A stretch of 64,000 nucleotides of DNA from Negaprion brevirostris (Eukaryota), in contig JARDVH010000084.1 of NCBI GenBank assembly GCA_030324005.1, positions 44,020,262 through 44,084,261 of the forward strand. The letters run 5' to 3'. A program made the position numbers and the translations under genes. Positions 1-64,000 of the stretch are shown here, piece by piece (the stretch's first letter is position 1; the number at the start of each line of letters is the position of its first letter). The notes beneath the pieces are model-generated. The model was not told the DNA's origin. It searched no databases and worked only from the letters and a program-made list of their open reading frames with translations.

Positions 1-711
1 TTTCTTTTTTCTTTTATTTTAATAAATGTTTACATTTAAAATTTAAAATCTTCACAAAGGGAAACAATGGGATTTAAAGATGAAAGAAAAAAAGCATATT
101 TAAGGACAATTGCAAGCTATTTAGGGAGAGAATAGCCATGTAATATCCTGAATCATATGCTGTGCTTAGAGACAGCTGTGAAAGAAGCAAAATGAGCTCC
201 AATCAACCTCAGAAAAATCTTTCTTTGTTCCAGAAAACAAAGTGGTGGATCTCTTTTGTCAATTGATGGCGGGAGAAGTCTTGTGAAACACCTTCCTGGT
301 AGCAACATTGAATGTCTTTAGCAATATTATTGAAATTTCTATAGATTAAGAATCTGTAGGGACTGTGTTTAGTTGTAAGTTTAACTAAGCAGAAATCTTT
401 TGGGAACAAATATTTGGAGGACTGCTTTTAACTGTGTAAGTGCAATTGTATGTGTTTACATTTTCTTTTTGTTGATAAATGTTTTAACTTAATACTTCAA
501 ATCGCCAAAGATGGTTATTGGAACTCCTGACTTTAGTGCGCACACTTCCTTGNNNNNNNNNNNNNNNNNNNNNNNNNNNNNNNNNNNNNNNNNNNNNNNN
601 NNNNNNNNNNNNNNNNNNNNNNNNNNNNNNNNNNNNNNNNNNNNNNNNNNNNCTTACCTGGAAATTAATTTAAAGTTTAAAGTTTCTTCATTAGGCTCAC
701 ATTAACACTGC

Positions 712-855
712 AATAAGACCACAAGACATAGGAGCAGAATTAGGCCACTCAGCCCACCGAGTCTGCTCTGCCATTCAAACATGGCTGATATTTTTCTCAT
801 CCCCATTCTCCTGCCGTTTCCCCATAACCCCTGATGCCCTTATTAATCAAGAACA
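712..855 (-). mobile_element. CR1/HER1 LINE 3' tail fragment
   Basis: Typical reverse-strand CR1 3' end: ataagaccacaagacataggagcagaattaggccactcagccc...catggctgat. The same tail recurs many times in the window. Confidence 0.8.
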
Positions 856-1276
856 GCTTTCCAACTTTCCTTTTGGGATTTTGGCAGTCTAACACTTACC
901 ATCTGCCATATTGTAGCAATGAAATATTCCTGGTCCTCAAGGGTGATCAGACAAGTCAAAAGAGTATCCAACTTACCCTGTACCTCTAGTACTCAACTCT
1001 GACCTGTTGCTGCATCACGTTAGCTACAACAGAAGAGGACAATTCTATCCTATTGTGAACGTAATCATCTTAGTCACCATTGCACAGTTGCTCTCACTTT
1101 AATACTTCACACAGAATGATATGTGTTCAAACATGTCACAACCACGTAAAAGGTATTTCCTCAAAGTGGTTCATAAGCCAACGATTTGTATATGTTTGCC
1201 TAAAGCTCCCTCATAACTTACATGTGTTTCAATTTAAAAATAATCACTAGCAACTCTTTAGCCTTAACTAAAATCA

Positions 1277-1693
1277 ACATAGAAAATAGAAGCAGGAATA
1301 GGCCATTCGGCCCTTCAAGCCTGCTCCACCGTTCATTTTTATCATGGCTGATTAGCAAATTCAATATCCTGATTCCTCCTTTCTCCCCTATCTTTTGACC
1401 CTTTTAGGCCCAAGAATGATATCTAATTTCTTCTTGAAATCACACAACACTTTTCAACTACTTTCTGTGGTAGTGAATTTCACATATTCACCAGTCCCCG
1501 GGTGAAGAAATTTCTCCTCACCTCAGTTCTGAAAGGCTTATCCCTTATCATCAAACTATGACCCCTAGTTCTGGACTCGCCCACCACTGGGACCATTCAT
1601 TCTGAATCCACTATGTCTAATCCTGTTAGAATTTTATGAACTTCTGTGAGATCCCTCTCACTCTTCTAAACGCCAATGAATACAACCCTAACC
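1277..1693 (-). mobile_element. CR1 LINE 3' fragment
   Basis: acatagaaaatagaagcaggaataggccattcggccc tail followed by gggtgaagaaatttctcctca (reverse of the RRNFFTQRVV motif). Confidence 0.8.
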
Positions 1694-1834
1694 GAGATTA
1701 GTTTATTTGCTGCCGCTGCTGTTGAAAGTTACACGAGGAACAGCGAGGAAGTTATTAACTAAAATATAGATANNNNNNNNNNNNNNNNNNNNNNNNNNNN
1801 NNNNNNNNNNNNNNNNNNAATCTCTGTGAGATGT

Positions 1835-1931
1835 CAAAAGAAACAATGCTGGAAAATCTCAGCGGGTCCGGCAGCATCTGTAAGGAGAGAAAAGTGCTGA
1901 TGTTTCGAGTCCAGATACCCCTTTGTCAAAG
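1835..1931 (-). mobile_element. Penelope-like element terminal repeat (family B) with decayed minimal hammerhead motif
   Basis: Minus strand reads agct-TTGACAA-a-ggggtatctggactc-GAAA-ca-TC-agc...acagatgctgccggacccgctgagattttccagcatt. Flanked by a near-perfect 13-bp TSD, ctctgtgagatgt (1822-1834) / ctctatgagatgt (1932-1944). Confidence 0.75.
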
Positions 1932-2367
1932 CTCTATGAGATGTTGTTGCTTGAATTCCTTCTTTCTGAAGTGAAGAATTGAAATTGATGTTCAGTTTAG
2001 CAGCCCCATACTAACTCCCAGTGGCAGAGAGAAACACAGTTCCCATATGATGTTCACTGTGAACTCGACGGAGAGCTGTACACTGGGACTAACTTCCTGA
2101 AGCCAAAACGTTTTTTTGCACTTTTTAAAGATTCAATATACATTCCCAGAGGACTCTTGGCATTTTAATGACTCTTCATAATCAGCTCTAGAGAGAATAG
2201 TCTGACAAGGTTCAAACAAACGCAAAAAGGTACCAGGTTATCTGTCCGTATTTCCATTTTGAAGGAGGTTTGAAAACAGAAATATGTCTTTAAAACAGTT
2301 GTCCTTAAAATCTTTGGTATCATAATTATATGTCTTTAACAGCTCCAAGACTTAGTACAATCTAACA

Positions 2368-2455
2368 GTCCAGTGCAGTACAAGTGGAGTGTTTCACTGT
2401 CAGAGCGCCATCTTTCAAATGAGGCCTGGTCACCCTCTCGGGAGCAAAAGGTCTT
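2368..2455 (+). mobile_element. Deu-SINE (SacSINE1/AmnSINE1-like) fragment
   Basis: ccagtgcagtacaagtggagtgtttcactgtcagagcgccatctttcaaatgag resembles the SacSINE1 core and the copy at 18205-19940. Confidence 0.55.
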
Positions 2456-2459
2456 AAGA

Positions 2460-3290
2460 CGCAAAATAATCCTGCTTCAGACACCATTAAGTAGGCTTTA
2501 TATTCTAGTGTACATTAACTGCAAATCTTTATTAACAACTCTAACTATGTACATATTTTCAGTAGAAGGTCCAAGTGTGGAGCTGGGTCCAGTCTAATTC
2601 TTTACCCATCTCTAGACTGGTGCTAACGTTGGGTCATGTGCCTACTTAATCAGTGTGTGGGTGACACTGCACTCAGTCGCACATTAACCCTTTATGTATC
2701 AGACCCTATTACTAAACTTTCCCCAAGCTTTTATCCCAGGAATGTAGAGTTACTTTAGTTTACTTTCAACTCTTATGTTGTTATAAGTCTTGGGCATTAA
2801 TGCTATTTTAATGTTACTTTAACATTTTTGCTGTTACAGTATTAACACTAATAACATTCTCACTACGCCATCTCCCCCTTTATGTTCTTGAAGTTCGTGG
2901 TTCAGATGGTCTGGAATCCTTATAACCCTTCCAAATCTCATTCACTGTTCTGTCAGGAGAGTGGTAGGCTCTAGTGTTCCTTGTTCTTGTTGTTAGCTTG
3001 GATGTTGAACTGGAGCTTCGGTATGGCTACATCCATTTCTGCCATTGCTTGAGGTTAAGCCTGGTTGATCTGGCTGGTTTGGCAGTGTATGGTTGTTGTT
3101 TGTCTTAATTGGGGTGGACGGAAACGGTATTTGTCTACTTGCTGGCGCTTTTCCTTCTTTCTATTCCCTTTAGGCTATCTGGAAGCTCTCTGACAAGATT
3201 GGGAAGCATTTTCACCTCTGATTTTTGTTGATAATGGTGCACAACTGCTACCAGATTCCACATCCCTTTTGGCACGTTGGCTGGAAGTTA
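2460..3290 (-). mobile_element. Decayed Gypsy-type LTR retrotransposon 3' end (pol C-terminus, PPT, LTR)
   Basis: Minus strand 2938-2900 encodes RFGRVIRIPDHLN (like the RSGRxxRPPxRL end of Gypsy pol). It is followed by the polypurine tract aaagggggaga-TG near 2870 and an LTR-like segment containing AATAAA. Confidence 0.5.
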
Positions 3291-4469
3291 CTGTGCACTC
3301 ACAGTGGTCCACCAATTGTATCATCATCATTTTGGAAGAAGCTGTTTCTCAAACCTTGGAATTCTTCCCTGTTACCACTTCTACCAGAGGTTTTATGGTA
3401 ACTTCATGTGCAGTAGGTTGGTCTGACCATCAGAGACGTTCCAGGACCTGGAATGATGATGAATATACCTGGCCCTCAAAAGTAGAGAGAAATCACAGTT
3501 GAAATCAGAGCCTGAATAGCCTTTAGTGTTTGAAGACTCGGGGCTGTGCTGTTCCAGACCACCTGAACCTCTAACATTAAGGACATAAAGGGGGAGATGA
3601 CGGACTGAGAATATTGCTAGTATTAATATAATAACAGCATTATGTTCACTGTTGTTAATGGCAGTGGTAGTTTTGACATTTACCACTGCTAGAGAAGATC
3701 AAGGGCCAGACAATAACATTACTAAGAAGAGAAAAAGGCCAATTGTTGACTGACATACATGAGCTCAAAGATCTATCTGGTGCCATAACTCATAGTTCAA
3801 GGATCATGTTAATGACTGGGAGTAAGACTCCCCCTGCTCCACACAGTGGAGAGCCTGTCATTCAAATCCAAAGATTTGGAATCATGTCTCCTTCTCCAAC
3901 AGGATTGTCACCATGGCACCTGAATCCAATTTAAATTTTGTTTAGATGATCAGGATATCAGCATTGCAATACAAAGAACACATTCTCTGTGTCCCTGTCT
4001 GTGCATTGTCAGGAACACTTTGATCACAGAAAATGACTTATCTTCAGGGACTGAGAACATTCTGGATGAATTTGTGGTTTAAAAGTCACTATTCTTTAAA
4101 GGGTTAATACAGGGCTTTGATTTCCACCTCTGGGGAAGAAAAAACATCCTTTTACAAAAACAGGTAATTAGGCAGTATTAAAAGAGCAGGAAATCTCCAA
4201 ACCCTGGTGGACTGTGCACAAAGAGGGTTACATGGTAGTTTATGACTCTGAAAAAAAAATGCCTGGAAACTGTGTTTAAAAACTTGGTTTTGCTTTTAGT
4301 AGAAGGAGGACCAACTGCTGGGCATGACTGGGGCTGATGTCCTGGGGGAGTACTTGTGAGAATGATTGGGGAAGGTTGAAACTATAATGGCAGGGGTATT
4401 GGAACCTACGGAGTCAGAGGAGGGAGAAACCAGGATAAGAACAAAAGACAGAAAGGGGACTAAGAAAGC

Positions 4470-4880
4470 AGGAGCAGGAATGTCTTGCTGCAATCATACA
4501 GGGGCTTGGTGAGGCCGCATCTGGAATATGGTGTGCAGCTTTGGTTTCCTTATCTGAGGAAGGAAGTTCTTGCTACAGAGGGAGTAAAGATTTATCAGAC
4601 TGATTCCTGGGATAGCGGGGCTGACATACAAGGAAAGATTGAGATGGTTAGGATTGTGTTTACTGGAGTTTAGAAGAATGTGGGGCATCTGATAGAAACC
4701 TATAAAATTCTAACAGGCCTTGACAGGGTAAATGCAAGAAGGATGTTCCCGATGGTGGAGGTGGCCAGAGGCAAAGGAAACAGGGTAAATCTTTTAAGAC
4801 TGAGATGAGGAGAAATTTCTTCATCCAGAGGATGGTAAGCCTGTGGAATTCGCTACCACAGGAAGCAGTTGAGGCCGAAA
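4470..4880 (+). mobile_element. CR1 LINE ORF2 C-terminal fragment
   Basis: ORF 4485-4673 YRGLVRPHLEYGVQLWFPYLRKEV is the CR1 LVRPHLEYCVQFWSP motif. Confidence 0.88.
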
Positions 4881-4882
4881 AA

Positions 4883-5270
4883 TTGATTTGATTTGATTTA
4901 TTATTGTTACATGTATTACCATACAGTGAAAAGTATTGTTTCTTGCGCACTATATAGACAAAGCATTACATTCACGGAGAAGGAAACAAGAAAGTGCAGA
5001 ATGTAGTGTTACAGTTATAGCTAGGGTGTGGAGAAAGATCAACTTAATGTGAGGTAGGCCCATTCAAAAGTCTGATGGCAGCATGGAAGAAGCTGTTATG
5101 GAGTTGGTTGGTATGTGACCTTAGGCTTTTGCATCTTTTTCTCAAAGAAGGTGGAAGAGAGAATGTCCGAGGTATGTGGGGTCCTTCATTACACTGGCTG
5201 CTTTGCCAATTCAGTGGAAAGTGTAGACAGAGTCAATGGATGGGAGATGGTTGGTATGGCCTTACAAGTC
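4883..5270 (-). mobile_element. Rex1/Babar-type LINE 3' end
   Basis: Reverse complement of the 3' end at 45250-45612, including the (atcaa)n tail seen here as ttgatttgatttgattt. Confidence 0.75.
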
Positions 5271-6300
5271 TTCATTGTGGGTGAGGAAAGCCTCATCAGA
5301 ACTACTGGACTCCCTTTTCTTTTGTACTTTTGACATATCCTGGAAAAGACTGGGATTTTTTTTTCTTCTGCTGTTGGTGCTGTTGGAGTAGGGGGAATGT
5401 GCACTGGTATATATCTGGGTGTGGTCAGCTAATCCTTGGATATCTGACCTTTCTTGGGTTGGTCTATATTTATTTGGCTGCACGAATAGTGACAGAGATT
5501 ACTTGATTTCTTGGCTCATGGAATGTACAGTGGGCATATTATCTTGCTGTCGGGATTTCTTTAATGAGGGGAAATGGGTGGAATCTCAAAGATAGCAGTG
5601 CCTCTGGGTTGTCTAGAGATAGGAGTAGTTTGCTATGCTCAATGTATAAGAGTGAGGGGAGTATCCTCTGATGGTGGCCCTTATTGTAGTGTGTCACTGA
5701 TCCTAGTTTAGCTTGATTGATTTGGTTAGGGCAGTTGTAACTGCACTTATCTGGGTCAGGTGGAACGTTTGTTGGACAGGGATATGGGTCACCCTCTCCT
5801 GAGATGTTCTCTTTTGGGGATTATTTGCCTTCCTGAGTCTTGGTTTCCCTGGAGTTGTAGTGTCCTATTGGCTCTGGAGCCTTCGTTTGAGTGCTTCAGT
5901 TCAGCATTGTTAGACTCTTTCTTGGGCTGGATGGATGAGGTCACCTCTGTCGAGTGGTCTCTTCTAGGGACTGCCAGACTGTCCCCCTTCTTGAGGCTTG
6001 GACTTCATGGAGCAGGCAATATCCTGTTTTTTTAATGAGGTTATTCTGTTTTGATCCTGTTATCCTTTCTGTCAAAGTGTACATGGCTAGACCACATCTG
6101 GTGTCTTTTGGAAATTCCTGGTGTTCCTCTCTCTCTCTGGGGTTCTTTATCTGGGTTGGGGAGGTACACTGCCACATCTTGTGCCGATGGTGGAATCTAT
6201 NNNNNNNNNNNNNNNNNNNNNNNNNNNNNNNNNNNNNNNNNNNNNNNNNNNNNNNNNNNNNNNNNNNNNNNNNNNNNNNNNNNNNNNNNNNNNNNNNNNN

Positions 6301-7020
6301 CAGGAAATATAAACAATCAATAGATGGGAGGCTACTTTGCGTGATGAATTGGGCTACATTCACCACCTTATGTAGTTTCTTGGGGTCTTGGGAAGAGCAG
6401 GAGCCATGTCAAGCTGTGATACAACCAGAAAGAATGCTTTCTATGGTACATCTGTAAAAATTGGTGAGAGTCATAGCTGACATGCCAAATTTCTTTAGTC
6501 TTCTGAGAAAATAGAGGTGTTATTGGGCTTTCTTAACTATAGTGTCGGCATGGAGGGACCAGGATAGGTTGTTGGTGATCTGGACACCTAAAAACTGAAA
6601 GTTTTGACTCTTTCTACTTCGTCCCTGTTGATGTAGACAGGTGCATGCTCTGTTCTACACTCCTTGAAGTCGATGACAATCTCCTTCGTTCCATTGACAT
6701 TATTGTTGCCACACCAGTTCACCAGATTCCCTATCTCACTCCTGTACTCTGTCTCATCATTACTTGAGATCCGACCCAATACAGTAGTGTCATCAGCAAA
6801 CTTGAAAATGAGGTTGAAGGGGAATTTGACCACACAGCCATAGATGTATAAGGAGTATAGTAGGGGACAGAGAACACAGCCTTGTAGGGGACCAGTGTTG
6901 AGGATGATCGTGGAGGAAGTGTTGTTGTCTATTCTTATTGATTGTGGCCTGTGAGTTAAGAAGTTCAGGGTCCAGTTACAGAGGCAGGAGCTGAAGCCTA
7001 AGCCACGGAGTTTAGATATG
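6301..7020 (-). mobile_element. Rex1/Babar-type LINE reverse transcriptase fragment
   Basis: ORF 6588-7088 includes [67 protein letters not shown], with RT motifs B and C of Rex1-like elements. Confidence 0.88.
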
Positions 7021-7640
7021 GGCATGGAGAATCGCGTGCGGGCCGAACAGTTATTCCACACCCAGTGTCTTCCAGCCCTGTCCAGCATGTTCCCCTACCC
7101 CTTTCCCAACATGGAACACTGGCATTGGGGCATAGGAGCCCCTCCAATAGGTCCTACCTACATGCCCACCTTCATGTCACCTTCATGTTATGCCCCTGCA
7201 TGAGCCCCCACCTCAGGCACAACCCTCACTCAGCCCATGCCTTTTGGCAGTGTCCTTGGCACATGGGTAGAGCTCATCTGACACTGCCAGGGGCTGGATG
7301 GGTATTGCCCAGCCACATCCCTGAACCCCTAGTGCCTCAATGGCCTCCGCTGGTGGAGACCAGTAGAGATTCTCACCGGCCTCACACCGCGCCCAAAGGT
7401 TGTTAGGTCCCGGGTGCTGGGAGGATTCAGTTTCAAAAGATAATAGAGATTTAAATGCTACTTTCAATATGCTGATTGGCCTCACACCCTTTCTGGGCCC
7501 AGTCTGGTTTACACCATCAGAAATGGACGGGGCCAATTGCAAACCGTTTGGTGCCAGGCACTGAACTGATCTTTAGACCACTTTTTTCCAGGATCGGCGG
7601 GATCTGCGCTACGTACAGTGAGGTGGGAAAGCCGTCCCCT
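7021..7640. mobile_element. GC-rich putative non-autonomous DNA transposon (Harbinger-like)
   Basis: GC/CpG-rich block ending gtgggaaagccgtcccc-ta, similar in style to the other Harbinger-like ends in the window. No coding evidence. Confidence 0.35.
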
Positions 7641-9240
7641 ATTGTCAAGTGAAGAGTATGTTTGACATGCAGCAGCAGCAGTGGGGCCAGCAAGCAAGCA
7701 AGTCAAATATATTTAAATGTTCACACACTGCAAATCATAAAGTTAAAAGCACACCAGACCCTCCCAGATTAAGATTTTAGAAAGTAAAAGATTTTATTAT
7801 GTTTGGATTCAGATAGAACTTAAAATAAAGATAAACGTTTACAAAAAGAATAAAATTTATTTTTTTGATTTGAAATTTTGTTTGATGTTTTGGATAATGT
7901 TGATTTTCACTCATAAAGTTAGCTTTTCAGTGCCAATGAGAGGGTTGTGCAGTATTTATTGAAGATACAATTCCTGTTACACTTCATGCGACAAGGGTTT
8001 TTTTTTAGCAAAACCAACAGCTTCAGAATGGACCTTCATGTCAATTCAATTGATTTCCATTAATTGCAGTGTGAAGGACCTCAACAGTGCACTGTCTTGA
8101 GAAGCATAGAATCAATGACAGCAAGCTTTGTGTCTTTTAATTATTGTGCGTAGGTGTAGACAGCAGAAATTTGTGTCAGTTTCGCTGGACTAATGATGAC
8201 CAACACTGATAGTTTCACTGTTATTACCACAGCAAAATCCAGACTATGTCAGCAGAAAAACAAATGGCAAGTTGATATTTTCATCAGGATTTGGATATAC
8301 CTAGCCTTTAAATTTAGCTGTAATTATTTTGTTCTCTTTTGTAGCAGCAGTCAACTCTTTTATATTTATCAACGTTATCGATGCGGCCACAACTCCTTGG
8401 GTGCAATGTTACAAAAAAATTTCTAAATGCCAAACGAGTGAGAAAAAGGGGGAGAGTGGCATCCATTTTTTCAGCAAGCCATGAGTTGTGATCTGACAGT
8501 ATTCATTGTGAAAAAAGAGAGCCTTGCCATTCTCACCAGTGACGGGGGTGGGGGGGAACATAAGGCCGCCAGCGAAGCCATCTGCAGACGCTTGGGATGC
8601 CATTGCACAAGTGTCTTGATCTCCCTGTGCCAACACCCCCCCATCCCCATAGACATTACCCCCCACCCTGGTGATTGCTCCCTGCGCTGATCACCCCCAT
8701 CAATCAGCCCCCGTCTGCAGAGTTTCCCTCCCACCAATCACCCCCACCCCCTGCAGATCTACANNNNNNNNNNNNNNNNNNNNNNNNNNNNNNNNNNNNN
8801 NNNNNNNNNNNNNNNNNNNNNNNNNNNNNNNNNNNNNNNNNNNNNNNNNNNNNNNNNNNNNNNNNNNNNNNNNNNNNNNNNNNNNNNNNNNNNNNNNNNN
8901 NNNNNNNNNNNNNNNNNNNNNNNNNNNNNNNNNNNNNTGACCACCTTGAGGCTTCAGTGGCCTCCAATACCTCAGGGGTGATCGTCACATCTGGTCCCAG
9001 TTGGTTAAGTCCATGAGTGATTCTCTTCGATGAGACATCTCGCTGACAAGAGAGGGAAATAGCTGGGAGGCCGGAAACGGCTGTGCCAGGTGTGTTAGTG
9101 ACTTGGGCGCTGGCAGAACACAGCCAGGAAGATGGCTTTTGATGTGAGATCAATTGATTGGTGCAGCAGGCCGGAAAGATCATGTCCCTTGTCTCGATAT
9201 AGCCCTCAAGAGGCTTCACATGACTTTTCAAATAAACTTT

Positions 9241-9367
9241 GGCTGGAATTTTACTAGCACGCTGGCCCGAGGCTCATAAGATTGCACCCAAGGCCAACAG
9301 AGAATGTCGTTTTGTGAGCTTCGGCCACCCCGAATTTCAGGATGGGGGTGCCGGTAGACTCAGGGCC
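9241..9367 (+). mobile_element. Short MITE (about 125 bp), Harbinger-like TIR
   Basis: Begins ggctggaattttac and is clearly homologous to 56620-56727 (gcccgaggctc.taagat...ggccaa..gagaatg). Confidence 0.6.
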
Positions 9368-9384
9368 TTTGAGTCCAAGCCATG

Positions 9385-9850
9385 TAATTAGGTCACACTT
9401 GGTCAAAGAGCTATGTTTTAAGGAGCATTCTAGAAGAAGAAAGAAAGGCAGAAAATCAGAGAGGATTAGGGAGNNNNNNNNNNNNNNNNNNNNNNNNNNN
9501 NNNNNNNNNNNNNNNNNNNNNNNNNNNNNNNNNNNNNNNNNNNNNNNNNNNNNNNNNNNNNNNNNNNNNNNNNATCAGAGAGGATTAGGGAGGGAATTCC
9601 AGAGCTCAGGACTCGGGCAACTGAAGGCAAGGCCACCAATGATGGAGCAATTAAAATCGAGGATGTGCAAAACATCAAGCATTAGGGAAGCACAGAAATC
9701 TTGGGAATGTGTAGGGATGGTGAGGTTACAGTGATGGGAAATGATGAAGCCATAGGAGGATTTGAAAACAGGAGTGAGAATTTTAACATTGAGCTGTTGT
9801 CAGACTGGGAGCTAGTTTGGCGATGGGTGAATGGGGTCTTGGTATGTGTG
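9385..9850 (-). mobile_element. L2 LINE 3' fragment (spans a gap)
   Basis: ttggtcaaagag...ttttaaggagcatt...gggagggaattccagagc is homologous to 31410-31575, which encodes an L2 C-terminus. Confidence 0.65.
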
Positions 9851-12559
9851 TTAGGATATGGGGGAGTCTTGCATTATAATTCTTACACCTGAATTTCTCA
9901 GTATTAAGAGGAAAGCAATAGTATTACACTATTACCATATGCTCTGGATTTTAATCTATTTCCTGTCAAATATTGTGACTATCTAAACCACTCTGGTAAA
10001 ACTTCATTGGTTGTAGCCTAGGTCACAAGGTGGCAAACCTCAGGATGGTACAGTGCTCCATTTTAAAGGAGTTTGGTTGGCAGGGGAATATTTCTTAACG
10101 CATGATGCAAATTTCCTATAAATTAAAGTGAAGAGCAGTCTGCAGTATGAATATGACTATTTTCATTTATATATATATATCATTGGTCAACCTAGATGAA
10201 GTAATGGCTGATGCAATGACAGAATAATAGAATGAGAAAAAAAATCATCTAAATTCACTAATCATCACAGAGCTCTATGTTTGAGTTTTAAAACCTTTAG
10301 GAGAAAAGGAGAAGTGATTGAAATAAATCAGTTTGCAATTTTGAGTTATTTGAACAAAATCAGTTTGAGTAAGAGATGGAGTCATGAATCTGAGCGATAA
10401 AGCGTGGAGGAAGAAGAATTGTTGACCATCTATCATTAACATTGAGTTTTAACCACAAAATCGGCCCGGGGTTTCTTATTTATTCCTAGAGGAACCAGAC
10501 TTTCTCCTGGATGTGATTCCAGCATGGGAAAATGTCTGTTGATGACCTCTGCCAATGACCTCCACCGCAGGGCAACAGTAGCGAATTGGAAGAATAGATT
10601 GAAGCCTTGTTTTTCATTCTGTATCTTCCTGTGATGTTGGTGCAGCAGTGATTACATCCTAGAGCTTTTTAAAGAAAAAAATAAATGGCATTCAAATATA
10701 TCTGTTTATTTTTCCTACCTAGAAGTGCACTCCCATTTGAATTCAGCCAGAACAATCCAAACGCAGGTTTAAACTGCTTGAATGCTGATATCAAAGCTGC
10801 ATNNNNNNNNNNNNNNNNNNNNNNNNNNNNNNNNNNNNNNNNNNNNNNNNNNNNNNNNNNNNNNNNNNNNNNNNNNNNNNNNNNNNNNNNNNNNNNNNNN
10901 NNNNNNNNNNNNNNNNNNNNNNNNNNNNNNNNNNNNNNNNNNNNNNNNNNNNNNNNNNNNNNNNNNNNNNNNNNNNNNNNNNNNNNNNNNNNNNNNNNNN
11001 NNNNNNNNNNNNNNNNNNNNNNNNNNNNNNNNNNNNNNNNNNNNNNNNNNNNNNNNNNNNNNNNNNNNNNNNNNNNNNNNNNNNNNNNNNNNNNNNNNNN
11101 NNNNNNNNNNNNNNNNNNNNNNNNNNNNNNNNNNNNNNNNNNNNNNNNNNNNNNNNNNNNNNNNNNNNNNNNNNNNNNNNNNNNNNNNNNNNNNNNNNNN
11201 NNNNNNNNNNNNNNNNNNNNNNNNNNNNNNNNNNNNNNNNNNNNNNNNNNNNNNNNNNNNNNNNNNNNNNNNNNNNNNNNNNNNNNNNNNNNNNNNNNNN
11301 NNNNNNNNNNNNNNNNNNNNNNNNNNNNNNNNNNNNNNNNNNNNNNNNNNNNNNNNNNNNNNNNNNNNNNNNNNNNNNNNNNNNNNNNNNNNNNNNNNNN
11401 NNNNNNNNNNNNNNNNNNNNNNNNNNNNNNNNNNNNNNNNNNNNNNNNNNNNNNNNNNNNNNNNNNNNNNNNNNNNNNNNNNNNNNNNNNNNNNNNNNNN
11501 NNNNNNNNNNNNNNNNNNNNNNNNNNNNNNNNNNNNNNNNNNNNNNNNNNNNNNNNNNNNNNNNNNNNNNNNNNNNNNNNNNNNNNNNNNNNNNNNNNNN
11601 NNNNNNNNNNNNNNNNNNNNNNNNNNNNNNNNNNNNNNNNNNNNNNNNNNATAATACCTTTGTACCCTAGGATAAAGTGTGCAAAAAGGTCAGCCAGGAT
11701 TCCAATCCTGATTTCCATCCAAATCTGGGTGGATGTTCAACCAGTAGCTCTGCATTTCTCACCTGAAAAACAGGTAATCTGCAATGGAAGGATAGCCTAA
11801 ACTGAGCATGTTAGACCTCTTTTGACCACCATTTTAGCCAGATATTTTTTATGGCTGAAGAGTATTTGCATCTAAAACATTCAGTCAGCTTTATGTAGCT
11901 GCAAATCAAAATCCTGCTTCAGTTTTAGAAGCTCCTATTACCATTTTAATGTACAAATGGGTAGAGCATGTGCCATGTTCACATGTACTCAAAGGAACTG
12001 ATGGAAGCCTCTCAGGAAAAGACACATTTTAGGCCTTTTGTTTTAAAGATTTTTGTGGGACCAGGAAGAACCGTCATGTCCTTTCTGGCCATACAAAAAT
12101 CTTGTTACCATACTATCAGCCTGTTCTGTACCCTTACAAGATCTCTTCCCCCGTTTCCAATAGGTCCCATCTGTCGGCCAGCTCCATGCATAAGGCACCA
12201 ATTTTCCAGCAAATTAGTTTCTGTGTGGTGCGAACCCTTTACTGATAAAATTCAAAGAAGGTCTGATTTTGAAAATGGATGAGCCTCCTCACAGGGCAGG
12301 TGCTGTGAGAAGAATCAAAACTTTCAAGCAATAAGGGAGAACTCTGAAAGAAAATATCTTTCACTGCCTTCCATACAATAAGGGTCAGTACTGAGGGAGT
12401 ATTGCATTGTCAGAGGGTAATGAATTACACTGATTATTTCATATCATGGATTAAAAACAAAGTTATCTCATGATTGAGGGATTTTGTCAGTCTGACTAAT
12501 TATGCTCATTTATTGTCAGTTGGCCTCACTTTCCCTCTCTTGTTTTCGTTCTCATGTTT

Positions 12560-12849
12560 AAACTTTATCTATCAGTGTCACAAGTAGACCTACATTAACA
12601 CTGCAGTGCAGTTATTGTGACAATCCCCTAGTTGCCACACTCTGATGCCTGTTCAGGTACAATGAGGGAGAATTTAGCATGGGCAGTGCACCGAATCGGC
12701 ACATCTTTTGGACAATGGGAGGAAACCGGAGTACCCAGAGGAAACCCATGGCACAAGGAGAACGTGCAGACACACAGTGAACGAAGCCAGGAATCGAACT
12801 CAGGTCCCCAGCGCTGCGAGGCAGCATTGCTAGCCACTGTGCCACCCCC
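12560..12849 (-). mobile_element. tRNA-derived V-SINE (HE1-like), tail type A
   Basis: Minus strand head ggtggcacagtggctagcaatgctgcctcgcagcgctggggacctgagttcgattcctggc (Pol III A/B boxes), V-domain gggtttcctctgggtactccggtttcctccca, tail actaggggattgtcaca...gtgttaatgtaggtctacttgtgaca. Confidence 0.85.
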
Positions 12850-13959
12850 ATGTATGTGTGAGATAAAAATTTACAACATAATGCAAGACACCAAGACTTG
12901 AATTTTATTACTAATCATTTAAATTATAATTAGCATTTCTACTTCACACTGAGTAGCAGATATAATAAACATTGAATTTATTTCCCGTGATGATTTGTAG
13001 TTTGAAATTGTGAGTGCATCACAGTATTTTTATCTAAACACGATAAGGCTCTGGAAATGTATTTGAATGAATGGAACCTTTGTTCACAGTAAATAGGAAT
13101 GAAATGAAATTATCTAAACATTACATCAAAGCTGCAGCCAAAGAAGTGGTGATCTTCCTGCAGTCAGACAGCTGGGCTGTTTAACTGTTTGCTTTGCGTT
13201 CGTCTCCACACTGTACAGACGGGGAGATAAGAAATACTTTTCCAACTGTTTCTTCAGTGGCCTCCAGTGGTCCATTTAAAGATCACTTTACAGGCAGCTG
13301 TAGAACTGGAAAAGCTAATTGGAGCTTGCACGGCTGAGCATTCCACCTTTTTCACACATTTTGTAGAATGATTCTGAAACAGACATGAGCTCTTTGCTCT
13401 AAGGCCCAGGAGACCGCAATCTGAAATTGATGCACTGGCTTTGTGCCAAAACACACATATCAGTCTCTATCCTCAGCGTGTCCAAATAGGTTTCACTGAA
13501 TGTGACCACACCATGTGCTGGGTAGGAGATTGGAGCAGGTCAACCATAGAAAACGAGCTCAATGTTCTGCAGTGTTTACATGTACACCACAATTTCCAGG
13601 TTTCTCTCCAGCTGACTCCTTTCCACACATAATGTCTACATGGGCAGTAGTGTAACTGAGCTGGTCAGTAAGGGTGAAGAATCCAGTAATACAAAAATTC
13701 AATGCAGGACCATGGAATCTTTTATTTTGCTGGTCTAATTATAGTAGATGACATAGATATGTGACAGCATATTTTGTGCAACAGTGGCAACAAAGCTGAG
13801 CTTATGATGGCATACATTGAGTATTGGGAATCAGTAAAGACATATCCTGCTCCAGTTTGGATGTACAAATGACAGCAGCAGTGGATTTTGTATAGCTGAA
13901 GCATTGTTTCTACCTACTTCTAAGTTCTCATGATGTATATCAGCATTTCATTAACCTTT

Positions 13960-14350
13960 TTGATTATTTTTCTGTTTCTGTTCATGACATTTTAATAATC
14001 TAGTTCCTGAACTCCCAGTCTGTTTGGGTACCAACTGCTTCAGGCATTTCAACATTTAGAAATTATGCTTTTCTATTCTTTATAGGCCCAAAGTAGATAA
14101 CCTCATATTTTCCTATATTGAAATTCATTTACCATATTAAATCAGTCCACCAATAAATCTTTGCAATGGTACGTTTCCATTTACACTGCTTGTGGTGCTG
14201 CCTATTTTCATGTCATCAACAAATTTGGATATGTGTCTTTCTATTCCATCAACTCAGTCATTAACAAATACAGTGAATAATTGAGACCCTGATGCAGAGC
14301 CTTGCAGATTATCATTATTCATATCTTGTCATTTAAGTAACTGCATTCTA
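13960..14350 (-). mobile_element. Old degenerate CR1 RT fragment
   Basis: ttttcatgtcatcaacaaatttgga is the reverse of SKFvDDmK (FADD motif). Upstream resembles the KCEVIHFG region. Confidence 0.55.
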
Positions 14351-15269
14351 TCTCAAGCTACCCACCAATTTTCTTTATGGGCCCGATGTTATCATCAAGT
14401 TGCACCCATCTTTGGGTGTGAAAACTTGATAAAGTCAGGCGTGACGCGAGTAGCATGATCTGCGACCGCCACCATGCCAGTTCCCTCTTTACCAAGTGCC
14501 TAAAATGGCCACGATCGAGACCACGCCAGAAACAGATGCGATGACAATTTAAATGCATTTGCATACATTTAAATTGACCTAATGGGCTGGACACTCAAAC
14601 TTACAGCAATGCCCTCTTTACCACCCCGTTCACACTTCCAGATTCAGCGCAAAACAGACATCGTCCACAAAAGTCCAATTTGGGCGCTCCAAATCTGAGG
14701 AGGTAAGTTCAGAGCTTNNNNNNNNNNNNNNNNNNNNNNNNNNNNNNNNNNNNNNNNNNNNNNNNNNNNNNNNNNNNNNNNNNNNNNNNNNNNNNNNNNN
14801 NNNNNNNNNNNNNNNNNNNNNNNNNNNNNNNNNNNNNNNNNNNNNNNNNNNNNNNNNNNNNNNNNNNNNNNNNNNNNNNNNNNNNNNNNNNNNNNNNNNN
14901 NNNNNNNNNNNNNNNNNNNNNNNNNNNNNNNNNNNNNNNNNNNNNNNNNNNNNNNNNNNNNNNNNNNNNNNNNNNNNNNNNNNNNNNNNNNNNNNNNNNN
15001 NNNNNNNNNNNNNNNNNNNNNNNNNNNNNNNNNNNNNNNNNNNNNNNNNNNNNNNNNNNNNNNNNNNNNNACTGATTGGAGCAGCAGTGCTTTGGGCACA
15101 ATGAGCCCCAACCACAGCCTTCTGCATCGCGATTCAGAATAGCTGCTTTTCTTTCAAGCAGAGTGTGTTTGGAGGCACCTGAGAACAAGTCTAAAAGTCA
15201 GTTCTGAAATACCCCCAGACTCAGCACTTAGAATCAGAATGGTAAAATCGGGCCTTATAGGTTTTAGCT

Positions 15270-15870
15270 CAGATAACAGACGTTATGAGGGATTTTATCA
15301 ACTACCTTCTGGAGTCCATATAAGTAATGTGCGTAGACATTCCTTTGTCCATCAATTAGTCACCTCTTCAGAAATTTCACTCACATCTGTTTGGCATGAC
15401 TTACTCATTACAAATGCTGATTGAAAATTTTCAGCTGATTCGAGACTTCGGTGGGATTTTACAGCCTCGCTCAGGCGAGACCAGAAATTCCTGCCCAAGG
15501 TCAATGAAAGTCTTCATTGTCGGACGTTCACCCATTCTTTTTCAGTGGCGGGTGAGATGGTAGAGTTCCAGCTGATGTGCTCAATCATCTTGCCTTTAAT
15601 TATTGACTCCAGTGATTTATCACAACTGACATTAAGGCAATTGGTCTGTAATTTGCTAGATTCCCCCTTTCACTGCTCTTAAATAGCACAGTGGCATACA
15701 CAATTTTCAAATCTAAAGTAATGATTTCTGAAATGTCCCAACTTTGTAGGGTTATAGTTACAGCATCTCCAATGGTCTCACCTGCTTCCTTTAAAATCCT
15801 GGGCCCAGAACCATCTGGTCCTCAGGATTTGTCACTGTTTAGTGCCATTATTTTCTTCAGTCCTATCATA
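15270..15870 (-). mobile_element. Degenerate CR1 ORF2 fragment interrupted by a MITE (about 15451-15573)
   Basis: Reverse of DKS.GPDG..PRILKEA and NYRPI.L.SV motifs (ccatctggtcctcaggatttgtc; caattggtctgtaatttgc). Confidence 0.6.
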
Positions 15871-16721
15871 TGCAGGGACACATTCTTTGCAAACAAGAGA
15901 AATATGTTCATACCTTGTGACTTTCTGATATTACCCAGGATCTTGGCAAAGACCTGTTGTTTTCTCCATAGCAACAACTTGGCCAATCAGATTCTGCTTT
16001 GCTAACCAATCAGCACCATTTTCTCCTGTAAGTTGTTGTGATTGTTTAAAGTTTGGCATTCTTGGATCTGTCCTGTTAAGTGCTGGATTAAAATCTTTGA
16101 TAATATGTCTCACTTTTCTGCAATATTCAGGGTCTATAATACTTTTCTCTGCAGTCTTACAAAATCAGGGCCCTGGGTTGGGTTCTTTAAAATAATAAAA
16201 CTCTCCAACATGTTTATGTTTCTTGTACCATCAAAGGTTAGGATCCATTATTTGTCGGATATTTGATTTGTATGGTTCTTAATGATCAAATATTTTTCAT
16301 TGCTATAAATGCCACCAAAATGTAAAGCTTTTGAAAGGTTATAATCGTCACTTTTGATATGGATAAATGCAGCATAGCCAAATCAAATGCTAAGACAAGC
16401 TTTTTCCTCAAAAAATGATTGGTGCAAGTACATTCCACACCTTACAAAAAAAAACAAAATAGGCTTCCAGTGGAGTTCAATAAGATCCACTTGAGAAAGA
16501 ATATCAAGTTGTGTAGGTGCGGTGTCTAGAAATTGGCAGTTAACATCAGCTGTCAATACCACAGTGACCTTTGGAATTATTTTTAACAGCGACTATTTAT
16601 AATCAGTTTCACCATCCGCAGATAACATAGCATTCATTTTTGTTATGAGACTACAAAAAAGCTTTCCACTCACAATCTGTGAATGAAGGAATTATCATTT
16701 TATTTATTATAAATAAAAGTT

Positions 16722-16838
16722 TGAAGTTTGTTTATTGTCACGAGTAGGCTAACATTAACATTGCAATTAAGTTACTGTGAAAATCCCCTAGTTGCCACAC
16801 TCTGGCACCTGTTTGGGTACACTGAGGGAGAATTTAGC
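16722..16838 (-). mobile_element. V-SINE tail type A, truncated by a gap
   Basis: tgtcacgagtaggctaacattaacattgcaattaagttactgtgaaaatcccctagttgccacactctggcacctgtttgggtacactgagggagaatttagc matches the 12560 and 21061 copies. Confidence 0.8.
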
Positions 16839-16938
16839 NNNNNNNNNNNNNNNNNNNNNNNNNNNNNNNNNNNNNNNNNNNNNNNNNNNNNNNNNNNNNN
16901 NNNNNNNNNNNNNNNNNNNNNNNNNNNNNNNNNNNNNN

Positions 16939-17235
16939 CGACCCTTTCTACTTTGTCCCCGTTGGTGTAGACAGGGGCATGTTCTCCTTTACACTTCCTG
17001 AAGTGAATGACAATCTCCTTCGTTTTGTTGACATTGGGAGAGACATCATAGTTGCTGTACCAGTTCACTACATTCTCTGTCTCATTCCTGTACTCTGTCT
17101 TGTCATTGTTTGAGATCTGACCCACTACAGTGGTGTCATCAGCAAATATGAAAATCGAATTGGAGGGGAATTTGGCCACACAGTCTTGGGGGAACGAGGA
17201 GTATAGCAGGGGGCTGAGGACATAGCCTTGTGGGT
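16939..17235 (-). mobile_element. Rex1/Babar-type LINE RT fragment
   Basis: ORF 16772-17179: FIFADDTTVVGQISNNDKTEYRNE..NVNKTKEIVIHFRK. Confidence 0.85.
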
Positions 17236-17577
17236 TGACTGAGTTCCTTGATTTATAGTCTCACAAAAATACTGCCATCGCCTCCACCAGGGGATAGTGC
17301 GTCACCAGGGGGTGTCAGACAAGCATCTGATGACACAGAGATGGCGGAGGGGGTAAGAGCAGGTTTGTCAGCATTAGCATGGAGGCTGACGTCATGTTGT
17401 CAGATGATATCAACAAGGAATAACATGTGGATGAGTAAAAGTGGATGGGGGAGGGGGTGTTCGAATCCCCCCACGGCAGATGGTGAAATTTGCAAACAAA
17501 ACTTGGAATTAAAAAGTTAACAATTACTGTTTGGAACGGGTTAACTGCATCCTTCCACTTCAGACCTAATTTGAACA

Positions 17578-17922
17578 AAGAACAAGGAGAAGAACGAAGA
17601 ATATTACAGGATGGAAACAGGCCCTTCCTCCCTCCAAGCCTGCACCGACCATGCTGCCCAACTGAATTAAAACCCCCTCCCCTTCCGGGGACCGTATCCC
17701 TCTATTCCCATCCTGTATTTGCATTTGTCCAGATGCCCATAAAACTCACTATTGTATCCGCTTCCACTACCTTTCCCAGCAGTGAGTTCCAGGCACCCGC
17801 CACCCTCTGTGTAAAAAACTTGCCTCGTACATCTCCTTTAAACCTTGCCCCTCGCACCTTAAACCTTTGCCCCCTAGTAATTGACTCTTCCACCCTGGGA
17901 AAAAGCTTCTGACTGTCCACTA
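17578..17922 (-). mobile_element. CR1 LINE 3' end
   Basis: ORF 17702-17920 LFPRVEESITRGQRFKVRGARFKGDVRGKFFTQRVAGAWNSL, plus a microsatellite-like tail. Confidence 0.88.
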
Positions 17923-17951
17923 TCTTGACAGAGATTGATTAGATTCTTCAT

Positions 17952-18075
17952 ATTTTTGACTGAATTCAAATTCTACCATCTATTGTGGCAGGATTTGAAC
18001 ACAGGTCCCCAGGACATTAGCTGAGTTTTTGGATAAATAGTCTAGCAATAATATCACGAGGCCATCACCTCCTCT
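17952..18075 (-). mobile_element. 5' part of a tRNA-like SINE (same family as 43595-43880)
   Basis: Minus strand gaggaggtgatggcctcgtgatattattgctagacta...gacctgtgttcaaatcctgccacaatagatggtagaatttgaattca. Confidence 0.6.
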
Positions 18076-18319
18076 ATGACAAAGACGTCATGGATATAAG
18101 ACAAAGAAAGTGGTAACGATACCACTTAAAGACTCCAGCATTTGTTCAGAGCAGACAGTAATAGCTAATTAAAGAGCTCCGATAACATCAAAGATATCAA
18201 CCCTGGTTCAATGGGTAACACTCTGACCTCTGGGACTGAAGATCATGCACTCAACCTTCACTCCGAACCCTTGAGAAAATAAATTAAGTTGCCATTCCAG
18301 TGCAGTACTGAGAGAATGA

Positions 18320-18575
18320 TCATCATGGGAGATTTTAATCAACATATAGGCTGGAATAAACAGACGGGCAAGTCAAGTGCAGATGACAAATTTATAGAAC
18401 GTTTTTGGGATAATTTTTTCTATCAGTCCATTCTGGAGCCAACCAGGGAATAAACTATATTGAACCTTATGCAAGAGATCGAATTAATTAATGACCTAAT
18501 AGTGAAGGTGCCCCTTGGTAGCAATAATCATAATGTGATTGAAATTTACATTCAATTTGAGGAGAGAAAAGGATG
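18320..18575 (+). mobile_element. CR1 LINE endonuclease-region fragment
   Basis: atcatcatgggagattttaat encodes IIMGDFN. ctggagccaaccagggaa encodes LEPTRE. cttggtagcaataatcataat is a decayed LGxSDHN. Confidence 0.7.
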
Positions 18576-18589
18576 AACCTTAAACTAAT

Positions 18590-19130
18590 GGTGGCATTCG
18601 CCCCAAAAAAAATTCCATGTTTCAAATTTGCGTAAAAACTGGAACAAATCCCGCAGGGTTTTTTTCAGCGGGACTTTAAAAATATGAATCTCCCCCACTC
18701 TGTGCATCACAGAGAGTCCTAGCATGAACTGTGCTGAAAATCTGTGTGTGGGGCCTATTCCCACTGGAGAGGCCAGCAGCTGATCTGTCTTCCCCGAGAT
18801 GGGTGCGTGCACAGTAACCCCGCACTGGCTAGCTCGACCACTGGCCAGCCCCACAAACTCGCATTGCAGTCCATGCGAGCCCCACCCCCCACCCCACCAT
18901 TGCCCTGATCACTGGTGGCCCCCGCACCACCCCTGCCGAACGTAAGATTGAAATGACTGTGTTAATGATTTTTGTACCACCCCACTGATTTCTAGCATGG
19001 AGCAGACGCCGGTGGAAATCCAGCGCTGGGAGACGCTAGCGGGGCCCAAACCCCACAAATCAACCAATGTGACAATCTCCCAGCCCGCTATGCAAAACAA
19101 TTAGTGCAGCGGGATGGGAGAATCGCGGCC
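18590..19130. mobile_element. Putative non-autonomous Harbinger-like DNA transposon
   Basis: GC-rich block with imperfect inverted ends (ggcattcgccc.../...gggagaatcgcggcc) lying between two CR1 pieces. Confidence 0.45.
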
Positions 19131-19134
19131 AAGA

Positions 19135-19490
19135 TCTCGAGGGGATTGACAGGATGGATGTTCCCTCTTATGGGAGTGTCTATGACAAGGTCACCTATTC
19201 AAAGATGAGGCATTGGCCATTTTAGACAGAGGTGAGGAATATCTTTTTCTCTCAGACGTTTGTGTGGCTTTGGAATTTTCTTCCTCAAAAGATGGGTGAG
19301 AGAAGTCTTTGAATATCTTTCAGGCTGAAATAGATAGATCCATGGGAAGCAAGGGGGCGAAATGTTATCGGGGTTCGGCAGAAATATAAAGTTGAGGTTC
19401 AAATTAGATTATCCATGAGTTTATTGAATGGTGGAGCAGACTCGAGGGGCTGAGTGGCCTACTCCTGCTCCTAAATCATACGTTCATATG
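19135..19490 (+). mobile_element. CR1 LINE 3' end
   Basis: ttattgaatggtggagcagactcgaggggctgagtggcctactcctgctccta tail. Confidence 0.8.
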
Positions 19491-19524
19491 AACTGGTGTG
19501 GGAGCCATCTTTCTGTTGAGAGCC

Positions 19525-19657
19525 TGGGGCGAATTTTCCTGTCATTCCTGACGCATGAATCATACTGGGCGAAGGGCAGCGGACCACAGAAAGTTCTGTT
19601 GATCTCGGGTGGGATTTTCCAGTTTTGGAGTGAGTGTGGTCGGAAAGTCCCAGCCCC
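19525..19657. mobile_element. Short MITE with Harbinger-like TIRs
   Basis: ggggcgaattttcc ... ggaaagtcccagcccc imperfect TIRs. Interrupts the Deu-SINE. Confidence 0.55.
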
Positions 19658-20789
19658 TATCTGGCCTCTCAGGTGGAAATAAAAGATTGGACAGTACTAC
19701 TTCAAAGAAAAGCGTTGAGATTCACCCCAGTGTCCCTGCCAATCATTATCCCTCAAACAGCATCACTGAGACATAGTTATTGTTCGTCTCATTCCTATTC
19801 ATGGGAGCTTGCTGTGCTTAAACTGATGTTTCCTACTTTACAGCAGTGACTACTTCACTGGTATTTCAAAGGTACTCCACTGACTGCAAAACCTTTTGAA
19901 ATATCCTGAAAGAGCAATAAAAAATGAAGGTTCTTTATTTCTGCCAGGGTTTGTAGTGAAAGATCAAATGTGAATAACAACCATTTGGGCACCATGTGGG
20001 GGAACGCCTGCTGCCTGAGGGACTCTGCCTCAGTAGGATGCTTTTGTCAGAGGAGCCAAAAGCAGAGAAATCATGTAGAATCTCCAGCAATGGAACCGCA
20101 CTGGTTAATGCCGTTCAAAATACAATATATCATCAGCGATGCTGACCGAGATTATGCGTCCTGCCTTTCTTCCAGCAATGCAATCAGATCCATTCACCTT
20201 GAAACAATAAAAAGCATCAAATCCATTCTCTGGGACAGAAATGAAAAGCTGCTATTATCAAATCAAGCATTTCCCTTGCAGAAACTGAGTGAAGAGGCAA
20301 TAATTAAATATCAAGCAGGCAGATGCATCATTTACCCCCATCATCAACATCAACCAGATGTTGCTGCATCTGCATCCGCTGTGATCCTCGCACTGAATAG
20401 AACCGCACACAATGTTCATTATCCCATCATGGTTCAGTCGCAATTCTCATTGTTAATGGGGCAATGGATTTAAATCATTCAAATCACCTTAATCAATATA
20501 TTTACACAGCGGCACCATGTTAAAAATATTGTGCAATGTAGTGAAGCCCTACTGCCAGTCCAAGACTCTTCTTATGAGTGTATTTTGGTTATTTCTCTCA
20601 TCCTTGTTACAAGCATTTCTGCACAAAAGAGAACGATGTGTGGATTGGAGTTTAAACAACCCTCCTGGTACCCTCTATATTCTTATCAAAATGATGAGAA
20701 TTGTTGACGACTCTCTGTTAAGAAATAATATAATTTGAATATAGTGACTACGTGTTGGAGAAGAAAGGCAAAGAGTTGGCAGCTAGATA

Positions 20790-21055
20790 TTTTTAATTTA
20801 TTGATGGATCGTGGGCCTCGCTGGCTGGGCCAGCATTTATTGCCCATCCCTAACTGGCCTCCAAAAGACAGTGGCAAGCTACCCACTTCAACTTTGGAGT
20901 CCACTTAGTAAAAGTGCAGCCACAGTGCTGCTGGGGAGGGAATCCCAGGATTTTGACTCAATGAAGTTGAAGGATACAGTTCCAGGTCAGCATGGTGCAT
21001 GATCTGGAGGAGAAATTGCAGGTAGTGGTGTTCCCATGCATCTGCTGCACTTGTG
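20790..21055 (-). mobile_element. 3' end of a CR1-superfamily LINE (probably the family at 37545-38550)
   Basis: Minus strand ends ttagggatgggcaataaatgctggcccagccagcgaggcccacgatccatcaataaattaaaaa. Confidence 0.6.
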
Positions 21056-21060
21056 TGTGT

Positions 21061-21351
21061 AGTGTCACAAGCAGGCTTTTGTTAACATTGCAATGAAGTT
21101 ATTGTGAAAATCCCCTGGTCGCCACACTCCGACACCTGTTTGGGTACACTGAGGGAGAATTTAGCATGGCCAATGCACCTAACCAGCACATCTTTCAGAC
21201 TGTGGGAGGAAACAGGAGCACCCCGAAGAAACCCACACAGACAAGGGGAGAATGTGCCAGCTCCACACAGACAGTGACCCAAGCCGGGAATCAAACCCAG
21301 ATCCCTGGAGCTGTGAAGCAGCAGTGCTAACCACCATGCCACTGTGCCACC
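21061..21351 (-). mobile_element. tRNA-derived V-SINE (HE1-like), full length, tail type A
   Basis: Head gtggcacagtggcatggtggttagcactgctgcttcacagctccagggatctgggtttgattcccggcttgggtcactgtctgtgtggag, then V-domain and tail A. Confidence 0.88.
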
Positions 21352-23287
21352 CACAAGGCTGCTATAGGAAGGTACCATTGATTATACTTAAAAAAAACTT
21401 TTACTTCTGTTTCAAATGTGCCTATAATGCGATATATCGGTCCTAAAATTAGTACTTTTTTTCTGTCTGCGTGTTTTATTAGCTAACTTTCCAAATCTGC
21501 CAGCAAGATAATCCAATGACACTTTCACATTACTGGGAAGGGAACACTAAGTACAGGCTCAATGGCAGTTGAGCTGAGCATTTTTCTACCAGATATTGCT
21601 AAAGCAGCTATTCACCAGAATCACTAATATTCTGTTCTAGGGGGCTGGTCAATTTATGAACTTCCTAACTCAAACAGCTGGCAAACAAAGAGAGAAAATT
21701 AACCAGATCTCTGGACTGCCATCTTCCCACAGATTCAAGGAACAATTGAAAGATCACATGTGCCTCTGAAGCCCCATTTGATAGGGCCTTTAATGTTATG
21801 AACGGAAGGACTTATTTTATTCTTCAGCACATGTGCAGTTCCCTAATCATCTTATCCTACACATCAATACTACTTACTTAGGAAGCCACCTTAGTGCTTC
21901 ATAAAGTTACAGTCTATCATGTCAGTCATCAGTGACTCAGAATTGTATACCAAGTAAGCTGGTTAGTTGATGTAGCCTTGCTTGATGATTCCAGGAACAT
22001 CTCCACAGACAGAGTGGAACAGTAGATACACCTGACACTGGCAGTGTGTTTACTAGTGGCGGAGTCAGCTAAGCATTGGCTGCTGGTCCTGCCAAAGTCT
22101 ATGGTATTTTGCATGGCTCACCCATCCTGCTGCCAGAGATTCCGCCGCAGGGCATCGCCTGTGGCAGAACCAGAAGATCCCGCCAATGGGAAGGACTGGA
22201 AAATTCCTCCTGTATGGAAGCTACTGATGATTGTTTATTCTCAGGAATTGGATAAATAGTTAAAGTGAGGCTCTCTGTTGGTCTATGCAGCCAAAGCAGG
22301 GGAGTGGGACAAATTTGATAACTCTTTCAAAGAGCTAACACAGTCATAATTGGCTGAATGACCTCACTCTGTGCTAGTCATTCTCTAATTATAAGGTTCA
22401 GTGAAGATAGTTGGATCCCTGAATCCTCAGGGGATTTCAACCCCATAGCAGAGGACCTTGCCCTGTGGCAAGCTGCCACCTGGCTCTGAGTGCTGCACTA
22501 TATTAGACCATGCTGATTCATTAACTGACCCACACTGAGTGCCACTGTTGGTAGGGATGAAGCTCATGATGACCTAATCAGGAAGATTGTTCCTCCCTGA
22601 GGTGTCCTCTTCAGAAAGCTTTTGCTGCCCAGAAGGACCTGGAGGAAAGGAAAAATCAGCAACTGAGGGGATGGCACTGATAGGCTAGACAGTAGCAGAT
22701 CACAATTATCTCATTATAACTCCATGAAGTCAAACTGTGTGATTATGGGGAGTTTCAAGGTCCCTTACCAGCGTATTTCAAAATGGGAGGTGGGGGACAC
22801 TCAAATAAAAGTGTCTATCCTACTGACTTCCCATCCATCTCCGTGCTATTCCCCATCTTGTTGGGGGTGGGGGGGCAGGTGGTGTAAGGCAGTGAATATG
22901 TCACCCACTTATGTTGTGATCTGCTCAGTTTCCCTTCCACTTAGAATGTCACTTCCTATCAAAATGTGCAGTCAGACCTACATTCAAGGCTCTGTTTAAA
23001 CTGTCAGCTGTTCCATCTTTCTGAAACTAGTTGTTAGTCTTTTGTCTGTTTTTCTTTAAGTTTGGATGCTTCGGCTTTTGGTGAATGCTTTCTGGAGTTT
23101 TCTTTGGAATACCACCTCAAAAATAGTCCATGATGTTAACAGATGGTAATTGAACCCACAAGGATTGGCATTAACCCATTTTTTTTATTCCGATAATCTT
23201 CCAGGTTGTTCCTGATGACCAATCCCATTGTTGCTCCAACTATTAATATAAAATCAATGAGTTTGTAGGTGTCCAAATTAGCTGTGA

Positions 23288-23452
23288 TGTGGAGATGCGA
23301 GTGTTGGACTGGGGTAGACAAGATGAGAGGTCACATGACACAAGATGAGAGGTTACACGACACAAAGTCCTGACAGAGGAGCAGTGCTCCAAAAGCTTGT
23401 GATTTCAAATAAGTCTGTTGGACTATAACCTAGTGTTGTGTGACCTCTCAAT
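23288..23452. mobile_element. PLE-derived fold-back element (family A), internally deleted, with hammerhead remnant
   Basis: tgtggagatgcgagtgttggactgggg...cctgacagaggagcagtgctccaaaagcttgtg...gttggactataacctagtgttgtg. TSD ttagctgtga at 23278-23287 and 23453-23462. Confidence 0.7.
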
Positions 23453-23734
23453 TTAGCTGTGACTCTTATTTTTGAAGATGGAAACCAAGTTTTGATGTTT
23501 TCAACCCAGTGAGACTTCCTTTACATTTCTTGACTCCCTCATGATGATGTATTTACTTATTTATAGTACTGGGCTACTGTTGATGTTGGATTTGCTAACT
23601 ATTGTAGTGGTAAGGCATATGCAAGAAAATTGACTCCAATAGATTCCCTTTAGATTAAAGCTGAAGTTCACACAGATCAATTCAAGCATTTGATTTTAAT
23701 CTCCTGCTTCACAGTTGGGAATCAAAACACTTTT

Positions 23735-23850
23735 GTGGAAAACCTCCATCCTCATCAGCGGCTGGGATTCTCCAGCGCCACTGCAGTGAATGGAATTTTG
23801 CTGAGTGCCAGATTCTACGAGCTCACTGGCAGCGGGATCGGAGAATCCAT
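23735..23850 (-). mobile_element. Short MITE (family of 32899 and 47714)
   Basis: gctgggattctccagcgccactgcagtgaatggaattttgctgagtgccagattct is the reverse complement of the core of 32899-33030. Confidence 0.6.
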
Positions 23851-23894
23851 GGCACTGTGAGGCAGTAATGCTAATCATTGTGCCACCATTGTAC

Positions 23895-24715
23895 AAGAAC
23901 TGGCGCAGGGGTTTAGCTATTGGTGAGATGGATAACTGATATCAAACCACAAGGATCTGTGTTGGGCCCCCAATTATTCCTCATTTATATAAATGACATT
24001 GATGACTATATGGGAGATAGGATTAATAAGACCTCTGGAGGTGGAAGAGCATGTTAGTAAGGGTGGTGAAAAGGGCATATGGGACACTTGCCTTTATCAA
24101 TCGAGGCATAGATCACAAAAGCAGGGAAGTCATGTTGGAGTTGTATAGAAATTTCAGGAGGCCACAGCTAGAGTACTGTGTGCAGTTCTGGTCACCACAT
24201 TATGGGACGAACATGATTGTATTGAAGTGGGTGCAGAGGAGATTCATCAGGGTGCTGCCTGGAATGGAATATTTAAGTAATGAAGAGAGGTTGAGTAGGC
24301 TTGGTGTTGTTTTCGTTGGAGCAGAAAAGAATAAGGGGCGACCTGAGTGAGGTGTTCAAGATTATGAGAACATGGACAGAGTCGATAAGGAGCAGCTGTT
24401 CCCTCAGCTGAAGGGTCAGTCACGAGGGGCAATAGGTTCAAGCTGGTGGCAGGAGGTTTAGAGGGGCTGTGAGGAAAAATTTTTTTATCCACAGGGTGGT
24501 GATGATCGGAAATACGCTGTCTGGGAGGGTGGTAGAGGCAGGTTGCCTCGCATCCTTTTAAAAAAAGTATCTGGATGAGCACTTGGCACATCATAACAAT
24601 CAGGGCTGTGGAGCAAGTGCTGGCGGATGGGATTAGGTGGGAGTTGAGATGTTTCTAATCTGTCGGTGCGGACCCGATGGGCCGAAGCGCCTCTTCTATG
24701 CTCTATGATTCCATG
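23895..24715 (+). mobile_element. CR1 LINE 3' fragment
   Basis: ORF 24051-24350 KRAYGTLAFINRGIDHKSREVMLELYRNFRRPQLEYCVQFWSPHY. Tail gatgggccgaagcgcctcttctatgctctatgattccatg. Confidence 0.9.
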
Positions 24716-24739
24716 CTAGGGACACTGTTTAAACAGAGA

Positions 24740-25565
24740 TATGATGTGGAGATGCCGGCGTTGGACTGGGGTAAACACAGTAAATGTCTCACAACACCAG
24801 GTTAAAGTCCAACCAGTTGTTGCAAATGTGAGGTTATCCACTTTGGTAGAAATAGTAGTAGGAGGGATTATTATTTAAAGGGTGAAAAGCTGCAGCATGT
24901 TACAATGCAGAGGGACCTGGGGGTCCTTGTGCACGAATCACAAAAACCCAGTCTGCAGGTGCAGCAGGTGATCAAGAAGGCGNNNNNNNNNNNNNNNNNN
25001 NNNNNNNNNNNNNNNNNNNNNNNNNNNNNNNNNNNNNNNNNNNNNNNNNNNNNNNNNNNNNNNNNNNNNNNNNNNNNNNNNNCTCAGAAAGGACAGTAGG
25101 ACTAGAGGGCACAGCCTCAAGATAAAGGGGGGGCAGTTTAGAACAGAGTTGAGGAGGAATTTCTTCACTCAAAGGGTGGTGAATCTCTGGAATTCTCTGC
25201 CCATTGAATTGGCGGAGGCTACCTCGTTGAATATATTTAAGTCACGGGTAGATTTCTGATAGACAAGGGGATTAAGGGTTATGGGCGAAAGTGGGAAAAT
25301 GGAACTGAGCCACTTCAGATCAGCCATGATCTTATTGAATGGCTGGGCAGACTCGAAGGGCTGGGTGGCCTACTCCTGCTCCTATTTCTTATGTTCTTAT
25401 GTTCAGTTTATTTGATAATAAACCCACAAACTTTCGGAAACACTGTTCCTTTGTCAGGAAGGTTCCACACACCTGACAAAGGAACAGTGTTTCCAAAAGC
25501 GTGTGGGTTTATTATCTAATAAACTGGTTGGACTTTAACCTGGTGTTGTGAGACTTTTTACTGTG
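24740..25565. mobile_element. PLE-derived fold-back element (family A) with two inverted hammerhead-like motifs, interrupted by a CR1
   Basis: Left arm 24740-24818 plus 25409-25458, right arm 25472-25565 (its reverse complement). TSD taaacagaga at 24730-24739 and 25566-25575. Confidence 0.8.
24819..25403 (+). mobile_element. 5'-truncated CR1 LINE nested in the family A element
   Basis: KCEVIHFGR..MQRDLGVLVHESQK..QVQQVIKKA and a (ttcttatg)n tail. Flanked by cagtt at 24814-24818 and 25404-25408. Confidence 0.88.
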
Positions 25566-26346
25566 TAAACAGAGAAAGCCAATTAACACAAATGACATGT
25601 GAGGGTTGCTTGAGTATGCGAGAAAGCTTTCCTTTCTGAAACACTTCACTGAGATTTACTATTGATTATCTATAGGAGGAAAACATAGAAAATATTCAAT
25701 ATTTCTATGTATTATGTGACTTTATATATAAAATATGATATGCTTGCCATGGGAATGATTGCAGCTCTGGGTATAAATTTGCATTGATGACTAATTATTT
25801 TCAATGAAACAAGTCAAGAAAAACAAGGCTTGTTTCCAGCCTACCTTCGATATCTTCACGCTGAATACCAGAAAATCTCAGAAATTGTTCACAAGTTGAT
25901 GAGGATGTCATTATCACATCGCTGATGCTGCCCTTTCATATTGCACAGTGGGCAACTAAATCTTGGAATCCATTGTTTGATTGCACACTGCGGAACTTGT
26001 TTGGCCAAGGATTTCCTGGAGACTGAAAATAATGGCAGTAATCCATGTTTAAATTATTGACTTTATAATAATTAAATAAAGGGCGCATTTAATGCTGATT
26101 TCCCCAAGGGAGCAGGGAAAGAGGTCAGTGGGGATTAGGGAGAGAGGCAAAGTTTCAAGTTCCTGACATCAGGATAGATGCGCTGAAATCTCCCACCAGT
26201 GGGTTACAAGTGGGATGCAGTGTCAACGGCAACAGCAGAGAGGTAATTATAATAGATTTGCATATGAATACTCATCAAGGTTTTGTAATTAAATGTTACC
26301 TTTGCAATTAAGTTGAAGGAGCATAGGAAATACACAATTTTGCTTT

Positions 26347-26812
26347 CATAAGAAATAGGAGCAGGAGTAGGCCATGTAGCCCTTTGAGCCTGCCCCGCCA
26401 TTCAATAAGATCATGGCTGATCTNNNNNNNNNNNNNNNNNNNNNNNNNNNNNNNNNNNNNNNNNNNNNNNNNNNNNNNNNNNNNNNNNNNNNNNNNNNNN
26501 NNNNNNNNNNNNNNNNNNNNNNNACCCACCAGCGTCTTCCTCCCTTTGCTGTTCCTAATCTCCACCCACAACGATTCCACTTTCTGCTCTTTGGTTCCTA
26601 AATCATCCCTTGCTACCACCCTGATGCTATCCTTAATCAGCAGAGCTACACCCCCCTCTTTTTCCTCCCGCCTATCCTTCCTAAACACTTGATACCCCTG
26701 GACATTCAGCTCCCTGTCCCTGTCACCTTGCAGCCACGTCTCTGTAATGGCCACCAGATCATATCCATTAGTGCTGATGTGCGCCACCAGCTCATCCACT
26801 TTATTTTCACAA
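26347..26812 (-). mobile_element. CR1 LINE with gap-collapsed interior: 3' tail (26347-26423) and APE endonuclease N-terminus (26524-26812)
   Basis: ORF 26308-26988 includes NKVDELVAHISTNGYDLVAITETWLQGD..NVQGYQVFRKDR..GGVALLIKD..VESLWVEIRNSKGRKTLVG. Confidence 0.88.
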
Positions 26813-27289
26813 CTACTTAAAGCTGGATGGAGCAAGTCAAGACTGAAGCTGAGTGAGTTGGGACGAGATGACATTTCAGAGAATTTGTTGGAATAGGGGA
26901 GATTGGAAATCATCACAGGACAGATCAAGGGTGACCAAGGGGAGCTCAAGGGTGACTGAAGGAAGGGCAAGGATGTGTGAAAGGTCAAGGGTCACTGAGA
27001 GCAAAATCAGGGTATAGTTGATGAAGATCAGAATGAGTGCCATTCGTCCGTAGGCCTAAGGTTTTGCTTGAGGGTCAGATCAACAGTGGAGGGCACACCT
27101 TTGCTTGGATGCTGCCCTTTGTTCAATTTCTGAAAGAAAAATATGTCTCATTTACCCAGAGCAGCTGGAGCCTGGAGTGGAGGAGGAACAGGAATATAGA
27201 AGATGGAAGATGGTATTGGGTTAGTGCTAAAGATTAAGAAGGAGCAGCATCAGATTCTGAGGCTGGTCAAGATGGGGCAACCAGAGGTC

Positions 27290-27590
27290 AATGTGATGAC
27301 AAGCAGTGGTGTGTCCTCAAGTATTCTGAACTGTCTGCAGAAAACTGATAGCCAGAGTCAAAGACAGCTGAAGATAGGGAAACAGTCACGGAGCAGTGGA
27401 TTCTCCTTCAGGATGATCTGCAGCCCCTTGGACCAGGAGGGAATCCAATGCATTAGAAGTCACTGCAGCATTGAACTTCTATGGCAGCAGCTCCTTCCAG
27501 GGTTCCACAGGAGACATGTGTGGCACCTCCCAGACAGCTGCATATTGCTGCATCATAAAGGTCACCAATGCACTATTTCAAAGGGCTGTG
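27290..27590 (+). pseudogene. PIF/Harbinger transposase (HARBI1-like) N-terminal remnant
   Basis: 27459-27587 translates VTAALNFYGSSSFQGSTGDMCGTSQTAAYCCIIKVTNALFQRA, comparable to HARBI1 [43 protein letters not shown]. Preceded by a frameshifted LLQDDLQPLGPGGNPM. Not shown in the ORF track frame. Confidence 0.75.
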
Positions 27591-27600
27591 CAGACCCAGA

Positions 27601-27680
27601 GAGGTGGAGATGCTGGCGTTGGACTGGGATAAACACAGTAAGAAGTCTCACAACACCAGGTTAAAGTCCAACAGGTTTAT
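27601..27680. mobile_element. Family A PLE-derived element, left arm, running into a gap
   Basis: gtggagatgctggcgttggactgggataaacacagtaagaagtctcacaacaccaggttaaagtccaacaggtttat. Confidence 0.8.
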
Positions 27681-27865
27681 NNNNNNNNNNNNNNNNNNNN
27701 NNNNNNNNNNNNNNNNNNNNNNNNNNNNNNNNNNNNNNNNNNNNNNNNNNNNNNNNNNNNNNNNNNNNNNNNNNNNNNNNAAGAGTTGTGGGGTGGGGGG
27801 GGGTGGGGTCGAAGTGAAACCGGCAAATGGAATGCTCCATGTAAATAAACAGGCTTAACTGGGAT

Positions 27866-28795
27866 CAATAAGACCATAAGACCGAAAGGCATAGGAACAG
27901 AATTAGGCTACTCGGCCCATCGAACCTGCTCCGCCATTTATTCATGGCTGAAATGATTTTGTTTTCCTTCCCATCCTCTTGCCTTTTTCCCATTACCCCT
28001 GATCCCCTTCCTAACCAAGGAACTATCTATCTCTGTCTTAAAGACACTTAATGACCGGCCCCCTACAGGCTTCTGCAGCAAAGAGTTACACGTATTCGCC
28101 ACTTTACGGCTGAATAAATTTCTCCTCATCTCTGTTTTAAAGGGTCATACTTTTAGCCTGTGTTTGTGCCCTGTGATTCTAGCTTTTCCTGCTAGTGGAA
28201 ATACGCTCCTCAATTCCACACGATCCAGCCTTGCAGAATCCTGAAAGTTTCAATCAGATGTCCTAATCCTCCTACACTCCAAAGAATACAGACCTAGAAT
28301 CCTCAACCGTTCCTTATACGACAAACTTTTCATTCCAGGGATCATTCTTGTGAACCTGCTTTGGACCCTTTCCAAAGCCAGAAAATCCTTCCTTAGATAT
28401 GGGGCCCAAAACTGCTCACAGTACTTCAGATGGGATCTGACCAGAGCCCTATGCACCCTCAAAAGTACATCCGTGCCCTTGCATTCCAGCCCTCTCAACA
28501 TAAATGCTAACATTGCATTTGCCTTCCTAACTGCCAACTGAAGGCCCACGTTAACCTTAGGAGTGTCTTGAACAATGGCTTCCAACTCCCTTTGTGTTTC
28601 TGATTTCCGAAGTATTTTCCCATTTAGGACATAGTCTATGCCTTAATTCCCCCTTCCAAAGTGCAAAACCTCACACTTTTCGACATTACATTCCATCTAC
28701 CATTTCTTTGCCCAATCTCCTAAACTGTCCAGCTGCTCCTGCAGCCGCTCTGCTTCCTCAATATGACCTGTCCCTCTGCATATATTTGCATCCGC
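27866..28795 (-). mobile_element. CR1 LINE 3' fragment
   Basis: ORFs 28250-28585 (KANAMLAFMLRGLE..ALVRSHLKYCEQFWAPYLRKD) and 27938-28129 (MRRNLFSRKVAN), plus the (ataagacc)n tail. Confidence 0.9.
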
Positions 28796-28814
28796 ATGGG
28801 TATTAATAGCCGTA

Positions 28815-29455
28815 ACTTTTTATTTGGAATAAGTAAGACGAGTTCATGGAGAAATTGTTGAGAGATTGAACATGCGGCCTTTTGCAATGTTCTAGAGAAA
28901 TCAAACACAAACTAGAGGGCCAGCGGCTTATCTTCCTATTGGGCACGTTACAGCCTTCTGGACTCAACATTGTGTTCAAAAACTCCAGAGCATAAATTCG
29001 TTGCTCTACGTTCACGCCACGTCCATTTATCTAATTTCACATTATTTCAACTTTTCCATCTGTTTTTATCATCCTTCTTTCTCCTCTCCATTTTTGAAAT
29101 TTGCATTCCAGCTCTGTTTTTTGCCGCCTTCCAGCGCCCCACATTTCTCAGGCTGTCCTTGAACAATCTGCACCTCTGTTTTCTCACTCATATATTCTGA
29201 CCACATAATTGACACGTTTGTAGCACCTTCACAGCCTTCTGTATCCTCGTTTACATTCACTTTGTCCCATTGCACCCTCACCCTACTTGAATAAATCTCC
29301 GCTGATCCTTTTTGCTGTCAGCTGTGGTGGCGAGCAATCAAGACTTGAAACATTGGCACTATTCTAGCCCCATTAATGCTGTCAGACCTGCTATTTTTTT
29401 TTTCTAGAATGTGCTGTTTCAGGTTCAGATTCCAGCATTCGCAGTTTTTTTTGTT
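28815..29455 (+). mobile_element. Penelope-like element 3' end: GIY-YIG endonuclease C-terminus, pyrimidine-rich 3' region and family B terminal repeat
   Basis: 28876-28995 translates GLLQCSREIKHKLEGQRLIFLLGTLQPSGLNIVFKNSRA*, matching the PLE endonuclease tail (E..WI..L.T..P.GLN). 29330-29455 resembles family B (gacttgaaacatt...atgctgtcagacctgct...cagattccagcattcgcag). Confidence 0.72.
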
Positions 29456-31409
29456 AAAATCTCAAACAATGTCAGTACAGGTTCGAGGTCCCCTTGGATA
29501 GCCCATGATTCCAAGCCATTGGTGTGTATAAAAAATATTGTTTCTTTTCCAGGGACATGGGAATAAGATATTTTTGCCTGTTTCTGTAAAGTATTGCGAA
29601 AGCGTTGTGGCATCACTGATGCTGTATTTTGAATTAAGGATTAGACCTGAACAATACTTTCCCACTCAGGCTGACGTTAAAAAAAAAACACATACACTTC
29701 ACTGAAGACCAGAAAGAGTGCCCTCCTGGAAGGTAAATCCAAATTTTATTCCAACAAATGTGCTAGTCAAACACTTTTTTTAATACAGAAAAAAATCCCA
29801 GAATTTCAAAGCCGAAAAATAGCTCTGTTATACTTTGCACTCACATTGGAATGAGTGGTTTGATTTCTTTTAATCTCTGGTAAAACTTTTCCAAATATGT
29901 ACATACAGAATCTGCAAAATGCATTCTGAACACAATATACACTGTACCAATAAAATAGTGTTAATACATAAATAAAATTGGAAGGATTAGACTTGCATGT
30001 GCATTTCAACAAACAAGTTTGTCAACTTCACTATAGTCTGTGAAACTAAAAACTGTAAAATCTTGTAAAGTTTTTTTCCTTTTTGCACATAAAGCAGCTT
30101 TCAAGTCCAATAAAATATTTTTGACTGCAGAAGCAGATGTTTACATTCACAATCTAAATGATTAAAATTTATTTAAATGTCATTGACAGTTATTTACAAA
30201 ATACTGCAGTTAGAGACTAAATTTTACTTTTTGTTCTGTTATGAATTTTGACACATACAAAAGAGTGACAGTTTTTCTTGTACATCAACAAAGCTTTACA
30301 TACGGGTTCACTTTTACAATGCAACCTGTTCTGTAATACCTAATTTAGTGCTATTCATGATGTGACCCATGTGTTATCTGCCTCCTATCTGTCATCCTGT
30401 ATCCATGATGCACAACAGATATGCTGCCTCATACACCTTAGGTGCTCCATTCCTGACCTGTCCACCTATGGGATTTCGCCCAAGCTAGAATTCAGTACTA
30501 CTCCCTTCCCTTACCTTCTTACTCCTCATGTACGTTAAGAGAACGTATTTCTATGAATTGACCCCAGTAATATTTTCCACTCTTACTGCATTCTTCAGTA
30601 ACCAATCATGGCTTGACTTAAAGTTTGGAATCCAGCACGACTGTTACGGGCATAGATCATATCCCATTACGTTACTCAAAACAGCCTTGAAGCGATATAT
30701 TAGTGGGAATTTTTATTTTCAATTAGAAGTTGATGATTAGCAATTACAGTATTAAAAGTGTAAGAAAGAATTCTACATCAGAGTAAAATTGGGAATGTGA
30801 AATAACAAAAGATGCTGTTGGTCGTAAGAGCTTTGAATAACAGAAGCAACTGAGATGCTTGAAATCATACTTCTGTTTCAGCACACCTTGAAAAGCAAAA
30901 AAAGAATAGTTTGAGCCAATTAAGACCATTTTGAAACCATCATATTTTTGGAAATTTGGAGAATAAATTTCAATTTTAGTACAATTTTAACCTGTGCATT
31001 TTGGTGACATGGATTATATTACTGATGTGTTTGTTTGCTATTGGTTATGCATAAGCAATTGTACCTACAGTGAATTTCCATAAAGGCAATAAATTGTATC
31101 AAGTATTGATATACATGCAGTTACAATAATAGACTTAAAAGCGAGGCAGTAGATTTAAGCCTATTTTAAATTAGCAAAATAAAAAACTGTAAATACTTGC
31201 TTTATTAAAAACTGTAGCTGGGTACTGAATAAAGATGATGTTCGGATGTGAATTAATCACCATTGCCGTAATGACAGAAATCTGAAGCTGCGGGTGCTTC
31301 ATACATTGAAGGAAATATTGCACACTAGGTTTGGTCTGTGGAAAAACTAATTCTTAATTATGGGGATTGATTTATTTTCATCCTTTAACAAACAAAATAT
31401 AACACAGAG

Positions 31410-31575
31410 TGACTCAAGGAGGTCTTAAGGCAGATGGCCAAAAACTTGGTCAGTGAGGTACTTTTGAAGGAGTGTCTTAAAAGAGGAAAGAGAAGTCAAG
31501 AGACAGAGAAGATTTGGAGAGGGAATTCCAAGGCTCAGGGTCCAGACAGTGGAAGGAACAGCCACCGATAACAGA
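31410..31575 (-). mobile_element. L2 LINE C-terminal fragment
   Basis: ORF 31425-31625 ends TSLSSFKTLLQKYLTDQVFGHL, like the L2 ending SLSSFKTLLKTYLF.QAF. Confidence 0.7.
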
Positions 31576-32898
31576 ACAAAGAAAATCCTATTCTGCTGCC
31601 TGGTGTATTTAAAATGTTGTTTCAAGTTTACAGTCTCTTATCCGATTAATTACCTTATCTAGTTTGCTTTGAGATATCCCTTATGTTGAAGAGCCCCAGC
31701 TCAGTGAATCATCCAAAAAGCTCTTCATTCCCGCTCTGGAGATTTTCCATGTTGCTATTCTCTGTTCAATTGTTGAAGGAAAAATGGGTCTCATCCACTA
31801 CCTTTAAGTCATGGATGGCTTCCTGATATCATGACAGCCAAAGATTTTTCAGTTTGTCCAGCTTTACCTCAACAGGACACTACAGCTTTAATACAATCGG
31901 CAATTTGAACTCAATTGCTTTGGCAATAGAACACAATGTGACTAATACAATGGCATGTTGAGTAAAGCATTCTGTATATTGTTCTTTAATACAAATTAAC
32001 AGCTTGGCACCCATTCGCTCCTGTAAAATCCAGCCAATAGAGACAGAAAGTGGTACATTTTACAAAATTAACTTCAGAATATATCATTCAATACTAGCCA
32101 TTGACTAGTGATGACATTTATTTAGTATGTGTATGACTGTGTGGATGCGAATGGAAGTCAAACCAATCAATAGATCGATGAGGTCTTCAGTTTCAGGTTT
32201 CTGTTGCTCATCTCAGTGTCCTTTCAAGTTAGATTGTCAAACTTGATCAGCGTGAAAAAAAGTTTAGGGCTTGTAATTTCTGAGTTTTCTTCCGGTTTGA
32301 ATTTGTTTGTTGATATTAAGCGACATCCTGTCATGCAATCCCATAAACATTCTTGATCTGTCATAAATTGAAGGAGCATGTGCACAGTGATAGATGGGTG
32401 CAGAAGCCAAAACCCTCATCTTGGCTCTTGTTGTGTGGCAGTTTATCATTCAGCTAGGATATGTTACAATGCTTTTATATGTGAGGATCTTTGACAATTG
32501 AGTGTAGTGACAATTTCAAGCATGTGTTACAGTATTAACATACATAGAACCATATGCCTACAGGTACGCATAGTCAGCAATGGAAAAGCTATATGACTGC
32601 ATGAGAGCTTTGCATGCACTAGCGGTAAATATGTAATATGTCGCCTAGAAAAGCGCTGTGTCATGTATTTGCTGGCGACGCACCTCGAAAATGGAATTGT
32701 CGTGTAGGGAGAACCTAACTCTACGCAAAATCTGAGTGGGTAGGAACTCAGGTGGCCCAAGTTACTTTGCCTCCATCGTGCTATTTTTAACTTTAAGTGA
32801 CACTTCGGGACAGGTTGTCTTATGAAGAAAGAGTGAGCAGTCTGGCACAAACTCTTTAAACTTTAATAGAATGAGAGCTGATTTAATTGAAACAGATA

Positions 32899-33030
32899 GG
32901 CCAGAATTCTCCAGCTGGTCACATCTCGCTGCCACTGCAGCGAGAACGAGAATTTGGGCTCAGCCAAATTTCCATTCACTGCAGTGGCATGGGAGAATCC
33001 TGCCTGTGGGCGAGGTCAGAGAACCCAGCA
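32899..33030 (+). mobile_element. Short MITE with Harbinger-like TIR inserted in a CR1 fragment
   Basis: Starts ggccagaattctcc. Homologous to 47714-47838. CR1 sequence resumes on both sides (ttaattgaaacagat | ataattttgaagaggcttgataaggta). Confidence 0.62.
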
Positions 33031-33240
33031 CATAATTTTGAAGAGGCTTGATAAGGTAGCTGCTGAGATAATGATTTCCCCTAATCTAGAACTTGGGTAC
33101 AAAGCTTAAAAATAAAGGGCCTTCCCGTTTAAGACTGAGAAAAGGAATTTGTTCTCTGAGAGGGTCATTAGAATTTGGTATTCTGCTGAGAGCAGTGCAG
33201 GCTGGGTAATTGAATAAATTCAAAGCTGAGTTAGACAGGA
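33031..33240 (+). mobile_element. Degenerate CR1 3' fragment
   Basis: cccgtttaagactgagaaaaggaatttgttctctgagagggtc is the FKTE.RRNFFSQRV region. Confidence 0.65.
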
Positions 33241-35139
33241 GTAAAATCAGTGGGATCCAAATTCACTATGTAAATCAGGATCCAACAAAGCCATCAGACT
33301 CCAAAGACAATTTTAACTATAGTCTGAGTATGTCATAGTTTCCACACTGAGCAAAGGTCAAGTTGAAGTGATTTAAGAAGCTAAAGAGGCCTTCCAAATA
33401 ACTTTTTTACATTACTTTATGGGATCTGGGGGGAGCAGGAGTGCCTTGACGTCTCCTGCATTGTACAACCACATTCATCAATATCTCATACAATCCCAGT
33501 GCCCATGTCTACTTTAATCCCTTAGTTGGAGGTTGGTAACTGCTTCTCACCCACTTTCCACCCAGTTTGGTTGGGGGAAAATCCTGAACCTGTTGCAAAT
33601 TAGTGAAGCCTAGTAGTTAAAATTGCTCTGGCCTCATATTGTCACTGGAGGATAAGTAAGTGAGATACACCGAGAAGTCAATGTACACGCAACATTTTCT
33701 TTCTAGTCATTTCACTCATGCTGAACTCTTGATACATGGTCTTGTCATCAAAGTGCGTCAGCACGAGGACTAGTTTATAAACCTTGTGAATCTTGCTTAT
33801 TTAAGTACAATCTTATGCCTTTGATCATGTTTCAAAATTTATGTTAATATTGCGAATATGTGAGCTTTCTAATTAGACTTGTGAATTATTGGCATGCTCA
33901 TCTGGAAGCGACTGCCTTGAATTACCCTATTTCAAGTGGATTAATAAGTGTTAAAATCACAGATAATGAATGTTTCATGCAAGTGTTAAGTAGTTGTACG
34001 TTAATGTTGCACACATTATTTTCTAAACTGTAATCTTTTTTGCCTATCTTGTTTTGGTTTGGATTTGACTTTATTTTGACAGTTTAAAAAAATTTTTAAA
34101 CAAGACATTAATAAAAATAATCAAGAACTGCAGAGAGAGTTTTAGCAGAAAATATTCCAGTGATAAATGCAGCCGTGTTGCATCCACTGAGAATCACAGC
34201 CTACAAGGCAGTGAATTATAACTAGCTGACGAGATGTTGAAAAAGAATATTGTTTTAAACAAACCCATATTTCTGACAATTGATGGACAACTCTATGGTG
34301 GAAATTATGTTATGGGGAGAAAAAAATCAGGTGTTGCAGCTTGGCTATGTAAACTCTTGGGCTACTGAAATGAGCGGGTAGTGACATTTGAAGTGTCAGT
34401 ATCTTCACTCATAGCTTAAAAGGGAGAATTGACTCACCAAATTGACTAGGATTCAGAAGAGGAAAAGCGAAAAAGCCTTCACTGATTGCTATCTTCAAGG
34501 GAAAACTGTTGAGCAGCTCACTATCCAATTATATTATGACACTTGGTTAATTAGATTACCGATAATTAGTGGGCTTTTAAAAAAGAGAAAACAAANNNNN
34601 NNNNNNNNNNNNNNNNNNNNNNNNNNNNNNNNNNNNNNNNNNNNNNNNNNNNNNNNNNNNNNNNNNNNNNNNNNNNNNNNNNNNNNNNNNNNNNNCAAAA
34701 ACACCTGAAAGCTTGAAGTGAAGATTTCCGAGCTGCCGCTTGCAGCAGGTGTGCTTAGTGAAGCAGGTGCATGCTAATTTTTTTTGCGGCACGAACTGCC
34801 TGGTTTAATTCCACTCATCAACTCACCCCAAGACTTTAAAATCATCTTTTACAACCAGGGACTTGCAAACTGCACTGCATACTCTGCCTGGTATTTTGGT
34901 CTTTTCCTGCAGGGTTCAGGTTCAGTATGCAGTTTGCGATCCCTGAACCAGTATGGGAGAAATGCAGGCATAGAGGTAGGCAGATAAGAAGGCTCTCACA
35001 GCAACAGCAGCCTGGCTCTTAACATTGTTTAAAGGCCCCTTAAACCTTACCTGTCACCATTTCACTCCTCCCTACACAACTCCCTTCCCCATCATCCAGT
35101 GTTCTCCTTGATGCACTTTATTGGTATGCAGTCTCAGCA

Positions 35140-36025
35140 TCAATATCCTAACAGGTTGGCCAATTAACTTCCGCATCACCCAGAATCGATGTGATTCACC
35201 CATTATTGGTAAGAAGTTCAGCTGGAGCTCTTCATCATGTTTCTCAACATTTTCTTCTTCACAGTTATAATTCTTTTCTTCCATGTTGTAAATTCTTTCT
35301 GTAGATTGCAACTTGTGCCTCCTCTTGAAAGTCCCCAGATTCTTCTGAATATTTTCTCACGGAAGCTGGCCTAACCCACCAAGCTCATGCAATATGATCC
35401 ATTTTGCGACAATTCTTGCATTGACTATCATTGCTCCAGCATTCACCTGCTCAATTGCCCATTAGCTTGTTGCTTCTTATGGGCAGTTCCCAAATTGTGG
35501 ATCTTCATTCCTGCACCAAACTGTGAAGCCTCTTTAGCAGCCAGTTCCAACGACATTGTGATTTCTATTGCTGTCTTTAAAGTCAAAGCATGTTCAGTAA
35601 GCAATCTCCTTTGGATAGCCTCATTTTGGGGACCACAGACTAGACAATCTTGAATGGTATCTTCCAATGATTCTCAAACTTCACAATGTTGTTTTAAGAT
35701 TGCCACAAATTTAGCAAAGCTTTCGTCTTCTACTTGATTCCATCAGTGGAACCTGAACTGTTGACTATCAGTGGATTTGGACAATAATGCTCTTCAAGAA
35801 TCTTTGTCAAGTCATTGTGAGTTTTGGCTTCTGGCTTTGCTGGATAAAACAAATTCTGGAACAAATTCAAAGTTTTACATGCTACTGTACTGCAAAAGAC
35901 AGGTACAAGCACTTTGTTTGCAATTTTATTCGTTTGTACAAAGTACTGAAAAAGTTCTACATAGGAACTCCATGATTAATTTTCTTCATTGAAAAGGCCC
36001 ATGGATCCCACTTGACCCTCATTTC
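35140..36025 (-). mobile_element. Decayed Gypsy (Mag/K02A2.6-like) gag and start of protease
   Basis: ORFs 35730-35912 (NLFQNLFYPAKPEAKTHNDLTKILEEHYCPNPLIV) and 35443-35667 (IQDCLVCGPQNEAIQRRLLTEHALTLKTAIEITMSLELAAKEA) match the gag motif RDRLVCG....IQRRLL.E..LTL.KA. Confidence 0.8.
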
Positions 36026-36682
36026 TCTTGCAGGCACTAGAACTCAAGACTGTTTCATATATATTATATGTATGTTTTTATTGTCTTCCCAGTATTCCCC
36101 TTTTTACCCTGAAGACCGTTGACTTGATGTATATTTTTTCCTTTCACATGAGCCCAACCATCCAGCAAAGCATCTACTCTTTTCAAATATGCCAGATATT
36201 GCCTGATTGGTAAAAAAATCCTCTTTTAAAACTACACAGAGAGATCTTCTTCTACACTGGCACTTCAATCTTTAATCCTGTTGTGGAGCAATGTGGAAAG
36301 AAGACTGCGCAAGGAACAGCTCACAATGGCAGACAGAGGGGCAAGCTGATGGATGGATAAAATGAACAATGGAAGGCAGAGGGAAAACCAGAGGGAGAGA
36401 AGACCCTAACAAGACTGAATGAAAAGCTGACAAACAAAGGAGTCAACAGTTTTCCACATCGTTTTCTGGAAACGAATGGATAGAGATTCCAGTGGTGGTG
36501 TGTAAAGGTCCAAGTGGAGCATGGGCACCTCACAGGTAATGGACTTGGGGAGAGTGAATCAAGGAACAGACTTCTTCTTGAGGATATTAGCCTTTTCCTT
36601 CAGGGCATCTGGACATCCTGCATGATCTGGTGAAGATCCGTGGCCTGGAGAGAGTCTTATGTGTGTGCTGCCAGTGTATTCA

Positions 36683-36815
36683 TTCTGAAGAAGTCATAAC
36701 ATAAGATGCAAAACATTAACTCTGTTTCTGTCTCCACAGATACTTCCAGACCGGCTGAGTTTTTCCAGCATTTTCTGGTTTTAATTCTGATTTCCAGCTT
36801 CCAGAGTATGTTGCT
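36683..36815 (+). mobile_element. PLE terminal repeat (family B-related), decayed hammerhead
   Basis: ctgaagaagtcata...aaaacattaactctgtttctgtctccacagatacttccagaccggctgagtttttccagcattttctg. Confidence 0.65.
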
Positions 36816-36961
36816 TTTATCTTACCATGTCTTTCTGTGTTTGACCACGTATCTATCTGTGCAGTCATTTGAGTATCTGTTTATCATTTCAATCTGTGTA
36901 ATAATGATTATTTAATACTTCCCAGGCACCTAGAATGTCACTTCACTGGCATAAATGTGAA

Positions 36962-37060
36962 AGACCAAAAGAGAAAATGCTGGAAAATCTCTGCAGGTCT
37001 GGCAGCATCTGTAAGGAGAGAAAAGAGTTGATATTTCAAGTCCAGATGGCCCTTTGTTAA
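36962..37060 (-). mobile_element. PLE terminal repeat (family B)
   Basis: Closely matches 1835-1931: aaatgctggaaaatctctgcaggtctggcagcatctgtaaggagagaaaagagttgatatttcaagtccagatggccctttgt. Confidence 0.72.
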
Positions 37061-37544
37061 ATGCGAAAGAGTTTGTTATCCACCTGTGAATTACACAAAA
37101 TCTGCTGAGAAATACCAAATACAGCTAAATTCTCAGTAATTATTCTTTCCTAAACTATAAGGTGTGTAACTCAGTTGCAATCCTCCTACCACTGATCCAG
37201 TTGAAATGATCTAACTCAGCCAGGAACTGCCACTGAGATCTTTCTATTCTGATAGCTCAGATATGGAGACGCTACCTTTGACAATGGTTGGATATTTATA
37301 CTTCAAAACATCAGATTTCATGACATCACAGCTCTAGACAACTCACAAAGCAAAGTAGAAACTAACAGGGATAATGTTTCCTTTGGGAAACTGAAAGGTT
37401 TGGATGAAATGCCAGATTTACACATCAACCAGAATTACTCTCCAGTGACTATAACTGAAAGTAAAATCAGATAGATGCAAGACCTAATCCCTTTAAGTTA
37501 GGTTAGGTTAAAATTGCCAATACTGCTGATTGCGAAAACATTCA

Positions 37545-38550
37545 TAAAGTTGAGGGAGTGTCAGCACTGCTACCTTCCTGTAGCTGTCTGATACAGACAC
37601 CATGTCTAAACTCCACAAATATCCCCATACTCAATGATGAAGGAGCCCAGCACATCAATCCAAAAGATAAGGCTGAAGCATTCACAGGAATCATCAGCCA
37701 GAAGTGCTGAATAGATGATACATCTCGGCCTCCTCTGGAGGTCCCCAAAAGTGGTTTTTGCTACCAAATAAACCTGTTGGACTTTAACTGGTGTTGTGAG
37801 ACTTCTTACTGAGTTGTCCCCAGCATCACAGATGTAAGTCTTCAGCCAATTTGATTCTCTCCATATGATATCAAGAAATGGTTGGAGGTACAGGATACTG
37901 CAAAGGCTATGAACCCTGACAATATTCTAACAATAGTACTGAAGACATGCTCCAGAATTTCCCTAACTCCTAGCCAAGTTGTTCCAGTACAGCTACATCA
38001 CTGACACCTACCCAGCAATGTGGAAGATTGCCCAGTATGTCCTGTACACAAGAAGCAGGACAAATCCGACCCAGGCAATTACTGCCTCATCAGTCTACTC
38101 TCAATGATCAGAAAAGTGAACTCCGGAGGTGAGTGACTGCCCTGACGAGACAGTATTTGACTGAGTGTGGCATTAAAGAGCTGTAACAAAACTGGAGTCA
38201 AGAGAAGTCGGGAAAACCCTCCTCTAGTTGGAGTCTTACGTAGCACAAGAATGATGAATGGAGGTCTATTTTCTCAGCTACAACACATCACTGTAGGAGT
38301 TCCTTCAGCTGCTTCGTCAATGACCTTCCATTCATATAAGGTCAGAAGTAGGAATGGTTGCAGATGATTGCACAATGTTCGACACCATTTGTAACTCCTC
38401 AGATATTGAAGCCGTCCATGTCCAAATGCAGAAAGACCTGACAATATCTAGGCTTGGGGCGTAAGTGACAGGTAATATACATGCCACATAAGTGCCACGC
38501 AATGACCATCTCTAACAAGGGGGAATTTAACCATTGCCCCTTGACTTAAT
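37545..38550 (+). mobile_element. CR1-superfamily LINE (distinct from HER1 type), decayed RT region
   Basis: Translates in pieces STNIPILNDEGAQHI..KDKAEAF..SQKC, DTAKAMNPDNI..IVLKT, LAKLFQYSY, WKIAQ.CPVHKKQDKSDPGNYCLISLLS. Confidence 0.75.
37748..37815 (+). mobile_element. Family A PLE-derived single-arm insertion inside a LINE
   Basis: gtggtttttgctaccaaataaacctgttggactttaactggtgttgtgagacttcttactgag. TSD gtcccca at 37741-37747 and 37816-37822. Confidence 0.75.
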
Positions 38551-38628
38551 GTCTGTGTTGATAGATGTGATCTTCATGGAGATCCTCTCCACTTTGAGCT
38601 GACAGTTTGTGGTGTTGGTGGTAGCCAC

Positions 38629-38858
38629 AATGTGGAGATACTGGCATTGGACTGGGATAGGCTCAGTAAGAATTCTCACAACACCAGGTTAAAGTCCAAC
38701 AGGTTTATTTGGACTCACAAGCTTTCAGAGTGCTGTTTCTAAGGAAGAGCTCCTAAACAGCGCTCCGAAAGCTCGTGATTCCAAACAAACCAGTTGGACT
38801 TTAACTTGGCATTGTGAGACTTCTTACTGAGCCCACCCTAGTCCAGCATCTCCATATC
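38629..38858. mobile_element. Family A PLE-derived complete palindrome (arms about 105 bp)
   Basis: atgtggagatactggcattggactgggataggctcagtaagaa...ctttcagagtgctgttt | aaacagcgctccgaaagctcgtg...ttcttactgagcccaccctagtccagcatctccatat. The arms are mutual reverse complements. Confidence 0.82.
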
Positions 38859-38965
38859 NNNNNNNNNNNNNNNNNNNNNNNNNNNNNNNGTCTACAAACA
38901 GTAGCAGCTGAGTAAGTAGGTGAAATAAGAAGGAAAAATTAACCCAGTTCATTAATTTAAAACAT

Positions 38966-39050
38966 GTTTGTCACTCCAAAGATTCTGCCAGATCTGCTGA
39001 GTATTTCCAACATAATCTGTTTTTGTATTAGATTTCGTATATCCACAATT
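38966..39050 (+). mobile_element. Family B PLE repeat fragment
   Basis: ctccaaagattctgccagatctgctgagtatttccaacataatctgtttttgtattagattt. Confidence 0.5.
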
Positions 39051-39074
39051 TATTTTGTAATTACAAAGCAGAGG

Positions 39075-39410
39075 TTCAATATAGGGAATAGGAAAAATTT
39101 TGAATTTTTAATCAAAGAGGAAATTACTAAATATCTAGATAAAGAGAAATTAATTTGAGCTGCCAACACAGATTTTTGAAAGAAAGATTGGTTTAGAAAC
39201 ATAGTTCTTTGAAGACAAGACAGACGTTATAGATGGGGAACCGTAATGGATGTGCATGTGAACTTTTAAAAAGCTTTTGACAAGGTCTCGCACAGGGAAT
39301 TATTGAAGAAGATCAAGAGACATTGAATTAACAGAAAGTTAGCAAATTGGATTAAAACTGGTTTGAAAAGATGAAACAGAGTTGAGGAGTTAAGGGTAAT
39401 TCCTCAGAGC
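39075..39410 (+). mobile_element. Degenerate CR1 RT fragment
   Basis: aacttttaaaaagcttttgacaaggtctcgcacagg is a decayed DFQKAFDKVPHR motif. Confidence 0.65.
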
Positions 39411-40617
39411 ATGACGCTGCAACAAATGCAGAAATAATTCTGTTCTGATTTCAGAACTGGTTTCATCACCTTGATGTTGCAAAATTAAAAATAAACAGCT
39501 TGAAATATTGTATTTCTCCGATTTCCTTTTTGATATCTTCATTAACATTTCCCCCAATTTCCTTTAATTTTTATCATTTGAGTTTTACCTTTCAGATTGG
39601 TTGTAACTAAATCCAAATTTTTCTTTCTAATTCTTGGGTAATTACATATCCATTTTCCAGTGCTACCACTGTAATCCATTATTTATTCCAACAGTTGGAG
39701 TTGCTTCATCTGAAATTCCCTCCAGTGAAACAGCAAGTCCAAAGTTTTATCTTCCAACCAATCATGGATAAGAACCCTAGAAACTGTCACAGAAGGAACA
39801 GAACCAATCTTTAAAAACTGGAATACTCCTCCCAATTCCACTCTAGTGATGAAGACAGTTGCCAGCTTCCACTTTGCCCCCTGCTAATAGTCTCTGCCTT
39901 CAAATTCCAGGATCTGCCTGAGAATAATAGCTCAAAATCTGTTATCAATTCTTCAGTGCACTACCTAGTCATTTCAAACATCCCTTCTCAATTTAACATT
40001 TTTTTAAAGGAGACATGAGGCCATATGAGCTTTGGGCCTAGCTGTACTTGTGATTGCTAGGCGAGCATGTTTACTTAACAGTCATACTTTGACACATAAC
40101 TGTAATATATAGAAGTGAAGAAAACATGTACTTTTTTGTCAGAGAAATGGGTGTAGCAGCCATTGCCAGGTAACTTGCATTGACTAGGAGGTGGAAAGGG
40201 AAAGAGTATCTCAGGTTATTCAAAGTATATGGCTTGAAGTCACGTTCTCAGCTATTTTGGCAATTCAGCTGTTACACATGGCTTAAGAGCCCCTGCAGTA
40301 AAATGAAGAAAATTAACTAGGGTTCTTTCCCCTGATTGCTACCTAATGACTCCTAGAAGGTTATATGATTGTGGATGTGAAGACACAGCTTGCTAACTCA
40401 CTGAGACACATAGGTTGCCACATGCAGGATGTTTATTAGTGTAAGATGTTGGATGGTGCACAGCAATCATGAAAGTATCTCGGGGAAGAGGCATTACCAT
40501 CAGGGGAGGAGTATGGAACAATAGCTTGGTCAAAGAAGGAGGAAGTAAATTGTGTAGTTTAATGCCAAACATGTGCTCTGGGACAAATTTGTAATGTTGT
40601 CACCCACTTCTATATAA

Positions 40618-40947
40618 GGGCAGCATGCTGACACAATGGTTAGCACTGCCATTGCACAGTGCCAGAAATCCAGGTTCGATTTATGGCTTGGTCACTGTCT
40701 GTGTGGAGTTAGCACATTCTCCCTGTGTCTGCATGTATTTCCTCCAGGTGCTCCAGTTTCCTCCCACAATCCAAAGGTGTGTGGGCTAGGTGGATTGACC
40801 GCGCTAAATTGTCCCTTAGTGTCAGAGGGATTAGCTATGGTAAATGTATGGGGTTGTGGGGATAGGGCCTAGGTAAGATTGTGGTCAGTGCAGATTCGAT
40901 GGGCCAAATAGCCTCCTTGTGCACTGGAGGATTCTATGACTCTATGA
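40618..40947 (+). mobile_element. tRNA-derived V-SINE (HE1), full length, CR1/HER1-type tail B
   Basis: Head gggcagcatgctgacacaatggttagcactgcc...ccaggttcgat, V-domain, tail gcagattcgatgggccaaatagcctccttgtgcactggaggattctatgactctatga (similar to the CR1 tail at about 24660-24715). Confidence 0.88.
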
Positions 40948-41218
40948 ATTCTGCAGCTTTTCATGTTTGGTACAGAATCAGATCTAAATTAATGTCATTT
41001 TTCAGTTTCAGTACCTTTTTCTAAAATATAATGAGTGACTTTAACTGTCAACTGGTTTCCTTTGGCAATCTGCTAATGCCGACTAACTTCCTAACAGTCA
41101 GTGCAATATGAAAGAGTGACAGTTTTAACTAGTGGATCCCATTAACCTGCCACTGATCTATTTCCCATCAAGAATTAGTCAGACGTGGGTGGGAGGATAT
41201 GCTGCTGGCCTCCCAAAA

Positions 41219-41563
41219 TCCATGATGTGGAGATGCCGGCGTTGGACTGGGGTAAACACAGTAAGAAGTCTCACAACACCAGGTTAAAGTCCAACANNNN
41301 NNNNNNNNNNNNNNNNNNNNNNNNNNNNNNNNNNNNNNNNNNNNNNNNNNNNNNNNNNNNNNNNNNNNNNNNNNNNNNNNNNNNNNNNNNNNNNNNCACC
41401 AGGTTAAAGTCCAACAGGTTTATTTGTAGCAAATGCCACTAGCTTTCGGAACTAGCTGTTTCTTCGTCAGGTGGGTGACGAAGGAACAGCCAGTTCTGGA
41501 AGCTAGTGGCGTTTGCTAAAAATAAACCTGTTGGACTTTAACCTGGTATTGTGAGACTTCTTA
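41219..41563. mobile_element. Family A PLE-derived fold-back element with an intact hammerhead core on the minus strand
   Basis: TSD ctcccaaaa at 41210-41218 and 41564-41572. Inverted arms meet at about 41473. Includes an artefactual 100-N gap. Confidence 0.82.
41435..41474 (-). ncRNA. Putative minimal type I hammerhead ribozyme motif
   Basis: Minus strand ccac-CTGACGA-a-gaaac-agcta-gttcc-GAAA-gc-TA-gtgg. Stem I ccac/gtgg, stem II 4 of 5 paired, CUA triplet, palindromic AGCU in place of stem III. Confidence 0.55.
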
Positions 41564-41831
41564 CTCCCAAAAACCAGCCAGTTAGAGCTTCCTCCACGAT
41601 TCTCAGGTAAGTGTAAAGAAGGGGGTGTAATGACAATGATGAGAAAGTCTGGGGCAGGGGAGGTCTAAACTTTTCATGTGAGCATGGAGGAGTGCTCCTG
41701 TTCCTGGCCATCACCACAACATTGGAAATTGCCCTTCGCAAATAGAAGTTAAAATCACTATTGATTGTTATTAGACCCCAATTAACACATGTAAATTAGC
41801 AGCAATCTGTCATTGGTTGGGCATCTTCTAT

Positions 41832-42210
41832 GAACATACAAATTAGGAGCAGGAATAGGCTATTTAGCCCTTTGTGCCAGCTCTGCCATTCAATAAGATC
41901 ATGGCTGATTGTAGCCTCAATTCCACGTTTCGTTGCCTCCCTCCGATAACTTCTGACTCTTTTGTTACTTCAGAACATCTGCCTTCAAAATATTCAATGA
42001 CCCCGCCTCTGTTGGGGAGGAGAGTTCACAATCCTCTGAGAAAAAAAGATTTTTTCTCATCTCCAAGTTAACTTGACCAAGGCTAGCTTAGGGGTTTATA
42101 AAAGAAGAGTGACATGGACAAGTTGGGCCGAAGGGCCTGTTTCCATGCTGTAAACCTCTGACTCTAATTGGGAGACCCCTTATTTCAATAAATATAATTC
42201 TAGTCTCTCC
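41832..42210 (-). mobile_element. CR1 3' end with a small opposite-strand CR1 tail nested at about 42085-42165
   Basis: aattaggagcaggaataggctatttagccc...ccattcaataagatcatggctgat. The nested piece is ggacaagttgggccgaagggcctgtttccatgctgtaaacctctgactcta. Confidence 0.72.
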
Positions 42211-42552
42211 CTTACGTAGACATATCTAACTGTAACCAGGCACTTTGCCAGTAAGTAGCCCAGGGCACTTTAACTGCTCAATTGTTCTGTTCTCATCCAG
42301 TGAGTATTAAAATTCCCTCCATTATTTTCGTTGTTGTGTGTGAATTGCATTGCTTCTATTTGGGGAGTTTGGATCCAGAAGGTTTTGATTAAAAAGATTG
42401 CTCTAGGTTATTCATATTTTGTGGAAAGCCTGATGAAAGTTTAATATTTATTGGCTGCTTAATCCAGTGCTTATCAGCTTCAGTTAAAATGTTTATAGGT
42501 TAATAACACAATAAATGTTATCTAACTATGTTCCCTCTCTGTTTTCTTTTAG

Positions 42553-42678
42553 TTCCGCCAAAAATTATTGACATCTCTACTGGCTCTGTCGTGAATGAAT
42601 TCAGCAATGTCACTCTTTTTTGTCTAGCAAGTGGAAAACCAGAGCCCACCATCACTTGGAAGCACATATCCCCATCAG
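42553..42678 (+). CDS. NEGR1: Internal coding exon (126 bp, phase 1-1) of an IgLON-family neural cell adhesion gene, most similar to NEGR1 exon 3 (first half of Ig domain 2)
   Basis: Polypyrimidine tract plus AG (ttccctctctgttttcttttag, ending 42552) and donor G|gtaaga at 42679. Translation (V)[41 protein letters not shown] aligns by eye with human NEGR1 [42 protein letters not shown]. The HISPS ending favours NEGR1 over LSAMP. The Met-started ORF 42528-42746 is an intron read-through. Confidence 0.88.
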
Positions 42679-43594
42679 GTAAGAGAAGCTTAATATATCC
42701 TTTAGTTAAATGTATTCTTCAATTAAAATCTGTCAACATTAGTTAATACCGAATATAATTAGTTACAACTAGGAGGTACTTACTTCTTTGCCAATATGGA
42801 AGGTCAAGTTCTGTAGTCTATTAGGCTAATAGAGAAATTGTTAATAAGATGCATTTTCCTTTAACTCAGGTCAACCTTTCAGACTCCACCACTACAGTTC
42901 TGGGTTTAACATAATCTGTTACCCTTAGGGGATTTAAACCATTGAGTGTACAGCTTTAAAAAATTGTATGCTAAATGATAACATGCTAAATGGAAATCAC
43001 GTTTCCATAAGAAAACATGCAGTAGAGGCAGATTATGTTCCTGCCCTGTAATCTTTATATAAAAAATTTATTAGCTGCTTGAACCGAACTTGAACCTCTT
43101 TAACTTGTTCTACTTACTTCCCATGCACCACTTCTCACCTTCTGATCACCTCCTGATCCTCCATCTTGCCACTTGTCTCTCCTGCTCCCTCTTCCAAACC
43201 CTTATTTCTTCCCACTTGCTGCCTTGCTCACTACCCTGTGAGGAGAGGGGCGGAAAGAGTGAGGAAGTAAGCGAAAGATGTGGCAAATGGGGCAAGGAGC
43301 CAGAAGAGAGCAATTGGTGAGTGGGAGATGGAAGTGACGGTAAGTTTTAAAAACATGACAGCACGTGCAGTATCAACATGGTTCCTGGCACATGCTTAGT
43401 AACCTCTCTAAAATGAAATGGAAGCAACTCTAGTCAGTAACTTTCCTAATTTACAAACCACACTAAAATAAAAATGTGCACTTTAACCGGGAGATACCTG
43501 TATATACAATTACACAACAGGGCTGTATATTGTATTTGGTTACTGACTGCCCATTATCCCAAATTTTCCAACCAGGATGGCCCATCTGGGCTAG

Positions 43595-43880
43595 GGGGAG
43601 GTGGTGGCATAGTGGACTTGTAATGCAGAAACCCAAAGTAATGTATCAGGGTCCCAGGTTCAAATCCCACCACTGCAGATGGTGAAATTTAAGTTCAATA
43701 AAAATCTGGAATTGAAAGTCTAAAGATGACCAGGAAACCATTGCCCATTGTTGTGAAAACCCATCTGGTTCACGAATGTTCTTTAGGGAAGGAAATCTGC
43801 CATCTTCACCTGGTCTGACCTACATGTGACTCCAGATCCACAGTGATGTTGTTGACTCATAATTGCCCCTTCAAGGACAA
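43595..43880 (+). mobile_element. tRNA-like SINE (family distinct from HE1)
   Basis: ggaggtggtggcatagtgg (A box) ... ccaggttcaaatccc (B box) ... gcagatggtgaaattt...aaacccatctggttcac...agggaaggaaatctgcc. Related fragments at about 17455-17520, 17952-18075 and 50680-50800. Confidence 0.7.
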
Positions 43881-44814
43881 TTCTTTCTACCAATAAGAAC
43901 ATCTCTTTTCAAGCTGAATGATAACACAGAATTAATTCTTCCAGATAAATTACATCTTTGAACAGATGCGCACGTTGCTTTACTATGAGCTTTAGAAGTT
44001 TCATGACCAGCAAGATATCTTCCAACATTTCTCCAGTTAAAGTACCTATTGATGAATGCCTATTTCCATTTACCAGGGTAAGGGAATAATTTTGCAATAC
44101 AATATTGCAAACATAACAGTAGACTGCCTCAGAGTTTTCCAAAAGAACTCAACCAAATTCTAATTCCTGTAATCCTATTTCTTTCCATTCGCAGAAAATG
44201 GTGCTTGTGAAGGCTCCTAACTGGCTTTCAGCCTGCAACATCAAACCCTTCTCTCAAATTTTCCATAATTGCCAGCTTTCTGGTTTATTGAGTGCAAAAT
44301 ACTCTATCATACCCAGGGAAACGGGTGTTGGCTATAAGGCAATATCTTCTGGGTAGCTTTCTTAATTTACTTCAACAGAAGAATCAACAATGTCTCATAG
44401 CCCCATTGTCATTTTAGAGATCACTTCTTGTTTAACTGTTTCAGACAATGTGCGATGGATTGGCAAATCTAAGTCATCTAATAATTCACCCATTTTATGG
44501 ATGAGGATGAATGTGCAGTTTGTGCATTGTTAAATACTTTGAACTTTTAAAGTAAAATGAAAACTGTATTTTTGCCTCGCTTTGTCCTCTTGCCTTGCCT
44601 TCAGTTTTTTGTGTTTTTGACAGCCTGATTAATGTCGCCTCATATCACATAAGCAACTGACCTTGATTTTAGACAGCTACAGAAATGTTTGAAAGAGTAG
44701 GCATTATTTTTGCACATCAATCCCACATTTTTATCAGGATCAAGCTTTGCAAAAATTAATCATTTAACTATGAAGCTGTGATTCAAACAAACTGGATTTC
44801 AAACAACACTCACT

Positions 44815-45612
44815 CACAATGATGAGACAGAATACAGAAAAGAGATAGAGAATCTGGTGAACTGGTGTGACGATAATGATCTCTCCCTCAATGTCAACAA
44901 ATGAAGGAGATAGCCATCGACTTCTGGAAGTGTATGGAGAACATGCCCCTGTCTACATCGATGGGGACAAAGTAGAAGTGGTTGGGAGCTTCAAGTTTTT
45001 AGGTGTCCTGATCATCAGCCACCTGTCCTGATCCCCCCATACTGATGCTATAGTTAAGAAATCCCATCAATGCCTCTACTTGCTCAGAAGACTGAGAAAA
45101 TTTGACATGTCAGCTATGACTTTCACCAGCTTTTACAGGTGCATCATAGAAAACATTCCTTTTGGTTATATCACAGCTTGAAATGGCTCTTGCTCTGTCC
45201 AAGACTGCAAGAAACTACAAAGAATCATGAACAAAGCCCAGTCCATCATTCAAACCAGTCTTCCACCCACTGACACTGTCAACACTTCCAGCTGCCTGGG
45301 AAAAGCAGCCAGCATAATTAAGCACACCATGCACCCAGACATTCTCTTGTCCACCTTCTTCCATTGGAAAAAAGATTCAAAGGTCTGAGGACACGCACCA
45401 ACTGACTCAAAAACTGCTTCTTTCCTGTTGCCATCAGACTTTTGAATAAACCTACCTCGCTTTAAATTGATCTTTCTGTATACCCTAGCTGTAACACTAC
45501 ATTCCGCACTTTCTCCTTCTCTATATACAGTATACTTTGTCTGTATAGCAAGCAAGAAACAATACTGATCATTGTATACCAATACATGTGACAATAATAG
45601 ATCAAATCAAAT
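44815..45612 (+). mobile_element. Rex1/Babar-type LINE 3' fragment
   Basis: NDETEYRKEIENLVNWCDDNDLSLNVNK...KKSHQCLYLLRRLRKF...FYRCIIENIL. Ends with an (atcaa)n tail. Homologous to 6301-7020 and 4883-5270. Confidence 0.88.
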
Positions 45613-47116
45613 GAGAATCTACTTTTCTCCTGCCCACTTCCTTCACAAACCCTCCTTCTCTGCAAGTCTGCAACCTAATCCGCTTGCACACTCTCCTCCA
45701 CCGATACCTTCACAATTTTCCAACCCCACCCCCCCCAACTCCATCCCCTCACACTCTTCCATTCTCACCTTCTCACTCACCTGCGGAGATCAAGGGAGCC
45801 TGCCTCACTCACCATGGCCACCGCAACTCATCATGCCTCAGGCCATTGTCATGCACCTGGGTTCACTCCTTTGCTAGGTGATATCCTCATGGCTTGATTC
45901 AATGGTCCTGCCTCGCTATTATTGACCTGCATCTGCTAGTGTCAGTGCCCTTCACAAATTTACTTGCCTGCTCTGCACCTTATGGCTTGATTCACAAAAC
46001 TCAGCATTCTCTCCTTCTCTCATCGTAGTCTCATGCACGTGCCTCAGGTTAACCATTTGTCACCTGTTTTCCTGCTCATTCAGACTCAGCAGTTGGAGTC
46101 CGATTTTGTTCTGCATTTGCTGCTCAATGCAGATTGGATGCCCAGTGCACTAGCCTGGTAAAGAGCCTCCCTCACCCCCATTGGTTGGTGCTCTGTTTTC
46201 TTTGTAAATCCGACTCTATCGGTCAACTAGCATTGGAGGGGAACAGGGAGGGAAGAAGACCTCCTGTGTCAACATACTTCTGGCCTTGACCAAGTTAGCC
46301 ATTAACAGGTCCAGGCAGCGGGCATTTGAGGTGGTCACAACACAAACGTCTACTATGCTTACATTCATGGCCTTAGAGAGGGAGCACACAGTGTTTACCG
46401 ATACAATTCAGGCCTCTGCAACCAGTGGGCACTGCAGGGCCTGGGATGCATCATCACTCTGAGGAATGATACTTTGGATTAGTTAGTTAAGTTTCCTTTT
46501 TGACGTTTTGTTTTAACTACAGTGTCCCACCAGGGGCTATCACCCTTCTTAATTTGTTGTATTAATTGATTTTTGCTTTCTCAAAAAGAATACGGCCCCA
46601 TTCGCTGCCGGTGACTCTAGAGAGGGAGCATGCGGGGTCCGCTCATAAGCTTCAGGCCTTCCATAACCAATGGGTGCTGTGGGTGCTGTGGAGGTGGGGG
46701 TGGGGATTCATCACCTCCCCTCCCCCACCCCCACCAGAATTTTAATCTGATATACTTTGAGTTTCTTCTGAACTTTTGACTTATTGTTGCACAAGGGGCC
46801 ATCACCCCCTCTCATTTATTGATTATTGTTTAATTTATTGATTTTTTTTTTGTCTGTTGATGGCCACCTGGGCTAGGCCCAGGAGCATGCCTATGAGGAG
46901 CTGGTGGATCCCTCCACCCCCCTCTGCAATGGGAGCCCAAAGATCGAGAGCATGGTATTGCTTTCTTATTCTGGATTCCCTATCAAAGGAAATAATTCCT
47001 CTGGATCCACCCTATTGAATCTTCCACTGTGCTAAATACCTCGATTAGATCATCTCTAATCTTTCTAAATTCGAAGGCATACAAGTCAAATGTATGCAAC
47101 CTGGCCTCATAATTTA

Positions 47117-47215
47117 AGTAAGAAGTCTCACAACGCCAGGTTAAAGTCCAACAGGTTTATTTGGTAGTACAAGCCACTAGCTTTCGGAGCACTACCCCTT
47201 CATCAGGTGAGTCTA
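47117..47215 (-). mobile_element. Family A PLE-derived single-arm insertion
   Basis: agtaagaagtctcacaacgccaggttaaagtccaacaggtttatttggtagtacaagccactagctttcggagcactaccccttcatcaggtga. Imperfect TSD cctcataatttaa / cctcaaaattaaa. Confidence 0.8.
47174..47210 (-). ncRNA. Putative minimal type I hammerhead ribozyme motif (best-preserved copy)
   Basis: Minus strand tcac-CTGATGA-a-ggggt-agt-gctcc-GAAA-gc-TA-gtgg. Canonical core, stem I ucac/gugg, stem II fully paired with G-U wobbles, CUA triplet. Confidence 0.6.
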
Positions 47216-47713
47216 CCTCAAAATTAAACCCATTCCAGATGTGATACCCTGGTGAATTGGCACAATAATCTTTCCTTCTGTATAGTGCCCAAAGCTGAAC
47301 ACAGATGGAGCCTGGCCAATGCTCCATCCAACTGAATTATAATTTCCTCCCTTTTCCAATCCTTGAGATAAAGGTCAACTTTACATTCACCTTTTTGATT
47401 GCTTCATGTACCTTTTCTGTAACTCTCAGAGATTTGTGAATGTGGAAATCCAAATCCTTTTATATCTTCACAAATTCTAGTCTCTCACCACTGAGAAAAT
47501 ACTCCAATTTTATTTCTTAGATTCTGAGAATATTCTCACATTACCCCACATCGAATTCCATCTATCAGAGTTTTGGCCACTTGTCAAACCTGCTTTCTCT
47601 TTGTGATTTCCTACATCCATTTCTACAGTTCTCCTAACCATGCTTATTACAGATATTGGCTTTAAAATGTTACAGAATTGTAAAAGGCCTGTCTAATGCA
47701 GAATTTATATAAT

Positions 47714-47838
47714 GGCCAGAATTCTCCGGTCCATCTCCACTACCAGCGACACTGGAGAATTTGGCGCTCAGCAATACTCCATTCACTACAGTGAAACCAG
47801 AGGATCCCAGCCATGGGCTAGGTCTGAGAATTCCGGCA
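47714..47838 (+). mobile_element. Short MITE with Harbinger-like TIRs
   Basis: gccagaattctc ... gagaattccggc inverted ends (11 of 12 match). Homologous to 32899-33030. Confidence 0.68.
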
Positions 47839-48719
47839 AATATCTCAAAATTCTCTGAGAATTTAGAATTATTGAGTTAGTTTTAAGTCATTATTTTGGT
47901 GTGAAAGTTATTGACCGAGAGAGGGAGAGATTTTTATTAGGTATCAAGGGATTATAGAACAAAGGTAAGCAAATTAATTTGGGATAGAGATCAACTATGC
48001 TCTAACTGAATGCAGACTCAAAGACGTGAATACCCTCTACTTGGCCCTATGTTCCCAAATGTGTGCTAAATGAACTAACCTCAGCTGGGTCAATAGTGGG
48101 CTACAAATGATTCATTGTCAGTGAGAGGGAAAAAACAGCTCTAGATTGCTAGAAAGTAGATCTCTGAAGATTAGCAAAACAGCATCAGGTTCATCCTTGA
48201 TGCTTTCTGCCTGATTAACCTGTCTGCTGTACTTACTGCCTGGGCTCACATGGAGGACACAATGCTTTAAGGTGAGTGACCTGAGAAACCCAGACCAGCG
48301 AGGGTCTGTGCTTTCATTAAAAAAGGAAAGGAAGTTTGTTTTGAAAGAAACAAATTCCTCAAGTGAATTCAACTGTCCTTGAGCTGTTCCAAAATATCCT
48401 ATGATAGAATCATGGTTTTAGAGGATTTGAAGCCTATATATTGCTGTCAATTTAAACTAGACCAACACTTCAATTAAAATAGCAGACAGAGAGATGGATG
48501 TTTTATGCACTGTTGCCACAAAGCACATGGCTGCGTAACAATCAAGCATTCCTATGCACTGTGCGTGAAGACAGTCCCTTTAAGATGCTGCCTGTGTGTG
48601 GCTGCGCAAAATAATTTAATGAGTTGGCACATTTAAATAAACCACCCGTGGATTACAGAAAATTGCACCAAATCTTTATAAGTTAATATGGTCAATAATA
48701 ATTCCTCATTAAAGGCCAA

Positions 48720-49250
48720 TAGAAACATCAGTATAGAAAGAGGTCATTCAGTTCTTCTTGTTTGTGTCAGACATAGCTCCACATTGGTCTCTCATATTCC
48801 TGCCTATCCTTATCCCTCAATACATTCCCTCTTTAAATATTTATATAATCCTGTCTTTGATGCCTTGATTGTCTCAATTTAAAAAGCATGTTTCTTATCA
48901 ACACACCTTAAAGTGAAAAGTTATTTTAATCTCCCGCTTGATGTTTCAGTTCTAATTCTAAATTTATTATCCCTTGTTACTGATTCTCTGCATAGTGGAA
49001 GTAGTGCAGTACTTATCCTAACAAAAGTTGGAATATTTCTGTTGGATCCTCTTAGCCTCTCTGCTCCAGTTAATAAACACAGATTAGTCGCTCATCATAA
49101 TTATATTCTCTCATTCCTGGTATTATCTTAATAAGTCAAGACAACCACTTTTGTATGACGAGCTCAATGGCAACACTGTGAACAGTGCTCCAGCAGTAAT
49201 CTACCCAGTTGTACTAATTCATTATTGCGTCCCTTATTTTCTAGACAATG
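48720..49250 (-). mobile_element. Very old CR1 3' fragment
   Basis: Weak resemblance to CR1 3' ends (gaaagaggtcattcag..., ttatcccttgttactgattctc). Confidence 0.35.
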
Positions 49251-51259
49251 CCCTGATATATTAAACAAAGAAAATAATTTACTACCTTATGGCTTCATCC
49301 ACCTGCACCAAGGTTAATAAATGATTTATTTCAATATTAATGATTACAAGTTGCAATTTATGTAATTACTAAATGGATCACACAGTACAGAGACTGAATT
49401 AGTCACTGTACATGTTAGCAGATAACTTATATAAAAACAATTAATCCCATTGATTGTTGAACTGATGTTCATTCCCATGTAAAACATTTCCTATGGAAAA
49501 TAATTATCAAAGTACAATGGCCTTACATGTTTTAAGAATAATCATGTGTCAAAATCAGGTATCTACTGGCCATAGTGTGGAAATACTGATATTCCTTGTT
49601 CATATTGGGTTTACAAGGCCAATGGAGGCATAAAGGTATTACCTAATGCTTTATTCAACCTCAGTTTTTCTACATTAGCACCATAATCCCATATAAATGA
49701 ATCAGACATTGAACATGACATTAAGTAATCTAATGTTTTAGGAACATCTGTAACTGTCAATGCTTTTATAAGAACATTTTTTATCTAACCTTTTGTGCAG
49801 TAATTTTCAAACAAGACATAATTAGGTCACTTACAGTCCTTTCCTCAAACACAGCATTTTATTTGGAGGGTATTTTAATATTCATTCTACTTATTCTACA
49901 GATTTGCAGTAGGACAAAAGTCAACCAGCTCTGACATAGATCTGCTTTTATTTAAGTTTCGATAATTGGCAAAAATTCCAATTTACCAGAGGGCCTGAGA
50001 TTTTCTTTCCCTGTTACAGACAACTTTGGGAAAGTTTAAAGTCCTGGAAATGAAAGCCATGTACTGAAATGTTTGAAGACTTATTATATCATCGATAACA
50101 CACTCGTTTAACTGCAGTCAGTTTTATCAGTGCCTAGTTGGTCTACCATGTCCGAGCTGCCTATTGCTAGTTTTCTGTTTTGATGATGACAAACAACATC
50201 AAATAGACAGGCAACATTAGTAGCTTACACTCCCATATGCTTTGCTTTTCAGTGAGGCAAGGTGTGGAGAAGAAAAACCACAGGGAATGTCAAAATTCGT
50301 ACTCCTTTCGCATCAGCTGGGTCAAAATGACTTTGTAGAAGGTCAAGAAGCATTTGACTCAACTAATTAGTAAGCAGGGATGGTCTAAGGAAGGAACACA
50401 GGAGAGAAAGTAAAGAGGTTTTACCTCCAGTGTCAATTTTAAAAGAAGAGGGCAGTGTTAAAAGATGTAATAAATTTATCCACAGACACATATTTCCTTT
50501 CCTGTCTAATAGCTGGCGATCGGCTGGAATTTGCTTGTTAAGAATGTCCAGAGTTTTGCTCTGCCAAGTGGCAGAGAGACAGGTATTCCATCAAGAGAGA
50601 ACCCCCAAGGAAAGTCTGCCTCAATTCCTCTGCTGCCCTTCCGACTGGCATTACCGATCTGGACCACATTATTGAGACTAGCTTTTAATTCCAGATTTTA
50701 TTAATTGAATTTAAATTCCACCAGCTGCCATGTCCCCAGAGCATTAGCTTGAGCCGCTGGATCACCAGTAGTGGCATTACAACTGTGACACAGTCTCCTC
50801 TCTTAAGTCCGCATTGAAAATGTTTGCTGGATATTTCCGACAATTGAAAGAGAGGTGATGGATTTCTCCTTGTGCTTTGAGTAGAAAATGATGAGGACAT
50901 GGAAGAGGAGGGAATCGAGGCATTGTGCACACAAGGAATGTCTAACTAACTGATAGGTTATAGCAATAGCATGGTTACAGCAGAGAAGGAGACCATTTAG
51001 CTTATCGAGTCTGTGCCAGCTCCCTACAAGGACATTAAAAGTAGTTCCTGTCCCCCACCTTTACCTCACAGCATTACAATTTGTTTTCCCTTCAGGTGCT
51101 TATCCAATTCCCTTCCGAAAGTCACAATTTATTCTGACTCTATCATCCTTTTAGTCGATGCATACCACATCATGACCACTTACTGCATAAAAGTTTTTCT
51201 TTTTTGGCAATTATTTTAAATTAATGGGTGAGTTGTGCAAAGAGAACCAACAACTCTTC

Positions 51260-52170
51260 CCCACCGGCCCCTCCCCTCCACCCCTTCTTGCATCCATGGG
51301 AGTGGCCTGATAGGCCCTGGGAGTGAGTGCATGTAGATTTTGCCGGGCCTTTTATAGGTTCCATGTTCTGAATTATAGTTGATGTATGCCCCAAATGGAT
51401 GGAGATACATCGAGCTCCAACACTTCCCATGTTACCATTGAGACACTAAGACAAAATCTCTGCATACATGGGATACCTGATGTACTGGTTTCTGACAATT
51501 GGACTGACGTTGCCAGCTCTGAGTTTCAGACCTTCATGCTTTTCAATGAAATCAAACACATTACGACCACACCCTATCATCTATCATCAAAGGGATTGGC
51601 CGAACGAGCGATGCAGATTTGAAGTTTGACATGAAGAAACAAACTGCGGCGTCCATAGAGACCAAACCAATGCATTTTATTATGATTAACTCAATGGCAG
51701 GAATTGCCTTAGCAGATTTGTTAATGGGATGGAGGCTTTGGACAAGATTAAGCCTACTGTTACAAAACCTGGCGGGGAGGGGGGAATCCCAGAAGAAAAG
51801 CTATGATTCTGCGAGCACAGAGAAAAAGTTCAAAACGAGCGACTCAGTCCATGTGAGGAACTTTGGGGTCAGTCTCAGTCAGGTCCCTGGGATCATAATG
51901 GAAAAAACAGAGTCTGTGTCTAATAAGGTGCACGGACAGGACAAAGTTGTCAGACAGCCCCTGGGCTAGCTGAGGAGTAGGAAGCCTGCACCAGTGCAGG
52001 CCTCATTACCAGCCAACAGAGACGATCACTGCCAATGTCGAGCCAGCACTAGGCGTTGACCTCACACCTGTCCAACGGAAGCGAGACCTCCGGAAGAACC
52101 AGTGTTGTCAGAAGCTTTAAGGCACTCTCTTCGGAAGCAAAGTTCTCCAGTCAGATCCAAGCAGTGAGAT
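51260..52170 (+). mobile_element. Decayed Gypsy (Mag/K02A2.6-like) integrase
   Basis: LHPWEWPDRPWE..VHVDFAGPFIGSMF*IIVDVCPKWME. ORF 51386-51622 TIETLRQ..HGIPDVLVSDN..SSEFQTFM..IKHITTTPYHLSSKGLAERAMQ supplies the D,D35E motif. Confidence 0.9.
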
Positions 52171-52186
52171 GTGAGGGAGGAGGGAT

Positions 52187-52420
52187 TTTATGATGGCCAT
52201 GGGGGATTATCAATAGATCTCATAGTAGAGTATGAGTGATTGGTAGCTTGCCCAATTGGGAAGGGACAGCAAGGGCTTTCAAACCAGCTGGCCCCTGGCA
52301 GGCCAGCTGTCAATGGAGTCTGGGGCGTGACATGTATATTGTAGCCACTGAGTGGTATTTATGTATGTTGTAAATAAAGGGTAATAGTGACAGAAGACTG
52401 GCCTCAGCAAGATTATTATA
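52187..52420 (+). repeat. Probable 3' LTR of the Gypsy element
   Basis: Follows the polypurine tract gagggaggaggga (about 52173-52186) and contains aataaa near 52373. Confidence 0.55.
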
Positions 52421-52555
52421 GTGGCCTTAATTTGTGCAGAGTGAGACTTACACCTATCAGGGACAGGAAATCTCACCCTAGAGAGTTGCGGGATTTCAAT
52501 AATGGCCATTACCACCAGTACCCAGGAAGCAATGAAGAAACTCCTTGACTTAAAG

Positions 52556-52735
52556 GTTAAAGTTTATTTATTATTGTCACAAATAGGCTTACATTAACAC
52601 TGCAATGAAATTACTTTGAAAATCCCCTAGTCGCCACACTCCAGTGCCTGTTCGGGTATACTGAGGGAGAATTTAGCATGGCCAGTACACCTAACCAGCA
52701 TGTCTTTGGGATTAAGGGAGGAAACCAGTGTACCC
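52556..52735 (-). mobile_element. V-SINE 3' part, tail type A
   Basis: tgtcacaaataggcttacattaacactgcaatgaaattactttgaaaatcccctagtcgccacactcc...gagaatttagcatggcc. Confidence 0.8.
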
Positions 52736-52996
52736 CACCCTTCCCCCGATGAGGTGTACACTTCCCTACCCAACAGCAGTCCGCACTGTCAAAATTGCCA
52801 GGCGACCCATGTTGCTGCCACCTTCCCCCACAGACTGAAAAATTGCAGCAGAGAGGGAATGAGATCTTTAAGTAACAGTTAGTTGTTCACTTAAGAGCCT
52901 CAGTAGGCTGTGGTGGTGTTAATGGCATCAGTCCATCAGCAATGTGTTAACGCACAAGTGATTTATTTCCTGTTCAATCATGCCTCTTGACTTCCG

Positions 52997-53085
52997 AAAT
53001 AAAAACACAAAATGCTGGGAAGCCTCAACAGTTATGGAGGGAGTAAAGTCAGATTGACATTTCAGATCTGTGATCTTTTGTTAGA
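52997..53085 (-). mobile_element. Very decayed family B PLE repeat
   Basis: aaataaaaacacaaaatgctgggaagcctcaacag...ttgacatttcagatctgtgatcttttgttaga. Confidence 0.4.
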
Positions 53086-55374
53086 ATCTCAGCTGCTGAG
53101 CTCATTAACCTTTTCAGTGCCCTACCAGTCAACCAAAGTCAGACAACTACTTTTGAGTGGCTGGAATCCCACAGGTACAAAGTAGCATCGATGTCACACA
53201 TATGGAGAACAGGCCCCAGCTGAATTGCATCAACAGAAAGTGATTTCATTCATTGATAGTGAGCGATGCAAATCAATGCTTCTACGTGTCTTTGCATTAT
53301 TACTTTGGAAGCAGTCACAAGTCTTTGATTCTCTAGCAATACCAGTTAGCTACACTTCTCAGCCAGAGCATCATATTAGGATGGTTGAAAAGAGATGTGA
53401 GGTGCTCGTTTCTGACAGGGTCGATTACTTTTTCTTTCCATTATCTGCAAGAAGAGGTTTAACAAAGTGCTGTGCTACCTAAACGATAATTGAGCAGACT
53501 GGTATTCTTAGTTGCTTGGTTAGATTCAACAGAGCGGTGAAAGGTTGGAGGAGGTGGGTAGCCACGCTATACAGTCCAGCAAGGTTATCCAGAATTACAG
53601 GCTTGCTACAATCTGCTTAGTTTAGTCATTACAAAGGAATTGGGTCTTTCATCCAGAACAGCTGAAGAAAATGAAAGTGGTCGCAATGATAAAGAGAGAG
53701 AGAGAGATAAAGAAAAGACTAGGGACAGCCTTCAGACAGCAACATGTACCATCAAACTGCTCATCATCAGCAACTTCTTCCACAAGAAAAAGGGTGCTTA
53801 ACATCTCCCATCTTGTTCTCAAATTATATCCAATTATATTACAACGTTGCTGTGTGTTCCACAGAGGGCACCTACTGAGAGATGAAGTTTTATAAATCAG
53901 GAGACCTCCACTGAGTACACTCAAACAGCCAGTCTGCAAAACATTTTTCCAATTACTTCCTTCTCGTGCCTTCATTATGCCCTATTATTACATAGCAATG
54001 TATGTTCCCCTTGCTTCTAAAATTGCTTTTAAATTGCATGATCTTCTTGCTCCTATGTGATGCTACATCACTGTCAGGAGATTGTAAAATTAATGACTGA
54101 GATTGTGCCAAAGTATTTTTAAAAGTTTGAGATGGCATTAACTTCTAGACACTAAGCTCCTTCTGGAAGTGCTTCTGATATCGTGTCACTTGTGGCATCT
54201 AATGCCTATTAGGCCCAAGCCAAATGCTTTATCTTGCACTGATGTTGGAGGGGGCTGCATTGATGCTTTTACATTAACATGGGACATGTAAACACACAAA
54301 TACTGCTGGTACTTTCTGCTGATTAATGGTCTGTGCACAAACAGAGCCAAGAGTTCATTTTAAGTTATGAAAGCTGGCTAGGCTGTCCTCAGGACATCGA
54401 TAGAACACGTTAGTAGTACTCCAGAAGCAACTTTGGACCTTTTCTTGACAGGTGGACACTGTAGTGATCTCCTGGATTATCACACCCATTAGAATGTTTT
54501 TCATTTATGCTTTGTTTCTTTTGTGATCTCACAGATGGTTTCTGTTGATTTATCCACTATTTACAGCACGAGATGACTATTGTTCCCAATCCCGAACACA
54601 TGAGATCAATATTCTGGAATCATAGATACTTTAAGCACCAAATGCCTAAGATTTTAGTCCTTGATTCATTTTCAACAAGTTACAGACCAATTCATAATTT
54701 TATTTTACCAGTCTTTGCAGATCAGTAACTTGATTGTAGTGTTAATGTAACCCTACTTGTGACACTAATAAATAAACTTTAAATGCAAAACTTTATTTTA
54801 TTATCATCATACTCAGAGGTGCAGGCAATGAAGCAACCACTATATTTCTCATTCACTTAAACAGGCTACAAAGTATGATAGGAGACAATGTAATGGTAGG
54901 AGAGAAATTTAAATTGTGAGAACAGGAGGGCCAGTTTTTGATGAGGTTTCCTTATGCAAAATAACTGTCTCATTACATCACTTCTTTAATCTTCTACTGG
55001 ATACTGTGGAGTTGAATCAAACTTCTATTGTTTCATAAAATCTCCACAATGTTGAACAGTCATTCACGGGCTGGTTGCTGTGGCATCAGCTGCTTGAGTC
55101 ACTGTCTTTCAAACAGCCAGAAGCTCCTTTTCTCGTGAGTGTCCTTTACTGAATGTTAAAGAGACTAGAGAAGAAAAATTGGATACTGTCTGTTAGGTGA
55201 TGAGGGGATTGTGATTACCCCGCTCCCAATGGAAGTGATGCTGGACACCTGCTTATCCCCAAGATTGCGACATGCAGTCCAGTGCTAAACATGTTGTTGA
55301 GGGCTGCATCCTCTACAGGCAGCCTCGGTTTGTGCAGGACTTCAGGTGCTGGAAATGGATGGGAGAGACTTTTT

Positions 55375-55590
55375 AATAGAAGAAAGCAGGAGGCCAGATA
55401 TAGGGCTCCAAGGTTCCAAGAGGTAGTGCTGGAAACCTTAGTGAAGGAGATGGATAGGAAGAGGGAGGTCACTTTTCTGCAGGGACCAGCAGGCCCTTTG
55501 GACATACATCACAAAGGCAGTGGAAGAAGGTAACCATAGAAATCAACATCAGGAGTCCGACCTAAGGACCTGGATAAAAACCAGCAAAAC
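55375..55590 (+). pseudogene. Myb/SANT-like DNA-binding domain remnant of a PIF/Harbinger transposon
   Basis: ORF 55282-55533 RYRAPRFQEVVLETLVKEMDRKREVTF, then frameshifted WKKVTIEIN and RTWIK. This follows the MSANTD pattern R.PRF...ELE.L...V....W..VA..VN....RT..QC. Confidence 0.6.
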
Positions 55591-56619
55591 ATCACCAAAA
55601 CATCACCAAACCTTCAACCAGACTCCATCATAGCTCTCGCAACCCCCAAGTTCAGAGAGCTGCAAGGATTCTGTGGAACAATACACTTCGTGAAAATGTT
55701 TACAGATAAAAATACAAAAAGACTTTGTTGTACCATAATGGCTGATACCCAGAGTGGACATTAGGATTTTTCACAGGAGTAGGGTTTCCTGAGTAACCAC
55801 TATAAGTTGGACAACAGATCCAAAGTGACACTGGAGACTTTCATGTCGTTTCTCTTGAGTTTCCACCGATTCTCTGCCAAAGTTACAGTGGATGAACANN
55901 NNNNNNNNCAGGATAAACCCATGGAAATTAATGGCATGAGTATAATAGCAAATAAATCAAAGAAGTAATTAATAAATGACACTATGAAGTCTATCGTTTA
56001 TTATACTATAACCCCAAAGTATTTCATTCAGGGATATTGCTGCTAATCTACTTATATCTATATTAAAAATCTTCCAATTGAAGAATTCCATGTCACCTTT
56101 TCCAAAATTATAATTTCCACATTTATAATGAAAGTGTCTTGATGAATTTCTTAACCTATAAGTACAACTCCCCATTAGTGGAGACGCTGCATCGTTGGGA
56201 GTGCTTTCATTATAAACGTGGGCAATGGAATTTATAATGGAAAAATAGGGACAAACTGTATAACTTTAAAATGAGAAATTTCATCTCTCTGTTCTCATCC
56301 TCTGGTCTCATCTGAAAAAAAGCTTCACATATTTCTGACTCACCATGTTGTGGAAAGCTGACGAGTAATATGTAAAAATCGAGTTATTTTTGGTTGTCGC
56401 ATCTTTGACAACGCACCATGCTCTAACAATGTTTGCTATCCATTCTTCTCACAATCGTGGTGCTCTGGCAAAGTGTCCAGATCTGGCTGGCATTTTTACT
56501 CTGCATTTCACCTGCATTTGGTAAAAGCGTATGTGTAAAGGAACGATTGCTACAATTTTCTGTGTTTTCTAGCCTAGGTAATGTTTTCGCCTGTCAGTCT
56601 GTTTGCCTGTAAATAATAT

Positions 56620-56727
56620 TGCCAGAATTTTACTGCCTCGCCAGCCCGAGGCTCGTAAGATCAGCCTGGGGCCAATGGAGAATGCCATTCTGTAAGCCTC
56701 ACCTGACCCAGTGGTAAAATTCCAGCC
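56620..56727 (+). mobile_element. Short MITE with Harbinger-like TIRs
   Basis: gccagaattttac ... gtaaaattccagcc. Homologous to 9241-9367. Confidence 0.68.
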
Positions 56728-56855
56728 TATATCTCAAAAATTAATGTAGATTTCAGTGAAACTTGGTACAGAGATAGGGTAGGTTATAGCCCAAGGAATA
56801 ATTGATTAATTTTTGATACAGATCAAGATTTGAATCCTGATCCTGAAGTATTTTA

Positions 56856-57290
56856 AAGAACATAAGAACATAAGAACACAAGAAATAGGAGCATGAGTAG
56901 GCCATCCAGCCCCTCGAGCCTGCCCCGCCATTCAACAAGATCATGGCCGATCTGTCGTGGGTCAGTTCCACACTCTCGCCCTCTCCCCATAACCCTTAAT
57001 CCCCTCGCCTATCAAAAACCTATCAACCCTCATATTAAAAATATTTAGCGAGGCAGCCTCCACCACTTCAACGGGCAGAGAATTCCAGAGATTCACCACC
57101 CTTTGAGTGNNNNNNNNNNNNNNNNNNNNNNNNNNNNNNNNNNNNNNNNNNNNNNNNNNNNNNNNNNNNNNNNNNNNNNNNNNNNNNNNNNNNNNNNNNN
57201 NNNNNNNNNCTTCTTAAACAATGGCGTAACATTAGCCATTTTCCAATCTTCCGGCACTTCCCCGGAATCCAGCGACGTTTGGAAAAGGAT
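56856..57290 (-). mobile_element. Young CR1 LINE with gap-collapsed interior
   Basis: (aagaacat)n tail and CpG-rich 3' end. After the gap is the reverse of VPEDWKMANVTPLFKK. Confidence 0.88.
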
Positions 57291-59689
57291 TAGGTAATGT
57301 TGGGAGATTGTCTGAGTTGACTTTTTTTTAGCATATTGTGGGCTGCATTGTTTAGGATGTCGTTGATTGTTTTAAAATGTTGTACATTGTCTCGGCTGCT
57401 GTGGTCTCTGTCTCCACTGTCAAAATGTGAGCAGAGTTTTCAGAGCAAGTTGTTGGATATAGATTGGTTTAGAGCCTCCTTTGAGAGACGGAAGCTTTTA
57501 AGAAAAATATTTATTTTTTCAGCTTTGTATTTACAGAACATGAACCAGAAAGGGAAAAACCTTGAGGAAGAACTACATAATTGTAATAACATTGAGTAAA
57601 CATAGTGTGACAGAGATACTGAGTACCCTCTTTTCTAGTTTCATATGATTTCCACATACAGATCCATTGTCCATTGGTAAAGCTTGCTCTGACAAAAAAA
57701 AATCAACTATTTTGTCACCTTGCTCAGATTCTAACCAATCCTAGGAAAAGCGGAACACCATTGAGCATCATGCCAATGCTATGTTTTCTTGACCACATCT
57801 TGGAGCCTACACCACTGCCTCCCATTACCACCCTCTTAACAACAATCTTCCATCCAACCAATTTATTCAACGCCAGTGTATTTCTTCCTCCGTCCCGCTT
57901 ATAACCTATCTCCCCATTACCACTTCACCTGCAGCCATCGAGGTCAAAGCATTTCTTCTTTGAGGATGTTTTCATTAATTGACAGATAAGTCAATTTTTT
58001 GGTAGGCATTTCACCTGCTGGTGCTTCACAGATCCTGAGCTGGAGTTCCCTGTTGCCTGCCTTCACTACGAAATGGGGAAGCTTATGTTGATCCATTACA
58101 CAGCGTTTCTGAGGATTATAAACAGAGGACGCACTACCACCAACAACTCCAGCAGCAAAATGAGCATCACCAACAGCNNNNNNNNNNNNNNNNNNNNNNN
58201 NNNNNNNNNNNNNNNNNNNNNNNNNNNNNNNNNNNNNNNNNNNNNNNNNNNNNNNNNNNNNNNNNNNNNNNNNNNNNCTGAGGTTCAAGCGGAAGAGCTG
58301 GAGAATGAAGGCAAACAGCACATAAATACAGACATAAGGAGAAAGCAGAATGAGGAACACAGAATTCTTGTGAGGAGAAGACAAATCAATCCCAGGAAGA
58401 TGTCTGTTTTTCTGTTTGGCAGAAAAAGAGAGACAAGCTCTTAGATGTACTGTACAAGCTGGCTAAAAAGATCAAAAACCTGGAAATCTATGTGAATAAC
58501 TCAGAGATGCTGAAGAGCTGGGTGTTTTCCCAGAGGTGACCAAGCCATGAATGATTAATATTGGCTGGTTGGTTGAAAGGAATTCTGAAAAGCTACCAGT
58601 AGGACTATTGCGACCCGAGGGAGAGAGGGTTTGTGGAAGTGTGTCTTGCTGATGAGAATCGCACCTGTGAAACTTGAAGGTGAAAGCTGCTGTCGCATAG
58701 GATTCCTGATCTCTCCCATTTTAATTAAGAACAGCATATTGTGGAACTGTGTAGCTAAATCATGTCATACACACTGAAGGGGTACGCTTGTAGTTGTGTA
58801 AGACTTTTCTTTGTTACATCAACTAATTAAAGTGAAATTTACCTTTTCATTTGAAGTATATTTTGCCTGTTAATTTGTGTTTAATTTTTATTGGTTCTGA
58901 TTCATGTGGATGTTACAAATTGTGAAATCTTGTTGGTAATTTCATTATTTGGGGATCATTTAGTAAATGTGGTTTACAGTTCACTGAAAGAAATCAAAAC
59001 ATTACATTGATGGAAAACATAATTGAAGGGAGCAAGAATATACAACAAATCACCCAAACTAACAGTGTTTATGTACTTATCCTTTTTTTTTGCTCTTCTT
59101 AAATTAATGATGAGCTTCATTAGATATAACAAGGGTGTAAGCAGTGGCATAGATGGGGGGGTGGGGAGCAATGCTCCCCCTGAGCACATTCTTCAAAAGT
59201 GGCACCTTTTCAATGGTGTGTTCCTCACTGGCCACTCAGATCTCTTCCCGAGATCTGAAGTCCTCAATCCGTGTACTGCAATGGTGGGATGCGATACGGA
59301 TGCGGGGACTTGAGGCAGCAAGGAAGGAATGCAATCTCCCGAGAGGGCATGCAATCATGAGGATAATTGCAGAGGCCGCAAAGGACATAAATATGCAGCC
59401 ACCGCAACGAACAGGCAGTTGAGACCAAGCATCCCTCGCTGACGGACATCACCAGCCGAGATTGGGTGAGTAAATAGATTTAGTGATTATCCTAACCTGT
59501 CCATATTGTACCACATTTTTCTGACCTTACCAATAACTAGCACAGTTGTGGGACGATCCTTTAGCCAGCTCAAACACATAAAAGTCCTCCCTTCGTTCTA
59601 CAATGGGCAAGGATAGATTGTCTGGGTTAGCTATGGTCTCCATTGAAAGACAGTTGGCTACTGAGGTAGATTATGGAAGAAATAAAAAA

Positions 59690-60119
59690 TAACTTTGGAA
59701 GAAATAATAGTAAAATGGAATATTATTTGAATGGTGAAAAATTATAACATGCTACTGTGCAGAGGGACCTGGGGGTCCTTGTGCATGAATCGCAAAAACT
59801 TAGTCTGCAGGTGCAGCAGGTGATCAAGAAAGCAAATGGAGTGTTGACCTTTATCGCGAGGGGGATAGAATATAAAAGCAGGGAGGTCTTGCTGCAACTG
59901 TACAGGGCACTGGCAAGGCCGCAACTAGAGTACTGTGTGCAGTTTTGGTCCCCTTATTTGTGAAAGGATATATTAACCTTGGAGGGAGTACAGAGAAGGT
60001 TCACCAGGTTGATACCGGAGATGAGGGGGTTAGCTTATGAGTAGAGATTGAGTAGATTGGGCCTGTACTCGTTGGAGTTTAGAAGGCTGAGGGGGGATCT
60101 TATAGAGACATATAAGATA
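59690..60119 (+). mobile_element. CR1 LINE fragment running into a gap
   Basis: ORF 59757-59963 QRDLGVLVHESQKLSLQVQQVIKKANGVLTFIARGIEYKSREVLLQLYRALARPQLEYCVQFWSPYL. Confidence 0.92.
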
Positions 60120-60549
60120 NNNNNNNNNNNNNNNNNNNNNNNNNNNNNNNNNNNNNNNNNNNNNNNNNNNNNNNNNNNNNNNNNNNNNNNNNNNNNNNNN
60201 NNNNNNNNNNNNNNNNNNNNNNNNNNNNNNNNNNNNNNNNNNNNNNNNNNNNNNNNNNNNNNNNNNNNNNNNNNNNNNNNNNNNNNNNNNNNNNNNNNNN
60301 NNNNNNNNNNNNNNNNNNNNNNNNNNNNNNNNNNNNNNNNNNNNNNNNNNNNNNNNNNNNNNNNNNNNNNNNNNNNNNNNNNNNNNNNNNNNNNNNNNNN
60401 NNNNNNNNNNNNNNNNNNNNNNNNNNNNNNNNNNNNNNNNNNNNNNNNNNNNNNNNNNNNNNNNNNNNNNNNNNNNNNNNNNNNNNNNNNNNNNNNNNNN
60501 NNNNNNNNNNNNNNNNNNNNNNNNNNNNNNNNNNNNNNNNNNNNNNNNN

Positions 60550-60817
60550 ATTTGGCCCATTGATTCTGCTCTGACAACAATCCCACCCAGGTCCTATCCC
60601 CATAACCCCACATATTTATCCTGCTATTCCCTCTGACACCAAGGGGTAATTTGGCATGGCCAATCAACCTAATCTGCATGCCTTTGGAGTGTGGGAGGAA
60701 ACTGGAGAACCCAGAGGAAACCCATGCAGACACAGGGAAAACACACACAGTCACCTGAGGCTGGAGTTGAACCCAGATCCCTGGCACTGTGAGGCAGCAG
60801 TGCTAACCACTGTGCTG
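60550..60817 (-). mobile_element. V-SINE (HE1), tail type B
   Basis: Minus strand gcagcacagtggttagcactgctgcctcacagtgccagggatctgggttcaactcc...gggtttcctctgggttctccagtttcctccca...ggggataggacctgggtgggattgttgtcagagcagaatcaatgggccaaa. Confidence 0.85.
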
Positions 60818-63800
60818 CAATTAGATTGGCTGGAAGCTCCTGCAGTTCCAGCAGTGAGTAGTAGGAGCTGCTGGGGTTGCAAGCAGGCACTCAAAGATCA
60901 AAAATGAACATGGGAGAGTGGGTAGATCCATGTTTTCTTTGGCAGCAGGGCCAGTGAGTGAATTGGCAGGTGGGTTTTGTTGGCCGGGCATGAAGGCACA
61001 AAGAGGGTAGTTATTATCTTGGTGGGTGGAGCTCCTCAATATGCACATGGCACCACTTAAAGGATGTACCCTATTTCCTTCCTGCCCTTTCAGCAACTGT
61101 GGTGAAAAATCAACCTTCTTACTCTTGACTGCCTTCCACTGCCCAGCATATTATGCTAATGCAGGCAGATGGAGGTCTTTAATTGCCACTTAATTGGACA
61201 GGTAAGAGCCTCAATGTGTCTATGAACAGACAGACAGGTAAATGGGCAGCCTTACCCACCCCTCATATTATGAGATTGGGTTGGGCAGCAGAGCTACCCA
61301 CTCAACCTACTAAATGTGCTCCCCTCACTGATAATATACCCGCGTGGAGGGTGGGGGGCTTTAATATTCACCCTCTGATTTTAGTTTCTAACTTGTCTCT
61401 GAGTGCAGACATTTCTGAATTAGGATGTAGACAATGCATTTTGTTTTCACTTGATAAACAATGAAGGTGGAATATACAAATTTGCTGAAAATTTACTTCA
61501 CTTTCATACCATTATAATTAACTTAATTAAATCCTGAACTTAAGCACAAGAGGGAGCTGGCAGAGTTCCAGTGATGATCAAAGCGGGGGATGCTATCTAA
61601 AGGATGAGTTTTTCAATAAACTGCAAAATTGCTCTGGCGTCAAGTTCAACAATGGTGTTTCCTTTGAAAGACTGGGAGCAGCTAAGACAGAAGACTAATG
61701 CAAGAACTGTTCTACCCACCATCTAAGTGTATGGCACTTCTAACAGTATGTCAGCAAAAATTGCAAGCGCCTCCACTCAGATTCAGTGGGAGAAATTAAA
61801 TTATTATTTCTCCTGTTCTATTTTGGATGTAAAGTTGTGAATCAGAGTCCAGTCCCTATCGCCAATCTTCTCCAATTGTCAAATTGGAAGCCAGCGACTG
61901 TTTGGTCAGTAGGGGAGTTGGGGCCTTTGTCTATGCCAATTAGATTCTAACACTGTTGCAAGGGAATGACCACTAGTCCTTATGAGAACTTTTTAAAAAC
62001 TTATTTTCTACAGAATTTTCACAGAAATATTGTGCACTGCTGCCAAGCAGGACTGTCTTTCCCAGCTCCCTACACCACCACCCCCCGGCCCCCGCACTTC
62101 TTTGCCTCCTCATCTCAGGATCTGCCTGCGTGCGAGCTGGTTCAACAACAGCCAGTGGAAATTTGACAAAGCCAAACCAGCGAAGAGTATTAGAAAATAC
62201 CAATGCCGCNNNNNNNNNNNNNNNNNNNNNNNNNNNNNNNNNNNNNNNNNNNNNNNNNNNNNNNNNNNNNNNNNNNNNNNNNNNNNNNNNNNNNNNNNNN
62301 NNNNNNNNNAGTATTATAAAATACCAATGCCGCCCCCCCCCCCCCCAACACCCTGCCCCCACCCTTAACTGGCATTCTTAGCAAGCTTGTTCAATTTCCA
62401 TCACAAGTCTGATAGGGACTAGTACATAAAGCACATCGGAAGTATATAACTATCTTTGCATGAACATAATAGAATGGTCGACTCCATAAATTTCAGCATC
62501 TCCCTGGTTATGTAGAGTCTTCCAATCTTCATCATTGACTGTACATAGATAATGAGATTGCGCTGCCTTGGCATGGAGATATCTGCTGAGGTTCTTCTTT
62601 TGTGAAGACAATATCATTACATACTACTTTGAGATAGCAGTTTGGAGACAAACAAAGTTGGGGATTACATGACCAAGTCAGCGTAAAAAAATATAAAAAA
62701 CAAAAAGAAAATGGAGAAGTTTATCAAGCTTTGAAAGCTTGTGATACAATGCAGCAATATGTCACTTAACAATGCACTCTCCTAGAAGAAATTAAAAACC
62801 ACCAGTGAATTCAACAAAACTCTGGGGAATTTCCCTTAATGTTGCAAAACACAGGTGTTCAATAAGTTAGCCAATAGCCAGATGTAGCTAATGGGGAATG
62901 CAGATGTGGCTAATTGCAATTTTGATGAGTAAATGAAGAATGGACTGAGATAACATAGTCATCTTGACTGATCATAATAACTGCTCTAGGCAAGGAGAAG
63001 AATTCATTCCAGCCAATAACAAGCAGTTCTCAGAAGGTCTTCTTGGAGAATATGGGTGGGTCTGAGGTAACATGAAGTGCAAGTCAATGTTCTCAACAAC
63101 TCACAGCTTGCAAATGCTAGGAATAAAAAAAAGATCAAATGCCAGTATATTGTACATGCAGCATTCTATCAGGAGTTNNNNNNNNNNNNNNNNNNNNNNN
63201 NNNNNNNNNNNNNNNNNNNNNNNNNNNNNNNNNNNNNNNNNNNNNNNNNNNNNNNNNNNNNNNNNNNNNNNNNNNNNTATTGTACATGCAGCATTCTATC
63301 AGGAGTTGCTGGATGCAGTTGCAGCAGGAACCATGGTTAGGGCATTCGTTACCCTTTCAGTAGCTCCAGCTGAGGCAAGATAACTCAGCACAGAGTGATT
63401 GGAACATGGAAATTCATGGGTTGCATAGTTATATTCCATGCATTCATCAGTTACCAAGAGAATGTTTCTTATTAGTACCTTGGACATTAATTAAGAAACT
63501 TAAAGGAATAATTGTACTTAATTTCCAATATAATTTCTATTCTATGCACACGCAAATAAACAAGTCCATATAATGGGTAACATGACAAAGACCTCCTGAG
63601 AAAAGAAAACCTATTTTGTTGTCAGTGCATTTAGTTGATATGAGATTAGCTGACGTGTACAAGACTTTAAAAATGGAGTAAATCATGTTGTTGAAGGGTC
63701 AGTGAACTCAATTATAGAAATAGTTAAGGGGCTGACAATGTGCACAAGGTTTAAAAGTTATGTACAAGGAGCATATTTATACCCACCTTGTTATAGATGT

Positions 63801-64000
63801 ATAATAGAACTTGTTTTTCAATTTAAAGTGTCCCTTGTCTCTCTCCGGTTAGTCAATACATTACACTAATAATTTTACATGATTCTATTAAAGTACACAA
63901 AACAAAGTATCAATTTCACATTATAAGTCATGCAGTCAAATAGATTCTGATCTTTTAACACTGTGTTATTACTTTCAGCAAAAGACTTTGACAGTGAAGG

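Follow-up and report, generated by a model that had tools for sequence, protein, structure and literature searches.

Seven short repeats, four of them with inverted arms, lie within a 64,000-nt stretch of Negaprion brevirostris DNA (contig JARDVH010000084.1, positions 44,020,262 to 44,084,261; hereafter, the window). A first-pass annotation had read them as a non-autonomous or heavily truncated Penelope-like element (PLE), or a retrozyme-like RNA element, in an elasmobranch; the host is indeed a shark. Here, we ask what these repeats are, how their two-armed insertions formed, and whether their hammerhead motifs could act in the pre-mRNA of a host gene.

Seven insertions of a single unit

The unit was confirmed at all seven positions where copies had been listed (23288, 24740, 27601, 37748, 38629, 41219 and 47117). 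The insertions (c1 to c7) and their parts are as follows.

c1, 23286..23449: two arms head to head
c1 minus arm, 23286-23366: tail present, no hammerhead, 22-nt internal duplication
c1 plus arm, 23369-23449: hammerhead with G8, A9 and G12 changed, no tail
c2, 24741..25566: two-armed, 8-nt filler between the arms
c2 minus arm, 24741-24818 and 25409-25458: tail present, G8 changed
c2 plus arm, 25467-25566: no full tail; G8, G12 and U16.1 changed
CR1-like insertion, 24819..25403: later than c2 and inside it, contains a 100-N gap
c3, 27604..27680, minus strand: tail-bearing arm, remainder lost in the gap 27681-27780
c4, 37748..37815, plus strand: single arm without CUGANGA
c5, 38545..38858: minus arm 38545-38739, plus arm 38756-38858
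c6, 41221..41565: minus arm with a tail ending in ATG (41223-41221)
c6 plus arm, 41476-41565: no tail, C3 lost, A13 changed
c7, 47117..47212, minus strand: single arm without tail

The unit runs in the order hammerhead, AATAAA, stem, an optional tail of ~36 nt, ATG and ORF. Inverted, 5′-truncated arms stand head to head in c1, c2, c5 and c6, and arms are 85-92% identical within one insertion and 61-77% identical between insertions. Two extents were corrected. The copy at 24740 is two-armed, reaches from 24741 to 25566, and is split by a piece that we take to be CR1 from a translated motif and its 3′ repeat; CAGTT is duplicated around this piece (24814-24818 and 25404-25408). The copy at 38629 has a left extension to 38545, into the ORF of the element, which had been missed; both of its arms begin inside stem II and lack CUGANGA, and its right end lies in a 31-N gap. 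N gaps hide the far ends of the copies at 27601 and 38629. The c6 insertion is a single palindrome interrupted by a 100-N gap; the 20-nt ends on either side of this gap overlap. Seven insertions in 60.8 kb correspond to a density of ~115 per Mb (95% range 46-237), likely an overestimate because the window was picked for carrying them.

Target-site duplications of variable length

Variable-length target duplications, previously taken to point to retrotransposition, were recovered at 7-12 bp in five of the seven insertions, the other two being hidden by assembly gaps.

c1, 23278-23287 and 23453-23462: exact 10 bp
c2, 24730-24739 and 25566-25575: exact 10 bp
c4, 37741-37747 and 37816-37822: exact 7 bp, ambiguous because both sides resemble element sequence
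c6, 41210-41218 and 41564-41572: exact 9 bp
c7, 47105-47116 and 47216-47227: 10 of 12 bp matching

With insertion edges placed by eye, random edge pairs gave duplications of at least 7 bp in 1.6%, at least 9 bp in 0.13% and at least 10 bp in 0.06% of 20,000 trials. For c7, the exact test gave just 3 bp, and a 10/12 duplication had a chance of 1.0% (5,000 trials). Long inverted arms between flanking duplications are also what a MITE-type DNA transposon with terminal inverted repeats would leave. However, the duplications vary in length (7, 9, 10, 10 and 12 bp), the ends are unequal, the centres are variable, and single arms have a duplication of their own. Variable duplication length, together with the link to a reverse transcriptase (RT) ORF described below, refutes a MITE, to which we give practically no credence.

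An indirect link to an RT and GIY-YIG ORF

Coding sequence of the element is preserved in c5.

38545..38628, minus strand: ORF of the element, codons 1 to 28, with the start codon changed to GTG (38628-38626)

This ORF start and the eight preceding tail codons share 67% identity over 36 aa with three shark gene models. In a search of 1.84e9 proteins, P0003 (38530-38688, minus strand) matched P0005 and P0006 from whale shark and P0007 from Mustelus (E 6e-5 to 5e-4); the best-scoring hit (P0004) and the fifth hit were unrelated repeat proteins, and we set P0004 and P0008 aside as noise from repeat proteins. At its C-terminus, P0007 consists of translated hammerhead-region sequence, matching 23363-23425. 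P0005 and P0006 overlap P0011 (643 aa, Heptranchias) at 72-76%, and models tile from the c5 ORF start through P0005, P0006 and P0031 to P0011, with RVT_1 and a GIY-YIG-type C-terminus. Among relatives of P0006 residues 295-394, PF26215 was present in 39 of 41 and RVT_1 in 14 of 41, and all 22 species-named relatives were sharks. A CX4CX2C linker lies ahead of a GIY-YIG-type motif in 17 of 40 P0006 relatives, the others being mostly partial; GIY-YIG was scored in one of eight relatives, below the cut-off (20.2 versus 22.6 bits). The connection to RT is indirect, running through this single copy and through spliced gene models of ab initio type from other sharks rather than through contiguous DNA.

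Protein searches found no longer relatives of P0003 and P0006, Pfam gave no match for P0005 or P0006, and PDB and NCBIfam gave nothing useful for P0006. Pfam hits in the 425 window ORFs of at least 52 aa comprised LINE RT/endonuclease, one integrase fragment and an Ig exon, with none to GIY-YIG, and the full element ORF is absent from the window. A 25-nt motif of the pseudo-LTR (pLTR) had no match in viral, metagenome and prokaryote contigs.

Because the c5 ORF matches models tiling into proteins with RT, CX4CX2C linker and GIY-YIG, the Neptune clade is indicated. Canonical EN+ Neptune PLEs likewise encode RT, then a Zn-finger-like linker, then GIY-YIG, and they share with the shark copies a pLTR with an adjacent inverted 5′-truncated copy, an optional tail at one end (30-40 bp) and short duplications (8-10 bp) (PMC3846280; PMC8557442). 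By contrast, the shark copies are stumps of 50-220 nt without an internal ORF between pLTRs. In vertebrates, only Neptune and Poseidon PLEs are reported (10.64898/2026.07.22.740005). The Neptune assignment is likely, and rests on the linker; the CX2-5CxxC linker between RT and EN is a Neptune feature common to Nematis (PMC8557442). We are confident that the stumps are 5′-truncated dead copies of the hammerhead-bearing pLTR of a shark PLE, likely Neptune, and likely inserted by its own RT and GIY-YIG nuclease.

The ORF link upholds the earlier reading as a heavily truncated PLE and argues against a separate non-autonomous or retrozyme family. A dedicated short PLE derivative, with an RNA of 100-140 nt that begins ~6 nt upstream of the core and depends on mobilisation in trans, would suit the high local density and the lack of any arm extending far upstream of the hammerhead; relative to C3, the longest arms end at −6 (c6), −6 to −9 (c7), −6 to −14 (c2) and −1 (c1). 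However, run-off at the start of a full-length mRNA would yield equal ends, at least three sequence variants behave alike, no promoter of its own was found, and c5 extends 84 nt into the ORF, so that its template was an ORF-bearing RNA. We thus judge a short derivative improbable. Far more remote is a non-LTR retrozyme replicating via circular RNA. Retrozymes share a type I hammerhead and a PLE pLTR origin with the stumps (Li, Clavereau, Pollet 2026 preprint), and a single sampled chondrichthyan has them (bioRxiv 10.64898/2026.07.22.740005). Their definition, however, requires units repeated in tandem, with at least two complete hammerheads in succession (10.64898/2026.07.22.740005), whereas none of the seven insertions is tandem, their arms lie on opposite strands, and the stumps possess a tail, an inversion and an ORF start; the retrozyme-like label is not supported.

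A minimal hammerhead carried as a passenger

The proposal of a minimal type I hammerhead in a PLE pLTR was borne out: complete cores are present in two of the seven insertions, c7 and the minus arm of c6, and the motif fits the published PLE consensus.

47175..47209, minus strand: c7, complete type I minimal hammerhead, with cleavage predicted between 47178 and 47177
41437..41473, minus strand: c6 minimal hammerhead, complete core, predicted cut between 41440 and 41439

The c7 hammerhead comprises a 3-bp stem I, CUGAUGA, a bulged A, a 4-bp stem II, GAAA and the AGCU palindrome; that of c6 has one A-C mismatch in stem II and is locked within the palindrome. In the remaining five insertions the core is truncated or mutated at C3, G8, A9, G12, A13 or U16.1. 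Metazoan PLE minimal hammerheads have the same consensus of short helix I, CUGANGAH, a G-C closing pair of helix II, GAAA, a palindromic junction and UH, and occur mostly as single motifs or as opposite-strand pairs 100-700 bp apart (PMC4209133). In that study, the painted-turtle hammerhead shares the G-C-U-H junction and precedes an AAUAAA signal; the study lists no chondrichthyan in Table S1 or Figure S3.

A strict hammerhead descriptor matched one site in the window, 47175-47209(−), compared with 0.055 per window over 200 dinucleotide shuffles; with a two-base junction it matched none of 200 such shuffles. The bare CUGANGA..GAAA pattern was not enriched in the window (5 observed, 4.82 expected), and the eight Rfam matches at E≤10 included no hammerhead family, being chance hairpin matches only. 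The predicted fold of the c7 hammerhead was no better than those of shuffles (z 0.48), and in a 96-nt context an alternative predicted fold beat it. The tail stem (GUUGGACU/AGUCCAAC) is present and folds no better than shuffles (z −0.1). Stem covariation was weak: a single pair had changes in its two partners, an equally high value was reached by 31 of 500 shuffles, and the arms are not independent. The hammerhead is a passenger, which among the stumps has decayed, lies antisense to the host gene or is trapped in a hairpin.

The c4 arm begins at the hammerhead cut site or just before it. We considered whether c4 might have been copied from a product of ribozyme cleavage, but a 4-nt deletion after GAAA explains it equally well. 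A cap-derived G at 5′ junctions was rejected (present in one of three), and the numbers were too small to support selection against sense-strand ribozymes.

Formation of two-armed insertions

The insertions had been described as fold-back repeats. Their shape agrees with this term, but c1 argues against copying of one arm from the other, since each of its arms holds sequence that is missing from its partner: a tail and no hammerhead in the minus arm, a hammerhead and no tail in the plus arm. The 3′ ends of 11 arms fall within about 5 nt of a short end (five), include the tail (five, one of which runs into a gap) or reach into the ORF (one). The tail measures 33-39 nt in four arms whose ends are visible and is absent in five. 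Where both outer ends are visible, it is confined to one arm (three of three insertions). This one-arm tail and the mutually exclusive sequence of c1 favour two separate priming events over snap-back, with the twin-priming inference based on three insertions.

Self-priming of the second arm, in which the first cDNA (or an antisense template) of the same element folds back and is copied onto itself, has been proposed for head-to-head PLE junctions (PMC3846280). It fits c6, which is compatible with snap-back as well: all of the plus arm is contained in the minus arm, and the two overlap by 1 nt at the centre; arms of an insertion also share private changes. However, arm copying cannot supply sequence that the template arm lacks, so c1 counts against it, and in c2 the tailed arm is the shorter at the centre. 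We regard self-priming as rather unlikely.

Under twin priming, the element protein would nick both DNA strands 7-12 nt apart, and reverse transcription would start inside the element RNA, at the pLTR/ORF junction, from either of two preferred sites, before the tail or at the tail end by the ATG. Where both nicks primed, usually one per site, they would give two short cDNAs of opposite direction; synthesis of each would end close to the hammerhead's 5′ edge, and microhomology or filler would join them into a palindrome in which a single arm bears the tail. Earlier work has described the tail and the inverted copy, as well as priming on both strands and a pair of internal start sites (PMC3846280, PMC8557442, PMC11167929). 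In PAc, an Anolis element, two internal start sites bound a tail at the pLTR/ORF junction and both strands are cut and extended (PMC11167929), as proposed for the stumps. However, PAc is a Poseidon element, whereas the family of the stumps has a Neptune/Nematis linker; its ORF opens within the hammerhead and itself contains the start sites, whereas the shark unit has its ATG ~90 nt past the cut site and its tail ends at the ATG.

It is possible, though we put this forward tentatively, that the stumps record the PLE reaction in fossil form and at high copy number, with arms primed from two nicked strands at two fixed internal RNA sites, and with 5′ ends piling up at the RNA start before the hammerhead and, in a minority, at the ribozyme cut site (c4). 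If so, the positions of arm ends throughout a shark genome would reveal by what route head-to-head PLE insertions arise, and also whether cleavage by the PLE hammerhead takes place in vivo. At ~115 per Mb, one shark genome would offer enough copies for such end-mapping.

Host gene and pre-mRNA

One exon of a host gene lies among the insertions.

42553..42678, plus strand: 126-nt exon of the IgLON family, AG/GT bounded, best match NEGR1 (E 1e-16)

The host is likely a shark nerve-cell adhesion gene, NEGR1-like, in keeping with the proposed neural-gene location. The insertions do not share a single intron, as had been supposed: six lie upstream of this exon and one downstream, and they thus span two introns. 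PLEs are reported to be expanded in whale shark introns (10.1101/443036). Self-cleaving motifs had been suggested for the pre-mRNA. However, the two complete cores lie on the minus strand, antisense to the plus-strand gene, and every plus-strand arm has a hammerhead core that is absent or broken, which leaves pre-mRNA self-cleavage unsupported. The long hairpins also suggested for this transcript are supported by predicted folding (z −8 to −23).

The repeats are real but ordinary, a known kind of jumping gene with an architecture already published (Arkhipova 2013, Cervera 2014, Craig 2021, Frangieh 2024). The family itself adds little, and its value is as material for studying the insertion mechanism. 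For annotation, the palindromes break short-read assemblies (three of the seven insertions are at N gaps) and score as false microRNA precursors, and the repeats enter gene models as false exons.

Seven insertions of one unit

By repeat search and self-BLAST of the window, the unit was found at all seven places listed in the first-pass annotation. One copy of this hammerhead-bearing pseudo-LTR (pLTR) is termed an arm, and the optional ~36 nt leading to an ATG and ORF a tail.

23286..23449: c1, two arms, 5′ end to 5′ end
24741..25566: c2, two arms, 5′ end to 5′ end
24819-25403: CR1-like piece within c2, its halves on either side of a gap pointing in opposite directions
27604..27680: c3, arm cut off by a gap
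37748..37815: c4, single arm
38545..38858: c5, two arms, 5′ end to 5′ end
41221..41565: c6, two arms, 5′ end to 5′ end
47117..47212: c7, single arm

An additional arm pair at 25404-25566 proved to be part of the 24740 copy (c2), split by the later CR1-like piece; CAGTT is duplicated around the split. Variable target-site duplications stood for five of seven insertions (exact 10, 10, 7, and 9 bp, and 10 of 12 matched; chance rate per duplication 0.06% to 1.6%), the c4 repeat being ambiguous and the c3 and c5 ends lying in N gaps. A MITE was rejected because the duplications are not of fixed length. The retrozyme-like reading was likewise abandoned, as c1-c7 lack the tandem units that serve as criterion in 10.64898/2026.07.22.740005.

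Hammerhead motif

A strict hammerhead descriptor matched one site in the window (47175-47209, minus strand, in c7); in 200 shuffled windows it averaged 0.055 per window, and its two-base junction form 0. The bare core pattern was not enriched in the window, and hammerhead was absent from the eight Rfam matches. Core positions follow hammerhead numbering. Stem II is 96% paired across six arms, with one pair altered on both sides, but 31 of 500 shuffles reach an equal score, and the arms are not independent. The complete core is kept in two of seven insertions (c7 and the c6 minus arm); the predicted fold of the c7 monomer is no better than shuffles, and an alternative fold is favored in context. 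The motif agrees with the minimal hammerhead consensus of Penelope-like elements (PLEs) as drawn in Figure S3 of PMC4209133.

A second dispersed family has a decayed minimal-hammerhead-like layout (1825-1930 and 36956-37061, minus; 36711-36776 and 38980-39029, plus) and is likely the pLTR of another PLE.

Element identity

Downstream (3′) of the hammerhead lie AATAAA, a short stem, and then the optional tail, whose last codon is ATG in c6, GTG in c5, and ATA in c2. The c5 frame stays open beyond this codon to 38545. Searched against 1.84 billion proteins, the c5 peptide gave five matches at E<=0.001. Three are gene models from sharks, matching at 67% over 36 aa; the other two are repeat proteins and were dropped. 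Two of the shark models read on through RT-like sequence, and a Heptranchias protein of 643 aa overlaps both at 72-76%. Residues 295-394 of P0006, a whale shark model, retrieved 41 proteins out of 97 candidates, with PF26215 (HTH_animal) in 39 and RVT_1 in 14; all 22 species-named relatives are from sharks. CX4CX2C precedes a GIY-YIG-type motif (two cysteines within the motif) in 17 of 40 relatives, and Pfam GIY-YIG scored in one of eight tested, under cut-off. According to PMC8557442, such a linker marks Neptune and Nematis. A search among proteins for longer relatives of the ORF peptide or P0006 found none. The proposed heavily truncated PLE is upheld at the ORF start, which matches shark models with RT-like sequence; the link to RT/GIY-YIG is indirect, since the spliced gene models on which it relies belong to other species.

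The three shark models (P0005, P0006, and P0007 from Mustelus) start matching at a codon split by CAG in the tail (38665-38651, minus; same place in the c1, c2, c3, and c6 tails), and ahead of this CAG come a branch-like CTTAC and pyrimidines. A predicted splice acceptor, ~23 nt short of the ATG that opens the ORF, is thus used by gene predictors. If the acceptor is real, the element's 5′ UTR could lose both hammerhead and AATAAA to an intron ending there.

Collectively, the first-pass annotation classed the family rightly in the main: c1-c7 are real, ordinary PLE insertions. On the tested features they work like, and belong to, canonical PLEs with a GIY-YIG nuclease (EN+). A literature search, with Repbase/Dfam outside its scope, turned up no publication describing the family or PLE hammerheads in sharks; the family may be listed in the supplements of 10.64898/2026.07.22.740005, a study that included a single chondrichthyan.

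Priming mechanism

The 3′ ends of 11 arms comprise five clustered to within ~5 nt of a single position, five tailed (one into a gap), and one running into the ORF, and the tail is limited to one arm in all three insertions showing both outer ends. According to PMC11167929, the protein of an Anolis PLE nicks both DNA strands, extends each of them, and starts at two internal sites flanking the tail; the hammerhead there is protein-dependent and dispensable for insertion in vitro. We infer that both nicks probably prime separately, mostly one per site, and that the two resulting cDNAs would then be joined to each other. Alternatively, the second arm might arise by snap-back, as proposed in PMC3846280, which we consider unlikely. 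Arms are 85-92% alike within an insertion versus 61-77% between insertions; palindrome centers vary among insertions, and in c1 each arm carries sequence absent from the other. The arm 5′ ends may mark the RNA start: the longest arms of c1, c2, c6, and c7 stop 1 to 14 nt before core position C3, six insertions being too few to settle the point.

A 22-nt tandem duplication (23318-23365) at the center-facing end of c1's tailed arm looks as if it came from polymerase stutter shortly after the second start site.

Host gene and other repeats

Among 425 ORFs of at least 52 aa, one is a host exon (42553-42678, plus) that matches NEGR1 best (E 1e-16; neurotrimin 6e-13), bearing out the neural-gene setting. 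PLEs have been reported within whale shark introns (10.1101/443036). Since the exon is on the plus strand, the two complete hammerheads both face against the pre-mRNA as antisense copies. Of the five plus-strand arms, those of c1, c2, and c6 are broken and those of c4 and c5 lack CUGANGA. The suggestion of self-cleaving motifs in the pre-mRNA is therefore not supported. That of long hairpins is supported: whichever strand is folded, the palindromes give them (z -7.9 to -23).

The antisense of the hammerhead 5′ side, at 47204-47212 (plus) and 41468-41476 (plus), reads as a consensus splice donor in the host sense (CAG/GTGAGT at c7). This predicted donor would be a likelier path to a host effect than self-cleavage.

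A decayed integrase core (rve; 51383-51619, plus; E 4.6e-6, below cut-off) is the leftover of an LTR element, and LINE reverse transcriptase and endonuclease fragments lie at 6591-7094, 16940-17260, and 26524-26991 (all minus). A 179-nt repeat, presumably a shark HE1-type SINE, occurs three times (12558-12736, 21045-21223, 52557-52735; 78-82% alike). An 88-nt inverted pair (2829-2916 and 3552-3639, 635 nt apart) is 82% complementary and has no other copy in the window.
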